Of a DNA stretch of 64,000 nucleotides, positions 1-64,000 are shown in pieces. This DNA comes from Selaginella moellendorffii (taxonomy: Eukaryota; Plantae; Lycopodiophyta). The translations under genes were made by a program, and so were the position numbers. The stretch is from contig NW_003314307.1 of assembly GCF_000143415.4 (NCBI RefSeq), positions 1,447,928 to 1,511,927 of the forward strand, in the 5' to 3' direction. The notes under the pieces are model-generated. The model made no database searches, had not been told where the DNA came from, and worked only from the letters and a program-made list of their open reading frames with translations. The number at the start of each line of letters is the position of its first letter. The first letter of the stretch is position 1.

Positions 1-615
1 AATAAAATTTTAGCTATTCTAAAGTTCCCTACTCCAAAGTTATGAATGATTTGCAATGCTTCCTAGGCAACGTGTATTATGTCAATTGTTTTATTTTGAT
101 CATATTGCACTGTTGCAAATATTGCTAAAGTAGTCAATATTATCTTTCATTTAGTTTGAGGATTATGAACATATATTTCAAGAATTCAAAGTGCTATTAA
201 TTACTCCTTTAGTTTTGGCACATCTTAATTACACTTGACCTTTCATTTTGCATATAAATGCTTTTGATATCGAATTTGATGATGTTTTGATGCGAAAGCA
301 TGAGTGTGCCTAAGTAACGTCATCCCATTGCGTACATTAACCATACATTACAACCGGCCAAGATGAACTACTCTATAATAAAGAAGGAGTGTTTAGCAAT
401 AATTTGGGATTTCAAGAAGTTTCATATATATTTGCATGGTTTTTAGACATTACTACAAGATAATTAGGCTGCAATTACCTCATTAGTGAAGTGAAAGAAC
501 TTGGTTAGTTATATTTCTCAGTAAGCTCTAAACTTTTAGATATATGATTTCGAAGTTATTCATTGCCTGAATTTTATAATTGATGCTAACAACCTTTCTC
601 AAGCTCCTCTCCCTT
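1..615 (+). pseudogene. Decayed Ty3/gypsy RT-connection/RNase H fragment
   Basis: Manual translation gives LQCFLGNVYY, PFILHINAFDIEFDDVLM and PIAYINHTLQPAKMNYSIIKKECLAIIWDFKKFHIYLHG, degenerate versions of gypsy RT/RNaseH motifs; many stops. Confidence 0.75.
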
Positions 616-705
616 TCACTATTTTTTCTTGTTTTTAACAAGCATATTGTCTAACATCTATAGATTTTTTGGACGAGGATTTTATATTATCAGCAATTAT
701 TATAC

Positions 706-3700
706 TTGACATTCAGTGTCCACAAGATGAATACCACACTAGCAAGCTATAGTATTTATAATGACTTTAACATTATAAATTTTAATATTAGTAGTTTACT
801 ATTTGTTTGTACTTTTTGTAATGCATTACATTTTAAAGATGAAAACGCTTCAATGTGTTGCCAGAATAACCAAGTTATATTACTTCCAATTTCACCTTTA
901 CCATTTGATTTACTTTCACTTTATATGCAAAATAAGAACTCTAATTTTAGAAAAAATATTAGACACTACAATAGTGCTCTTGCTTTTGCATCTATGTCTT
1001 CTAATATTGATATTGTAAAAGGTCATGGTCTTTATTGCTTTAAAATCCATGGTCAAATATATTATAATATTGTATCAACACATCCTTTTGAAGATCAATA
1101 TCAAATTTATGGACAACTTTATATGCTTGATACTCTAGAACCTACAGATATAAGAAAGCAAAACCCTTTTAATTCAAGCTGTGAGACAAACTTACTTAAA
1201 CATCTTAATGCTCTCCTTCGTCATATTAACCCATATGCTCAAACTTTCAAAATGATGTATGAAATGGAACAAGAAGAAATTCATTTTGCTACACTTTCAG
1301 GTTATCCTATATATGGTGTTTACATGTTATTAAAAACTGAAGGAACTGATCCACGATGTTATAATGCTCCACGGACAAATGATGTTGCTATTGTGTTTGT
1401 TAGTGATGATGGAGAACCACCACATAGTCGTGTGAAATTTGTGTATATTTGTAAGCTCCTGACTTTGGACTTCCCGGGAAGTCACTTAGCCCAGTACTAT
1501 TCAAACCCAAGGACACTTAACCCCAAGTATCCAAAGACCCTTAACCGATTGGAAAAGGGGGTGCACTCTTGTTTATGGGCCCTTTCCCTTTATATTTGAA
1601 CTTTAACGGATCGTCTCTCGAGTTGTTCCCTTTAGTTGCTTACAATCCACCACACTTCCCTGCAAATTCACGCCCTCGTGAATGGTAGCTGAGAGCCGCA
1701 GCTCTCCTGAGAGCCCTGCTCTCTTGACACCCTACCCCTCGGGTCAAGCCCAGCAGGAGCAAACTGGACCAGCCAGATGTTAATCAACATGTGGTGTAAT
1801 TCCTCTAGCCAACTAACAGAGTCGGACCCGAGACCCCTCTGATACCAAATGTAAGCTCCTGAGTTTGGACTTCCCGGGAGGTCACCCAGCCCAGTATTAT
1901 TTAAACCCAAGGACACTTAACCCCAAGTATCCCAAGACCCTTAACTGATTGGAAAAGGGGGTGCACTCTTGTTCATGGGCCCTTTCCCTCTATATTTGAA
2001 CCCTAACGGATCGTTTCTCGAATCGTTCCCTTTGGTTGCTTACAATATCTAACTGTAAGCAATTCTAAATGTATCTCAACACTTGATTATAATGGTGATC
2101 CAATGGTTTACCCATTAATATTTCCTTTTGGTGACAAAGGCTGGCATAAAAATATTTATAATTCCGGACGTCGAATTATATTACTCCAATATTATGCATA
2201 TTGTTTATCTATAAGAGACACAATATACTTTGGTTTTGATCAAATTTTACATGCAGGAAAACTCACACAATAATATATAGTCAATGCTTATGTAAAAGTT
2301 GAAAGCAATAATTTGAATTACCATCGCACTCATCAGAAATAATTGCAAGTTGAAATGTGTATTGGTCTTATGGATTATGTTGCAACCTGTGCTACTAATG
2401 AAAATATAAATCTAGGCAAGAATGTTATTCAAAAAAATTTAACTATGAAACTACTTTTAGTATTCATGGATATCCAAATTATTATCGACTTGATAATGGC
2501 TGCACTTTTCTAAAAAATGGGTGCTATATTGATAATCATTAGGTATTGCCTTATAATAAATACCTTTGTAAAAAATATAATGCTCATATTAATATTAAAA
2601 TTTGTGCTACTATTAAAAGTATTAAATATTTATTTCAATATGTCTATAAAGGTTATGATTGTGCTACAATGGAAATCCATTCAGCAACCCAACAACCTAA
2701 TAATATTTTAAATTGGGATGAAATCTCAACTTTTTAAATATATATTATGTATCTGCTCCAGAAGCATTATAGAAACTTTTTAAATTTAAAATGCATGGTT
2801 GTTTGACCCCTATAATCCATCTTCCTATCCATCTTCTAAATTTTCAAAACGTTTATTTTATAGAAGGTTCTGAACAAATGGCACTTCAAAGAGCTACTCA
2901 AAATGATACAATGTTGATAAAACGGTTTGAATTAAATATAAATGACCCAAATGCTAGACCATATATATATCCTGAAAGCCCTTTATATTATATATTTAAC
3001 CCTTATACTCATAATTGGCAAATTTGACATACAAGAAATGTCATTCCCCAAATGTATTCTATATCGCCATTCAATGTTGAACTATATCATTTATGTCTTA
3101 TTTTACTCCATAAAAAAGATGTTATGTATTTCAAAAATCTCAAGATAGTTAATAATATTTATTATGACACATTTCAACAAGTTGCAGATGCAATGAGGCT
3201 TATAGCTGATGATATCAAATGGGAAAAATGTTTAGAAGATACTTATTTTTTAGAATGCTATCACTATTAAAACAATTATTTGTATTACTTTGTATCTTTT
3301 GCATTCCAAAAGATCCATAATTTTTATGGGATAAATTTAAAGACTTCCTCTCTAAGGATTTTATGCAAATAAATCTAATTTTTCATTATGAACATGCTTT
3401 ACATGATATAAATATTAAAATGAAAATGCATAGCAAAATTAATCAAAACTACCATCTATCTTTCCTGTCTGAAAATTTTTATCATGAAAATAATATCAAC
3501 TCAAGACAAATATATCAAAATTTTGAATAAAATATTCCTCAATTTAATCAAGAATAGTTAAATATTTTTAATGATATTCTTAATGTTATTGATCACCCAA
3601 TTGAGCATAATTCATACATTTTCATTGATGGCCCTAGTAGTACTGGTAAAAAAATTCTTCTTAACACTTTTATAAATATTTTACAACTGAAAAAAAAAAA

Positions 3701-4920
3701 TGTTAGCATGGCTTGAACAGAAATTGCATGTACTTTACTTTATAATGGCTAAACTTCATACATTACTTTTAAACTTCCTGTTAAAATAAATGAGACATTA
3801 ACTTTTACTATAAATACTAATAGTGAAGCAGATATAAGTATCAGAACTACTAATGTATTATTATGGGATGAAATAAGTATGGTTCACACTCATGCATTCA
3901 CTGCTATTAATCAAGTGTTGCGAGACCTAAAAATACATCATTACCTTTTTGTGGCATAATTGTTGTCACTAGCGGGGACTTTAGACAAACACTTCCAGTT
4001 ATTTCACATGGATATAGGGCATAAATTGTTTTAATGAATAAATTATAAAGATTATTTAGAAAGTTATCTTTGAAAACAAATATGTGGCTTGCTAAAAGTG
4101 ATAAATCATGGGCTGAATGGCTTCTCAAAGTCAGAAATAGTGAAAATTTTCAAAATTTACCATCTTTACCTTCTAACTTCATTTTATTACCTCATACACA
4201 ACTAATTTATTCATCTATTATTGATTTTGTCTACCCTTCAGTACTTGATATTTCAAACCCTTATATTGCAGCCAATCAAGTCATACTTATCCCATTTAAC
4301 GATGACACATTTGCAATCAATAACACTATTGTCTCTAGATTACAAGGTGATACATATATCTATAAAAATATTGATTTTGTTAATATTGAACATCCTGAAA
4401 ATTTTCCAATAGAATTCCTAAATTCTATCACACCTTCTAGTCTCCCACCACATAAACTCTCTCTCAAACAAGATGCTATTCTTATCCTCTTAAGGACTAT
4501 GTCTCCATCAGCAGGACTATGCAATGGCACATGTCTCATCCTGAAAAATACACTACCAAATGTTTTAGACTGTGAAATTGTGATGGGGCAATTTAAAGGG
4601 ACAAGAGTTTTTATCCCACATATCACACTAATACCATCAAATATAAAAATTCTGTTCAAAATGTCCAGAAGACAATTTCCAATCCGTTTAGGTTACTACT
4701 TAACAATCTCCAAATGCCGAGGATAGACATTTGACTGAGTTCGAGTTTACTTGCCCCACCTAGTTTTCACTCATGGGCAACTTTATGTAGCTTTATCAAG
4801 ATGCACATCACCACATGGCATTGAAATTAAAGTTCAAAACATCACACGCCAAGGCAACCTCCTTCCTCAAGATCCTTCTATTTTTACAATTAATACTGTT
4901 TATAAAGAAGTTTTATATTA
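706..4920 (+). mobile_element. Helitron RepHel pseudogene (Rep + PIF1 helicase), fragmented
   Basis: Helitron N-terminal motifs FRKNIRHYNSALAFASM, FKIHGQIYY, YGQLYMLDT, YNAP; KYLFQYVYKG; Walker A-like DGPSSTGK at about 3627-3650; GDFRQTLPV; PIF1 C-terminus [24 protein letters not shown]. Many stops and frameshifts. Confidence 0.92.
1450..2044 (-). mobile_element. TRIM (miniature non-coding LTR retroelement) inserted in the Helitron
   Basis: Two 195-bp LTRs (1450-1644, 1850-2044), each TGTAAGC...GCTTACA; tRNA-iMet PBS TGGTATCAGAG on minus at 1837-1847; purine tract next to the other LTR; flanks ATATT/ATATC (5-bp TSD, one mismatch). Confidence 0.93.
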
Positions 4921-4962
4921 AACCTCTTTGTAAACCACCCAGCATTTGCAGAGACTAACTCC

Positions 4963-5591
4963 TGATACTAAGGGAGGCTTGGGGTGAAAGCCCAAAGCGT
5001 GTGTTCCTCAAGGGGGAGGGGGATATGGGGGGTTCCAAATGTATAGTAGGGATAGTGGGTAGGTCGGGCATGGCTGACTAACCTGAGGCATAGTTTAGCT
5101 CCCGCTTGCATGCTTGTCCTTGTTCTGCGTTCGGCTTGGGTTTAAGCCCAAGCTCCACACTATGCTAGCTAGTGGAGTACCCATGTCCTCGCGTTAGGCC
5201 ACCGGTATGTAAAAATAGTGCCAAACTCCATTTAGCTCCATTTTGCATGCTGGTCTTGGCATTGGGATGCTGGTTGCTCTAGGACCGTTCCAAGTCACTC
5301 CAGGCTCCTGTCCCTTCACTCCTTGGGCTGTATGGTTAGGAGTTGCTCCGTGGTTCGGTTTCGTCACTCCTCGGCTCCACGCTTGGGAGTTTGGCACCGT
5401 TCCTTCGTTCAGTGGCCCAAGGCCCTGAACCTCGGGTTCCGCACCATTGTTCTTTGGACATGTGGCATATAGCACGTGGCATGTGTCACGTGGCATAAAG
5501 AGGGTTTAGGTTCCGCTTCGTGGTGTTATCCTATGGTAAACCACCATAGGATAAAGGGTAAAATCCACGTTCGCTACATTTAGTATCAGAG
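4963..5591 (+). mobile_element. LTR (TG...CA, 4963-5578) followed by a degenerate Met PBS
   Basis: Starts TGATAC, ends CTACA, followed by TAGTATCAGAG (5581-5591); shares GGGTGAAAGCCCAAAGCGT and a CCAAAxGTATAGTA motif with about 11177-11245. Confidence 0.6.
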
Positions 5592-8500
5592 GATGAGTCT
5601 CAGTGAGTACTATTCAATGAGATTGGGCAACTAGTCTTGTTGCATACGCAGAGATGAAAATGATGATCCGAGTGGGTACACGTTTGGGTGCAAAGGCTTT
5701 GCAGTCATTCTTTGGGTATGGATTTGGTTACTTTTTTGTACCATAATAATGTGAGCTTGCTCTTGGGCTCATAGGATGGATTTGAGTTGTTTCGTTTGCA
5801 CGAATTTGCGCTTAGGCTCGTGAGTGAGGCACATTAGTAACTCAAGGTTGCACTTTGAGTTGGCAGGATTAATGTTAGCCTATCGTTGGTTCCATGAGTT
5901 GTTCCATGTATCATGGGTGAAAGTAAAGCATCCCTGGGTTTGCTATGAGTGGCAAATAGGCTGGTCCATAGCTGTTTAGCATGGCACTAGTAGATCCTTC
6001 CTAGGCATGATTATAAGTGGATCAATTAAGACTGTAAGGATTAGTCTATTGGTTCAAGTAGTCATTGCCGTGCTCTCTCATAAACTTTTCTTGGATCGAA
6101 CTGAAGGCAGTCCAAAAGCAAGCTTGAGGTTTAGTCAAAGATGAGACTGAAAAGAGAATTGTCAGGGACGAAGGATCAAACATGTAAATCATTTTCACTT
6201 GGAGAGATGATTTGCAATGAAGTGTTAACTCATTGCTCATGTTCACAATATGCAATCAAGAGTCCTTACCTTGATGCATGTTGGAAGTGATAGTCTTACA
6301 AGTGGTGAGTTATGGGATGGATAGTGGTGAAACGCTAAACCATTTTGTCTAAGCTCACTATTGGAAGACTTGGGTTGCAATGCTCAATTCTTTTCCGAGG
6401 AACTTTGTTATTGCTCCTTGAGTAGCTTGGTGTTGGATTAGTGTTGAGTTTGGTCGGAAAGAGAGTGGCATGAACTTGTCTGTGTTGTGAACAAAAGTTA
6501 GTGGTGTTAGGTGTTGTAAATCTCTATTGATGGGGTGTGGCATTTATGTTGCATTTTGTCGAATCGAGTTGACACTTGATATTCACATAAACCTTTGCAG
6601 TAGTGACAGGGGCATTGCTCATAGTGTTGCTTGATTGATAATCAAATTATTGTGATTTATATCATATCCATGTGATAATGAGCAATGTGTTTACGAAGTT
6701 GCTTGGGTAAATGATGATCAACCCTAAAGTGGTTGATGGAGAAGCTAGTCTACTTGCACGAAGTAGCATTGTAGTAGCTTTGACTGGATTCTCAATGGTG
6801 GTCCATTATGCTAAGCTTAAGTTGGTACCTTGTTTCCTTGAGTTTGCCCATTAGGTGTTGGAAAAGGGTTATAGCATTCACTTGCTATGGCTTGTTGGTT
6901 GATCCATTAGCACTTGGAGTAGATTGTTGGATGGAGAAGATGTGTAGTTGGGGCATTGACATCACTAGCACTTATGTTAGTGGAAGTGACATTATTATTT
7001 CGAGTGATGAGGAATTTTTCTTGGACTTTGATTTTCTATGTCATTTTTCTTGTTAGTGTTTTGACTTCACATTAGATCTTGAAGGTGATTGAAGAAGGGT
7101 GTTAGTGCAATGTGGATATCTGAAAATGTGGTCTTCGTGATCAAGCCTTGGATGTTCATTTTGCACTTTGCGGATGTCAGAGTTGGATGTCGGAAAAATG
7201 GGCAAAGATGTTCGATGCTTAAGCATGCTATTAGGTCATAAGAATCTGTGTTAAGGTGAGCCTATGTGAAGTTGTTGGTAGAAAGAAGTTGGTTGAGTCT
7301 TGAAAGTTTGCATTCCTGGACTAAGAGTCATTCTTTCTCTAGGATGGAAATTTTCCACAAACTTTCTTAGGCTTTTCCAATGGTTGATTTATTGATCACT
7401 TTGCCAAAAACCATTCCATTTTCGTAAGCCAGTACAAACTAGTGAAGGGTTTGGAGTTGACTTCGGTTAGCTTAGATCTTAGTAGGTAATTTGTATGATG
7501 CGATCCGAAAGGGATGCTGACTTTTGGAGCTAAGGCAATTGAGTTGGATAGAGTTTGGAGTTGGTATAGAAAAGTGGCCGTTGCACTTTTCTAAGAAGGG
7601 TGACCCTTGTGCCTTTCTTCTGTAGCGTTATGCTTGGTGGCAGGTTGCACTTTGCATTACGTTAGACTCTATGAGAGTAGTGAACTTTCACTAATCTTGA
7701 CTTAGTCTTGGTAGCACTGCGCCTTGGCTGAGGATGGTAATGTCCAACTTAGTTGTTTGAGTTTGAGATGTTAGTACCCGTACTATAGCTTTGTTTATGA
7801 GGAGGTTGTGTACCGATATGAGTCCATCTCATGGTCTTCACTTTAGTTTTGACTAAGTGTTGATCATGCATAGCTAGCCTCTTCAAGGCATGCTCAGAGC
7901 TAGTGGCTAAATGTTTTAGTGAGCTTATTGCGGTTGAGTTGGATTCGAGTGGTCATTTAGTTTGTGCTTGTCTATGAACTTTTATTTCGTACCTGGGGTA
8001 TTACGTTCATGTTGGATAAGTATATAACTTGATGACAAGAGTTGGTGTTTGGGTCTTGTGAAGGCAAGTTGAGGAGTGATTGTTAGTTGCTTTGCAACTA
8101 GTGATTACTTGTAGACTTCATTAAGGACCGTTGACACTTGCTTTGCTCGATGATGATTTAGCAGTGATGGGCTTGCTTTTCCGGATGGTGTTGCGGAGGA
8201 TCGTGTCATTAGGCTTGCATGGTTTTTCCATGTTGGCATGTCAATTTCTTTGTCGATATCATTTGGTTACGTTTGGTCTATAATGTTGGATTTCATCGAG
8301 TCTTGGATGTGGTGATTCACTCCTTGATGATGTGTTATCTATAACTGAGTTTTGCTGAAGCATTGGTCTCGGATACTAAGTATAGTATCTTCGACTTTGG
8401 TTAGCTTGGTTGCTGGAAAGCTCTGAATGGTGATTCACTCTTGCTTTCTTCTAGCTTTGTCTTGGTGTTGATGACATTGAAGTGATGCCTTGTTATTGAC

Positions 8501-10535
8501 ATTGTTGATATTGAGATTCGAGTGAAATGAAATGTTTTTCCTTAGGATTGATATTGAGTTTCATTAGTCTTAATGATTTGGCTATGGCTTTGTGTTATTG
8601 GCATTCATGGATTTGCTAGTTAGCAATTGCATTGACGTTCAAATGAACTGAGTGGCAAGTTTGAGTTAGCTGTGTTCTAGATGAGATTGTTTAGTAAGGG
8701 TTGAGCTTTAAGATTTTCCTTGAAAAGTGATTTAGTCATGAACTATGCTAACTTTACAAGTGGAAGAGTTAGTGATCGATATTAGAATATTTAAGTCCTT
8801 ATTGGATTTGAGTTCGGGATATATTGATTGTTAATGATTCTTCTTGTGCTTGTTATGGCATGAGTTACGTCTTACTATAGATGGATTCATGGAGGATTGT
8901 TTAGTGATCACTTGTTGAGCATAACTCCATTGTGTTTAGCTTTTGGATTAATGCAGAAATGCTCTTCATTAGCTTTGGCATTATGAACTTTGGCTTATGG
9001 ATGTGTTGAGGAAGATATTGTGGGTTATATCACGATTTCCTCTTTAGCATTGAAATTAGCTTCTATGAGACTCGTGATCATTATTAGGCAAAACTTGGCT
9101 ATAGGCTTCTTCGAGCTTTTGGTTCCTTGAGTTTTGTGCTCATTGTTCCATTTGTTAGAAGTTGTTGGGGAAGGCATTTTAGCTCATTAGCTTCAATATT
9201 GAAGTTAGTATTTGCATCTAGCAATCGTTGATGATGATTGACTGTTATCTAGGATAGTTGATTATCCTTGTCGAAAGTTTTGCTTGATTATCGTTGATCG
9301 AGAATGATTTGCTATTCTTTGGGATGGTGGATTCCTTCTTAGATGATGATTCTGCATATATTTTTTTGATGGGATGATTAATGAACTTTTATGATGGTTA
9401 GTTGTTCTCTTTGATGGCTTATGGCTTTTTGCAATACCACATGTTTTTTGTGGTTTGCTCTGGATTAGTCTTTTGGGTTTGAGACATTAGTAGGATGTTG
9501 CTAACACTTACTTAGGCAACTTGAGTTCCTTGGGGTTGTTGGTTGGGATCTATTTGGATTGGCTAGTGCAATAGTTGGCATGATCGAGTGTTTGTTGGTC
9601 TTACCGCATTCATTCTATTCTGTTGATTGTTGCTCGAGTTAGTTCTCATAGATTAGGATGTTATTTCCTTCGGGTGATACATTCGCAACATTGTGCTTGT
9701 TAGTCAATGATGCTTTGTGTTCTTTAAGTTCTCTTTCGTAAGTTGTTTGGCATTCTATCTGCCATATTTGATAGTTAAGTTTCATCATTGAGTTTACTTG
9801 ATGAGATACTTGCTATTGAATTTTGTTGGATGGTGAATCCTGTGTTTACCAATTTTGATGATCTTGGTGGTTCCTATCTACTATAATACTAGTTTATCAG
9901 ATGATAACATACTTGGAATACTTTTGTGTTCTAATCTAAGATATATTCACTGATAATTAAGTCTCTCCGATATCATTGTCTCTGACTTTGATATAGTCCA
10001 TATATTGATCTTTGAGTTTGGGCTAGTATAGGCAGATTGGCTTCAGCACTTCGTGTGTATGTTGAAATCTCTAGTCATGGGGTAGCTACTGTCGACTGGT
10101 CATATAACCCACCTCTCTGTCGATGTTCCTTATTCCGTTAAAAGAGCGTGACCGTGTAAACAACTCTAACTGCCTATTTACAGTAGTCTATCTAAACCTT
10201 ACCGACGGGTTTGGTTTCTTTGCTTAGGAGGGTTGGGGCCTCTAGCTTCTCTCTCTATGTTCCTGCGGGCAGGGGCATATCACACTTTTGTAAGTTGGGT
10301 GACTCCCAGAGCAGCAAGGGTGGCTGACTCCGTTGGTCATTTCCTTGTCGGCGACGGCCGGAAGGTGTCTGAGCTGGTAGCGCATCCGCGTTAGACAAAG
10401 AGGTTACCCCTAACTCATTTAAGTTGGTGCATTTCTCACATAGTTGTGAGACACAAAATCCCTAGGCCCCAAAGTGGAGCCGGAAAGGGTGCCATGTGGT
10501 AGTGGCCAAAGTGAAAGCCAAACGAGTGTAACACA
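5592..10535 (+). mobile_element. Degenerate LTR-retroelement internal region, no intact ORF
   Basis: Follows the PBS; strongly T/G-skewed; possible PPT/LTR junction TGGGGTAGCTAC|TG near 10080-10091. No domain recognised. Confidence 0.35.
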
Positions 10536-10633
10536 TTTGGACTAAAAGCTCCGACTTAGAAGGTCGAGAGCGGGAGTGGAACTCCTAACAAAGTGCTTGA
10601 GAAGCGAGCAAGAGGCAACTGATAAGCAAGGCT

Positions 10634-11175
10634 CCAAAAAGGGACCCAAAAAGGACCAACACATGGCACGAGGTGGAGTCCAAGATGGACCCGAGATGGA
10701 GTTCGAGACAGAGTCCGAGATGGACCCGAGATGGAGTCCAAGATGGACCGAGACAGAGTCCGAGATGGACCCGAGATGGACCCAAGATGGAGTCCGAGAT
10801 GGACCCGAGATGGAGTCCGAGATGGACCCAAGATGGAGTCCGAGACGGAGTCCGAGATGGACCCGAGATGGAGTCCGAGATGGATCGAGGCGGAGTCCGA
10901 GATGGACCCAAGATGGAGTCCGAGATGGACCCGAGATGGAGTTTGAGATGGAGTTCGAGATGGAGTCCGAGAAGGACCCGAGATGGAGTCCGAGGTCGAG
11001 ACTGAGACCGGGACCGAGATCGACACTGGGACCAAGACCGAGACCAAGACCGAGACCGAGACCAGGACTGGGACCTAGACCGAGACCGAGGCCAAGGCCG
11101 AAACCGAGCCCGAGCCCGAGTCCGAGTCCGAGTCTGAGTCCGAGTCTGAGTCCGAGTCCGAGTTTGAGTCTGAGA
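10634..11175 (+). repeat. GAGTCC/GAGATG/GGACCC minisatellite (left inverted arm plus GAGTCC tail)
   Basis: Short-period GC-rich tandem repeats; 10634-11079 is the near-identical reverse complement of 13152-13609. Confidence 0.95.
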
Positions 11176-11552
11176 GGGTGAAAGCCCAAAGCGTTCGTCT
11201 CCGAGACCCTGGGGGGTTTGGTGAGCTCCAAAAGTATAGTAAGGGGGAGGACTGCAGTGGAGCCAGTTTGGCCAAGGGCTGGGTAGTTTTTGAGCTGAGC
11301 TCACGAGTTGAGCTCAAGTCAATAAAAGTCAATGAAAGTCAAAGGAAGTCAATACAATCCCCTAACTAGCGAAAGTTTAATGGCACTACCTTAGTTCGTC
11401 CCGAACCAAGAATTTTTAACATAAAATCTAGGTGTTTAAGGTATTCCATAAGCTCATGTAGATTATTGGTTCAACATGAACTAATCTTTTAGTCTACAAA
11501 AAAAGAAAATAATATATTAAACAATATAATTTATATTAAAATCAGAATATAT

Positions 11553-13077
11553 TCAATCTTCTTCTGCTTCCATATCCAGAAAAGTAGAAATGGGTATAGT
11601 GGAATGCTCCTTCACTATAGGCTCGTGTTGTATGTAATGTTGTGCCATACGTTCAGCATAAATAGGTAAGTGGAATTGACTTCGGTCCATATGATCATCC
11701 ATATCATCAAGATCAAGTGTGTGGACTGAAACACTGTGTGTGATAAATGTAGACCTAATAAAATAGAAACATTTGAGAATAAATATTATAGATTATTTCA
11801 AGCACTAACATCACCTGTCGCAAAATCTCCTAAGAATGTCCTCAAAGGCACCCTCCTTCTCAAGTGCAAAAACCGCTCGGCCTGTCTCTTTTGCTGCCTG
11901 CACCATTGATCCAAATCCTGCTGTAGCATCAAGCACAATCCCCTTTGGCGGACAGAATAACTCCAACAAGATTTGCATGGCTGTGACTGAAAGATGTTGA
12001 TAACCAGGGAACGCTGGGTGAAGAACGTCCGAGTCAATCACATTTGGGATGATGTCTGTAGAGCTGTCATATCCTGGTAAAGCAAGAGCAACACGCTCGT
12101 CAGCTCGTGTGGCATTACGCCGGTTCCCAATGTGGCATAGAGCATGGTAGTTCCAGGAATAAATCTGGAAAAAAAAATAGAATACAGTTAATTTATAAAT
12201 AAAGAAGTCACACACCTTTCGCGTATGCCTGCTAGTGCCTTTTGTGTCCACCGCCATACTCAAAAGAAGGCAGCTAGATGAAAACTCAATAAATCCATCA
12301 TCGTTGTCAGCCAAGTGTGCGAGAAGGCCTTCCCACATTAGAGAGCGAGGAAGGATCATGACAACCACACCCTCGTATGTCATGAAGCTGCTCACAACTT
12401 TTAAGGCTTGGGAAATGTGTTGGGCCTGCAACACATTCCATGACGGAGTATCCCCCTGCGGTGGTGGCATCCCATCAGGAAGATCAAAAAAGATGAAATC
12501 AATCTTCCCATAAGGTGTGAGCTGACCCAAATCATGGATCCACCGATCAAGCATGTAGAGCTCCCGACTAGTAGCATCTAAAAGCTGTGTGTAATCCCCA
12601 ATGAGAACAGCAACTTCCCCAACACTGGCCGTTGGGGATAGAGGGCGAACCTGAAAATCAACTATTAGAACTTGAAGATAAAATTCATGCTTACTAACCT
12701 GTTTATGCATCGCTGCAGAGGAGAGCTCTTCTAGGTCATCATCTGTAGCCGTAGGGAGGGATGGGAAGAATGTCTTAGTTCGCCAAAAAGACTGATGGCT
12801 GCTCTCTGCAACATCTATAAAAAAAAAAATGAAGTCAAGAATGAATAAAAGAATGTTCCAAATCAAAGTCCTTACTCTCATGAAAGGCTTCATGACAGCC
12901 CCTTCAGGGGTTGCAAGGAGGAGGTACTGGAATCTCTTGTGCTGGAATTTCCTATACAGTTTCCTCTAGTTCAACGGTATTTGAATTTGGCATCTCCTGA
13001 ATGGTTTCCTGAGTGCTAACTCCTAGGTTTAGTTGTTGAACTTCAACAACATCGTTATCACAGTCAGAAAGAGCCTC
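11553..13077 (-). pseudogene. Intron-containing beta-class N4-cytosine/N6-adenine DNA methyltransferase-like gene, probably inactivated
   Basis: Motif IV-like IDFIFFDLPDG (12474-12485) precedes motif X/I LLELFCPPKGIVLDATAGFGSMVQAAKETGRAVFALEKE, the beta order. Short GT-AG introns; last exon ends MEAEED-TGA at 11553; the upstream exon (12876-13077) has in-frame TAG and TGA. Confidence 0.8.
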
Positions 13078-13151
13078 TAGAAAATAAGAATATAACTCAA
13101 GGTTAATATTTCCTAGCTAAGTGCTGACCTGAAAGACTAAACCTAGTCTTT

Positions 13152-13609
13152 TCTAGGTCCCAGTCCTGGTCTCGGTCTCGGTCTTGGTCTCGGTCTTGGT
13201 CCCAGTGTCGATCTCGGTCCCGGTCTCGGTCTCGACCTCGGACTCCATCTCAGGTCCTTCTCGGACTCCATCTCAAACTCCATCTCAAACTCCATCTCGG
13301 GTCCATCTCGGACTCCATCTCGGGTCCATCTCGGACTCCGTCTCGGTCCATCTCGGACTCCATCTTGGGTCCATCTCGGACTCCGTCTCGGACTCCATCT
13401 TGGGTCCATCTCGGACTCCATCTCGGGTCCATCTCGGACTCCATCTTGGGTCCATCTCGGACTCCATCTCGGGTCCATCTCGGACTCCGTCTCGGTCCAT
13501 CTTGGACTCCATCTCGGGTCCATCTCGGACTCTGTCTCGAACTCCATCTCGGGTCCATCTTGGACTCCACCTCGTGCCATGTGTTGGTCCTTTTTGGGTC
13601 CCTTTTTGG
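13152..13609 (-). repeat. Minisatellite, right inverted arm
   Basis: Reverse complement of 10634-11079; flanked by about 30-bp direct repeats at 13115-13144 and 13634-13663. Confidence 0.95.
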
Positions 13610-16600
13610 TCGAGAGGTCGAGAGCGGGTACTGAGCTAAGTACTGACCTGAAAGACTAGACCTGAAAAGACTATAAACAACAAGGACATGAAGACAATAT
13701 TGACAAATAAAGATTAAATGTTGAAGATGGGATGAAGTTGAACAATCCATCCAAAAGTTAACATTGTAAAAGCAACAATTTTACAACAACACAACATTTA
13801 TTAAAGTCTATAATCTGAGTCTCAATTCTTAACCAATAAATGCTAAAACTGTGTGACAAAAACTTATAGTAGCATATGAAGACTATTTAAGAGTTGCTAA
13901 TGAACTAAAAAAGGTATCATATAAATTGATAGGAATTTTTAAAAAATTACTAAATAAATTACTGCCTTCAGCCGAGCAAATATCTCAGTCTGTTGAGATA
14001 TATAATTCTACTTATAGCTAAGTGTTCAATGGGTTACAAAAACAAGGACTATGAGTGGTTTATTGTCTAACTAGATGCAAGTATTTTTCATCATGATTAT
14101 GTTTCAGAGAGACTTGGCATGTCAATAAACTTTTTTCATATAGTTTTGTTAAGGATGGTTATATTTATTTAGACAGATTTCACAAAAGGTTTAAGCTCAA
14201 GATAGATAACATGGTATTCAGACTCCATCCTAACGTTAATGTTCTTGTAGTCAACAATGCCCCTAATAAATGTCACAAACTGAGATATTTTATATATTTG
14301 CATCCTCTCTTATTCAATCCCACCAAACCATATGATATGCTACAAATTAAAGGGGATAAACTTGAAACTTTACATGCATGATATTTTGGAGAAAATGTTG
14401 GACATAAAGATTATTTATTGAAACCTTTTTAATCGGGTGATATAAGTCAAATTGAATTATTGGCAAGGATAATCTTCATTAAGGTCAAATGAAGCTATAA
14501 TTTTTCATTTATAGATACCAAAAAAAAGAAAGCATCACATTTTATTTTAGACATCCTCATATATTTCAATATAAAACTTTAGATACCATAAGGAAAAAAC
14601 ATTACATTTTATTTTAAACATTGTCATATATTTAAATATAGACAAGTTCTTTAATGATTACTACTATAAATGGAGTGTAGTGTAGAAGTGGTAAGGGAGT
14701 ATGATATAGTGATACTTTATTAAAACAATATTAACATATAATTTCAGAACACACAAATTATGGCATTTTCTATATTAAAAATAATATTTTCTTAATTAAT
14801 ATTACTTAGCTAGTTAGACAAGATTAAGCTAATTTAATGTAAAACCTAGTAAATTGATGATTAAAATAATAAGTGAGACCTTCAAACATAGATTTTTAAA
14901 TTTGAATTTTTATGAATATTATATAAACTGAGTACCAAAGTTCAAATTCATATATTAAGATTAGATCAAAACATTCTTTACAATTAGAATATTCTCTAAG
15001 GTGATAGATGAAAGTAAAAAAATTATTAAAAAAAATTATTAGTAAATATTCTTTATTAAACCTATAATTGTTTTCCACATGGCAAATGTTCGAACACTTC
15101 ACTAAATTTCAATCAATGTGTGCCCTAAATTTTTTCAGTTGTTAAATTTTAAACACATGGCCTTCCACATTGGCCAATGGCCGAACACTTAGTTAAATTT
15201 TAGTAATTCCAATATATTGCAATGCATATAACTCATAGATAAAGAAACTTTTTCTTTTTTATTTTATTAAGATTAAATGTTTTATTTTAAGAGTTATTTT
15301 TTTGTTTTTCTCTGTTTAGTAAAAAGAGTTATTTTGGACTACTAGAAGCTTTCCTTTTACCTTAATCTTTTCCACCAAAGGTTTTACCTCTACAAGGATA
15401 TATTATAATTATTAATACTGTTGAAATTCTATTGCTGAATGAATAGAATTAATTGCAACCTATTGTTGTATCATTTCCAAGTTGTTGTTAACTATGGATA
15501 GAAAAACTTCTTTATCAATTTTGTTTATAAGATATTTACCATTTTTTGTTATAAAATCATTTTGTAACTTTTGATGGAAGGATAATTTGAGTGATATCTT
15601 CCTTCTCCATTTCATATCTAAACTTTATTCAATGTAAATTACTTTTATTGCAATCTTTAATAATTTTTTGCTAATGCTACACATTTCAATGGATATCTTC
15701 ATACTCAAAGCTCATATATTAGTATATAAAATATATTATTTGACCTCTATTATAGTCTTTAATTGGATTTCCTGCTCATAATAAATACTTTGATGGATAA
15801 TTTCCTACTCAAATTTATATACATATTTCAAAATTTTAATTATTAAGTGAGTTATCTTTGTCATAACTTCTAAATGAAGTGCTTCAAAATTTGGTGGACA
15901 ATAAGATCATCTGATCTAGGTTCTAAGATTGCATGTAAGTGTGAGAGGAGCCTTATAATTGGTTATAATCAAGTCAATTTATACTCCTTGTTTCAATATA
16001 GTAACTTTTTTCTGGTGTTTAGAAATGTTTTCTTTTGTTGCTTATGGACAATTATACCACCTCAAAAAAGCCTAATAACTTTTTATTTCAACTTTGATGA
16101 CAAGATATTATATAGCTTGATCTGAAGAAAACTATATATAGGATTTATAAACATTTTTCTATTGAATTTACTTGAGACTTGTTAATGTTTCTCACTTTAA
16201 CAATCACACCATCAATTAGTTTTTCATATTCATGGTTTTGAATAAAACCATGATTTTTTTAATAACTAGTAAATTAATACCTTTCATGAACTTTAATAGT
16301 AAGTTGGTGAACTATCTAATCATCCTTTGATGGCGAGTATATTTTTTTCCAAATAAAAGTGTATTTTTTATATTGGCATAAAATACCTCAATCAAACTAT
16401 TTTTTATCTTGTTAGCATGAGGGAAATTCCATGTAGCAAAAACCTATATATCTATTACATAAAAAAAATATATAAAATTCAAAATATTGATTCACTTACT
16501 AAAATACTTAATAAATGCTTCTTTATTTTAAAAATATACCTCAATGCTTGATAATATTTTTAATCTCAGTTTGTATAATATTATCATCATAAAACGTTGT

Positions 16601-19600
16601 TTGAATTGAATGATATATAATATTTCCAAAATATTTCCATATTTCCATCATAATTTTCCATAATTTCACCTTAAAAATAATATATTTTGAGTCAGTTACT
16701 CTTTATTTGCCAAGTATATAATAGAATTTAGAAATTGAATGTAGCTCTATTTGAAAGCATAAAAAATTATATCATAGCATATTAAATTAATTACTTTATA
16801 GGATTAATCTCTGTTTCAGCATCATCAATCAATCACACATAGTTAATAATCTGGTATATGTTATAAAACTTGATTCTTAACAGTTATCATCCAATTCTTC
16901 ATATTTTCTCTTTTCTCACTCAAAGTTAAAACCCTTCAATTAAAATACTATTTCCAAGATAATCAAAAGTAAACATGAGAACTATAAATTATTAAAGATT
17001 ATTCACTTTAAAATAAACAAAAGCTTTATTTTATATTGATGAGTTCCAAAAGCTGTATCAAAGGCTACAATGAACGAAGTGATGCAATTTAGTCCCAAAG
17101 CATAGAAGAAAGAAATGGATCACATACTTGAGGGCATGAAGAAGTAGATGAAAAACAACACTATAACCTTTACAAAGTTCACCATCTTTTGGAACTATTA
17201 GATAATTTGAATCTCAAAAGTAAGATAATTTTTACCTCAATCACCTTTTTGATGGAGAAACACTTCCTCAGGATTTGTGTTCTTCCAAATATATACACTC
17301 TGTGCATCCTTGCATCAATTTTTATGTAGTTAATAAGTTAATGGCAAATACTTTTTATATAGATTGTTAATATCCTACATAGTTAGAAAATCATTTTAAC
17401 AAGAAGGTTTACCAATTGATTTATTCCTTCTCACAATTAGTATATGCTTATTTTAAATCTAATTTGATATGAAATCTCATTGGATTATATGAATCACCCA
17501 ATATCAAATATCTACTTATGTTAACCATGACAAGAAATCTCAATATATAGTCTGCATATAATCAAACCATTCATAAATTGTTTGACCAAAAAATTGCAAA
17601 AGCAACACCAGACCTAGTCTACTTCTAAGTTCTAACTTTTGTGTAAATTCAGCAAGTGTAGTAGATGTTTCTATATTCATTATGTCAAGAAACTAGTAAT
17701 TATATTTTGTTATTAAGAAATTACCTGATTAACTTTGATTAGTTAGTATTATGATTTTTGTTGGACAAAAATGTCATTTTCATGGAATTCTTGCACCTCA
17801 TCAATTCATAGTGGATCTTAAATGATTTTCTTGAATTAATATGAAGTTAAATTGATTTTTTACTTGATGTACTACTGTTATACTTGAATTATTTAGGTCA
17901 ATTAGCATGATGAAATTTAGGGAAGTATTGGATGGCTAAATGGCCACTAACTATATGGATGCACACTGGATGTAATCGAACATGCTGGTGGGCAGGTGGG
18001 AGTGCATGTGGGAGCCGCAGGCAGGTGAGCACGCGGGTGGGATTTTAGTGTCTGACAAGATTATGCAAACAAGTTTGCAAGCTTTTTTTTTTTTCTTCTT
18101 TACCCCCATTGTAAATAAATAGTCATTCAACTGTTGTGTGGACTCTTTAGTGGCACTCCCTCTCTTTGTATCAGATTTTCGTTGTAGTTTGGAACCCTCA
18201 AGTTTTATAACTATAATTTTCCAAACAAAAATTAAATAATATTAATATCATTACCAATAATTAACACAATCATCAATTAATCATAAATCAATCAAAATTC
18301 ACTAATTGATCAATTCAACTAAAGTAGTATCATACTTACCATAAAATTCCTTGTGAAATCTAAAGTGTCTTGTAGTGCTTAAAGTTTGCTATCCATCCAA
18401 CAACTATAAGCCCTATCCAATACCTCTCCCTCAGCATCAAAAAAACTCACCTTGTAATCCCAGAAACTTATAGGAATACCTAAGTCTCATTCTATAGAAG
18501 GAAACCTAGAGATGGAACTGAGAGACCAAAGCTTTCATGGCCTTAACTTCTCATATTGTTCCTTGAAACAATGCTAGGGAACAAATGTAGTGGAGTTAAA
18601 ATATATAGATTTTAAGCTTTCCAATACATTTGCATAAATTTCTTGAAATAAAAATATTTCACTTTAGTCCTTGATCATATTTTAACCCTCAAGAAACATT
18701 CCACCACGCTCACAGCCTCTGCTTTCAGGAAAACTTGACGTAATAAGGCCCAATAGAGGATCATAGTATCCAACTATGAAGCCTGCATAAACACCAATCA
18801 TCATTGCATATGTTGAATACAGCATCCGTATGTCTAGGTATGAAGATAAAAAATGCTATCATTCATACAGATACATCTTCTCAGACTGTTAATTTGGTTT
18901 CTGGACCTCTCAAGTTCGGGAAGAAAGCTCCAGAGGCTGAGAGATGGAAACGATGAGCTAGAAGATGGGAAAGAGAACGAAGATGGCGATGGAGGCTAGC
19001 CAAGGTCACAAGATCAAGTAAAAAGCATATTCCATTCTAGGAAATCCACAGATTTTTCCCTAGATTGTCTGGTAGACTCCAACTGAGACTCCTTGTGAAA
19101 CTAAAAATATACTGCCCCATAGACCTGGAACAAACCTCCTCAAATGCTGGAATTTAACATCAACCTGGGTAGTAGGATCGATCCTCAACTGAAGACCAAA
19201 GGGCTACCTATACGTTCTTGAAGTTTGCTTGCCATCCAACAACTATAAACTCTGTCCAATACCTCTCCCTCAGCGTCATGGAAACTCTCCAGTAAAATCT
19301 TGTACTCCCAGACGATTCTTAGATACTTGTACACCTCAGAATGGGATCATACTGAGAACAAATGTAGTGATCATATGAGCGTAGTGGAATAGCTTGAATT
19401 TTGACGCAATAAGACCTAACAAAGGATGTTAGACACTATCATTGCATATGATGCACCAGCAGCTTGATCTCTGTTGTATCAAAGGCTATCAAGCAAAAGA
19501 AAGAACCAGGAGAGACTATGAACACTCGGATCTGGTTTTTGGCAAACCTGGGCATATAACGCGACTGTGCTCTAATAAAAAACCAATGTCCAGTGTTCCT

Positions 19601-19634
19601 TTTAGGAATGTCAAAAACGCCTTTCCAAGACCCC

Positions 19635-19696
19635 AAACCCTAAAATTTTGTTTGTTTTGACCGGGGAATCGAACGGCTGGTTGGTGCTTCCACGTG
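19635..19696 (+). promoter_or_regulatory. Telo-box (AAACCCTAA) and G-box (CACGTG) upstream of the peroxiredoxin
   Basis: AAACCCTAA at 19635-19643 and CACGTG at 19691-19696, about 100-160 bp before the ATG; motif match only. Confidence 0.35.
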
Positions 19697-19798
19697 GCGC
19701 AACCTGTGCCGTCAGCTCCCCCAGTGTGGACTCTACATAGCTGAGGTGAGGATAACCCCTGAGGAGAGAGAGAGAGAGTGAGGTTTTTGGCGAGAGGA

Positions 19799-20999
19799 AT
19801 GGCTATGGCGACTGCTGGAGCAGCAGCATTCGCAGCGACTGGCCACGTCGTGGGAGGAGGAGCCACCTCCTCGTCCTCGTCTGCCGCCTCCGCTGCTCCA
19901 TGCCGATCGTCCCTCTTCAAGGCATTCGACGCGAGGCTAGGAGCGTCCAAGATTTCCCACCTCCGCCGCCCCGCCGCGCGGATCCAACCTAGGAGAGCTT
20001 TCAGGAGCCTGGCTGCTAGCGCGGTGAGTCTAGCACTTTTCCATGGAGATTTCGACGCCTGCATTGTGGATTTTCCTCTTTTCTAGAGCTTGGATGTTCC
20101 ATTGGTGGGAAACAAGGCTCCGGATTTCGAGGCCGAGTCGGTCTTCGATCAGGAATTCATCAAGGTATTCACGAGGAAAATGAAAGGTTCCTCTTTGCTG
20201 TGTTCTTATCTCTCCCATGTCTTCGCCGCAGGTCAAGCTTTCGGACTACTTGGGCAAGAAGTACGTCGTTTTGTTCTTCTATCCTTTGGACTTCACGTTC
20301 GTTTGCCCGACAGGTTGGTCGGTGACAATTGTGTTGGTTGGAAGATTTCTCCTAACTTTTTCTTTTCCTCCTGCTAGAAATCACCGCTTTCAGCGATCGT
20401 TACTCAGAATTTGAGAAGATCAACACGGAAGTGCTCGGAGTCTCTGTTGACAGTGTGGTACGTGGAACTTTTCTCTTTAATTTTCTTTGCTCTCTGGCTA
20501 ACAAAAGGATGCTCTTGCAGTTTTCCCATCTGGCTTGGGTTCAAACCGAGAGAAAGTCGGGCGGCCTAGGCGATTTGCGCTATCCCCTTGTTTCAGACAT
20601 CTCCAAGTCGATCTCCAAGGCTTACAACGTACTCATCCCCGATCAGGTTCGTGACAAACTCCGTGTATACTTTGCGCAGATGACGTTCTCTGTGTGTCCA
20701 GGGAATTGCCCTCCGAGGCCTCTTCATCATTGACAAAGAAGGGATCATCCAACACGCTACCGTTAACAACCTTGCGATTGGAAGGAGTGTAGACGAGACC
20801 TTGAGAACGCTTCAGGTGACGAAAGCTCGGCTGAATGCGAGTTTTAAGTTTTGATCTTTTTCTTCATTGTTTCTTCTAGGCGGTCCAATACGTCCAGGAC
20901 AATCCAGACGAGGTGTGCCCCGCCGGATGGAAGCCTGGCGACAAGTCAATGAAGCCCGATCCAAAGCTGAGCAAGGACTACTTCGCTGCTATAGCTTGA
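19799..20999 (+). CDS. BAS1: Chloroplast 2-Cys peroxiredoxin (multi-exon)
   Basis: Transit peptide; [53 protein letters not shown]; ends DYFAAIA-TGA. Confidence 0.97.
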
Positions 21000-21164
21000 G
21001 CTCCCATGAGGCTCAAATAAACAGGTTTGTTTCGGTGGAATGCTCCCATGCAAGGAGATCTCGAGAGGCAAAAAGGGAGTTTTTGGTTTCTACATATTTG
21101 CAAGCTTACAAGATCACGACGTTGAATGCAGTGGAAGCGTCGTTTGCTCTAGTTCCTCGCTCTG

Positions 21165-21718
21165 CTAGATTTGTTTCTTGGCTTTGCCACTCCTGGGCTT
21201 GCCGGTGTTCACGTCCACCCCAAAAGCGCCGAGGCGTGCCGACAGCTTCGCGATCTCGCGCACTGCGCCATCACTCACCGTGCTCTTGTCGCTCTCCAGC
21301 TCCTCAAACGCCGCCTCGAACGCATCCTGCCAGAAGCTGCCACTGCTCTTGTCCTCCTTGCTGCCGAAACGGTAGCCACTCCAGGCATGCCGCACAATCT
21401 TCTCTCGCATCTCCGCCTCCTGCCAAGATCCAAGCCTACATTGTCGATCCAAGCCAGCCACCACCACCCAAGACAAAGCAAACCCACCAGTGGATCCACA
21501 CTCGCCAATTCGTCCTCGTCGCCACCTCCTCCATGGTAGTGATCCATGGCCGCCAACAAGAAGCGGCTCGTCTGCGTGTGTGCTGCGGCGGACCATTTCC
21601 TGGCCAGGCCCAGCCCCGCGCTCCCCGACAGCATCGACCACACCGCCAGCAGCAGGATGATCGCCACTGCCCACGCCTTGTAGCCGTGGTTCCTCGTCCA
21701 CCACCCCACCTCCTTCAT
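21165..21718 (-). CDS. DUF1195-family small membrane protein (2 exons)
   Basis: YKAWAVAIILLLAVWSML TM segment, EMREKIVRHAW, FWQDAFEAAFEEL, AVREIAKLS. Confidence 0.8.
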
Positions 21719-21807
21719 CGCTTCTCCTTTCCCCTGTAACCTATCTCTTCTCTCTCACGCGTCGAAAACTTACATATATTCACATCCTCCACAACACAAA
21801 ACTTTCA

Positions 21808-24429
21808 CTATCTTCGTTCGCCACCACCGCTGCCGCCACCACTTCCAGGACCGCCTCTAGTCTTGCCTTCGAACAGCTCGCCCAGCAAGCGATCCAAGTC
21901 GTCCGCCGTGTACTTGATGTACCTCTGCGTGTTCTTCCCATTCTCCAAAATGGCACTGCATTGCAGAGCATCCGTATCTTCCCTCGTGAACAAAACAAAA
22001 GAAAAAAATACCTGTAGCGTTTGATGAAACTCCGGTATGCTGGGAGTAGCACCTCGGCGACAGCCAGCCGCACCGCATCTCGCAGCTCCGCGTCTGGAAT
22101 GGTCCATTGGGACTGCCGTTGATGAAGCTCCTCGAACAAAATGTTGAAGTTTTTGAACCTGTGTGAACTCTCACCTTGACAACAAATAACAAGAAAGAAA
22201 ACCACTCACAAACCTTTCTTTCAGCACGGCTCTGGATATCCCACTGCTGGTTCCGTCAGGAGCTCCTCCCGTACTCATCCCGCTGCCTCCCGAAGAGGAC
22301 GACAATCCCTGGCCACTGAGGTATTGAAGTAGCTGCAATACCCAGCCAAGTTCGCTTCAAGCAAGCCAGGAGAAAAAAACCAATACCTTTCCCCACGCTG
22401 TGCGCTGATATGCCTGAGCATGCTGCTGGACGATGCGGCGATGCCTTTGAATCCAGTCATCCCCGAGAAGGTCTTTAGCCTCCGACCTGCAGAGAGGTAT
22501 GACTTTTAGCTCCCAAGGCTTGCTTGCTTGCTTGCTTGCTTATACCTTCGCACGGATTTAACCATGTAATGGATGTTGTTCATGAGAAAGATATGCGTCA
22601 GAGCAGGGTCCTTGTACTGCTTCGCCTTAGAGTCAAGATTGTTCTGTAAAACGACCATAATTTTCGATGTCGCTGCTGCCAACCGGGAACTCGACACATC
22701 CTTGTCCTCCTCATCAAAGAGTTGCCTCAATGTGATTTGGTAGCTGCTCGAAACCACAGGAGACAAACAAACAGCAAGTTATGTCCAGCTACCAGAGGCA
22801 GATTAACCACTTACTCAAAGAGAAACTTGACATAGTTAATGACGTAACTCGTAAGCGGGTGGACCGTACCATCCTGGACAGCAGTTTTTGTTGCGTCTTT
22901 CTCCACAGCATCCAGAAAATCATCAAAGGTATCACGAGCAGTTTGTGCTAGCTTCTGAGTGAGACCAGCAGCTGCATCACGAACAGAAGCTGATGTCTCC
23001 CCTGCGAACATTGTTTTCATCTGCACAGCGCAGCCAATTAAGAAACCAGAGACGAGATGAGATACCTCCGGCAGAAGATCATGCATAGTCTCGAACATGT
23101 CCAGGAGCACAAAGAGCTTCTCAGGGGACTTTTTGCTCCTAGCAATGGCTTCGCCGGTGCTGCTCAGCACGCTGAAGCTGTTCTGAGTGATGTCTGCAAA
23201 ACAAGCCTCTCTGTAAGGATCTAGGCCATCGAAGACTTGATTGCAGAGCTTCCATTCCGCTGCAAAGAGGAGTTTGACCTGTGTTTTTATCCTTCTCTTA
23301 TGTTAAAGCGCAACAAAAATCTTCTCTCTCTATGGAAGAAAAAAATAAAAATGGAGACAAAAGAGAAAGCATGACTTACAGCAGCGCGCATGTGTTGGAT
23401 CCAGTTACCAATCTTTCCCTCCAGCACCTCCCACTGTAGCTTTTGGACGTCTTCTCGCGTGAGCTTCTCCACTCCTAGCTTACGGAGGCTCTGCTCCAAT
23501 ACAGATGCTCTCGCGTCTCTGCAAGGCAAAAACGAAGTCATGACGTAACAGTTTTCCCTTAGACCAAACCTGTAGGTTTTCAAGCATTGCTGGTGGTGAC
23601 CAGAGCCGATCATGCGCTCAGCGATATCGTGCAACTGAGGGACAATCCTGGGGGGAAGTAGCATCGGAAGCACAACCGCATCGTTGGTGGTGGCAGGAGC
23701 ATCAGGTGTAGAATTGTCATGGTGCGCTGGGGCAGTCTTGGGCAAGGATTCCAAGAGCCGTGCTGGTTCCACCGGCTTGCTGCACAGAGGGAGCCAAGAT
23801 GAGATGAGAAACGAGAATGAGAGAAACCAAAACCCGTGTCTTACCCGTGCTGGGAGAGGACAAGTTTGAGCTCTCCATTTAGCTTCTCCATGGCTTTGGA
23901 AAGAAGCGTACGTGCATGGGTGAGCGCAGCGTCGTCATTCTTAAAGCTGCGATTGTAAGTAAAGAACTCGATGTTACGCTTGATCTCATCCACGGCCGCG
24001 ACGTAGCCTCCCAGATCCTCGCGAGGCCCTTTGAGGATCTTGGTTTCCACCTGACAGATAAACAGTGATTCTCTTTTCACTTCTCTCTCCTTGGAAAATG
24101 TCTTACCTGCCGCGACACATCAAAGCGCGTGAGAATCGCTTGAGCCGCCTTGAGCGTCTTGTCGATGTTGTGGTGGACAGTCCTGTACGAGTGCGTGCGC
24201 AGCTAGCGAGAGATCACGATGAGGAGGAATCGAGAGAGAGAGAGAGAGAGAGACGTTTCGATGAGAAATTTCTTACCTGCGTGGGGCGCATGGCGGATTC
24301 CAGGCCCGACAGCCGCGCATCGAACGATCCCAGGATGCTCATCACGCTCTGCGTCACACTCTGGCTCCTGTGAAGGCTGTCGCGCAGCAGCAGCGCCGTC
24401 GCCGCCAGGGCGTCGCCATCCATCGCCAT
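21808..24429 (-). CDS. EXO70A: Exocyst subunit Exo70 (A clade), multi-exon
   Basis: SILGSFDARLSGLESAMRPTQ, SPEKLFVLLDM, DGTVHPLTSYVINY, IFLMNNIHYM, QSQWTIPDAELR, YIKYTADDL. Confidence 0.96.
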
Positions 24430-24523
24430 TCCCCTGTTCTCCCCTAACCTAGATAGGGTTTATTTGGAGCCAAGGGAAGAAAAGGTACTACCAAGAAAAA
24501 AAGAGGAGTGGGAGCACTCATGG

Positions 24524-26209
24524 ATGAAGATGGACACAGTTGCGCTCCAGGCCATGATCCGGAGCTGTGGCCACGCCAAGGATTTGGCGCAAGCGCGCCG
24601 GCTCCACGCCTTGGTCGTCCAGCAGCACCAAAATCAAGATCACCAGCAGCAAGTGCGCTTCCACTTGAACCTCCTCATGGAAATGTATGGCAAGTGTGGA
24701 AGCGCCGACGATGCGGCGGCCATCTTCTCGACCCTGCCTCGCCCCAATCTCTTCTCCTGGACAATCCTCCTCACGGCATTTGCCAGAAACGGGCATGTCC
24801 TGCAGGCGCGAGAGGTGTTTGACGCAATGCCCAGGCGCGACATTGTGGCCTGGAACGCGCTTCTTGCAGCATCTTCGTCTACAGATCGCCTTGAACAAGC
24901 TGAGAAAGTTCACTCGAAAATGCCGCATTGGAACGCATCTTCATGGAATGCCCTCGTTGCAGCAAATGCCGAGGCTGGGCATTTGTCTCAGGCAGCAAAG
25001 CTGCTCCACGCTATGCCCCAGCCGAACACGATCTCCTGGACAGTTATGATGGGAGCCTACGCGCGCGCCGGGATAACGGATCTCTCTGTGGCCATCTTTG
25101 ACGAGTGCATTCCCTCGGGGCGCGACGTGGTGGCCTGGAACGCACTGGTAATGGCATATGCCGCGGCGGGGCAAGACGGGCATGCCGCGCGGACCTTCGG
25201 CTGCATGCCGTGGCACGACCAGGTGGCCTGCAACGTCATGCTGCACGCCCACTGCGCGGCGGGCAGGATGGGCGACGCCGCGCGCTTCTTCCACACGGCC
25301 ATGCTGACGCACGACACGGTGTCGTGGAACGTGCTGCTGCACGGGTATGTGCGGCTGGGTCAGCTGGAGGATGCCCAGCGGGTGTTTGACGCCACGCCGC
25401 GCAAGGACGCCGCGTCATGGACCGCCATGCTTACCGCCTACGGCTCTGCGGGGCGCGTGGATACCGCACGGCGTCTGTTCGACGCCATACCGCGCGGCAC
25501 GCGGACTGTCATCACCTGGAACTCGATGCTCGGCTTCTTTGCCGACAACGTCGCCACCTTCACGTCCTTCCGCCAGAGGATGCCCGCTTGGGATACAACC
25601 ACTTGGAACGTCACTGTGGCTGCGCTTGCTCGCGCTGGACAGCTCCAACAAGCAATGGAAATGTTTGAATCGACACCACAAAAGAACCAGCTCTCTTGGA
25701 ATGCTGTTGTTGCAGCAAATGCCCAAGCCGGGCATCTGAATAAAGCCGAACAGTTTTTGGCTCTCGCCCCGGCTCCCACTACTAACACCTGGAATGGCCT
25801 TATTGCCGGCTATGCCCGCCACAGCCACACCACTACCGCGTTCCACCGCTTCCGTGACATGCTACTGTGCGGCATACCGCCCGATAACATTACCTTTGTG
25901 TGCTTGCTGGTGGCATGCAGCCACGTCGGGCTTACCGCCGCGGCATGCCGGCTCTTCCGCTCCATGCAAACCGACTGGCAAATCACTCCCACGCCCGACC
26001 ACCACAGCTGCATTGTCGATAGCATCGCGCGATCCGGCCAGCTTGTGCTCGCACAAGAACTTGTCGAGTCACTCCCGCAGTATCGCCCATCAGTCGTCTC
26101 GCTTGTATCCGCCACGGCCATGCATTGTGACGACAAAGTCTTACAGGGCGTCTTGTCACGCTCCGCTTTCTCTCCTATCTCCTATTATTCAACATATATG
26201 TCAGTATGA
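24524..26209 (+). CDS. PLS-class pentatricopeptide repeat protein with partial E region, intronless
   Basis: NLLMEMYGKCGS, repeated D..SWN/WT..L.A units, PDNITFVCLLVACSHVG, PDHHSCIVDSIARSG; no DYW domain. First ATG at 24524. Confidence 0.93.
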   Translation: MKMDTVALQAMIRSCGHAKDLAQARRLHALVVQQHQNQDHQQQVRFHLNLLMEMYGKCGSADDAAAIFSTLPRPNLFSWTILLTAFARNGHVLQAREVFDAMPRRDIVAWNALLAASSSTDRLEQAEKVHSKMPHWNASSWNALVAANAEAGHLSQAAKLLHAMPQPNTISWTVMMGAYARAGITDLSVAIFDECIPSGRDVVAWNALVMAYAAAGQDGHAARTFGCMPWHDQVACNVMLHAHCAAGRMGDAARFFHTAMLTHDTVSWNVLLHGYVRLGQLEDAQRVFDATPRKDAASWTAMLTAYGSAGRVDTARRLFDAIPRGTRTVITWNSMLGFFADNVATFTSFRQRMPAWDTTTWNVTVAALARAGQLQQAMEMFESTPQKNQLSWNAVVAANAQAGHLNKAEQFLALAPAPTTNTWNGLIAGYARHSHTTTAFHRFRDMLLCGIPPDNITFVCLLVACSHVGLTAAACRLFRSMQTDWQITPTPDHHSCIVDSIARSGQLVLAQELVESLPQYRPSVVSLVSATAMHCDDKVLQGVLSRSAFSPISYYSTYMSV

Positions 26210-26320
26210 TAATTGTCCAAACGCTACAAACCACCATAGCTGTGCTAGCTAGCTCACTAGCATCACTGGAAATATATCCACATTCCACTACTATCGCGTC
26301 GCTCACTCGATCGATCGCCT

Positions 26321-29300
26321 CTAGACAGTGTAGGCCTGCTGGATGGTGTTGATGTCCAAACCTTTCAACCTCACTACAGATTCGACGTGACCCTTTAAAG
26401 TGTGAAGCTCTCTCAACCTGCATCCGCGGCTTAGCCTTGACACACAAAAAACAAAGGAAAAACAGAAAAGTACCTTGCAATCTCGGCTCTCCTTAAAGCC
26501 TGCTCGGCCATGTCTGACGTCTCTTTGTGAGTACCCTTCTCGGGTATCTTGAAGTCCGGTGGCTGGAGCCCGTGTAGAGTTCGTTGCGCCTGAGCCCACT
26601 TCACTTCCCGAGCCTCCCTTCCGAAGTCTTTTTGGCGCGTAAAAGCAGTCTGGAACACACCAAAATGGAAATAGTCAGTCTCCCGCCAGGCAAAGGTATA
26701 ACACTACTTACTCTTTGCTCGAATAGAAGCTCCCATGCTCTGCCACTTAGTATGTAACGCACAGCGAACTTGATAACATCCAGAGGGAAGTAGAAGACGA
26801 TGTTGTATAGCCATATAACACCGGCCCAACCCCAGCCAATTCCCTCCACAAAGGCAAAGCCCCAGTTGGCGTACACGGCAATAAAAGTCGCAATCTGACA
26901 ATAACATCGCTCGCTCAATCCGAACCAAAATCAAAATTGTGTAACTTACCAGCTGGGCAATAAGAAACGCCACAACGAGAAGAAATCCAGGCCTTTCCAT
27001 GAAGGACCAGCTTCTCGACCTCGTGACGAAAATCAGAGCCTGGCTTACGATACTAACTTGCAAATAGATGGCCGAATGCATTTTGTTGGCATCGCTTCCA
27101 ATGTGAGGAACGTGGAAATGGTCCTAAAAGAAAAGAATTTAGCATTGATACTGAAACACAAGTCTACTTACAGGGAAAAAGGTAGTCTGGTCTGCCAGCC
27201 AGTAGAAAATGACTGTCATAAGCGCAAGGTAACTGCCGATCACAACTCCTGTCGCAAAAATCTCCGAGAGCTTCCAACTGTCAGGCAAAGGAGATGGTTT
27301 CACTCTGTCCTTGGAGATGGTCATGATTGTGCCTGCCCAGCAACAGCAAGGTCATAGACAGCGAAGAGAAATCTTTTACGTACCATCGTTCAATATTGCA
27401 ATGATTAGCACCATGAATGGGGGAAAATCGAACTTCCATATCAACGCCAGCAGCATAAAACCAAGCTAACGAAGAAAAACATGTGTATCAAAATCCTTTG
27501 AAACAAAGAAAAGTGCATACTTACCACTATCCTTATAGTGATGGATACGGCATAAATCTGTAAAACCACACATAAGCTAACAAGAGATCATCGAATGTAT
27601 CAAAACTTACAGTATAGTTCTTCATCCTCTGAAAAATCGCGCGACTTGTTAGCACGGCGCTTATTATCACGCTCAGGCCAGGTTCTGTCAGGACTATATC
27701 TGAAGCACCCCTTGCTGCATCTGTTGCATCTGCCACTGCAATTCCTATATCTGCCTTCTTCAGAGCAGGCGCATCATTGACACCATCACCAGTCATTCCA
27801 CATATATGCTTCTTCATTTGCAAACGCTTTACTATCTCGTACTTGTGCTCTGCACATGAGAAAGGTAACATAGTTGGCTTCAGCAAATAACAAGATTACC
27901 TGGAAATACCCCCGCAAATCCATCGGCTTTTTCAATCAGTTCGTCAATTGGCAATCCTTCAAATGCCTCCCCTTTGCTTTGTCCAAGAAGCGAAGATGAC
28001 GGATACATGTTAGTGCCCATGCCAAGACGTCGGCCAGTTTCTTTTCCAATAGCAAGCTGGTCCCCTGACGGTAGTGACACGTAAAAAACCAGCACCAGAA
28101 TGCTCAAGAACAGACGTACCAGTTATCATCTTTACGTTGACCCCAAGATTCAGGGCCCTACGAATAGTCTCGGCGCTGTCATGCCGAGGAGGATCAAACA
28201 AAGGCATTAAGCCTACAAATTGCCATGGACCCCCTGGACTCTCTTTGTTGCCCTCGGGAACGTCCTGTAAGTACATATGCTGTTAGCAGCCAACAGTCCA
28301 ACATTCCATTACCTGGCATGCGACTGCAAGAGAGCGAAGGCCACGCTCAGCAAATTTGTCAATGACGGCGTGCACCCTTTGAGCAATCTCAACCTTATTG
28401 TAAGAAAGATCTAATATCTGCATATAAGCCCACGGCTTAGAGCTGCAACCAAACAAAATAGAGAAAACACCTGCTCGGGTGCGCCTTTGCTTGCTCTGTG
28501 CATCTTCCCGTCAGAGTCAATATAAGTCAGAGCAGTACGCTTATCCGTAGGATTAAATGGAAGAAAGTGAACTTCCTCAATACCAGCACGGGCCTAAGCA
28601 GTTTACATCATAAGAAAACAGTAGGAAACAAAACCGATAACGTACCTCTTTTGGATCAGCAAGCGTACCGACAACAGCTGCGTCAATGGCATCTTGATTT
28701 TCCATCCTTGACGCTCTAGCAGCAAGTAGCAAAACGTAATCTTTGTCGTATCCTTTTGCAAAAACCTGTGCAGAACGAACACAGCACTTAAAAACGTTCA
28801 GTCTTGGATAAAACTTAAGTACCTCCACGAGATTCTTGTCGACGGTTAGCTTATTCAAAGTTAAGGTGCCGGTCTTGTCACTGCAAAGGACATCCATTCC
28901 TGCCATCTCCTCTATTGCAGTCATTCGCTTAGTAATAGCACCCTGACCAAACACATGCCCATTGTCAGCATTCCTGATCACTAGCTTCTTACCTGCTGCG
29001 CAAGCCGGTGAGAGCCAATTGCCATTGTCACGGAGAGAACAGTGGGCATAGCGATGGGGATGCCTCCAATCAAAAGTACCAGCAGGTTGTCAATCCCGGA
29101 CCTGTAGGTTCTATGTTGGATGGGGTACATTACTATAAGTTCGATAACCATTCCAATCGCAATGGAGCATATGCAGAAGTTTCCGATTGCTGTAAGAACC
29201 TGCGAGAGAAAGAAAACAATGAAAAAACGATTTTAGAGAGAAAAAAAAACATAAAAAGGAAAGGATATTACCTTCTGGAAATGACCGACTTGATTTGTAG

Positions 29301-30334
29301 TGTCTACCAGATGTGCAGCCTTTCCAAAGAAAGTGTGAACCCCCGTCCCTATCACAACTGCCTCAATCTCTCCTTGCTTGCATGTCGACCCCGAGTAAAC
29401 TTCGTCGCCAGGATACTTGGTAACAGGTAGAGATTCGCCTGTAAGCGCGGACTGCAAGTCAAAAACATGCGCAAACCATTAGAGTCGTAAGGTGACGTTT
29501 GTTCTGCGTACCTGGTCTATTTTGAGAGGGTCTCCTTCAAGTAAACGGGCGTCCGCTGGAACGATATCTCCCAACTTGATGCTTACAATGTCACCGGGAA
29601 CTAAAATACTGGCATCCTGCTCGCCCCATCGACCGTCTCGCAACACCTGAAAGAAACATAGAAGAGAAATAGAAAGGACAAGAAAGTCACGAGCTGCTTA
29701 AGACAGAAAGTACAACTAAACTATGCTTACCTTAGTCTTTGGTGCAAGACGCGCCATTAAGGCCGCCGCCGCATTTCCAGCGTTGTTTTCTTCAATGAAG
29801 CTTATGGTTGAGTTAATGACGAGCAATGCTATGATCCCAACGAAGTCTTGCCAGTCGGGCGGCCGATTCTGTCAAGGGCGGCATACATATCAAGCAGGCT
29901 AGAAACAAGACAGTACTCACGTCTCCGTTAGCGAGAGCTATGGCCATCACTGCTGCAGCTTCCATCACCCAAGACAAAGGATTCCACATGAATCCCAGGA
30001 ACTTAAAAAACTTGCTCTCCTGCAATGCAAAGTGCCAGTTATATTCCTCATCACTTGGTGTTAAGAGGCATGCTACAAACCTGCTTCTCCTCTAGCCTGT
30101 TATGACCAAAAATTTTGAGGCGCTCCTCGCCCTCTTCGCTCGTCAGACCTTTCCTCGTGCATCGCAGTTGATCAAAGACCTCCTCAATGGGAATGTTTTC
30201 CTGGCAGCAGCAAACCAAAGAGATTATCGATTTTCCATCACCCCAGAGGAAAGATTTCCTACCAGATCAACGGCCTCCTTGTTAATGGCCTCGAGCATTG
30301 CAGCCTTGCTGGGCTTCTCTACGTCGTTCTCCAT
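26321..30334 (-). CDS. AHA: Plasma-membrane P3A H+-ATPase, multi-exon
   Basis: [46 protein letters not shown]; C-terminal QQAYTV with penultimate Thr. Confidence 0.98.
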
Positions 30335-31639
30335 TCTCCGTGAAAAGCAAGCCCCAAAATCACCTCAATTTCTTCGGGAGATCGGTGCCACGATTCAAGC
30401 TTTATCTCTGCCGCCTAGGCGCCGCAGAGGCGCCGTGCGAGCGGAGGGGCGATTCCGAGCGGCGATTCCCAAATATTCTAACTAGCTGCTTAGCTCGATG
30501 CGAGACGCGGCGCCGCAGATCGGCATCCAGTGCATGGCCGAGACAAAGAAATCCTCCAGTAGCGGCTCGAGCAGCAGCCAGAGCTTGCGCGCATTGGAGG
30601 AACCCTGCTGCTGCCTCCCTCAATTGAAAAGCCTGACACCCAGTGCCGGATCCAACGGCCAGGATTCTTCGCGATTGCAGGCCGGAATGGCCAGCAGATA
30701 CGGAATGCACGGTCGGCCGGGATCAGGCGCACTCACACGCACACGAACCAGAGCAAAAGTGGGATATAGCCTATAGCATCCAGCTAAAATGCCCACTACT
30801 CCAGCTAGCTGGCTCCTCCGCTAAAACCCGCGCCGCCTCCATATCTGGCCGGACGCGCCCTTGGAGGCCCAGCGAGATAGCGGTCGATCCAGCAACTACA
30901 CCGCCACGCCGCTACATCTAGCAACGCAAGTCGTTAAAGGAAGAAGACTGAGGTGAGGTACGTACCTTCTTCTTAAAAGGCAGGCCACCAAACACCAAAC
31001 AAATTGTTCCATCCTCCAATCGCCATGTAGGCTATGGTCCACGCCATGCCATGCCATGGCATCCCATTTCTTACATCTGTTTCTTGTTGACTTGTCTCCT
31101 CTCGTACTTGTGCGTGTCCTCCGTGCGTCCGGCCCGTACTTGACCGTGCATGGCATGGCATGTGTATGGCCATGATGCCCATGTGCATGGCCATGTGCCG
31201 CATTCCCTGTCCTAACGTTACTGTCTGGGTGTAATCGATTAATATGCTCTCCTTTTGCTTTCGTTTGAAAAGAAGGGAAGACGATAGGGAGAAGGATTGA
31301 CCCGAAATTTTTCACGGTCTCGCATATTAAATGAGAGAGCAGGAAGAGACGTCGCAGACAACACCACGGGCTTTGTCTGACTGCCGCTTCTAGAGGATGG
31401 GACGAATTACCTCTTTAATTTATATGATGATACTTATGCCCAGCCAGGGCAACTACGTGGTTGGCAGCATTGCACGACCGGCGATGACAATGCCCCAGCG
31501 AGGCAATCACGCAATAGCACCAGCCAGCCAGCCCTGGTGGAATGAGGTGCCCATGATAATACCCCCGCCCCACCTCACCCACATTCGCGCCTGGATGCCG
31601 TTCAAGCGCCGGGGCTAGGGTTTATCCAAGATCTGGGCT

Positions 31640-32771
31640 ATGGCTGCCGCATTGGCGGGCGCTTGCGTGGTGCCGGCGGAGGCAGCGGCGATCCGGCGGA
31701 GCGGAGCTGTGGAGTTGAGGCCGCGAGAGAGATTTGTTGTGGAGCAGCAGCAACGGATATGGCGGGCGGCGACGAGCGGCAGAGAGCAATGTAGGTCAGG
31801 TGTGCGCATCAGGGCGGCCAAGAAAGTGGAGACCGGGCGATCCTTGGTGATGAGCTCCACTCTGGTTGCCGAGGAGGGCAAGGAGGAGGCGGTGGTGGAT
31901 TTGTGCAAGGGGGTTCTGGATTGGGCCAGCGAATGCCAGGTATTTTTTGGAATTCTAGTATGGATTTGGCTGATTGCTTTTGGCGTTTCCTTGATTCGAT
32001 AGAAGAGCGACAAGGCGTGTGGCGTCCTCCAGTTTGAGTGCAAGGCCGATTTGCAGGAGAAGAATGTGTACCACTTTTGGGAGCGATACGAATCGTTTCT
32101 GCATCTCACGACGTTCCGAGGTTCTCCAGAGCACGTCAAGTTCATGAAGGACGTAAGCTAGTTCTCCTTCTCTTTCACTTACGTCCATCGCCATCTCCAT
32201 CTCTGGTTTTGATGGATTCATGTGCTTGCTTGCTCCCAGGTGAGACCGCTGCTCAAGAAACCAATCGGCCTCGTTGCGTACGAGTACAAGGACGGGCAGA
32301 TCGGGCACGCGCGTGTTCTCATCGGTAAACTCCTTCCTTTGTATGGAACGCATGGAGATGGAACGATCCAGTGGATTGATGGCAGGGCCCAAAGGCGAGG
32401 GTGGCTTGGACGATGCAACCGGCCAAGGCAAGCAAACATCCAGGCTCATCGCTCCAGGCGACACATACGACGACAGCCGCGAGGACTGGGGGCTCAAGGA
32501 GGCGCTGGAGGCCAAGAAGAAGCAAAAGGCCAAGCAGTGGGAAGCTATGGAGCGGCAGAAGCAAGCGTTCCTGGCGCGGTCGCAGAAAGGCAAGGACGAG
32601 GACGAGCCATTGTCTCCCGAGGAGGCGGCGCGGCAGAAGAAGGCCCTGGCGGAGATCTTGGGCCGCTTCGAGGCGGAGAAGGCCGCCAAAGCGGCGCAGG
32701 AGAAGGAGAATCCCGGCGGCGCCGCTGGTTGGGGAGATGGTATCAAAAACTTGTTTGGTCTCAAGAAATAG
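31640..32771 (+). CDS. Putative plastid protein with ABM-like (dimeric alpha/beta barrel) domain, multi-exon
   Basis: Transit-like N-terminus; spliced GVLQFECKAD..NVYHFWERY..SPEHVKF, typical of ABM folds; GPKGEGGLDDATG; charged C-terminus. Confidence 0.6.
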
Positions 32772-32832
32772 AAACTTGGCGCCACGGTTTAAAGATGTGG
32801 TTTTAGGGCTTTTCTAGGGTTCTTGAAAAGCT

Positions 32833-34345
32833 ATGGAGGAGGAGGCTGCATTGACGGAGCAGGAGACGGCCGTGTACGATCGCCAGATTCGTGTGTGGGG
32901 CGTCCAGGCGCAGAGAAGGTGGGAAGATTTTCGTCATTCGCACTGATCGGCGGCATTGCCTTTCTCCAGGCTGAGCAAATCTCGAGTGCTTGTGGCTGGA
33001 TTGACTGGTGTCACAGCGGAGGTACCAAAATCTCTCTCTTTTCTCTGTGAAACTGTGTGTGCTGGATCAGGCATGCAAGAATCTGGTCCTAGCGGGAATT
33101 GGAAGCCTCGTTGTGCTGGACGACAGGCCGGCCGTGTTTGATCCTTGTTCTTCCACATTTCTGGTGTGCCATGACCACAACGCTTCCACTGACGAGAACA
33201 AGTCCGTTGCCGAGGTCTGTGCTGCCGCTCTTCGAGATTTCAACCCAATGGTCGACGTCACGAGTGCTCAAGGTACTGCTGCTCAACAGTTCTTCCTCTC
33301 AAGTGTTTTTGTTTTCTCTCGTAGGCACTTCAGTGATGGATGTGGATAACTACGACGTTGTCATCCTCAACCGTGCCGCTATCAAAGACAAGGTGTGTGT
33401 GTTTACTTTTCTGTTTGATTCCCCTCCTTTTGCTCTACTTTCTTGGATGCCTTTCTTGTCATTCCTCTGATTACTGTTTGTGTTTCTGTTCACAGAGGAG
33501 AATTAATGAGCTGTGTCGCAGATCGGCTCACAAAGTTTCCTTCTACACTGTCGACTGCATTGGTTCGCGGGGGGAAATCTTTGTCGATTTGCAGACCCAT
33601 ACTTACACTTCCAAGGTTTTCATTCTCCACTTTTTTTTCTTTTTATTTTTTGTCACAAATGTGCTTTGGCCTTTTCTTTTACTTGGCTGACAGGCTGCGG
33701 CGGATGCTGCCGAGAGTTGCGAGCTTACAAAGAAGTTCCCAAGCTTTGAGGTGAGACCTTGTTTCCTGGATCATAAAACTGGTACACAATGTAAGCATGT
33801 AGGACGTATCAAGCGTTCCGTGGAACTGCCTTCCAAAGAGGATAAGTAAGCTCTTCTTTGCAATGCGAGGTAAGGGGCGCTCATTCATGTTGGGCTGGGT
33901 TCGCAACTATAACTTTGCTGGCCAGTCCTCGAAGAATTTGTTCAGGCGACGGGACGGCAAGCCGGCCCCGAAAATCTTCCGGAGCTGCTCGCGTTGCGAA
34001 CGCAAATGTGCAGCAAACAGGTGGTGGTGGTTTCGTGTATTGCGGAAGCAAAAGCTAACCTCCGCGATGGTTTTAACAGGGCGTGGCCGACTCGTTGATC
34101 CCGGAAAGCCTTCTCGCGGGGCTGGCTGGCGCGGACGGCACGGAGTTTCCACCGGTGTCTGCGATTCTGGGAGGCATCCTCGGCCAGGCAAGCCGCTCCT
34201 CTTCTCTTCCTTGTTTCCAAAGCGCTAAACTAAATCGCTACAGGAAGTGGTCAAGGCTCTGTCTGGCAAAGGAGATCCTTTGCGAAGCTTCTTCTACTTC
34301 GACACTGACGACGGCAAAGGAATCATCGAGGAGATAATCAGTTAG
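32833..34345 (+). CDS. SAE1: SUMO-activating enzyme subunit 1 (AOS1), multi-exon
   Basis: LTEQETAVYDRQIRVWG, CKNLVLAGIGSL, DFNPMV, FPPVSAILGGILGQEVVK, FFYFD. Confidence 0.95.
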
Positions 34346-34460
34346 ATCGATTACACGCACACCCATTTGTTTAGGGTTGGGGTACCTCTTTGGATCCTGG
34401 CAAGGCATGTAGTCACGATTCCACTCGCTGTCCCTAGCTTTGCGGGCGGCCTGGCACTAG

Positions 34461-36434
<1,974 letters not shown>

Positions 36435-37542
36435 ATACCTTTTCTTTTTGTTGTATCGATTGTTCTCTATTTATGTCACACCTGACGGCCAATTCTCCAG
36501 GAAGCTACAGGTTCCTTGTTTCTGGAAAACAATGTCATGAAACATCCAAATGAAAGCAAATTCTACTCAATAAATTCTTCAAAAAGACCCTGCAAAAAGG
36601 AAAGAAGGAAACTAGGCACGAGAGTTCTCACCTGCGAAACCAATGGTTCTACTTCTGAACGTTAATCAAATGTATCGAGTTCCGAATCAGCGAGATAAAC
36701 TGATCCACGTTTCTAACGTTCTCCAAAACTCTCACTTGGTGACAAGTCCTGCATAGATGAATAAGTAAGAACAAGGTTTCCAGCTAAACATGAAAGGACA
36801 TACCACTGAAAGATCAAGATCAATCCACCGAGTTGCCATCGTAGTCTTCGAGCTGTTTGAGCTCGATGGTGCTGGAAAGAATAGATCAGAAGACGTTTTT
36901 GTATGAAAGAAACCAAGAAAAAAAAACGGAAGCTCGCTTATTACGAAGAATGCTCATGTGATGCATGATTCCTGAACCCTAAACCCTCTGAAAAAATCCA
37001 CATTTTTGGTGGTTTGAGCGTCCAATCCTTCTCCATGCATTTCCTGTCTAAATTCCTCACAGATCGGACAAAGAGGAATCGAGAGGCAAACGCGAGGGGC
37101 AAACGCGGCAGGCTGGAAAATCGCATCACTTGCGTCAACTGGCCTCGAGCTGGTCAAAATGCTCGTTTGTCTCGATCAAAACTTGCTCAAAGAGATCATT
37201 CTGCAAAAGTGTCGGTGTAAGAAGACGATCTAGAAGCTCACATTGAACCGCAACAATTGATCTTCCTCAGTGTGCAGGAGCTCAAAGCACAGCTGTGTAT
37301 AAATCTAATCCTCATCCAGAGGAAACGAAATGAAATAATGATATCATTCCCCACTGTTATCAGTGTGAAATTAAGATTATCATTTGAAGAATATTTCCTA
37401 GAATCTTTCAGAAACTTTCAAATATGCCAAAATCATTTTACAAAACAAAACGACATATCCTAAGATGGCCTAAATAAACATGTAGCCTTTTTAGTAAACT
37501 TAAGCCATAAAGATCAACGGTGCTAAACCTAGGATTGAGGCT

Positions 37543-40500
37543 ATGGCGGGTGATGAAGAAATGGAAGAGCTTGTGGTGTTCATTGAAGACATAGATGGGG
37601 CAGAGGGTCATGAATTTCACCTTTCTGATGGTAGAGTGGACGTAGATGCGGTTCTGCGGGTGTTCTCGGCTACCTCCATCTCCGTGAAGCACGAGGAGCC
37701 ACCAAGGGTCCGATGGAGGGCTCTTCAACCAAGAAAAGAAGATGGTCTCAGCACAGCAAAATTCCAGACTGGATCTTCTCATGTCATTCGTCCCACAAGA
37801 GGTGTGCTACTTTCTTTTTAGGATGGCTTCGGTTTCTACTTAGTGGTTGATGTGCGTGATGTTCTTATAGTCGCTTTTCGTGCTTGGCTAGGGCGGGTTC
37901 TTGACTATGACCACTCATTGATTGGGTATGCGTTCTTTCTTTGGTCTTCTCGAGGGATTTTGGCTGTCGTCGTTTGCCTGGTGATCTGGCTATGGGGTAG
38001 TGGCGTTGTACCTGGTGGTTTGCTGGGAGCTATGGGTGATATTGGCTCCTCGTGTTGATGAGTTTGATCTTGGTTGAAGGTTTTGTTTTGTTTGTATTCA
38101 CATGTTATGACAATTCCCTTGTTTCTGTTACAGCCCTACCTGTGACATCCCTCAAAGCTGCTAGGTCAGGTAAGCAGTTGCTTTTGTAGCTGTGTCAACT
38201 CTGTTATGCTTTTTGTTGCCTTGCTGACGACCTGAGCTTTATTTTCAGGTGCCCAAATCTGTGAGGTGCTGAATCGCCTATTCTTTGACGATCTGTGGGA
38301 CAATAGACAACGAATGGGCATGCCACCAAGGCGTCAGCCGGGGGCGCGGTTGCCTCCAGTACTAGAAGATACAGGCCCCTACTTCACGTTGAAGGGGCGG
38401 ACCGAGACGCTCAAGCATCTCATCTTGTCGGCTGGGCGGATTTTTGCGACTTTCATGAGCACGCAAGACTCGCTTGACTACTTTCTGCGGAGGGATTTCA
38501 TTATGATGGTCGTGGGGTGCCCAGGTGTGGGAAAGACAACCGTGGGTAGCTGCCTGTCGGAGCTGTTGCTAGAGTACTGGCTGGCGAACAAGGACAATCC
38601 CGAGTTCAATCAGGAGCTGGGGGAAAGTCTCAGCGACGATCTCCTTGACGCTTTTAAGGAGATGATATCCAACGTTGTACACAGTGGAAAAGACGTCCGC
38701 ATGTATCACTCTCTAGAGACGGCACAGAATGGGCAGCTTATGCAACGTGAGGATGGTCTTTACTACGAGCAGATTATGGCTTTACGGTGCCTTCATGCGG
38801 CTGTTAGTCGGATGGGTACACCAACATATGACGCATTCCTCCAAAAACTAGACAAGGGAGCTCCAGGTTTGAAGCATCAGTTGAGGCTCGACGATGTTAT
38901 AGCTTTCATCAGGCAGGGTTTGGGCTTTCCTACAGGGCAAAGGATTTTTCTTTCATGGTACTTTGACGAGGCAAACAGGGCTTCGAAGGATGGGGAGGCG
39001 ACGTGGTTACAGCACATGTTTGCTGCATACGTCTCTTGGTTCAAATCCAAGCGTGCCTCGGACACGCTTGTGCTGTTTACGGCAGCGACCACACGGTATT
39101 CTGCAGCATCGCTCGCCGGGACTTCCTCTGGGAGGGCGCAAACGCTTTACATTCCGCTCCCGCCCTTGACAAATGATGACGTCTACGACATCGTTCAGGA
39201 ATTCTTCGACCGGGTGGCGAGCTCAGTTTGCCAAGGGGCACGCATCGAACTGAGCAACGAGTGGAAGGTGGTCCTCCGCTTTGCTGGAGGCAATCCGAGG
39301 ATTGTCTCATTCCTTTTGAATGGGCTGGTGTCACGAAGTTTTGGCGCGATCCCACTGGAGAAGTTCAATATGGAGCTGCAGAAGGGATTAGTTGTGACAA
39401 GAGCCAGGGCGTTGGTTGAAAACGCATCAAATCTGTTTGTCAGCCAATACTTAGAGATTAACCTTCAAGGTAGTCCAGAACGCATACAGGGAGTCATTCC
39501 AGGTGCTAAAGCTAGTCTGATGCTGAAAGCCATCTACATTTCCCAACTTGGAACTATCGTCAGTCGTGCAGCAAAGGTATGGGACGGGCGCTTTGAAGAT
39601 ACTTGGGGTGATTTAGAAGGCCAAGGTATTGTGGGTTTGGTAGAGATAGAGCGAGGGTGTCCCACACGTCCCCCAGGGAAAGTAGGCAAGGTGCCTTCCG
39701 CTGTCACTCCAAATGCGCTGGCATTCCGTGTTAGGTACTGTCCCGTTGCAGCTTACTCTTTGGCACTGGTCGACATCATCCCAAAAGGATTATGGCCTGA
39801 TTTGACAAACAATTCCTGGGCTGTGAAGGAGGACTCAGATGTCCTCGGTTTCGTGTTCATGCTTTGGTTGAAAACACACTTGGATGGCGGTAAGCTTAAT
39901 TCTCTTGCATGTCCACAAACTCTCCTCTTTTGTCTTTTGCAGGTCAAGAATTCAAGCTCAGTGACATCATACCTTCCCACTTGAGCTTAAACGACTACCT
40001 GGATGGTTTAAATCTTCAATTGCCTTCACCACCTAGTAAGTTTTGTGGGTTTTTGATCTTTGGCTCTAACTCCGTTACATGCAGAGGAATTAGATTGGAC
40101 AATCTGTCAGCCAGAGGTGCTACCAACGTCGAGGGCAGAGTTGTTAGAGCTTATGGCTCAGCATTCAAAAGCTTTTATATTCTCTCTCAAGTATGCGGAA
40201 ATTATCATAAGGGTACAAAAGATATGCAAGGGCAAGGCATTACAAGATTGTTTTATTTTGATTGAGAGCAAGTACAGACAGAATGATCAGAACAAGGGTA
40301 TCTCTCCTGGGAGTATCATGGAGAAAGTATGCCATAACATCCAAGACTGGGGGTTTAAAATGGACGAGGTGATTTATATATATTGGTAGGATGAAAAAAC
40401 TACCATGCAGCATGTAGAAGTTGAAGGATGGATTCTACAAAATTTCATAATCAGTGGTAATTTCTTTAATGAGAGTTTATTTAAATTGCTTACTTGTATT

Positions 40501-40581
40501 CGACATTCTTTAGCTTATCAACACTACTCTCAAGGTAAGCTAAGAAATGTGGGAATTAAAAGCTCAAAAAAAGTCTACTGA
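37543..40581 (+). CDS. Crinkler-like protein: short header + P-loop NTPase + putative restriction-endonuclease-fold C-terminus; premature TAG at 40387
   Basis: Walker A GCPGVGKT (38515-38538), Walker B WYFDE, GGNPR, C-terminal DCFILIESK (ExK); the frame continues after TAG to TGA at 40581. Exon structure approximate. Confidence 0.62.
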
Positions 40582-41377
40582 ATGAGGAACTTAAAGTGTA
40601 TCTCATCAAACATTTTGTAAAGATTGCCTTTGGCAACTTTGGCCATGATTGATTTAAAAATGGGACTCATTCATCCATGTCATCTTACATTGAGTTATAC
40701 TGAAGAACTTCTGCCTGTAGATATGTATAGGCATTTTTATTAGAGAGTTCCTTACAAGAGTAGTTTGACAAAGGTCAATATAGTAGAGATGGGGAACCAA
40801 AAAGTTTCTTAGCAGGGATTAGAGAACTGTTACTTTCACAAGGAACTCAGTGACACTTCAAGTACTAGTTCAGAACAAGTTCTACAGGTAAAATGCTTGT
40901 TTGTTTGTTTGCTTACTTATTAGATTTGCTGCTACTGCTCAATACTGGAAGAAAATATGTTGCTATCATCTGATTTTGGATCGGTCAATAAGTATGTTAA
41001 ATATATATAGGGGATGATGGCATAAATGGAAAGAGAAGGTATATATGCACAAGTTATAAGCTTTTTAATTTAAACTTCCCAACCCAATATTACTCAAGCC
41101 TAAAATTGCATACACAAGTACATATGGCCAGACTAGGTGTCTTAGGTAGCCATGCTGTTGGGCATGGCCCCTCGGGGGATAATATAATGTTTGTGTTTCA
41201 TAATTTTCATATGTGTGTTAATAATCCTTCTATAGTGTAAAGAATTAAATTCCCCAAGGTGTCGTAGGCTAAAGGATCCCAAAATCAAGATTAAAAAAAT
41301 AAAAAGTAAACCAAATTGAAAATCAAGTCCAAAACCAAGTTTGAGTCTAAAATTTGAGATTGAGAGTTTAGTCAACA

Positions 41378-43020
<1,643 letters not shown>

Positions 43021-44210
43021 GATCTCCAGAAGTTGGTATCAAAGAATGTTATCAAATTTAACAAAACTTTCTTAGACAGAAAATTAATAATATAAAAAAT
43101 TTAATTGTATTAAACTATAATTTTTAAATTAACATCCAGTGAAACTGAGACTCATATACTCATATGTTAAATGTAATACTTATTCTAGGCATATGCTTAA
43201 GATCTAACAGCTGAGAACTAATTATAATTGCCTTAATACAATAAATTGCTCTATATTATTATTCTTATCTAATATTTTTTTTAAAATTCGATAAAATTAT
43301 TTGATACTATCACGTTATGCTATAAAATACATATGTTAAAATAGATTTATAAGAAAACTAAATTTTATTTTTTATAGTAATTGCAATAGATGTTGTTTAT
43401 TTTTTATAATTTTTATATTAAGATATTTAACATAGCACTTTAAAAAAATTAGTGTGTTTATATTTGTTTTCATTTGAGGTGATTGGTATAAATCTTTGAT
43501 AAGTCCATTACAAATTATGATTATAATGTGGTGTATCAACTTACTTATAAATAAATAAATCATTAACGTATGCTATGAGTGTCAAATGTCTTTAATTTTG
43601 TTAAACATTTTTTTCTATTAATTATGGGTCATATTTTAATTTTATAAATTATTTTCTAATTAGAACTTATTCTTTTAGTTATAAAGTTTAAAATTCTTAG
43701 ATTTTGTATGCTCTATAACAACAATTATATGATCTAGGAATGTTTCATGTTCTTACAACTTGACTTGACTCGTGATTTATTAATAATATTATTAAATAAA
43801 GGTAGATGGACACCAATTTTTTAAAAATCATTTTAAACAACTGTTAAAAATTTTATATTTAATATTAATATTTTAAATGGAGCTGGATTCTCTTGCTAGT
43901 GCTTATATATTTAAATGAATAAGCTGGTTTCATAATGTCAAATGCTAGGAACTAAGCATATGCCAAAATCTACTGGTTGAGATTAACAAGCTTTAAAAGA
44001 ATTTGAAATGTCTTTTAGAGCAGGGAGGAAACTGTGGCAGCATCTAAGAAGAGCTATGAATATTCTTCAACACCTGAATTATGAAGTTTGAGATGTCTAT
44101 ATCACTGATGGCTAGTTGGGAGTCATGATCACTACTGCTATTACCTCGGGTACCTTTATCAAATTGGAAATGGTGCTGCAGAGGAAGACCACCAAGAAAG
44201 GAAATGTTAC

Positions 44211-44270
44211 AGGGTTTAGGGTTTAGGGTTTTAGGGTTTAGGGTTTCGGTTTAGGGTTTAGGGTTTAGGG
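44211..44270 (+). repeat. Most proximal TTTAGGG tract
   Basis: About 8 plant telomere repeats joined directly to unique sequence. Confidence 0.97.
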
Positions 44271-44334
44271 TTTAGGCGCGTTTAGGCGTTTAGGGTCAAA
44301 GACACCCCGTGGTGTTGCAATCCGGCGAGATCGC

Positions 44335-47300
44335 TGAACGTGTATGTACATTCCCCATGTCCCAATGGGACTAATACAAAAAATGGGCGTGCCGCCCTCT
44401 CCATGAGCTACTCTACGTGATCCTCATATGCCGCAGCTAGACCTAGTCCTGGAGTAGAAGTGGACGTGGTCGTCTCGAGCGAATCATGTCGATGTCCAAG
44501 TCTCCCCCACGAGCTGACCTTAGAACAGAGTCTGGGGGGCGCCATTGCCAGCGAATCTCGCCACCTCCCAATTTGCCGAAGCATGGGAGCCACCTAGATC
44601 TCCACTCCTTGAGCTGCCTCGGTTTCGCCCGCTCTTTCAGGATGGTGTAGTGAAGACGCACCGCTGCAAGAGTGAGTCTCCACCATGATGCCACCACTGC
44701 CGATATTCTCGCTTGTTGCCCATCAAAGCGACAGTGGTTCCGCGCCTCCCAAAGTGCCTGCAGTCCTGTTGCCCTCCAAATGGACCAGCGCTCTTGGCCC
44801 AACGCCTCCCAGATGGACATCCCAACTTCAGCCCCTGTCACGTCCCACCGGACTCGCATGTTCCATCGGTGCCGTCCGTAGCAGCGAATACGCCTCCAAG
44901 CTGGACCAATGGCTGGGCCTCTGGCTCCCTCAAACCAGTGGAGGATATCCCCACTCCGAGCCTCAAACTCTGGAATGTCTCCGAGTTCCTGCGTCGCCTT
45001 GAAGATCTGTCGCCAAACTTCTCTCGCCACGTCGCATTCCCATAGGACATGTTGCGCTGTCTCCAACTCGCCACACTCCTTGCACCGTCGGCATGCTTCT
45101 TCCTGGAACCGCTGTCCTACCGGCAGCCCGTTATTTGCCACCAACCAAGAGGTGGCCTTGACTTTCTCCTGTACCGGTAGTTTCCAGAACGCAAGCGTGT
45201 TGCCCACCACCTGATTTGCTTCAACTCCTTGCTCGATCCATTTCTTCCAGAGCTTGGGGATCTCCCCTCGGGCCTCCTCCCTGCTGGTCAAGAGACCATC
45301 CCTTGCTTCCTTGACGCCGAAGGAGAAGAAGCTCCTCGCTCCTCGTTTCCATGCTGCGGGGTCCCAATCCAGATCCTCGATGAGCTGCTGTCGCCACCAT
45401 CTAAGAATGCCTTCCCCTTCTAGTGCAGCCAACGATTGAACCACCACCGATTGTTTCGGAGCCTGTCGTATTACTCGAATCCTACCCTTGACCTCGTCAT
45501 CCGTCACCATCGGCATGACCTGTTCGTCCCCTGCTGGCAACAGCATGTCGCCTCTCAAGACTCGAAAAGGACGCCCAACATTTTGGTCTGGAGACACAAC
45601 GAACCATACCTCCACATCCCTGTCCTCCCAAGCTGGTGTTGGGGCCGTAAACGCCCGTGTCCAGGCCCCCAAGCTAACTCGTTCCCTGTCTGACTCCACG
45701 TCCCGTTGTAGAGCCACAAAGTCTCCAGATTTGAGACAACGCCTAGGCCAGAGCTGCCCCTGCTTCGCCTCACTCACTGCTCTGATAATGCGAAGAAGAT
45801 CAAGGTGGACTTTCCTCCACCGTCCCGGGTTAAAGACCTGCATATGTCTCGTAGTCTTCCTCCTGTCCTTGTCCAGAACCCGCACCAGCTGCTTGAGAGT
45901 TCGGAAGCCTGCGCTATGTAGCTTTCTCCAGATTGTGTAGTGGTCCTCCCTGCCCAGTGTCCTATCATCCAGTTTGAAGAGGTCGTTGAAGAACAGGGGC
46001 TGGTTCAGCCAGTCCTCCGCTCGCCCTGGCAATTCCCTACTGACTGGAAACGCGCTCCATAACCGGAGAAGCCCCTGGACTAGAGTGCCGCCCTTGACTA
46101 CTTGCTTCGGCCCCTCAGCAAAGAGCCAACGTGGATCTTCTTCCCACGGTCTTGCAGTGTTGTGCTTGGGCCGGATTGCCAACAAGTTCTGCCTAAACAT
46201 GAGTCTCCAAGGTTGATTACCTGGTTGAAGGCCCATGAGGAGGATTTTGTACCGTAGCGCCTTCGCCATGTCACTCGGATCGATTACTCCAAGTCCTCCC
46301 AAGACTCGCGGACGTGCTGTAGATTGCCACGCGACCTTGGCCATGCTCCTCCCTGTGACCAGAGCGCCCCGCCACAAATACTGACGGACCATCGTGCGTA
46401 CCTTTCTAAGAGTGCGTTCTGGAACAGGCCAGATGGAGAGGTGGTACCAGATGCCAGGCAGAATGATGCTCCTAGCGACTACCACTCTCGCTGGCAAGCC
46501 GAGTTTCCGGGGAGCCCACTTCTGGATTGACGTTCGTACCCGTCGGAGCAAGGTGTCATCCTGAAGTGCTGCACTGAACCGAGTACCAACCTGGATCCCC
46601 AGGTACCTAGCGTCTTCTCCTGGTTTGAGCCACTGGAAGCCAATGTCCTGCCCCCAAGATTCGATGCCTGGTCGCCCCCAATTTATGCCCACTGATTTGT
46701 TCCAGTTAATTGCTGCACCAGCCGCGAGGTTGAACGTCTCCAGCGCCTTCTTAGCTGCATCCATGTTCTCCTTAGTCGCAAGTAGGAACAAGGCAGTGTC
46801 GTCCGCAAAAGCACCATCAAGGAGTTCCCGAGACACCCTTGTGGTTCCCGGAAGTTGCTGTCTCGCAGCCGGCAGTGTGAGTCCTTTAATGCGTCCGCCT
46901 TCCGCTAGAAACGTGCCCAGGGCCTCAGCCACAATCAGAAAAAGATAGGGTGCTAGTGGACACCCTTGGCGTACTGAACGTCCCAGCTGGAAACTCGGTC
47001 CCGTCTCGCCATTGATTGTGACTCTGCTTGTGGCTCCTCGGTATAGTAACGAGATCCTAGTGACCATCTCTCTCGGGATGCCGATCGTGTTCATGCACTC
47101 CTCTAGGAACCTCCAGTCCACCCGATCGTAGGCCTTCTCGAAGTCCAAAAGCCATGCTGCAGTTTGTTGGTTAGAGATCTCTGCCCATCTCTGAGCCAGC
47201 AGGTACGTCCAGATGTTTTCTGCGATTTGCCGCCCTGGAACAAACCCTGTCTGCTGCTCCCGGATGATCAGCGGCATGACAGCTTGGAGCTTGAGGGTCA

Positions 47301-50300
47301 TTGCTTTGGCATAGACCTTGTAGGACGTGTTGAGCATGGTGATTGGCCTCCAATTCTTCAGCTCCTGCAGGTCCCCCCTCTTTGGAATAAGCGCAATCTG
47401 GCCCTCAAGGATCTCGCGAGGCAAGGTCCCATCACGTTGAGCATCCCACCATGCTTGTAGCAGCAGCGGGCCTATGGTCTCCCAGTGCTCCTCGAAGAAA
47501 ATGGGCAAGAGGCCATCGATACCTGGCTGCTTGTCGTTGCTGAGCTTCCCGAGCGCTTCCCGAAGCTCCTCCAGTGTGAAGTCCGTCTTCAGTGAGTCGT
47601 GCCACTCATGGGGGACTCGCTGGGGAAGGGACGCAAGCACTTCCACCGCCGCCCTTTCCCTCTCTGGAGTCCACTGCTGGGCCGTATATAGAAGTTGGTA
47701 AAACTCCTGGGCGAGCTGTTGCATCCCCTGTTGGTCCTCGATGACTCGCCCGTCACTGTGCTTCAGTCCTAGAATGGGAGGAGAGTCCGTCACTGGCCTG
47801 ATTCCCCTAAAGAAAGCCTTGTTGAGAAGGCGTTCATTCAGGGCCCATCCATCTTCCATGGCCCGGACGCCCTTGCTCCATGCAGCGTACTCCATGTCAC
47901 GTAGCTCGGCTTCACGTTCATCCAGTATTGTTTGCCACTTGAGCTCATCTTGCGTGTTCAGCAACATCCTGTGTGCTGCTGCGACCTTCTTCCTGGCCAG
48001 TCTAAGGTCCTTCATCACCACCCCTTTGAGATCCTTCTGGCGCGCCCGGAGCTTCTGTGAGCAAGACAAGAGCACAGGGATCAGTCCCAGCTTGTTCTGC
48101 GCAAGGGCGTCATGTATAAGCCCAATTGCCACCGGGTCTCGCAGCGTGGCTCTAGTGATTGATCGTTGGACCGCTGTCCCTTTGTCCCTTTGGAGCTGGA
48201 TCACGCATCTGAGGGGGTCGTGATCTGAGAAGGAGGCAAATCCCAGCCACGTTTTTAGGCTTCCCCCATCCTGCCGTATGCGAGATGAGGCGTAAATCCG
48301 GTCCAGTCTCGACTGGGAGGATACTGTCTGTCGCCTTGTAAAAGGGTGAGCATGAGGTGCGAATCCCGCAGCATGCTGGAGGTCCATGAGCCCCAGTATG
48401 TCCATGAGCTGACTCCACTGCTTCTGTTCACGTGGCTGAATTGTTTCCTGCATACCCCTGCGATCACAGACGTCCTCGACCATGTTGAAATCTCCCAGGA
48501 CCAGCCATTCATCTGCTTGCCCCTGTGCAGACTGTAACACACTCAGCCAGAATTCTGCACGTCTCCCTTTCTTCGTTGGTGCATAGACGTTGATTATCCC
48601 CACCCGTCCAAAGTGGAGGTGAAGGACAAGCAATTGAGCCTTTCCTGGGACGAGAACAAGGTGGTTTCGTACCTGAGCAGACCATTTGGTTGAGACTACC
48701 ACTGCTGTGCCCCCTCCTGGTCTGGCCACTGCTTGCGTGGCCGGGTTCCACCAGAGCCGTCCCCTCATTCCAAAGGTGTAGTCTGGGGCCACAGTCATTT
48801 TGTGCTCTTGCAAGCATAGGATGTCGATATCTCCTTCTAAGCTGATCTCTCGGATGTGGGACTTGAGCTGCGCCCTTTTGTTGAGTCGACTGCCGGTCCA
48901 ACTGAGTCCCCGGCAGTTCCAGGTGACGAGCGTGAGAGTTGTCATGGAGCCACGTACTTCCAAGAAAGTGAGGAGTTACGGGGTCTCGCCCTCCATTCTG
49001 TGGAGATGGTCCACACCGCAGTCATCTTCCCCCTGTGCTTCGTCCAGGAGAAGCCTCGGACAGTGTACTTCGCAAAGCCCGTCCACTCAGTGATAGCACT
49101 CTCCATGCGTGTGTGGTAGTCTCCAATAGTGACAACCTCTGGGAAGGCTGTGTTCCCGCGGCACATCAGCCAGTCTCCCGCCTCTGTGGGACTTAATTCC
49201 CGCTTAGGGGGAATCCACCTGACCGCCATTCCTACTGTTCGAGGGAGGACCGGCTGGAAGCCATCTCCTTCGACATCCGTAATAGGTCCCTCGAACAGTT
49301 TGGGCTGTGAGGATGAGCCCAAGAGTGGTGGGGTGACCGGGAAGCGAATGTGGGGAGCTTGGTCCGGAGGGCGTGCCTTCAAGATCCGCTCCTGCTCTGC
49401 AGGTAACTCAAACGGCTTCTGGGATGCCAACCTGTTCCGCTTGACTGAGCAGGCCTCCTCCCGGTGTCCAGCGCGCTGGCAAAAGTTGCATCTAGGTTCT
49501 GAGTTCTCCGTTTGGATCCTGATATACTGGCCCAGCACTGCGATCTCTGTCGGGATTTCAGCCGGGGCTGACACGAAAACTTTGAGACGGATGGGACCTA
49601 GCACACCCTCTGCTTCTACAGTGTCGAGGCCGGCCGCTATCTGGCCAATACTTCCTTCAACCAGCTCCTGTATCACCGGTGTGATCCGCATTTCCATGGG
49701 AACGTCCCACAATGCAATGTTCACTGGAAAGCTCCCGCCCTTGAGACGAGCCTGGTCCTCTGCGGTGAACCTTGGGATCCATGGGTGGAATGACACCGCC
49801 CAATTCTCGTCAATGAGGCCATGCATGGCCTCCGCCTGAGACCGTGCCTCCTCTGTCTCAAAGACAACTGTGTAGCAGCCCTTCCCATGCGGCAGCATCT
49901 TCTTCATGAGGATTCCCTGGCCCAGCGTTGCATTGATCCAATCGTTAGCCATGCGACCTGTTGGGAACTTCCCCCTGAAAACAGCAATCAGTGCCTTCTT
50001 GCGGAGTTCCTCTTCCTTCTCTGCTACTGCTCTTTGCAGAGTCTCAGCCAGCTTGACAGGGACGGCCTTTCCTCTCGTGTCGTCGTGGACCAAGTCACTT
50101 CCACCTTCCCCTACTGCTGCCACCTTGTGCTCTTCGGCCTGACCATGTGTTCCCTCGTTCACTTTATGTGAGGTGTACTCCTTGTTAGCATCACTGTTCC
50201 CGTCCGAGGAGTGCAGCGCTTCTACCACCTTTCCGCAGCCCCGAGTCTTCCTCACTCTCGACTGGGCTTTTGCCACTCGCTCCGGGGTGTCAACCTCCTG

Positions 50301-51143
50301 GTGCTGGTACGCCCGAGACTCTGTTCTCTTGTCTGGCAGGGCGTGCTCCTCCTCAAGGAAGGCTTCAACTGTGTTTGTCCAGGCTGGGTCCTCCTTGGCA
50401 AGTCTCAGAGTTTTAAGCTTCCGCCGCGTTGCTCGCTTCACTTTCTTCTTCTCACGCTTGGTCTTCCTCTTGTTGAAGGCATCGCGGTCCTGGAACTGAA
50501 GTGTACCATCTGACTGTTCCTCCAGTGAGCACTCCATCTCTGGCTCTGTTTCTGGCTCTCCGAGTCCCACTTCAACTGTTGGTGTTGGCGTGGTAGCCAC
50601 TTTGCCACCTTGTTCTTGCGCCCATGCATCGAAGAGGTCTGCTTGCTGTGTGGCCACTGCCTTCGTGATTATCCCTTGAGCTTCACGCAGTGCAGGGCCC
50701 AACACGAGGTCCTCTCCCAAAGGACTCAGATCCAGCTCTCTGATCGTGCACATCAGGGTTGACTGGAGTTCTTTGCGTACGGGAAGCGGAGAACTTTGGA
50801 TCCTTTCCTCAAAGTGGTGGGGGTCCCAGACCAGCCTCCCTGCCTTGTCGAGTCGTGGGAGTGGAGAGGGAAGCGACTCCTTCTGCTCCTCGTGTGGTGT
50901 TGTGGGAGAGTCCGGATCTGATTTCCTCACTTGTTGTAAGTGCGCAGGGTCCACCTGGTGTGTTTCCTCCTGTACTCTTGCATGTACTAGATCAGGGATG
51001 AGCCCGGCCACGTCTGTAGGAGTTTCTGGGTGGGACAGGGGGTTCCCACCAGCTGGGCATGAACTTGACGCATTCCCGTAAGCAGGGAGTGTGCCAGCTG
51101 CGCAGTCCTTCCGAGTCTTAAGGTTCTCTGTTAGAATTGCGAG
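44335..51143 (-). mobile_element. L1/Tx1-like non-LTR retrotransposon, 6.8 kb, 18-bp TSD
   Basis: GCAATCCGGCGAGATCGC at 44317-44334 and 51144-51161, single-copy in uninterrupted heads; ORF1 + ORF2; no poly(A). Confidence 0.96.
44443..48963 (-). CDS. LINE ORF2: APE endonuclease + RT + C-terminal zinc finger (1506 aa, intact)
   Basis: TWNCRGL, LCLQE, NVYAP, GDFN, RLDRI, SDH; PGIDG, WRPI, LDFEKAYD, RQGCPLAP, FADD, YLG; CRRC...ETAQHVLWEC. Confidence 0.97.
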   Translation of the reverse strand: MEVRGSMTTLTLVTWNCRGLSWTGSRLNKRAQLKSHIREISLEGDIDILCLQEHKMTVAPDYTFGMRGRLWWNPATQAVARPGGGTAVVVSTKWSAQVRNHLVLVPGKAQLLVLHLHFGRVGIINVYAPTKKGRRAEFWLSVLQSAQGQADEWLVLGDFNMVEDVCDRRGMQETIQPREQKQWSQLMDILGLMDLQHAAGFAPHAHPFTRRQTVSSQSRLDRIYASSRIRQDGGSLKTWLGFASFSDHDPLRCVIQLQRDKGTAVQRSITRATLRDPVAIGLIHDALAQNKLGLIPVLLSCSQKLRARQKDLKGVVMKDLRLARKKVAAAHRMLLNTQDELKWQTILDEREAELRDMEYAAWSKGVRAMEDGWALNERLLNKAFFRGIRPVTDSPPILGLKHSDGRVIEDQQGMQQLAQEFYQLLYTAQQWTPERERAAVEVLASLPQRVPHEWHDSLKTDFTLEELREALGKLSNDKQPGIDGLLPIFFEEHWETIGPLLLQAWWDAQRDGTLPREILEGQIALIPKRGDLQELKNWRPITMLNTSYKVYAKAMTLKLQAVMPLIIREQQTGFVPGRQIAENIWTYLLAQRWAEISNQQTAAWLLDFEKAYDRVDWRFLEECMNTIGIPREMVTRISLLYRGATSRVTINGETGPSFQLGRSVRQGCPLAPYLFLIVAEALGTFLAEGGRIKGLTLPAARQQLPGTTRVSRELLDGAFADDTALFLLATKENMDAAKKALETFNLAAGAAINWNKSVGINWGRPGIESWGQDIGFQWLKPGEDARYLGIQVGTRFSAALQDDTLLRRVRTSIQKWAPRKLGLPARVVVARSIILPGIWYHLSIWPVPERTLRKVRTMVRQYLWRGALVTGRSMAKVAWQSTARPRVLGGLGVIDPSDMAKALRYKILLMGLQPGNQPWRLMFRQNLLAIRPKHNTARPWEEDPRWLFAEGPKQVVKGGTLVQGLLRLWSAFPVSRELPGRAEDWLNQPLFFNDLFKLDDRTLGREDHYTIWRKLHSAGFRTLKQLVRVLDKDRRKTTRHMQVFNPGRWRKVHLDLLRIIRAVSEAKQGQLWPRRCLKSGDFVALQRDVESDRERVSLGAWTRAFTAPTPAWEDRDVEVWFVVSPDQNVGRPFRVLRGDMLLPAGDEQVMPMVTDDEVKGRIRVIRQAPKQSVVVQSLAALEGEGILRWWRQQLIEDLDWDPAAWKRGARSFFSFGVKEARDGLLTSREEARGEIPKLWKKWIEQGVEANQVVGNTLAFWKLPVQEKVKATSWLVANNGLPVGQRFQEEACRRCKECGELETAQHVLWECDVAREVWRQIFKATQELGDIPEFEARSGDILHWFEGARGPAIGPAWRRIRCYGRHRWNMRVRWDVTGAEVGMSIWEALGQERWSIWRATGLQALWEARNHCRFDGQQARISAVVASWWRLTLAAVRLHYTILKERAKPRQLKEWRSRWLPCFGKLGGGEIRWQWRPPDSVLRSARGGDLDIDMIRSRRPRPLLLQD

Positions 51144-51185
51144 GCAATCCGGCGAGATCGCGGCACCACTTTGTGCAATCCACAT
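48942..51185 (-). CDS. LINE ORF1 (gag-like, RRM/DUF4283-like region, CCHC knuckle)
   Basis: CNFCQRAGHREEAC (CX2CX4HX4C); overlaps ORF2 by 22 nt; the ATG at 51185 lies in flanking PLE sequence, outside the TSD. Confidence 0.85.
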   Translation of the reverse strand: MWIAQSGAAISPDCLAILTENLKTRKDCAAGTLPAYGNASSSCPAGGNPLSHPETPTDVAGLIPDLVHARVQEETHQVDPAHLQQVRKSDPDSPTTPHEEQKESLPSPLPRLDKAGRLVWDPHHFEERIQSSPLPVRKELQSTLMCTIRELDLSPLGEDLVLGPALREAQGIITKAVATQQADLFDAWAQEQGGKVATTPTPTVEVGLGEPETEPEMECSLEEQSDGTLQFQDRDAFNKRKTKREKKKVKRATRRKLKTLRLAKEDPAWTNTVEAFLEEEHALPDKRTESRAYQHQEVDTPERVAKAQSRVRKTRGCGKVVEALHSSDGNSDANKEYTSHKVNEGTHGQAEEHKVAAVGEGGSDLVHDDTRGKAVPVKLAETLQRAVAEKEEELRKKALIAVFRGKFPTGRMANDWINATLGQGILMKKMLPHGKGCYTVVFETEEARSQAEAMHGLIDENWAVSFHPWIPRFTAEDQARLKGGSFPVNIALWDVPMEMRITPVIQELVEGSIGQIAAGLDTVEAEGVLGPIRLKVFVSAPAEIPTEIAVLGQYIRIQTENSEPRCNFCQRAGHREEACSVKRNRLASQKPFELPAEQERILKARPPDQAPHIRFPVTPPLLGSSSQPKLFEGPITDVEGDGFQPVLPRTVGMAVRWIPPKRELSPTEAGDWLMCRGNTAFPEVVTIGDYHTRMESAITEWTGFAKYTVRGFSWTKHRGKMTAVWTISTEWRARPRNSSLSWKYVAP

Positions 51186-51286
51186 TCTCCGTGTGCCGTT
51201 GTCGAAACGGCGTGATCAAGAGCAAGTAGAGGAGGCAAGGGAATGAATTTTCATTCATTCGTGAGCGAGGGAGAGGACAAGAGACA

Positions 51287-51329
51287 ACCCGAGACCGGTT
51301 TCATCCTTTTTGGGACTCATCAGCCGGGT
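51287..51329 (-). ncRNA. Type I hammerhead ribozyme (helix II G-U variant)
   Basis: Minus strand ACCCGG-CUGAUGA-GUCCCAAAAAGGAU-GAAA-CCG-GUC^UCGGGU. Confidence 0.85.
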
Positions 51330-52479
51330 GTAGTCGTCTAGTGTCTACCCTAACCCTAGCTCGGTGCCGACTCTACTTATATTTTGGCTCTGTCACATGG
51401 CGCAAGTCCGTGTGGCGGCCATGCGAAGTGGCGTGGCAGCGTTGGCTTGCGAGGGTGCGAATGTAGCACAGCTGGTGTTGGTTACTCCACAGCAGTGGTA
51501 GTCGCGGAGAATGACTTCGGCGGATCGCCGAAGACAGTAAACATTCGGCCGGCGGGTGACGTACCTTTGACGCAAGATAACTTGTAAACGCGGCATGATA
51601 TGATGCATGCGTTACGTCCACAATGCTTGTGTCACTTGTACGTACCCGACGACGAAAAACGTGGTCCACTTTGCAAGGAATATTCTGGGAATATTCCGTC
51701 GTTGACTGTTGACCCCGCGTTGACCGTGTGTGGACTGGGATGGTGGAGGGCCTGAGGTCACTCATACATACCCGGAGTCCAGCGGTGATGCAGGGGAGAG
51801 CCATCCCGCGAGCTGTCGGCATGCGTCGCCGATGTCGAAGGAGCAGCACCGTTTTAACGGAAAACACGCTTTTCAACGAATCGTGTGTGGAGTTCAGAGT
51901 TGAAACTCACATATTCACGATCGGAAGGAAAAGCGGAATCCAACGGTATATGCCGTTTTGACTCGGTCAACAAAAACACTGTCAGGGAATATTCGGGAAT
52001 ATTCCATTCTGACCGTTGACTCCGCGTTGACCGTGCGTTGACTCGCAAGGGAGGTGGCCTGGAGTGACTAGTACGTACCCAAGGTCCTTCGCTCATGCAG
52101 AAAGGTCCTTTTCCCGTGAGGTGTCGGCGCGTGTGGCGTCGACGTCGTCGCATGGCACCATTATGAGATTCGCAAGCTTTCCAAGGTGTGGTGTCCATCG
52201 TAAGGAGATGAGACCAACGTAGTCACACTTGGAAAGGGGTGCAGAATCGAATGGTGTAGGCCTCGTTGACTCGGTCAACAATCTGACTGTCAGGGAATAT
52301 TCGGGAATATTTCTGTTTGGACAGTAGACTGAGCGTTGACCGGGCGTTGACCGGTGGGGGACGACCTGGGGTGACTGGGACATACCTAGAGTCCATTGGC
52401 CAGACCCTGAAGGTCATCGGTCATGCGGAGAAGGATGCAATCATATGCTTCCGTCTCTTGCAAAGTGCGGTAGAAGATG

Positions 52480-53139
52480 TGGCTGAGCTCGCAATGCGAG
52501 TTTAGCCCTGACCAGGAACGAACCGGGGTTCAGGAGGCATCTCCAGCACGTGATCACTCAGGGGAGTGCGTCTACGGGAGCTTCATCCATCACCTGTTTA
52601 GGGTTTAGGATGTCCCCCAAGCCTAGCTGCATGCTGTGAAGCGTGTAGGGCAGCTTAAAGGCGAGGGGGGCCCGTCGACAAGCGTCACTAGAGCGGCGCA
52701 AGCGTGCAAGGAGAGCTTGATGTCACTGGTCAGAGGAGATGCTGGAGAGGCAGTGTTGGAGGAAGGAGATCAGGTATCCCTGGGCACAGAGGCGGTGGTA
52801 GAACCGCGTGCGCATGGCATGGAATCCATCGGCCGTGCTCTCACGGAGGAGGTATCTCCGGAGTTCGCTGTGGATAAATGCCACTTTCTGGTGCCATGGG
52901 TGAACTGACGTCCAGGGGAGGTACTGGTAGGCATTGAGCGGCTTCTGGAACGTGGACGAGTCGAGGCAGCGTGTCTCTTCAAAGCGAGGGCCTTTGAAGA
53001 AGTGGATATCGAGGATATCCAACTCCTCGAGCGAGATCACCGAGGTGATCTTGATCGAGGGACGTAGCGTGCCGTATCCTCGGAGCCATCGTTCGAGGCC
53101 TGCTCGTGTACCTGTCCCTCCGTCATCTGTGTACCTCCG
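52480..53139 (-). pseudogene. PLE reverse transcriptase C-terminal remnant (unit A)
   Basis: RRYTDD (YTDD at 53122-53133) in frame with LDILDI...FQKPLNAYQYLPWTSVHPWHQKVAFIHSELRRY...GY; stops on both sides; no GIY-YIG. Confidence 0.85.
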
Positions 53140-54973
53140 TCAATAGAAGGGCAATTTGTTGGTTGTGTCGAGGCACTCGTCGAGAGTGTTGAGCGTGGTG
53201 TCATGGACACGCAGAGCAGAGCCAAGTGCAAAGGTGACGGTGGCTGCTGCGCTGGGCCAGGTCCTGGAGAGCGTTAAGGCGAGAGGGCTCGGTGCTCTGT
53301 TCCAGTGGCAGGGGCTGGCCTGGTGGCGATTGCAGGGGATCCGGCACCAGAGGTGGTGAGAGAGCCCGTGCCATCGGTATAGTGTCTGGCTCTGCAGTGG
53401 CAGGGCCAGTGCTGGCATGGAAAGCTGGTTTTGTGCTTCCATGGCAGATTAGGTTGATTTTTGGCAGTGTTGTGGCGATGTCTAGGCAGCTTGGGTGCTC
53501 TGAGTGGCAGGGAGCATTCCCATTGGCATCTTTGGTGATCCTTTGGTGGTGCCAAGGCAACATACCAAAGGGAGACAAAAAGCCTTTGTGAGGGATTTGC
53601 TGTACCAGACCCAAGTCTGGCTGGGCTGCGCTAGACGTCGGAAAGACTGCTAAGTGGAGATATCAAGCTAGCTCCCAAACTCTTAGTGGCCGTGAGCAGC
53701 TCCAGGTGGGGATTATTTGTGGCGCTCTGGCGGCAGAACACAGCGCGCAGAGGCCAGTGCAAATGCCCAGCTTGGAGACATGCTGTGCCAAACCCGTGCG
53801 AGGGGAGTGAGGGGCATCATGCCAGAGATCACAGCAGCTTTGTGGTGATGTCTGGGTGGCACGGGTGCTCTCAACAGCAGGGAGCAATCCCCTTAGCATT
53901 TTTGGAAATCCCTTGGTGGTGCCGAAGCAGCAGCCAAGGGGGACCAAAAAGCCTTTGTGGGGCATTTGCTATGCCGGACCTGAGTCAGGGAGCTGGGCCG
54001 CACCAGACGCCGGAAAAGCTGTTGTGTGGAGATGCAGAGCTAGCTTCGAGACTCTTAGTGGCTCCAGGTAGGGATTTCTGTGGCGTCCTGGCGGTGAGGT
54101 GCAGCACAGAGGGGCCAACGTAAATGCCCGGCCTGGAGCTGTTGGGCGGCACTGGGCGGTACCAGGCGGTACTGGGCAGCGCCGCGTGTCTCTGGAAGTA
54201 CTGCGTGTTGTTGGGCAGTGCCGCGCGTCACTGTGCAGTACCGCGTGTTGCTGGGCAGTGCCGCGCAACATTGTGCAGTACCGCGCGTCACTGGCGGTAC
54301 AGCACGTTGCTGGGCGGTGCTGACACGTGAGCTGGGCACTCGTGAGCAGCACTGGGCGGCATGGGGCGGCACTCGCAGCGGCTCTGGGCAGCGCATGGCG
54401 GCCCTGAGCAGCGTGTGGTGGTGCCTGGCGCAGCTGGGCACTGCTAGGCAGCACTGGTGGTGCTGCTGGCCGGCAGCTGGCTGGGACACGATACTGACGG
54501 GTTGGGCTGCGACGAGCCACAGCATTGGCGCTTTGGGCAGCGAGTGCTGGCCTAAGTGCTGGCCGTGGTGGTCGCTGGAGGCCGGCCGTGGCATGGCTAG
54601 CTGGCTGGCTGGTGCAGCAGCCGCGGCAGCTCTTGATCGTCTCGAGCGGCAGTGGCGGCATCGATCGGCAGCAGCAGTAGCGCGCACACTAGCAAGCTGC
54701 GGGCTGTTGCGGTGGCTGGCGCTGCCTGCATCGGTGGCTGTTGCTGCTGGAGCAGCTGGCCGTGGCATGCTCAAGACGCAGTGGCCATGCTCCCGTAGCT
54801 TTCTCTACCATTGCCAAAAACTAAGTGCTAGGACTTAAAAATTTTTGGCAAATCAAAGGCTGAGCGTTTGAGCCGTTGGATCTGTGCGATCCGACGGTGG
54901 AGGAGAGAAGAGAGGGAAGCGTGAGTGGGCCTTTGCAGTGGCTGTTGCTGGTGCAAAGGCTTCTCCCATGGCC

Positions 54974-55092
54974 TTAGGGTTTAGGGTTTAGGGTTTAGGG
55001 TTTTAGGGTTTAGGGTTTAGGCGCGTTTAGGCGTTTAGGGTTTAGGGTTTAGGGTTTAGGATTTAGGCGCGTTTAGGGTTTAGGGTTTAGGG
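54974..55092 (+). repeat. TTTAGGG spacer containing two head-only fragments
   Basis: TTTAGGCGCGTTTAGG(CG) at 55016-55040 and 55062-55078 within canonical repeats. Confidence 0.95.
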
Positions 55093-55281
55093 TTTAGGCG
55101 CGTTTAGGCGTTTAGGGTCAAAGACACCCCGTGGTGTTGCAATCCGGCGAGATCGCGGCACCACTTTGTGCAATCCACATTCTCCGTGTGCCGTTGTCGA
55201 AACGGCATGATTGAGAGCAAGTAGAGGAGGCAAAGGAATGAATTTTCATTCATTCGTGAGCGAGGGAGAGGACAAGAGACA

Positions 55282-55324
55282 ACCCGAGACCGGTTTCGTC
55301 CTTTTTGGGACTCATCAGCCGGGT
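55282..55324 (-). ncRNA. Type I hammerhead ribozyme
   Basis: ACCCGG-CUGAUGA-GUCC(CAAAAA)GGAC-GAAA-CCG-GUC^UCGGGU. Confidence 0.93.
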
Positions 55325-55476
55325 GTAGTCGTCTAGTGTCTACCCTAACCCTAGCTCGGTGCCGACTCTACTTATATTTTGGCTCTGTCACGTGGCGCGA
55401 GTCCGTGTGGCGGCCATGCGAAGTGGCGTGGCAGCGTTGGCTCGCGAGGGTGCGAACGTAGCACAGCTGGTGTTGG

Positions 55477-56436
55477 TTACTCCACAGCAGTGGTAGTCGC
55501 GGAGAATGACTTCGGCGGATCGAGAATGACTTCTGCAGTCAAAGGGCCAGGGTTGGCAGGGAGGACCCCGTGCGGGTAGGCTCCACGGTCCCGTAGGAGG
55601 GACTCAAACGTATCCTGGAATTGAGATCTGACGTAGCGATATGGAAAGTTTGCCACGTAAAAAGAGCGGAGGTCTCTCTGATGGCGTGGGGCTCGAAGTG
55701 CACGTGGCAGATCCGGCATGGGGAACCGGCACATTGGCTGGACAGCCACGTGTTCCACATGCGCCACGTGCTCGGTGCCCTCAGCCTGGGAAACCTCCTG
55801 CTCCGATGTTGGGCTGTCGCAATTCGCCGTGGGTGATGCTGCCGTGTTTGCCATGCAGCGCTCCTGTGCAGCAGAGTGTGGACCGTGTCTCATACTCTGC
55901 TGCAGCCTGCTCATGTCAGGGCTGCGCGCCACAGAGTCCGAGGAGTTCTGTGGTGTGGCCGTGTCAGAGGAGGTGGGAGGTCGCTGCAATGCCGAACATA
56001 GTGCCTCGTTGCAGAAAAAGTTGGCAACACTCGAAAGAGTGTCGTCTTGCTCCAGGTTCTCCAAACGCGTCTCAATGTGAGCCGTGATGACACGCGTAGT
56101 GCGGAGCCGCAGCGCACGTCTAGTGTCCAGAACTCGCTTGAGGTACGGCGAGAGTGGTCGGTGCGACGCACGTTCGTCGTAGATGGCCTCAGCGAGGAGC
56201 TGGGAGTGTTCACGCGACGAGGTAGCTCGTGACGTGGTTCCCAGCTCAGATTGGAGCACTGGAGCTGGAGGAACTGGAGCGTAACCTGTCTCTGCAGTAG
56301 TCATGGCGTGGTTGGAGCTCCCTGGTGCTGCTGGCCCTGGTGGCATGAGCGGTGAGGGGTCCATGACGTCGTGACTGTCTGGTATAGGCACTAGAGCAGC
56401 AGATGGTAAAGGTGGCAGTGGCGTCGCTGGCATCAC
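55477..56436 (-). CDS. Hypothetical 319-aa protein carried by unit B
   Basis: Sense to the element; Pro/Ser-rich N-terminus and helical core (HSQLLAEAIYDER...IETRLENLEQ); no family recognised. Confidence 0.45.
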   Translation of the reverse strand: MMPATPLPPLPSAALVPIPDSHDVMDPSPLMPPGPAAPGSSNHAMTTAETGYAPVPPAPVLQSELGTTSRATSSREHSQLLAEAIYDERASHRPLSPYLKRVLDTRRALRLRTTRVITAHIETRLENLEQDDTLSSVANFFCNEALCSALQRPPTSSDTATPQNSSDSVARSPDMSRLQQSMRHGPHSAAQERCMANTAASPTANCDSPTSEQEVSQAEGTEHVAHVEHVAVQPMCRFPMPDLPRALRAPRHQRDLRSFYVANFPYRYVRSQFQDTFESLLRDRGAYPHGVLPANPGPLTAEVILDPPKSFSATTTAVE

Positions 56437-57059
56437 TGGGCGTCACTGGTGGCAGCCGTAGTGCTGGGGACAGCCACGGTGCTAGAGACGCTGCGCGGCG
56501 CTGGGCGGCGCGGGGCGGTACCGGGCGGTACCGGGCGGTACCGCGCGTCACTGGGCGGTGCCGGGCGGTACGAGCGGTACCGCGCGTCGCTGGGTGAGGC
56601 CGGGCGGTACCGGGCGGTACCGGGCGGTGTCGCGCGTCGCTGGGTGGTGCGCGGCGCGCGTGGAGCGGCCCTGGGCGGCGTGCAGCAGTGCGTAGCAGCC
56701 CGTGGTGCTGCTTGGCGCTGCTGGGCCGGCCAAGCCGCGGCGCGTTGGGCGGCGAGTGCTCGCCCAAGCGTTGGGTGTGGCCGCCGCGGGCGGCTGGCCG
56801 AGATGTGGCAGCCGCGGCAGCTGCTGGCGTTGGCGGCAGCTGTAGCTGCTGGCGTTGGCAGCGGCTGTGGCTGGCGCTGGCTGGGTCGCCGGCTGCTGCT
56901 GCTGGCAGGGCCGATTTTTTCTGCTGTTAGCCCCAAGCAAGAAAAACGGAAAAGGCCCTGCCTCCAGAGAGGAGGAGAGGGCAGGGCAGACCTTGAGCCG
57001 TAGACTGGCAAGCTCAGAAACAGCTGCTGCGCTCACGTGCTTTCTCACGTGCTAAAACC

Positions 57060-57170
57060 GGTTTAGGGTTTAGGGTTTAGGGTTTTAGGGTTTAGGGTTT
57101 AGGGTTTAGGGTTTAGGGTTTTAGGGTTTAGGGTTTAGGGTTTAGGGGTTTAGGGTTTAGGGTTTAGGGT
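57060..57170 (+). repeat. TTTAGGG spacer
   Basis: About 15 repeats with T4/G4 variants. Confidence 0.97.
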
Positions 57171-57258
57171 TTTAGGCGCGTTTAGGCGTTTAGGGTCAAA
57201 GACACCCCGTGGTGTTGCAATCCGGCGAGATTGCGGCACCACTTTGTGCAATCCACAT
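57171..57258 (-). mobile_element. PLE unit C (88-bp head only)
   Basis: Head truncated at ATCCACAT. Confidence 0.9.
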
Positions 57259-57371
57259 CCCTAAAACCCTAAACCCTAAACCGGTTTAGGGTTTCCGGTT
57301 TTAGGGTTTAGGGTTTAGGGTTTACCGGTTTTAGGGTTTAGGGTTTAGGGTTTAGGGTTTAGGGTTTAGGA

Positions 57372-57801
57372 TTTAGGCGCGTTTAGGCGTTTAGGGTCAA
57401 AGACACCCCGTGGTGTTGCAATCCGGCGAGATCGCGGCACCACTTTGTGCAATCCACATTCTCCGTGTGCCGTTGTCGAAACGGCGTGATTGAGAGCAAG
57501 TAGAGGAGGCAAAGGAATGAATTTTCATTCATTCGTGAGCGAGGGAGAGGACAAGAGACAACCCGAGACCGGTTTCGTCCTTTTTGGGACTCATCAGCCG
57601 GGTGTAGTCGTCTAGTGTCTACCCTAACCCTAGCTCGGTGCCGACTCTACTTATATTTTGGCTCTGTCACGTGGCGCGAGTCCGTGTGGCGGCCATGCGA
57701 GGTGGCGTGGCAGCGTTGGCTCGCGAGGGTGCGAACGTAGCACAGCTGGTGTTGGTTACTCCACAGCAGTGGTAGTCGCGGAGAATGACTTCGGCAGATC
57801 G
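57372..57801 (-). mobile_element. PLE unit D (head + hammerhead)
   Basis: Same head, truncated at GGCAGATCG and capped by TTTAGGG. Confidence 0.9.
57561..57603 (-). ncRNA. Type I hammerhead ribozyme
   Basis: Core identical to 55282-55324. Confidence 0.93.
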
Positions 57802-57901
57802 GTTTTAGGGTTTAGGGTTTAGGGTTTAGGGTTTAGGGTTTAGGGTTTAGGGTTTAGGGTTTAGGTTTAGGGTTTAGGGTTTACCGGTTCAGGGTTTAGG
57901 A

Positions 57902-58838
57902 TTTAGGCGCGTTTAGGCGTTTAGGGTCACAGACACCCCGCGGTGCTGCAATCCGGCGAGATCGCGGCACCACTTTGTGCAATCCACATTCTCCGTGTGC
58001 CGTTGTCGAAACGGCGTGATCGAGAGCAAGTAGAGGAGGCGAGGGAATGAATTTTCATTCATTCGTGAGCGAGGGAGAGGACAAGAGACAACCCGAGACC
58101 GGTTTCGTCCTTTTTGGGACTCATCAGCCGGGTGTAGTCGTCTAGTGTCTACCCTAACCCTAGCTCGGCGCCGACTCTACTTATATTTTGGCTCTGTCAC
58201 GTGGCGCGAGTCCGTGTGGCGGCCATGCGAAGTGGCGTGGCAGCGTTGACTCGCGAGGTTGCAAACGTAGCACAGCTGGTGTTGGTTACTCCATAGCAGT
58301 GGTAGTCGCGGAGAATGACTTCGGCGGATCGCCGAAGACAGTAAGCGTTCAGCCGGCAGGTGACGTACCTTTGACGCAAGATAACTTGTAAACGCAGCAT
58401 GATATGATGCATGCGTTACGTCCACAATGCTTGTGTCACTCGTACGTACCCGGCGACGAAAAACGTGGTCCACTTTGCAGGGAATATTCTGAGAATATTC
58501 CGTCGTTGACCGTTGACCCCGCGTTGACCGTGTGTGGACTGGGATGGTGGAGGGCCTGAGGTCACTCATACATACCCGAAGTCCAGCGGTGGTGCAGGGG
58601 AGAGCCATCCCGCGAGCTGTCGGCGTGCATCGCCGATGTCAAAGGAGCGGTACCGTTTTAACGGAATACACGCTTTTCAACGAATCGTGTGTGGAGTTCA
58701 GAGTTGAAACTCACATATTCACGATCGGAAGGAAGAGCGGAATCCAACGGTATATGCCGTTTTGACTCGGTCAACAGGGATACAGTCGGAATATTGGGGA
58801 ATATTCCGTTCTGTGTCGGAATATTGGGGAATATTCCG
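57902..58838 (-). mobile_element. PLE unit E (5'-truncated)
   Basis: Near-identical to the first ~0.9 kb of unit F (offset 986); ends with a short duplication of GTCGGAATATTGGGGAATATTCCGTT before telomere repeats. Confidence 0.9.
58091..58133 (-). ncRNA. Type I hammerhead ribozyme
   Basis: Identical core. Confidence 0.93.
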
Positions 58839-59076
58839 TTTAGGGTTTAGGGTTTAGGGTTTAGGGTTTAGGGTTTAGGGTTTAGGGTTTAGGCGCGTTT
58901 AGGCGTTTAGGGTCAAAGACACCCCGCGGTGCTGCAATCCGGCGAGATCGCGGCACCACTTTGTGCAATCCACATTCTCCGTGTGCCGTTGTCGAAACGG
59001 CGTGATCGAGAGCAAGTAGAGGAGGCGAGGGAATGAATTTTCATTCATTCGTGAGCGAGGGAGAGGACAAGAGACA

Positions 59077-59119
59077 ACCCGAGACCGGTTTCGTCCTTTT
59101 TGGGACTCATCAGCCGGGT
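59077..59119 (-). ncRNA. Type I hammerhead ribozyme
   Basis: Identical core. Confidence 0.93.
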
Positions 59120-59965
59120 GTAGTCGTCTAGTGTCTACCCTAACCCTAGCTCGGCGCCGACTCTACTTATATTTTGGCTCTGTCACGTGGCGCGAGTCCG
59201 TGTGGCGGCCATGCGAAGTGGCGTGGCAGCGTTGACTCGCGAGGTTGCAAACGTAGCACAGCTGGTGTTGGTTACTCCACAGCAGTGGTAGTCGCGGAGA
59301 ATGACTTCGGCGGATCGCCGAAGACAGTAAGCGTTCAGCCGGCAGGTGACGTACCTTTGACGCAAGATAACTTGTAAACGCAGCATGATATGATGCATGC
59401 GTTACGTCCACAATGCTTGTGTCACTCGTACGTACCCGGCGACGAAAAACGTGGTCCACTTTGCAGGGAATATTCTGAGAATATTCCGTCGTTGACCGTT
59501 GACCCCGCGTTGACCGTGTGTGGACTGGGATGGTGGAGGGCCTGAGGTCACTCATACATACCCGAAGTCCAGCGGTGGTGCAGGGGAGAGCCATCCCGCG
59601 AGCTGTCGGCGTGCATCGCCGATGTCAAAGGAGCGGTACCGTTTTAACGGAATACACGCTTTTCAACGAATCGTGTGTGGAGTTCAGAGTTGAAACTCAC
59701 ATATTCACGATCGGAAGGAAGAGCGGAATCCAACGGTATATGCCGTTTTGACTCGGTCAACAGGGATACAGTCGGAATATTGGGGAATATTCCGTTCTGA
59801 CCGTTGACTCCGCGTTGACCGGGCGTTGACTCGAAAAGGGGGGTGGCCTGGAGCGACTTTGGACATACCTGAAGTCCATCGGCCAGACCCTGGGAGTCAT
59901 CGGGTACGCGGGGAAGGATGCAAACATATGCTTCCGTGTCTTGCAAAGTGTGGTACAAGACATGG

Positions 59966-60643
59966 CTAAGCTCGCGGAGGGAGCTTGGCCCTGACCAGGA
60001 ACGAACCGAGGTTCGGGGAGCGTCTCCAGCACGTAATCACTCGGGGGAGTGTGTCTGCGGGAGCTTCATCCATCACCTGTTTAGGGTTTAGGATGTCCCC
60101 CAAGCCTAGCTGCGTGCTGTGAAGCATGTAGGGGAGCTTAAAGGCGAGGGGGGTCCGTCGACAAGCGTCGCTAGAGCGGCGCGAGCGTGGAAGGAGAGCT
60201 TCATGTCGCTGATCAGAGGAGATGCTGGAGAGGCAGTGTTGGAGGAAGGAGATCGGGTGTCCCCAGACACAGAGGCGGTGGTAGAACCACGTGCACATGG
60301 CATGGAATCCATTGGCCGTGCTCTCACGGAGGAGGTATCTCCGGAGCTCGCTGCGGATAAATGCCACTTTCTGGTGCCATGGGTGAACCGACGTCCAGGG
60401 GAGGTACTGGTAGGCGTTGAGGGGCTTCTGGAACGTGGACGAGTCGAGGCAGCGTGTCTCTTCAAAGTGAGGGCCTTTGAAGAAGTGGATATCGAGGATA
60501 TCCAGGATATCCAACTCCTCGAGCAGGATCACCGAGGTGATCTTGATCGAGGGACGAAGCGTGCCATATCCTCGGAGCCATCGTTCGAGGCCTGCTCGTG
60601 TACCTGTCCAAGTGCTCACTCCGTCATCTGTGTACCTCCGTAG
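59966..60643 (-). pseudogene. PLE RT C-terminal half (YTDD to thumb), no endonuclease
   Basis: YTDD at 60623-60634 in frame with ORF 59966-60619 (QYLPWTSVHP, SELRRY, WRRSPNLGSFLVRAKL); N-terminal RT motifs not found. Confidence 0.87.
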
Positions 60644-62875
60644 ATGGAAGGGCGATTTGTTGGTTGTGTCGAGGCACTCGTCGAGTCTGTGGGGACAGTG
60701 TTGAGCGTGGTGCCATGGACGCGCAGAGCAGAGCCAGGTGCAGAGGTGACGGTGGCTGCTGCGCTGGGCCAGGTCCTGGAGAGCGTTAAGGCGAGAGGGC
60801 TCGCTGCTCTGTTCCAGTGGCAGGGGCTGGCTTGGGTGGCGATTGCAAGGGATCCGGCATCAGAGGTGGTGAGAGAGCCCGTGCCATCGGCATAGTGCCT
60901 GGCTTTGCAGTTGCAGGGCCAGTGCTAGCACTGGTGATTGCAGGGGATCCATGGCAGATTGGATTTTTGGCAGCGTTGTGGCAATGTCTAGGCAGCTTGG
61001 GTGCTCTGAGTGGCAGGGAGCATTCCCATTGGCATCTTTGGTGATCCTTTGGTGGTGCCAAGGCAACATACCAAAGGGGCACAAAAAGCCTTTGTGAGGG
61101 ATTTGCTGTGCCATACCCAGGTCAGGGGAGCTGGGCTGCGCTAGACGTCGAAAAGACTGCAGAGTGGAGATGTCAAGCTAGCTCCCAAACTCTTAGTGGC
61201 CGTGAGCAGCTCCAGGTGGGGATCTTTTGTGGCGCTCTGGTGGCAGAACGCAGCGCGCAGAGGCCAGTGTGAATGCCCAGCCTGGAGACATGTTGTGCCA
61301 GACCCGTGCGAGGGGAGTGAGGGGCATCGTGCCAGAGATCACAACAGCTTTGTGGTGATGTCTGGGTGGCACGGGTGCTCTCAACAGCAGGGAGCAGTCC
61401 CCTTAGCATTTTTGGAAATCCCTTGGTGGTGCCGAAGCAGCAGCCGAGGGGGGCCAAAAAGCCTTTGTGGGGCATTTGCTATGCCGGACCTGAGTCGGGG
61501 GAGCTGGGCCGCACCAGATGCCAGAAAAGCTGTTGTGTGGAGATGCCAAGCTAGCTCCAAGACTCTTAATGGCTCCAGGCGGGGATTTTTTTGGCGTCTT
61601 GGCAGTGAGGTGCAGCGCATGGGGGCCTACGTAAATGCCCGGCCTGGAGCCGCTGGGCGGCACTGGACTGTACCGCCTGTCTCTGGAAGTACTGCGTGTC
61701 GCTGGGCAGTGCCGCGCGTCACTGTGCAGTACCGCGCGTCGCTGGGCGGTGCCGCACGTCACTGTGCAGTACCATGCGTCGCTGGCGGTACAGCACATCG
61801 CTGGGCGGTGCTGGGCACACGTGAGCAGCACTGGGCGGCACGGGGCGGCACTAGGCAGTACGCAGCGGCTCTGGGCAGCACGTGGCGGCCCTGAGCAGCG
61901 TGCGGTCGTGCCTGGCACAGTGGAGCACTGCTGGGCAGCGCTGGTGGTGCTGCTGGGCAGCGGCTGGCCGGGATGCGGTGCTGACGGGCTGGGCCACGAC
62001 GAGCCACAGAGCTGGCGCTTTGGGCGGCGAGTGCTGGCCCAAGTGCTCGCTGTGGCGGTCGCTGGAGGCCGGCCGTGGCACAGCTGGCTGGCCGGCTGGC
62101 ACAGCAGCCGCGGCAGCTGTTGGTGTTCGCAAGCCGCGGGCTGCTGCGATGGCTGGCGCTGCCTGCGTCAGCGGCTGTTGCTGCTGGAGCAGCTGGCTGT
62201 GGTGGCCTGGGCCGTGGCGTGCTCAAGACGCAGCGGCCATGCTCCCGTAGCTTCCTCTACCATTGCCAAAAACCAAGTGCTAGGACTTAGAAATTTCTGG
62301 CAACTCAAAGGCTGAGCGTTTGAGCCGTTGGATTTGTGCGATCCGACGGTGGAGGAGAGAGGAGAGGGGAGCGTGAGTCAGCCTTTGCAATGGCTGTTGT
62401 TGTTGCAAAGGCTTCTCCCATGGTGGATTTTGGTGAGGCACAGCAATTGCTATGGTGATCTCTGGGGCTCTGTGTGGCAGGGAGCAGCTCCCTTGGCATT
62501 TTTGATGATCTCTTGGTGGTGCCAAGGCACTGGACCAAAAGGGGCAAAAAGCCTTTGTGGGGAGTTTGCTATGCCAGACACGATTCAGAGGAGCTGGGCC
62601 GCAGGAAACACCAAAAAGATTGTTGTGTCGAGAAGCCAAGCTAGTTCCCGGACTCTTAGTGGCAGTGAGCAGCTCCAGGCAGGGATTTTTTGTGGCGCTG
62701 TGGCGGCGAGGTGTGGCACACAGGGGCCAACGCAAATGCCTGGCTTGGGGACTTGCTGTGCCAGACCCTGGCGAGGGGAGAGAAGGGCACATGGCTGGTT
62801 TCTCGACATGGGTTTAGGGTTTAGGGTTTAGGGTTTAGGGTTTAGGGTTTAGGGTTTAGGGTTTAGGGTTTAGGG

Positions 62876-63080
62876 TTTAGGCGCGTTTAGGCGTTTAGGG
62901 TCAAAGACACCCCGCGGTGCTGCAATCCGGCGAGATCGCAGCACCACTTTGTGCAATCCACATTCTCCGTGTGCCGTTGTCGAAACGGCGTGATCGAGAG
63001 CAAGTAGAGGAGGCGAGGGAATGAATTTTCATTCATTCGTGAGCGAGGGAGAGGACAAGAGACAACCCGAGACCGGTTTC
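62876..63080 (-). mobile_element. PLE unit G, truncated inside the hammerhead
   Basis: Ends GAGACCGGTTTC, then CGGTTTAGGG repeats. Confidence 0.9.
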
Positions 63081-63139
63081 CGGTTTAGGGTTTAGGGTTT
63101 AGGGTTTAGGGTTTAGGGTTTAGGGTTTAGGGTTTAGGG

Positions 63140-63569
63140 TTTAGGCGCGTTTAGGCGTTTAGGGTCAAAGACACCCCGTGGTGTTGCAATCCGGCGAGAT
63201 CGCGGCACCACTTTGTGCAATCCACATTCTCCGTGTGCCGTTGTCGAAACGGCGTGATTGAGAGCAAGTAGAGGAGGCAAAGGAATGAATTTTCATTCAT
63301 TCGTGAGCGAGGGAGAGGACAAGAGACAACCCGAGACCGGTTTCGTCCTTTTTGGGACTCATCAGCCGGGTGTAGTCGTCTAGTGTCTACCCTAACCCTA
63401 GCTCGGTGCCGACTCTACTTATATTTTGGCTCTGTCACGTGGCGCGAGTCCGTGTGGCGGCCATGCGAGGTGGCGTGGCAGCGTTGGCTCGCGAGGGTGC
63501 GAACGTAGCACAGCTGGTGTTGGTTACTCCACAGCAGTGGTAGTCGCGGAGAATGACTTCGGCAGATCG
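63140..63569 (-). mobile_element. PLE unit H (copy of unit D)
   Basis: Same endpoints and diagnostic bases as 57372-57801. Confidence 0.9.
63329..63371 (-). ncRNA. Type I hammerhead ribozyme
   Basis: Identical core. Confidence 0.93.
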
Positions 63570-63669
63570 GTTTTAGGGTTTAGGGTTTAGGGTTTAGGGT
63601 TTAGGGTTTAGGGTTTAGGGTTTAGGGTTTAGGTTTAGGGTTTAGGGTTTACCGGTTCAGGGTTTAGGA

Positions 63670-64000
63670 TTTAGGCGCGTTTAGGCGTTTAGGGTCACAG
63701 ACACCCCGCGGTGCTGCAATCCGGCGAGATCGCGGCACCACTTTGTGCAATCCACATTCTCCGTGTGCCGTTGTCGAAACGGCGTGATCGAGAGCAAGTA
63801 GAGGAGGCGAGGGAATGAATTTTCATTCATTCGTGAGCGAGGGAGAGGACAAGAGACAACCCGAGACCGGTTTCGTCCTTTTTGGGACTCATCAGCCGGG
63901 TGTAGTCGTCTAGTGTCTACCCTAACCCTAGCTCGGCGCCGACTCTACTTATATTTTGGCTCTGTCACGTGGCGCGAGTCCGTGTGGCGGCCATGCGAAG
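63670..64000 (-). mobile_element. PLE unit I (copy of unit E, runs off the window)
   Basis: Carries the GGTCACAGAC variant otherwise unique to E. Confidence 0.9.
63859..63901 (-). ncRNA. Type I hammerhead ribozyme
   Basis: Identical core. Confidence 0.93.

Follow-up and report, generated by a model that had tools for sequence, protein, structure and literature searches.

Penelope-like elements that lack an endonuclease (EN-minus PLEs) join telomeric G overhangs via reverse-complement telomere repeats located beside a hammerhead ribozyme (PMC8557442), and type I hammerheads have been described in PLE pLTRs of Selaginella moellendorffii (PMC4209133; Cervera & de la Peña 2014). The Coprina elements Sm1 and Sm2 and an RT-plus-telomerase model go back to Gladyshev & Arkhipova 2007 and are restated in PMC13159263, while the mechanism of telomere attachment is named for the EN-minus PLEs of S. 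moellendorffii in PMC8557442, PMC4209133 and PMC13159263. The array described here shares with the Coprina PLEs (RepBase Sm1, Sm2) the species and the telomeric location, reverse-complement telomere repeats at the RNA 3' end with a type I hammerhead nearby, 5' truncations, telomere repeats between copies, and a proposed order of events in which reverse transcription on a G overhang is followed by telomerase. However, its units do not contain a Penelope reverse transcriptase (RT), and they are compared to Sm1 and Sm2 by described features.

The window, i.e., the whole stretch of 64,000 nucleotides that was analysed, originates from an old Sanger-era draft assembly comprising two haplotypes, and its base 64000 corresponds to base 1,511,927, the final base of GL377611.1 (GCA_000143415.2) of S. 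moellendorffii. GL377611.1 stops within the last unit of the array (unit 9) and not in a pure telomere tract; a true chromosome-terminal position of the array is likely. The features are listed here with their window positions.

44211 to 44270, plus strand: first telomere tract, which abuts AT-rich unique DNA; the chain of retro-units starts here
44271 to 54973, minus strand: unit 1, the longest module copy (3876 bp), split by a 6809-bp LINE
44271 to 44334, minus strand: 3' tail of 64 nt (the "head" on the plus strand), with degenerate telomere-complement repeats plus the hairpin's right half
44317 to 44334, no strand: target-site duplication GCAATCCGGCGAGATCGC, 18 bp, copy at the LINE 3' end
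44335 to 51143, minus strand: LINE of the L1 clade, 6809 bp, 5'-truncated by about 1.4 kb compared to full-length relatives, no poly(A) tail
44443 to 48945, minus strand: LINE ORF2, 1506 codons, uninterrupted, with APE endonuclease, RT (FADD motif) and zf-RVT
48942 to 51185, minus strand: LINE ORF1 with CCHC knuckle, native N-terminus missing
51144 to 51161, no strand: target-site duplication, 18 bp, copy at the LINE 5' end
51287 to 51329, minus strand: type I hammerhead of unit 1, 35.6 bits, predicted cleavage between 51293 and 51292
51330 to 54973, minus strand: non-coding 5' part of the module in unit 1, with internal repeats of about 300-370 bp and of 20-40 bp
51515 to 51533, no strand: palindrome of 19 nt, whose centre corresponds to the end of units 4 and 8 and to the template change of unit 2
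54974 to 55092, plus strand: telomere tract with abortive heads at 55016 and 55062
55093 to 57057, minus strand: unit 2, first 430 bp of module (hammerhead 55282-55324), then a divergent 5' part of 1.5 kb
57171 to 57258, minus strand: unit 3, 88 bp, then an inverted telomere repeat (57259-57291)
57372 to 57801, minus strand: unit 4, 430 bp, hammerhead 57561-57603
57902 to 58837, minus strand: unit 5, 936 bp, hammerhead 58091-58133
58888 to 62812, minus strand: unit 6, 3925 bp, module positions 1-430 at 58888-59317, hammerhead 59077-59119, predicted cleavage between 59083 and 59082, 5' part 87% identical to that of unit 1
62876 to 63080, minus strand: unit 7, 205 bp, ending inside the hammerhead, 10 nt past the predicted cleavage site
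63075 to 64000, no strand: units 8 and 9 with their telomere spacer, a duplicate of 57305-58232, hammerheads 63329-63371 and 63859-63901

The head motif TTTAGGCGCGTTTAGG occurs 11 times in the window, exclusively on the plus strand, compared to 0 occurrences expected. Nine of these heads open the co-oriented units that an earlier note on this DNA had pointed out (starts at 44271, 55093, 57171, 57372, 57902, 58888, 62876, 63140 and 63670), and two further ones, at 55016 and 55062, are abortive heads of about 20 nt each within a telomere tract. Exact matches to (TTTAGGG)3 (n = 45, spanning 44250-63627) were found on the plus strand only, and the telomere G strand therefore points to the right end of the window. 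TTTAGGG tracts separate all units of the array, and the heads carry on the preceding telomere repeat in register. Telomere repeats on both sides of a unit are also expected from an endonuclease-made insertion into an internal tract. Units 1 to 9 measure 10703 (3876 without the LINE), 1965, 88, 430, 936, 3925, 205, 430 and at least 331 bp. Since all other units are collinear with unit 1 from its position 1 and shortened at the distal side only, the description given by the same note (a common proximal head, variable distal truncation and a TTTAGGG cap) is borne out: the common end is centromere-proximal, the truncation points are distal, and TTTAGGG follows each unit. The units have seven different distal end points, the sequence subtypes GTGGTGTT and GCGGTGCT are interleaved, and the telomere tracts joined to the truncated ends differ in length and register from unit to unit. 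The polarity of the array fits a minus-sense RNA primed on a G overhang.

The 64-nt 3' tail is common to all nine units and in each of them ends with CCCTAAACGCCTAAACGCGCCTAAA, followed by (CCCTAAA)n; it is also included in RNA reads. Its predicted fold is a hairpin (-31 kcal/mol, z-score -2.6). A search with the Rfam model Hammerhead_1 (RF00163) returned seven matches, all on the minus strand and all above the gathering score of 34 (35.6-40.5 bits), starting at 51287, 55282, 57561, 58091, 59077, 63329 and 63859, so that the seven complete minus-strand hammerheads reported earlier hold. Each is of type I and lies on the sense strand, 195 nt from the tail; the hammerhead of unit 1 differs by a single change in helix II, from G-C to G-U. 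The motif measures 43 nt, and its helix III is formed by a short palindrome. Two units end before the motif is complete, unit 3 (88 bp) and unit 7 (205 bp), and the hammerhead is intact in all units that reach it. As six of the nine units extend through it, cleavage is not required for an RNA to be used as template. None of the nine units stops at the predicted cleavage site, which speaks against the end-primed copying of module RNAs favoured below. Among the related loci L002-L004, no hammerhead exceeded the Rfam threshold, and the copy in L003 is decayed.

The units thus combine reverse-complement telomere repeats at the 3' end, a hammerhead near the tail, and a fixed polarity with 5' truncation and a telomere cap, all of which are features of the PLE type. 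A Penelope-type RT (DKN, RT1-7, thumb; no GIY-YIG), and with it the intact EN-minus PLE RT with the same head for which the earlier note had suggested looking, was absent from the window and from five related loci (L002-L006), where all RT sequence was of L1 type. ORFs in L002 and in a 4.5-kb stretch of L003 upstream of its related module gave unrelated weak matches only. Because the units lack a Penelope RT, we file them as a PLE-type 3' module or a non-autonomous derivative and not as an autonomous member. In the 3.7-kb 5' part, 16 ORFs were without Pfam matches, and substitutions between units 1 and 6 in this part lacked codon periodicity; the 306-residue ORF of unit 2 yielded weak matches only (at most 0.77) in an atlas search. 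The modules look non-coding and non-autonomous, or like just the 3' third of a larger element.

Stranded RNA data, which had been proposed as a check, gave a consistent result, with the mates of all 95 reads pointing the same way, which under the usual library convention fits minus-sense RNA, i.e., the hammerhead strand. Position 51144 is crossed into the head by 12 RNA reads and 1 contig, and a LINE-free form with a telomere-like tail therefore exists as a transcript. Across the hammerhead, RNA depth drops approximately 3- to 5-fold, while DNA depth is flat. Judged by DNA contig depth, the module is about 10 times as abundant as the LINE, for which 0 RNA reads were found in two libraries.

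The earlier statement that no unit encodes a full RT does not apply to unit 1, since the ORF2 of its nested LINE is complete, uninterrupted and of L1 type. Pfam assigned Exo_endo_phos, RVT_1 and zf-RVT domains to ORF2, the FADD and APE motifs are present, and its best solved relative is human L1 ORF2p (E = 6e-50). A homology search with the whole ORF2 returned only plant L1 proteins, 25-30% identical, and exact-sequence look-ups of ORF1 and ORF2 gave no match. ORF1 has the knuckle pattern CxxC...HxxxxC, its stop overlaps the ORF2 start (ATGA), and its first 14 codons, including the ATG, derive from the host module. The LINE is bounded by a perfect 18-bp repeat, the 8 neighbouring units have the empty site, and the single copy of the 18-mer corresponds to the inner hairpin of the module. 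The own 3' end of the LINE (...CACGTTCA) is not present in the modules, and it adjoins the module 18-mer, not telomere repeats. We take the LINE for a passenger that either entered unit 1 later or travelled along with it. At its 3' end, a poly(A) or A-rich tail is absent, which is atypical for L1 and usual for site-specific LINEs.

A 17-18-bp site flanks both sides of LINE copies at three loci, where the LINE truncations fall at positions 1409, 4737 and 7551, counted along the full-length element; this includes differently truncated copies in the same site at GL377602.1 and GL377587.1. A fourth LINE 3' end also abuts the site, so that the 18-mer and tail follow every LINE 3' end seen (4 loci). 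The 5' ends of full-length LINEs directly abut the tail plus CCCTAA in 4 of 4 cases seen; in the full-length copy in L004, the upstream site is not recognisable. The use of the same site with different 5' truncation points at further loci indicates a site-specific targeting of the module by the LINE, which is new here and is read from the sequence. In this process, the LINE endonuclease would cut to either side of the docking hairpin's inner stem-loop, giving rise to the 18-bp duplication. Based on the three independent insertions and the four full-length 5' ends that follow tail plus CCCTAA, we tentatively propose that the L1-clade LINE lives as a parasite specialised on the telomere-docking module. 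Read-through into the tail could dock full-length LINE RNAs on chromosome ends and, in this window, the module may supply the hammerhead and the in-frame ATG. The converse relationship, with the short units as internal-deletion derivatives of a telomere-targeted LINE (as in TRAS/SART or MoTeR), was rejected, because the 18-bp duplication around the LINE is perfect and corresponds, as a single copy, to the module's inner hairpin, because the LINE in the window is 5'-truncated compared to full-length relatives, and because two other loci have other truncation points in the same site.

Regarding the growth of the array, we consider it probable that the scaffold end consists of cDNA copies of a non-coding module RNA, strung head to tail and made by an RT acting in trans together with TTTAGGG extension and block copying. 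This RNA would consist, from 5' to 3', of a repeat-rich non-coding region (up to about 3.9 kb), the type I hammerhead, and 195 nt ending in the hairpin and degenerate CCCUAAA-like repeats. Its C-rich tail would pair with the telomeric G overhang, and the trans-acting RT, most likely the published endonuclease-deficient Penelope-like (Coprina) RT of S. moellendorffii, would extend the chromosome 3' end along the module RNA. Synthesis would halt variably, after about 20 nt, after 88 nt, within the hammerhead, at the palindrome at 430 nt, or beyond. The new 3' end would then be lengthened with TTTAGGG, by telomerase or through pairing with the tail of the next RNA, before the cycle repeats, and blocks would also be added by unequal exchange or break-induced copying (units 8-9 from units 4-5). 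We infer the identity of the copying RT, the capping by telomerase, and the priming at an end rather than insertion into an internal tract; the link between the modules and the Coprina RT is drawn from the literature.

Part of the array is better explained by copying of DNA. The segment 63075-64000 is a copy of 57305-58232 with 99.35% identity, irregularities of the telomere tract included, and units 5, 6, and 7 are 99.3-99.6% identical across their common parts. Going by this match, units 8 and 9 arose from units 4 and 5 by duplication of DNA, and the near-identical block could partly be an assembly effect. Since one block was duplicated as DNA, the window holds at most seven independent additions. 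The earlier proposal of an array built by a trans-acting PLE RT and telomerase is supported in part, in agreement with the polarity, the in-register heads, the type I hammerhead 195 nt from the tail and the published mechanism. The same identities, with odd telomere bases shared between the two segments, and the draft nature of the Sanger-era source would also suit an array in which one or two original retro-additions were multiplied mostly as DNA and not by repeated reverse transcription, through unequal exchange between sister chromatids or ALT-like, break-induced copying, or partly by assembly collapse or expansion. We regard this as unlikely, given the seven distal end points and the two interleaved subtypes, the differing length and register of the telomere tracts that the truncated ends meet, and the abortive heads, which are hard to make by recombination.

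The L1-type LINE itself could be the engine, with its ORF2 protein copying module RNAs that would have the 3' cassette of the LINE in common with it, as SINE-like partners do, at telomere ends or nicked repeats and without a Penelope RT. An uninterrupted ORF2 with APE and RT lies inside the array, the 18-mer and tail follow every LINE 3' end seen, all four full-length 5' ends abut tail plus CCCTAA, and L1 RT is able to extend uncapped telomeres without its endonuclease. However, the 18-mer occurs on both sides of three differently truncated LINEs, which identifies it as a target-site duplication and not as a shared LINE tail, and the modules lack the LINE's own 3' end. Furthermore, hammerheads are a Penelope hallmark, and we know of none reported in L1 elements. 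Together with the lower abundance of the LINE and the lack of LINE reads in both RNA libraries, this makes an L1 engine improbable. Still less credence is due to the idea that the units entered pre-existing internal telomere tracts via an endonuclease nick, in the fashion of TRAS/SART, and not by priming at a free end. Telomere repeats on both sides of every unit and an active-looking APE endonuclease encoded nearby are compatible with such an entry. However, the modules encode nothing, and the sole endonuclease in sight acts at a non-telomeric site, where it leaves duplications of 18 bp. Moreover, abortive heads and in-register joins fit a base-paired priming at ends, and the published model for this family is endonuclease-independent (PMC13159263).

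End-primed copying of module RNAs, as favoured here, is largely the published model of EN-deficient PLEs and thus already known; the "hybrid telomere-elongation system" of the earlier note is this published combination of PLE RT and telomerase and not a new system. The array is a base-level example of the published idea that a telomerase-related retroelement and telomerase together extend a plant chromosome end. It adds detail and no new principle, namely abortive 20-nt starts, stops at palindrome and ribozyme, LINE-free transcripts reaching into the tail, and block duplication. If true, a plant L1-type LINE that targets the docking hairpin would be a new case of a mobile element specialised on another; it might ride the telomeric element to chromosome ends, and the two would bring together in nature an endonuclease-dependent RT and an end-primed one, both acting on one RNA tail.

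Beyond Coprina, the array resembles the bdelloid rotifer Athena elements and Terminons (Arkhipova et al. 2017, cited after PMC8557442 and PMC12477314) in its long chain at a chromosome end, the C-rich 3' repeats of the template beside a hammerhead, and the foreign sequence captured within units or between them. In contrast, Terminon units exceed 40 kb and hold many ORFs, whereas the array units range from 88 bp to 3.9 kb and their passenger is a LINE with its own endonuclease. The telomeric arrays of TRAS/SART in Bombyx, HeT-A/TART/TAHRE in Drosophila and MoTeR in Magnaporthe are made by their own LINE-type RT. They likewise consist of co-oriented, 5'-truncated copies at chromosome ends, and those of Bombyx and Magnaporthe are interleaved with telomere repeats, as here. 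However, the repeated unit of our array has a hammerhead and no RT, and the LINE does not abut telomere repeats: its 3' end meets the module 18-mer, in contrast to the TRAS/SART type, in which the own 3' end sits on telomere repeats in a fixed register.

Retrozymes possess two LTRs with type III hammerheads, a PBS and a PPT, and circular RNAs copied by a Ty3-type RT. Like plant retrozymes, the modules would be non-autonomous hammerhead RNAs that need an RT in trans. However, they have one type I hammerhead per unit, a telomeric tail and no LTRs or other terminal direct repeats, and the label "retrozyme-like" used in the earlier note was therefore dropped. For the LINE, the closest parallels are site-specific non-LTR elements such as Tx1L, a LINE within Tx1D of Xenopus, and R1/R2 in rDNA, of which R2 uses an upstream ribozyme of the host transcript. 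The LINE shares with them the repeated insertion at one short sequence in a multicopy repeat, an exact 3' junction without poly(A) and a target duplication of fixed length; it differs in being an L1-like plant element whose target is the docking hairpin of a telomeric retroelement. Just as rDNA transcripts and an HDV-like ribozyme serve R2, the module may serve the LINE, with the difference that the upstream ribozyme is here the hammerhead of the host module, a putative aid to the LINE.

An intact, intronless PPR gene (window positions 24530-26209) encodes a protein identical to one on scaffold GL377611.1 (assembly GCA_000143415.2), where the gene occupies bases 1472457-1474136 of 1,511,927; therefore, window base 64000 is the final base of the scaffold. 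Its named relatives come from Selaginella moellendorffii. TTTAGGG occurs only on the plus strand and only from 44211 onwards, and the G strand thus runs 5' to 3' toward the scaffold end, as expected for a right-hand chromosome end. GL377611.1 breaks off within the last unit of the array, and its end is likely the true chromosome terminus. On the inner side of the first telomere tract, the PPR gene region (24464-26209) lies approximately 18 kb and a protein-kinase exon (34866-35873) approximately 8 kb from it, so that ordinary genes extend close to the array.

The array structure is real. The head motif, which is the shared plus-strand start of each unit and corresponds to the telomere-like 3' tail of the minus-strand sense RNA, was found 11 times in the window, always on the plus strand, compared to 0 matches expected. 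Nine of these matches confirm the co-oriented unit starts listed in the earlier note (44271, 55093, 57171, 57372, 57902, 58888, 62876, 63140 and 63670, units 1 to 9), while the remaining two (55016 and 55062) represent starts of approximately 20 nt that return to telomere repeats. Each head is in register with the repeat before it. The minus-strand hammerheads proposed for seven units were recovered as 7 Rfam type I matches above the gathering score, and self-comparison bore out the shared head with variable distal truncation, since the units align collinearly from the head, with only the distal stop varying (88, 205, 430 (two units), 936 or 3925 bp; unit 1 reaches 3876 bp without its insert).

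Sequence features within the array:
51515-51533, unit 1: 19-nt palindrome with an 8-bp stem; equivalents near 55510, 57790 and 63558
57058, 57274 (minus strand), 57281, 57884, 63080 and 63652: CCGG-telomere joins, at unit ends and also within tracts (TTTACCGGTTTTAGGG)
57259-57291, following unit 3 (88 bp): perfect palindrome, CCCTAAACCGGTTTAGGG, in which three C-strand repeats meet G-strand repeats

Units 4 and 8 are both truncated at the centre of the 19-nt palindrome, and at the same base unit 2 switches to a 1.5-kb sequence only weakly similar to the usual 5' part; next to this join is an 11-nt repeat, AGAATGACTTC. The stop of unit 7 is located 10 nt past the predicted ribozyme cleavage site. 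In 5 of the 6 distinct distal ends, the last bases ahead of the repeats are G or GG. CCGG immediately before a telomere repeat (CCGGTTYWGGG) occurs 6 times compared to 0.1 expected, and ACCGGTTT is also the plus-strand helix III segment of the hammerhead. The palindrome at 57259-57291 could represent either a fold-back or template switching to a G-rich template. Furthermore, two tail subtypes were observed, CCCCGTGGTGTT in the heads of units 1-4 and 8 and CCCCGCGGTGCT in units 5-7 and 9, which alter the tail hairpin in its outer stem (U-A vs U-G, C-A vs C-G); the RNA reads have the second subtype, CCCCGCGGTGCT.

The mechanism advanced in the earlier note, with a Penelope-like element (PLE) reverse transcriptase (RT) acting in trans and telomerase, is essentially the one reportedly published for S. 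moellendorffii in 2007, and the array finding was therefore already known. Most likely, the array grew as published, through rounds of end-primed reverse transcription, each followed by the addition of telomere repeats. The two abortive heads show that synthesis often aborts after approximately 20 nt and then re-primes, and it tends to stop at structured sites (palindrome and hammerhead). Region 63075-64000 repeats the block 57305-58232 at 99.35% identity, irregular telomere-tract bases included; part of the growth thus appears to have occurred at the DNA level, and the duplication leaves at most 7 independent additions in the window. Since transcripts extend more than 100 nt beyond the head, RNA tails may have templated some of the spacer repeats, and telomerase need not be the source of all of them.

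The claim that no unit encodes a full RT needs correction. Unit 1 measures 10.7 kb owing to a 6809-bp LINE insert (44335-51143) with two long minus-strand ORFs: ORF1 contains a CCHC knuckle, and ORF2 (1506 codons) contains APE endonuclease, RT and zf-RVT domains, with human L1 ORF2p as its best solved relative and the catalytic motifs in place. Database relatives are plant L1-like proteins of only 25-30% identity. A public gene model, SELMODRAFT_420524 (43970-51185; 352 aa, 7.2 kb with predicted introns), sits on the LINE and its flank and is an annotation artefact of the transposon. A perfect 18-bp direct repeat flanks the insert (44317-34 on one side, 51144-61 on the other), and the other eight units have one copy of it, the empty site; on the sense RNA, this 18-mer forms the inner stem-loop of the stable tail hairpin.

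Relatives of the LINE were retrieved from the genome via annotated fragments of ORF1. Full-length copies have approximately 1.4 kb extra at the 5' end, showing that the window LINE is 5'-truncated. At least 160 codons are missing from its ORF1, which is joined in frame to 14 codons from the module (the repeated unit of 5' part, hammerhead and tail), and these supply its sole ATG. A copy on GL377602.1 (locus L003) is truncated at position 4737, and one on GL377587.1 (L005) and its twin GL377697.1 (L006) at position 7551, each with the same site on its flanks. Three distinct 5' break points, each abutting an intact upstream site, do not easily arise from deletion or a shared LINE tail, and the best account of the window, GL377602.1 and GL377587.1 copies is that each arose by its own target-primed insertion, which points to a LINE with site specificity. 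The alternative that the short units are deletion derivatives of the LINE was rejected on the same grounds. Moreover, the LINE 3' end is followed by the site in all four copies compared (window, L003, L005 and a further locus, L002). The four full-length copies (in L002, L003, L004 and L005) share one 5' start position, immediately preceded in each by a short tail ending in CCCTAA, and their 3' ends are missing or interrupted. One reading, which we infer from this arrangement, is that a full-length LINE within a module would be transcribed from its own 5' end with read-through into the tail; this RNA would dock like module RNA and be copied as far as its 5' end; after capping, a further unit would dock on top. 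What the present analysis adds is evidence for repeated targeting of the docking hairpin by the LINE.

At L003 (17190-21858), the full-length LINE is interrupted approximately 380 bp before its 3' end by sequence that, judged by eye, looks like an LTR retrotransposon RT of the Ty1/copia type. Module, truncated LINE and full-length LINE are arranged alike in L005 and L006, and the flanks are near-identical; L006 has an extra 7-kb insertion within the LINE. L005 and L006 are probably two haplotypes of one locus, separate in the assembly.

All 95 reads aligned from two stranded RNA libraries have the same mate direction, which by the usual library convention would make the module RNA minus-sense, the hammerhead strand. 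Reads map to the 500 nt closest to the tail and to parts of the 5' region, and none maps to LINE ORF1 in either library. Twelve reads and one contig cross 51144 into the head; thus, the LINE-free form is transcribed together with the telomere-like tail. Identity to the window locus is 95-99% for most reads, which therefore derive from other copies. Reads from both libraries also diverge from the reference into other sequence at 53117, 53210 and 53323, and the transcribed 5'-region copies are structurally different from the window locus. RNA depth falls several-fold across the hammerhead, where DNA contig depth is flat, which fits some self-cleavage, although the counts are small and no read-end pile-up was reported. 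DNA contig depth of the module is approximately ten times that of the LINE and declines toward the distal 5' end, as expected from 5'-truncated copies.

No Pfam match was obtained in ORFs outside the LINE in the window, the longest ORF of unit 2 had no credible neighbour in an atlas search, and codon positions are evenly represented among the 248 substitutions that separate units 1 and 6; together, these results argue that the module 5' part, which is repeat-rich, is non-coding. The description of the units as retrozyme-like does not fit, as their hammerheads are of type I. The link of the module to a Penelope RT rests on the literature, in which Coprina Sm1 and Sm2 are listed for S. moellendorffii (PMC13159263). 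Endonuclease-deficient PLEs are characterized by a reverse-complement telomere tail, a nearby type I hammerhead, and fixed telomeric polarity with 5' truncation (PMC8557442, PMC4209133, PMC13159263). While the Penelope RT, their defining enzyme, was not seen in the window or any locus read, the module has all three of these non-enzymatic marks and is therefore filed as a PLE-type 3' module or a non-autonomous derivative.

What the first reader, a model, noticed from the sequence alone, without database searches (positions are those of the whole stretch)
44317..51329. L1/Tx1-like LINE inserted into the PLE 3' module just downstream of its ribozyme: possible hyperparasite
Seen: a LINE with intact ORF2 and an 18-bp TSD, co-oriented with the PLE. 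Its 5' junction (51143) is about 150 nt downstream of the predicted hammerhead cleavage site (51293/51292). It has no 5' UTR of its own, and ORF1 is open up to an ATG (51185) supplied by the host module. Known: Tx1-clade LINEs are often sequence-specific, including for other transposons, and R2 uses a ribozyme to release itself from a host co-transcript. Inference: this LINE may target the PLE head and borrow host transcription, the hammerhead for its 5' end, and a start codon. Caveats: one copy only; simple 5' truncation gives in-frame fusion one time in three; two other AUGs lie upstream in a hairpin.
Basis: partly seen in the sequence, partly recalled or inferred. Interest (0 to 1): 0.85.

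Follow-up and report, generated by a model that had tools for sequence, protein, structure and literature searches.

The report
Site-specific LINE inside telomeric Penelope element
A young, front-truncated copy of a spikemoss jumping gene sits at the exact letter of a chromosome-end retroelement where its relatives have landed repeatedly, so the targeting is real, but nothing supports the idea that it borrows that element's ribozyme and start codon.

Summary
A 6,809-bp APE/RT LINE (minus strand, 44335-51143) has intact ORFs and a perfect 18-bp target duplication. It lies co-oriented in the 3' tail of a hammerhead-bearing telomeric Penelope-like (PLE) module of Selaginella moellendorffii, 149 nt downstream of the ribozyme cleavage site. 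The targeting idea is supported. Three further insertions, each 5'-truncated at a different point, sit at the same nucleotide: two in other scaffolds and one in a read-derived contig. Three longer copies are stacked in tandem on the regenerated target. One long copy lies in an unrelated flank. The borrowing idea is not supported. Relatives carry about 1.4 kb more 5' sequence with their own conserved ATG, and the ORF1 frame continues upstream of this copy's end. A near-identical longer copy exists in another run. So this copy is simply 5'-truncated and the in-frame host ATG is best read as chance. No RNA-seq read crossed the junction or lay on the LINE; the reads came from uninterrupted modules. 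It is a sequence-specific L1-group LINE that parasitises another retroelement, and I found no published description. This scan has already flagged the same LINE-in-PLE system on at least six other pieces of this genome.

The parts
51287..51329 (-). Type I hammerhead ribozyme of the host PLE module; cleavage predicted between 51293 and 51292. This copy has a C-to-U change in helix II relative to its sisters.
   Evidence: Rfam RF00163, 35.6 bits; alignment with six sister modules; sequence read.
51144..51161 (-). Upstream copy of the 18-bp target-site duplication; it is the end of the PLE module's left part.
51144..51185 (-). Host-derived leader of 14 codons, with an ATG at 51185 in frame with the truncated ORF1. 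I read this as a chance fusion.
44335..51143 (-). LINE body of 6,809 bp, 5'-truncated by about 1.4 kb relative to longer relatives. No poly(A) tail; the 3' end is ...CACGTTCA.
48945..51143 (-). C-terminal 733 codons of ORF1, with a CCHC knuckle at residue 566 of the 747-aa fusion frame. The stop codon TGA (48944-48942) overlaps the ORF2 ATG.
   Evidence: No Pfam hit.
44446..48945 (-). ORF2, 1,500 aa from its ATG. APE endonuclease about 48220-48927, RT about 46591-47388 (FADD motif), zf-RVT about 45013-45213.
   Evidence: Pfam; motifs; closest solved structure is human L1 ORF2p, E 2.6e-47.
44335..44442 (-). 3' UTR of 108 nt with a small GUCCC/GGGAC hairpin.
   Evidence: The 3' end is conserved in L003, L005 and L002.
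44317..44334 (-). Downstream copy of the 18-bp target-site duplication.
44211..44316 (-). Remainder of the PLE 3' tail and its terminal (CCCTAAA)n run. This is the proximal border of the terminal array.

Best explanation
This is a recent, 5'-truncated copy of a sequence-specific, poly(A)-less, APE-encoding L1-group LINE family of Selaginella moellendorffii. Full length is about 8.2 kb.

Shown: the family inserts repeatedly, in one orientation, at one nucleotide of the 3' tail of the telomere-associated hammerhead-bearing PLE module, and leaves a 17-18-bp duplication. That duplication coincides with the inner hairpin predicted in the PLE tail.

Inferred: the ORF2 endonuclease nicks the bottom strand at the left edge of the 18-mer. 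Reverse transcription is primed there, possibly aided by read-through RNA that pairs with the target. The top strand is cut 18 bp further on. Each insertion regenerates the site on both sides, which allows tandem stacking.

In this copy reverse transcription stopped about 1.4 kb short of the 5' end, inside ORF1. The in-frame ATG from the host module is an accident. The copy lacks its own 5' region and shows no sign of being transcribed from the PLE.
For: 1. Perfect 18-bp duplication and eight empty sites in the window.

2. Same-nucleotide 5' junctions with different truncation points:
- this window, at LINE position 1;
- L003:6288|6289, at position 3329;
- L005:8928|8929, at position 6143 (L006 is probably the other haplotype);
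- an X1 contig whose loose end at 51145 matches the LINE family at about position 6343 (matched at w44772-44801, 3 mismatches).
Sources.

3. The same LINE 3' end abuts the target in L003, L005 and L002.

4. Long copies begin 15-20 nt after a regenerated target in L003, L005 and L002.

5. Long copies share about 1.4 kb of extra 5' sequence at 84-90% identity. It has a conserved ACCATGG about 75 nt in, and in L003 an open frame of 305 codons upstream, in the same frame as this ORF1.

6. An X5 contig has 1 mismatch in 139 nt to this copy, then continues into that 5' extension. X5 depth falls from about 21 at the 3' side to about 5 at the 5' side.

7. dN/dS is 0.20-0.34 at dS 0.13-0.43 between this copy and the others. 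The family therefore diverged as active lineages, and copies diverged to dS 0.13 (L003-up) or 7% in nucleotides (L005-up) sit at the same target.

8. ORF2 has APE, RT and zf-RVT domains, and its closest solved relative is human L1 ORF2p.

9. RNA run X32 gave zero reads on 5.3 kb of LINE. Twelve reads run from the module into the uninterrupted tail, and all carry the letters of other module copies.
Against: - Only about five independent loci plus one contig were examined; this is not a genome-wide census.
- One long copy (L004) has a 5' flank with no similarity to the PLE, and a sister family (L007, 69% nt identity) is not in a PLE.
- Endonuclease specificity is inferred, not assayed.
- The 3' ends of all long copies are lost in the loci fetched, so no full-length copy was seen with both junctions.
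- Only about 12% of one RNA run was read, so absence of junction reads is weak evidence.
- X13, a run only guessed to be RNA, has low-depth contigs on the LINE body.
Confidence: 0.8

Rival explanations
1. The LINE has no 5' end of its own and functionally depends on the PLE: it is co-transcribed from the PLE promoter, the hammerhead creates its 5' end, and ORF1 is translated from the host ATG at 51185.
For: The LINE is co-oriented with the module, lies 149 nt downstream of the cleavage site, and has an open frame to a host ATG. ORF2 and the surviving part of ORF1 have no stops or frameshifts. PLE modules are transcribed, with about 10-fold more reads downstream of the hammerhead than upstream.
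Against: Relatives have their own 1.4-kb 5' region and ATG, and ORF1 coding continues upstream of this copy's end. A near-identical longer copy exists. New copies carry no PLE leader. No RNA read crosses the junction, and all module reads carry variants of other copies. This module's hammerhead scores lower than its sisters. In-frame fusion is a 1-in-3 event over only 14 stop-free codons.
Confidence: 0.05
2. Hitchhiking or shared tail. LINE copies embedded between the hammerhead and the telomere-priming tail are transcribed as part of the PLE unit and carried to chromosome ends by the PLE reverse transcriptase. The LINE-bearing unit here would then have been added to the telomere as a composite, not hit in place.
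For: The LINE-bearing unit is the most proximal unit of the terminal array and ends in the PLE tail plus (CCCTAAA)n, directly on unique DNA. The site lies upstream of the tail, so a composite RNA would keep the priming tail. An earlier scan note (s1-385016) read another locus this way.
Against: An exact 18-bp duplication is the mark of endonuclease-driven insertion into DNA. In L003 and L005 the downstream target copy is followed by another LINE, not by the tail. No second copy of this particular truncation junction was found. Hitchhiking would be additional to site-specific insertion, not an alternative to it.
Confidence: 0.1
3. There is no specificity: an ordinary LINE landed by chance in an abundant subtelomeric repeat.
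For: Only one copy lies in this window. One related long copy (L004) and a sister family (L007) lie outside PLE sequence.
Against: Four independent truncated copies share the junction to the nucleotide and the orientation. Three further long copies abut the regenerated target. Chance coincidence within a module of about 430 bp is of the order of 1e-8.
Confidence: 0.02

Closest known systems
Tx1L of Xenopus laevis (Tx1 clade), a LINE that inserts at one site inside the DNA transposon Tx1D
   Same: An APE-type LINE with ORF1 and ORF2 that is sequence-specific for another mobile element. It inserts in a fixed orientation with a defined target duplication. (From my own knowledge and the list of LINE targets in PMC4640811.)
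   Different: The host here is a retroelement (a telomeric EN-deficient PLE module), not a DNA transposon. The organism is a lycophyte. The nearest named protein relatives are streptophyte LINEs at about 30% identity. Tx1-clade membership was not tested.
R1 and R2 (28S rDNA) and TRAS1/SART1 (Bombyx telomeric repeats), site-specific LINEs
   Same: Precise recurrent insertion into a multicopy target, frequent 5' truncation and tandem stacking. R1, TRAS and SART use an APE endonuclease. TRAS and SART also live at chromosome ends.
   Different: The target is a unique 18-mer hairpin in another retroelement's tail, not rDNA or the telomeric repeat itself. R2's co-transcription and ribozyme processing use its own ribozyme at the junction. 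Here the ribozyme belongs to the host element, lies 149 nt upstream, and leaves no mark on new copies.
Telomere-associated EN-deficient PLEs of S. moellendorffii with type I hammerheads (Gladyshev and Arkhipova 2007; Cervera and de la Pena 2014, PMC4209133)
   Same: The host module matches this description: a type I hammerhead, a 3' tail ending in reverse-complement telomeric repeats, and head-to-tail arrays at a scaffold end.
   Different: These papers describe the host, not the LINE. No PLE reverse transcriptase ORF was found in this window's units.
PLE-X (Chlamys-related) families of Selaginella that target one site in 28S rDNA (Craig et al. 2021, PMC8557442)
   Same: The same genus and the same habit of nucleotide-precise targeting of a multicopy sequence. 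That paper called it the first such rDNA case from plants.
   Different: Those are PLEs without an identified endonuclease that target rDNA. This is an APE LINE that targets a PLE.
Human LINE-1 ORF2p (PDB 8sxt and others)
   Same: The closest solved relative by sequence (E 2.6e-47 over the RT region), with the same APE-RT-C-terminal cysteine-rich layout.
   Different: Human L1 has loose TTTT/A target preference and a poly(A) tail. This family has neither.

Membership tests
L1-group APE-type non-LTR retrotransposon | ORF2 with an N-terminal APE endonuclease followed by a reverse transcriptase | tested here: met
   Exo_endo_phos 4.6e-14 and RVT_1 4.7e-26, both above Pfam cutoffs; FADD motif; best PDB match is human L1 ORF2p.
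L1-group APE-type non-LTR retrotransposon | ORF1 upstream of ORF2, here with a CCHC knuckle as in many plant L1s | tested here: met
   ORF1 frame of 733 LINE codons with a CCHC motif. The ORF1 TGA overlaps the ORF2 ATG. No Pfam domain was found.
L1-group APE-type non-LTR retrotransposon | Poly(A) or A-rich 3' tail | tested here: not met
   The 3' end ...CACGTTCA abuts the target directly in the window, L003 and L005, and a diverged version of it does so in L002.
Tx1 clade | Phylogenetic placement of the RT/APE with Tx1 reference elements | not tested
   No labelled Tx1 references were available. Of 16 named top hits, 15 are streptophyte (Selaginella, Riccia, Chara, Closterium, Tanacetum) and one is a turtle, all except the Selaginella one at about 27-34% identity. 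This favours a plant L1-type lineage but is not a tree.
Sequence-specific (target-specific) LINE | Independent insertions at the same nucleotide, in the same orientation, with a constant target duplication | tested here: met
   Four distinct truncation junctions at one nucleotide, 17-18-bp duplications where both ends are seen, all co-oriented, plus three tandem stackings.
Sequence-specific (target-specific) LINE | Few or no copies outside the target | tested here: inconclusive
   One of four independent long copies (L004) has a 5' flank unrelated to the PLE. No genome-wide census was possible.
R2-like co-transcription with ribozyme-defined 5' end | A self-cleaving ribozyme at the 5' junction that defines the element RNA's 5' end | tested here: not met
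   The only ribozyme is the host hammerhead 149 nt upstream. There is no Rfam hit in the LINE's own 5' 1.4 kb. Long copies carry no PLE leader.
R2-like co-transcription with ribozyme-defined 5' end | RNA that spans the host-element junction | tested here: not met
   Zero junction-spanning reads in X32 (about 12% of the run was read). Twelve reads continue into the uninterrupted tail instead. This is weak negative evidence.
Telomere-associated EN-deficient PLE (the host element) | Hammerhead motif, a 3' tail of reverse-complement telomeric repeats, and terminal head-to-tail arrays | tested here: met
   Seven RF00163 hits on the minus strand. (CCCTAAA)n ends each unit. The window's right end is the scaffold end.
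Telomere-associated EN-deficient PLE (the host element) | PLE/telomerase-like reverse transcriptase ORF | tested here: not met
   No RT domain in 12 minus-strand ORFs of 51.4-64 kb. The units here look non-autonomous or are tails only.

The most novel reading that the evidence does not exclude
The LINE family is a dedicated hyperparasite of the telomeric PLE. It homes to the PLE's 3' hairpin, and because it sits between the hammerhead and the telomere-priming tail, it is also co-transcribed with the PLE unit and carried to new chromosome ends by the PLE's own reverse transcriptase. That would give it two routes of spread.
Probability: 0.1. Interest if true: 0.85.

Novelty: new variant of a known kind. 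Interest (0 to 1): 0.55.

Why it matters
Sequence-specific LINEs are textbook cases in animals (R1, R2, Tx1, TRAS/SART). In my literature searches I found none described for plants, and none that targets a Penelope-like element.

Here an L1-group LINE has kept nucleotide-precise homing to another retroelement's 3' hairpin while its lineages diverged under purifying selection (dS between compared copies up to 0.43). This gives a natural pair for three questions: how APE endonucleases acquire long-site specificity, how one retroelement lives inside another at chromosome ends, and whether such nesting affects the telomere-healing activity of PLE units.

This particular copy is the youngest seen, with a perfect duplication, an intact ORF2 and an unbroken remainder of ORF1. 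A run holds a near-identical longer copy. Together these point to recent or ongoing activity.

Tried and rejected
1. Whole-ORF2 and ORF2 C-terminal protein searches gave no close copies. Only the ORF1 N-terminal query found Selaginella gene models.
2. The exact-sequence look-up of the chimeric 747-aa ORF1 found nothing.
3. My impression that L004's 5' flank resembles the PLE tail did not hold: the local alignment score equals the shuffle mean.
4. I looked for a ribozyme of the LINE's own in the 5' 1.4 kb of L003 and L004. There was no Rfam hit at E up to 1 apart from one spurious lncRNA match.
5. L007 (the P0047 locus) is a 69%-identical sister family fragment with no PLE nearby. It says nothing about this target.
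6. Pfam found no domain in ORF1 or in any ORF of the PLE units.
7. Gladyshev and Arkhipova 2007 is not held in the library.
Contigs break at the repeat boundary, so no run confirms or denies the window's own 5' junction.

Full report
**Where the window lies**

The window is the last 64 kb of scaffold GL377611.1 of the Selaginella moellendorffii assembly GCA_000143415.2. Locus L001, fetched through a gene model on the LINE, is 100% identical over 7,809 nt. Its record coordinates place window base 64000 at the scaffold end.

From 44.2 kb to the end, the plus strand carries (TTTAGGG)n tracts alternating with units that read on the minus strand. There are seven Rfam type I hammerheads, all on the minus strand. 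Each unit ends in the same tail followed by (CCCTAAA)n. [quoted passage not shown] I found no PLE reverse transcriptase ORF in these units.

**The observation**

- The 18-mer GCGATCTCGCCGGATTGC occurs ten times on the minus strand, against 0.01 expected by chance. Two copies flank the LINE at 51144-51161 and 44317-44334.
- Aligning both junctions with six uninterrupted modules shows a clean insertion of 44335-51143.
- ORF2 is open for 1,506 codons and has Exo_endo_phos, RVT_1 and zf-RVT domains and a FADD motif. Its ATG overlaps the ORF1 stop as ATGA.
- The hammerhead next to the LINE is at 51287-51329. GUC cleavage falls at 51293/51292, which is 149 nt before the LINE.
- The ORF1 frame is open from the first LINE base up to a host ATG at 51185.
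- There is no poly(A) tail.

**Is the site targeted?**

A search with the first 300 LINE codons of ORF1 found six Selaginella gene models. I fetched their loci and compared them by blastn. Junction sequences were read.

| Source | What precedes the LINE | LINE part present | What follows |
|---|---|---|---|
| L003 (GL377602.1) | PLE module ending at 6288, the same nucleotide | From position 3329 of the window copy to its 3' end | 17-nt target copy |
| L005 (GL377587.1); L006 is probably the other haplotype | PLE module with its hammerhead, ending at 8928 | Last 667 nt | 18-nt target copy |
| Contig of run X1 | PLE module up to 51145 | Continues into sequence matching the LINE family about 470 nt from its 3' end, with 3 mismatches | Not seen |

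With the window this makes four different truncation points at one nucleotide, all in the same orientation.

In L003, L005 and L002 a long copy starts 15-20 nt after a regenerated target that follows a LINE 3' end. That is tandem stacking.

One long copy, in L004, has a 5' flank with no similarity to the PLE. Specificity is therefore strong but not absolute.

The 18-mer is the inner hairpin of a predicted nested stem-loop in the PLE tail. The support is modest, with z = -1.8.

**Is the 5' end borrowed?**

No.

- In L002-L006 the sequence upstream of the point where the window copy begins is conserved between copies.
- The long copies share about 1.4 kb of extra 5' sequence at 84-90% identity. 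It begins CCCTAATGTTGGA and has a conserved ACCATGG about 75 nt in.
- In L003 an open frame runs 305 codons upstream of the truncation point, in the same frame as the window's ORF1.
- A contig of run X5 matches the window copy with 1 mismatch in 139 nt up to 51143. It then continues into this 5' extension rather than into the PLE (compared).
- X5 depth falls from about 21 at the 3' side to about 5 at the 5' side, the usual LINE truncation gradient.

The in-frame ATG needs only a 1-in-3 frame match and 14 stop-free codons.

Long copies do not carry the 149-nt PLE leader that a hammerhead-defined 5' end would leave behind. Their own 5' region has no Rfam ribozyme.

**RNA evidence**

About 12% of RNA-seq run X32 was read. 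No read lay on the 5.3 kb of LINE and none crossed the junction. Twelve reads ran from the module into the uninterrupted tail. All module reads carried the letters of other module copies at 51218 and 51303.

Coverage was about 9.4 in the bin downstream of the hammerhead, against 0.8-1.8 in the bins upstream. This fits self-cleavage of PLE transcripts, but it rests on only 23 reads.

X13, a run only guessed to be RNA, has low-depth contigs on parts of the LINE. I draw no conclusion from that.

**Age and selection**

Between the window copy and the other copies, dS ranges from 0.13 to 0.43 and dN/dS from 0.20 to 0.34. The older copies carry 2-16 stops each. Most of the divergence therefore arose in active lineages. 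Copies at the same target have diverged to dS 0.13 (L003-up) or 7% in nucleotides (L005-up), so the target was kept over part of that span.

The window copy has a perfect duplication, an intact ORF2 and an unbroken remainder of ORF1. It is the youngest copy seen.

**Classification**

- The closest solved relative is human L1 ORF2p.
- The only close protein in 1.8 billion cluster representatives is a Selaginella sister family at 75% identity.
- Of the 16 named top hits, 15 are streptophyte and one is a turtle. Apart from the Selaginella one, all are at about 27-34% identity.
- I could not build a tree with Tx1 references, so 'L1 group, probably plant L1-type' is as far as the evidence goes.

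**Novelty**

Literature searches found the host PLE and its ribozymes, and Selaginella PLEs that target rDNA. They found no LINE that targets a PLE and no sequence-specific plant LINE. Repbase reports and subscription journals were not searchable.

Notes from this scan report the same LINE-in-PLE system on at least six other pieces of this genome. I used them as leads only; the recurrence claim was tested independently here.

**Verdict**

The targeting (hyperparasite) reading is supported. The borrowed transcription, ribozyme and ATG reading is not supported.

Noticed in passing
window 51120-51700 (minus strand): RNA-seq reads from PLE modules are about 10-fold denser downstream of the hammerhead cleavage site than upstream, and they run into the telomere-priming tail. 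This fits in vivo self-cleavage with accumulation of the 3' product, but rests on only 23 reads.
   Followed up: partly
window 57380-57475 (minus strand) and sister modules: The 18-bp LINE target coincides exactly with the inner stem-loop of a nested hairpin predicted in the PLE 3' tail, just upstream of the (CCCTAAA)n run. The shuffle z-score is only -1.8.
   Followed up: partly
L003:6289-17189, L005:8929-15633, L002:2176-7248: Tandem stacks: a truncated LINE, then a regenerated target, then a long LINE. Between the target and the conserved LINE 5' start (CCCTAATG...) lie 15-20 variable nucleotides. L002 also has an inverted duplicate of the LINE 3' end, and an X1 contig shows a similar inverted joint at window 51196.
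   Followed up: partly
L004:9949-15639: A long copy of the same family whose 5' flank has no similarity to the PLE. It is either an off-target insertion or a later rearrangement. Its 3' end is missing, so no duplication could be read.
   Followed up: partly
L007:9924-12707: A sister LINE family (75% aa and 69% nt identity; gene model XP_024517766.1) in a flank without PLE sequence. Its target is unknown.
   Followed up: partly
window 57217-57435 and 62922-63203: Extra target copies 201 and 264 nt from the next one belong to very short, 5'-truncated PLE units separated by telomeric repeats, not to LINE insertions. Units of many lengths share one 3' tail, as expected for telomere-primed reverse transcription.
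   Followed up: partly
window 51303 (minus strand, hammerhead helix II): The hammerhead next to the LINE has a C-to-U change that turns a G-C pair into G-U. Its Rfam score is 35.6 bits against 40.5 for the six sister copies. No RNA read carried this variant.
   Followed up: partly
window 24464-26209 and 34866-35873: An intact PPR-repeat ORF and a protein kinase fragment lie 10-20 kb inside the terminal array, so ordinary genes sit close to this chromosome end.
   Followed up: no
run X1 laid on window 45801-51700: X1 gives very short contigs (150-200 nt) with word depths in the thousands on the LINE and over 13,000 on the PLE module. This is unlike a normal shotgun run, and its nature is unknown.
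   Followed up: no
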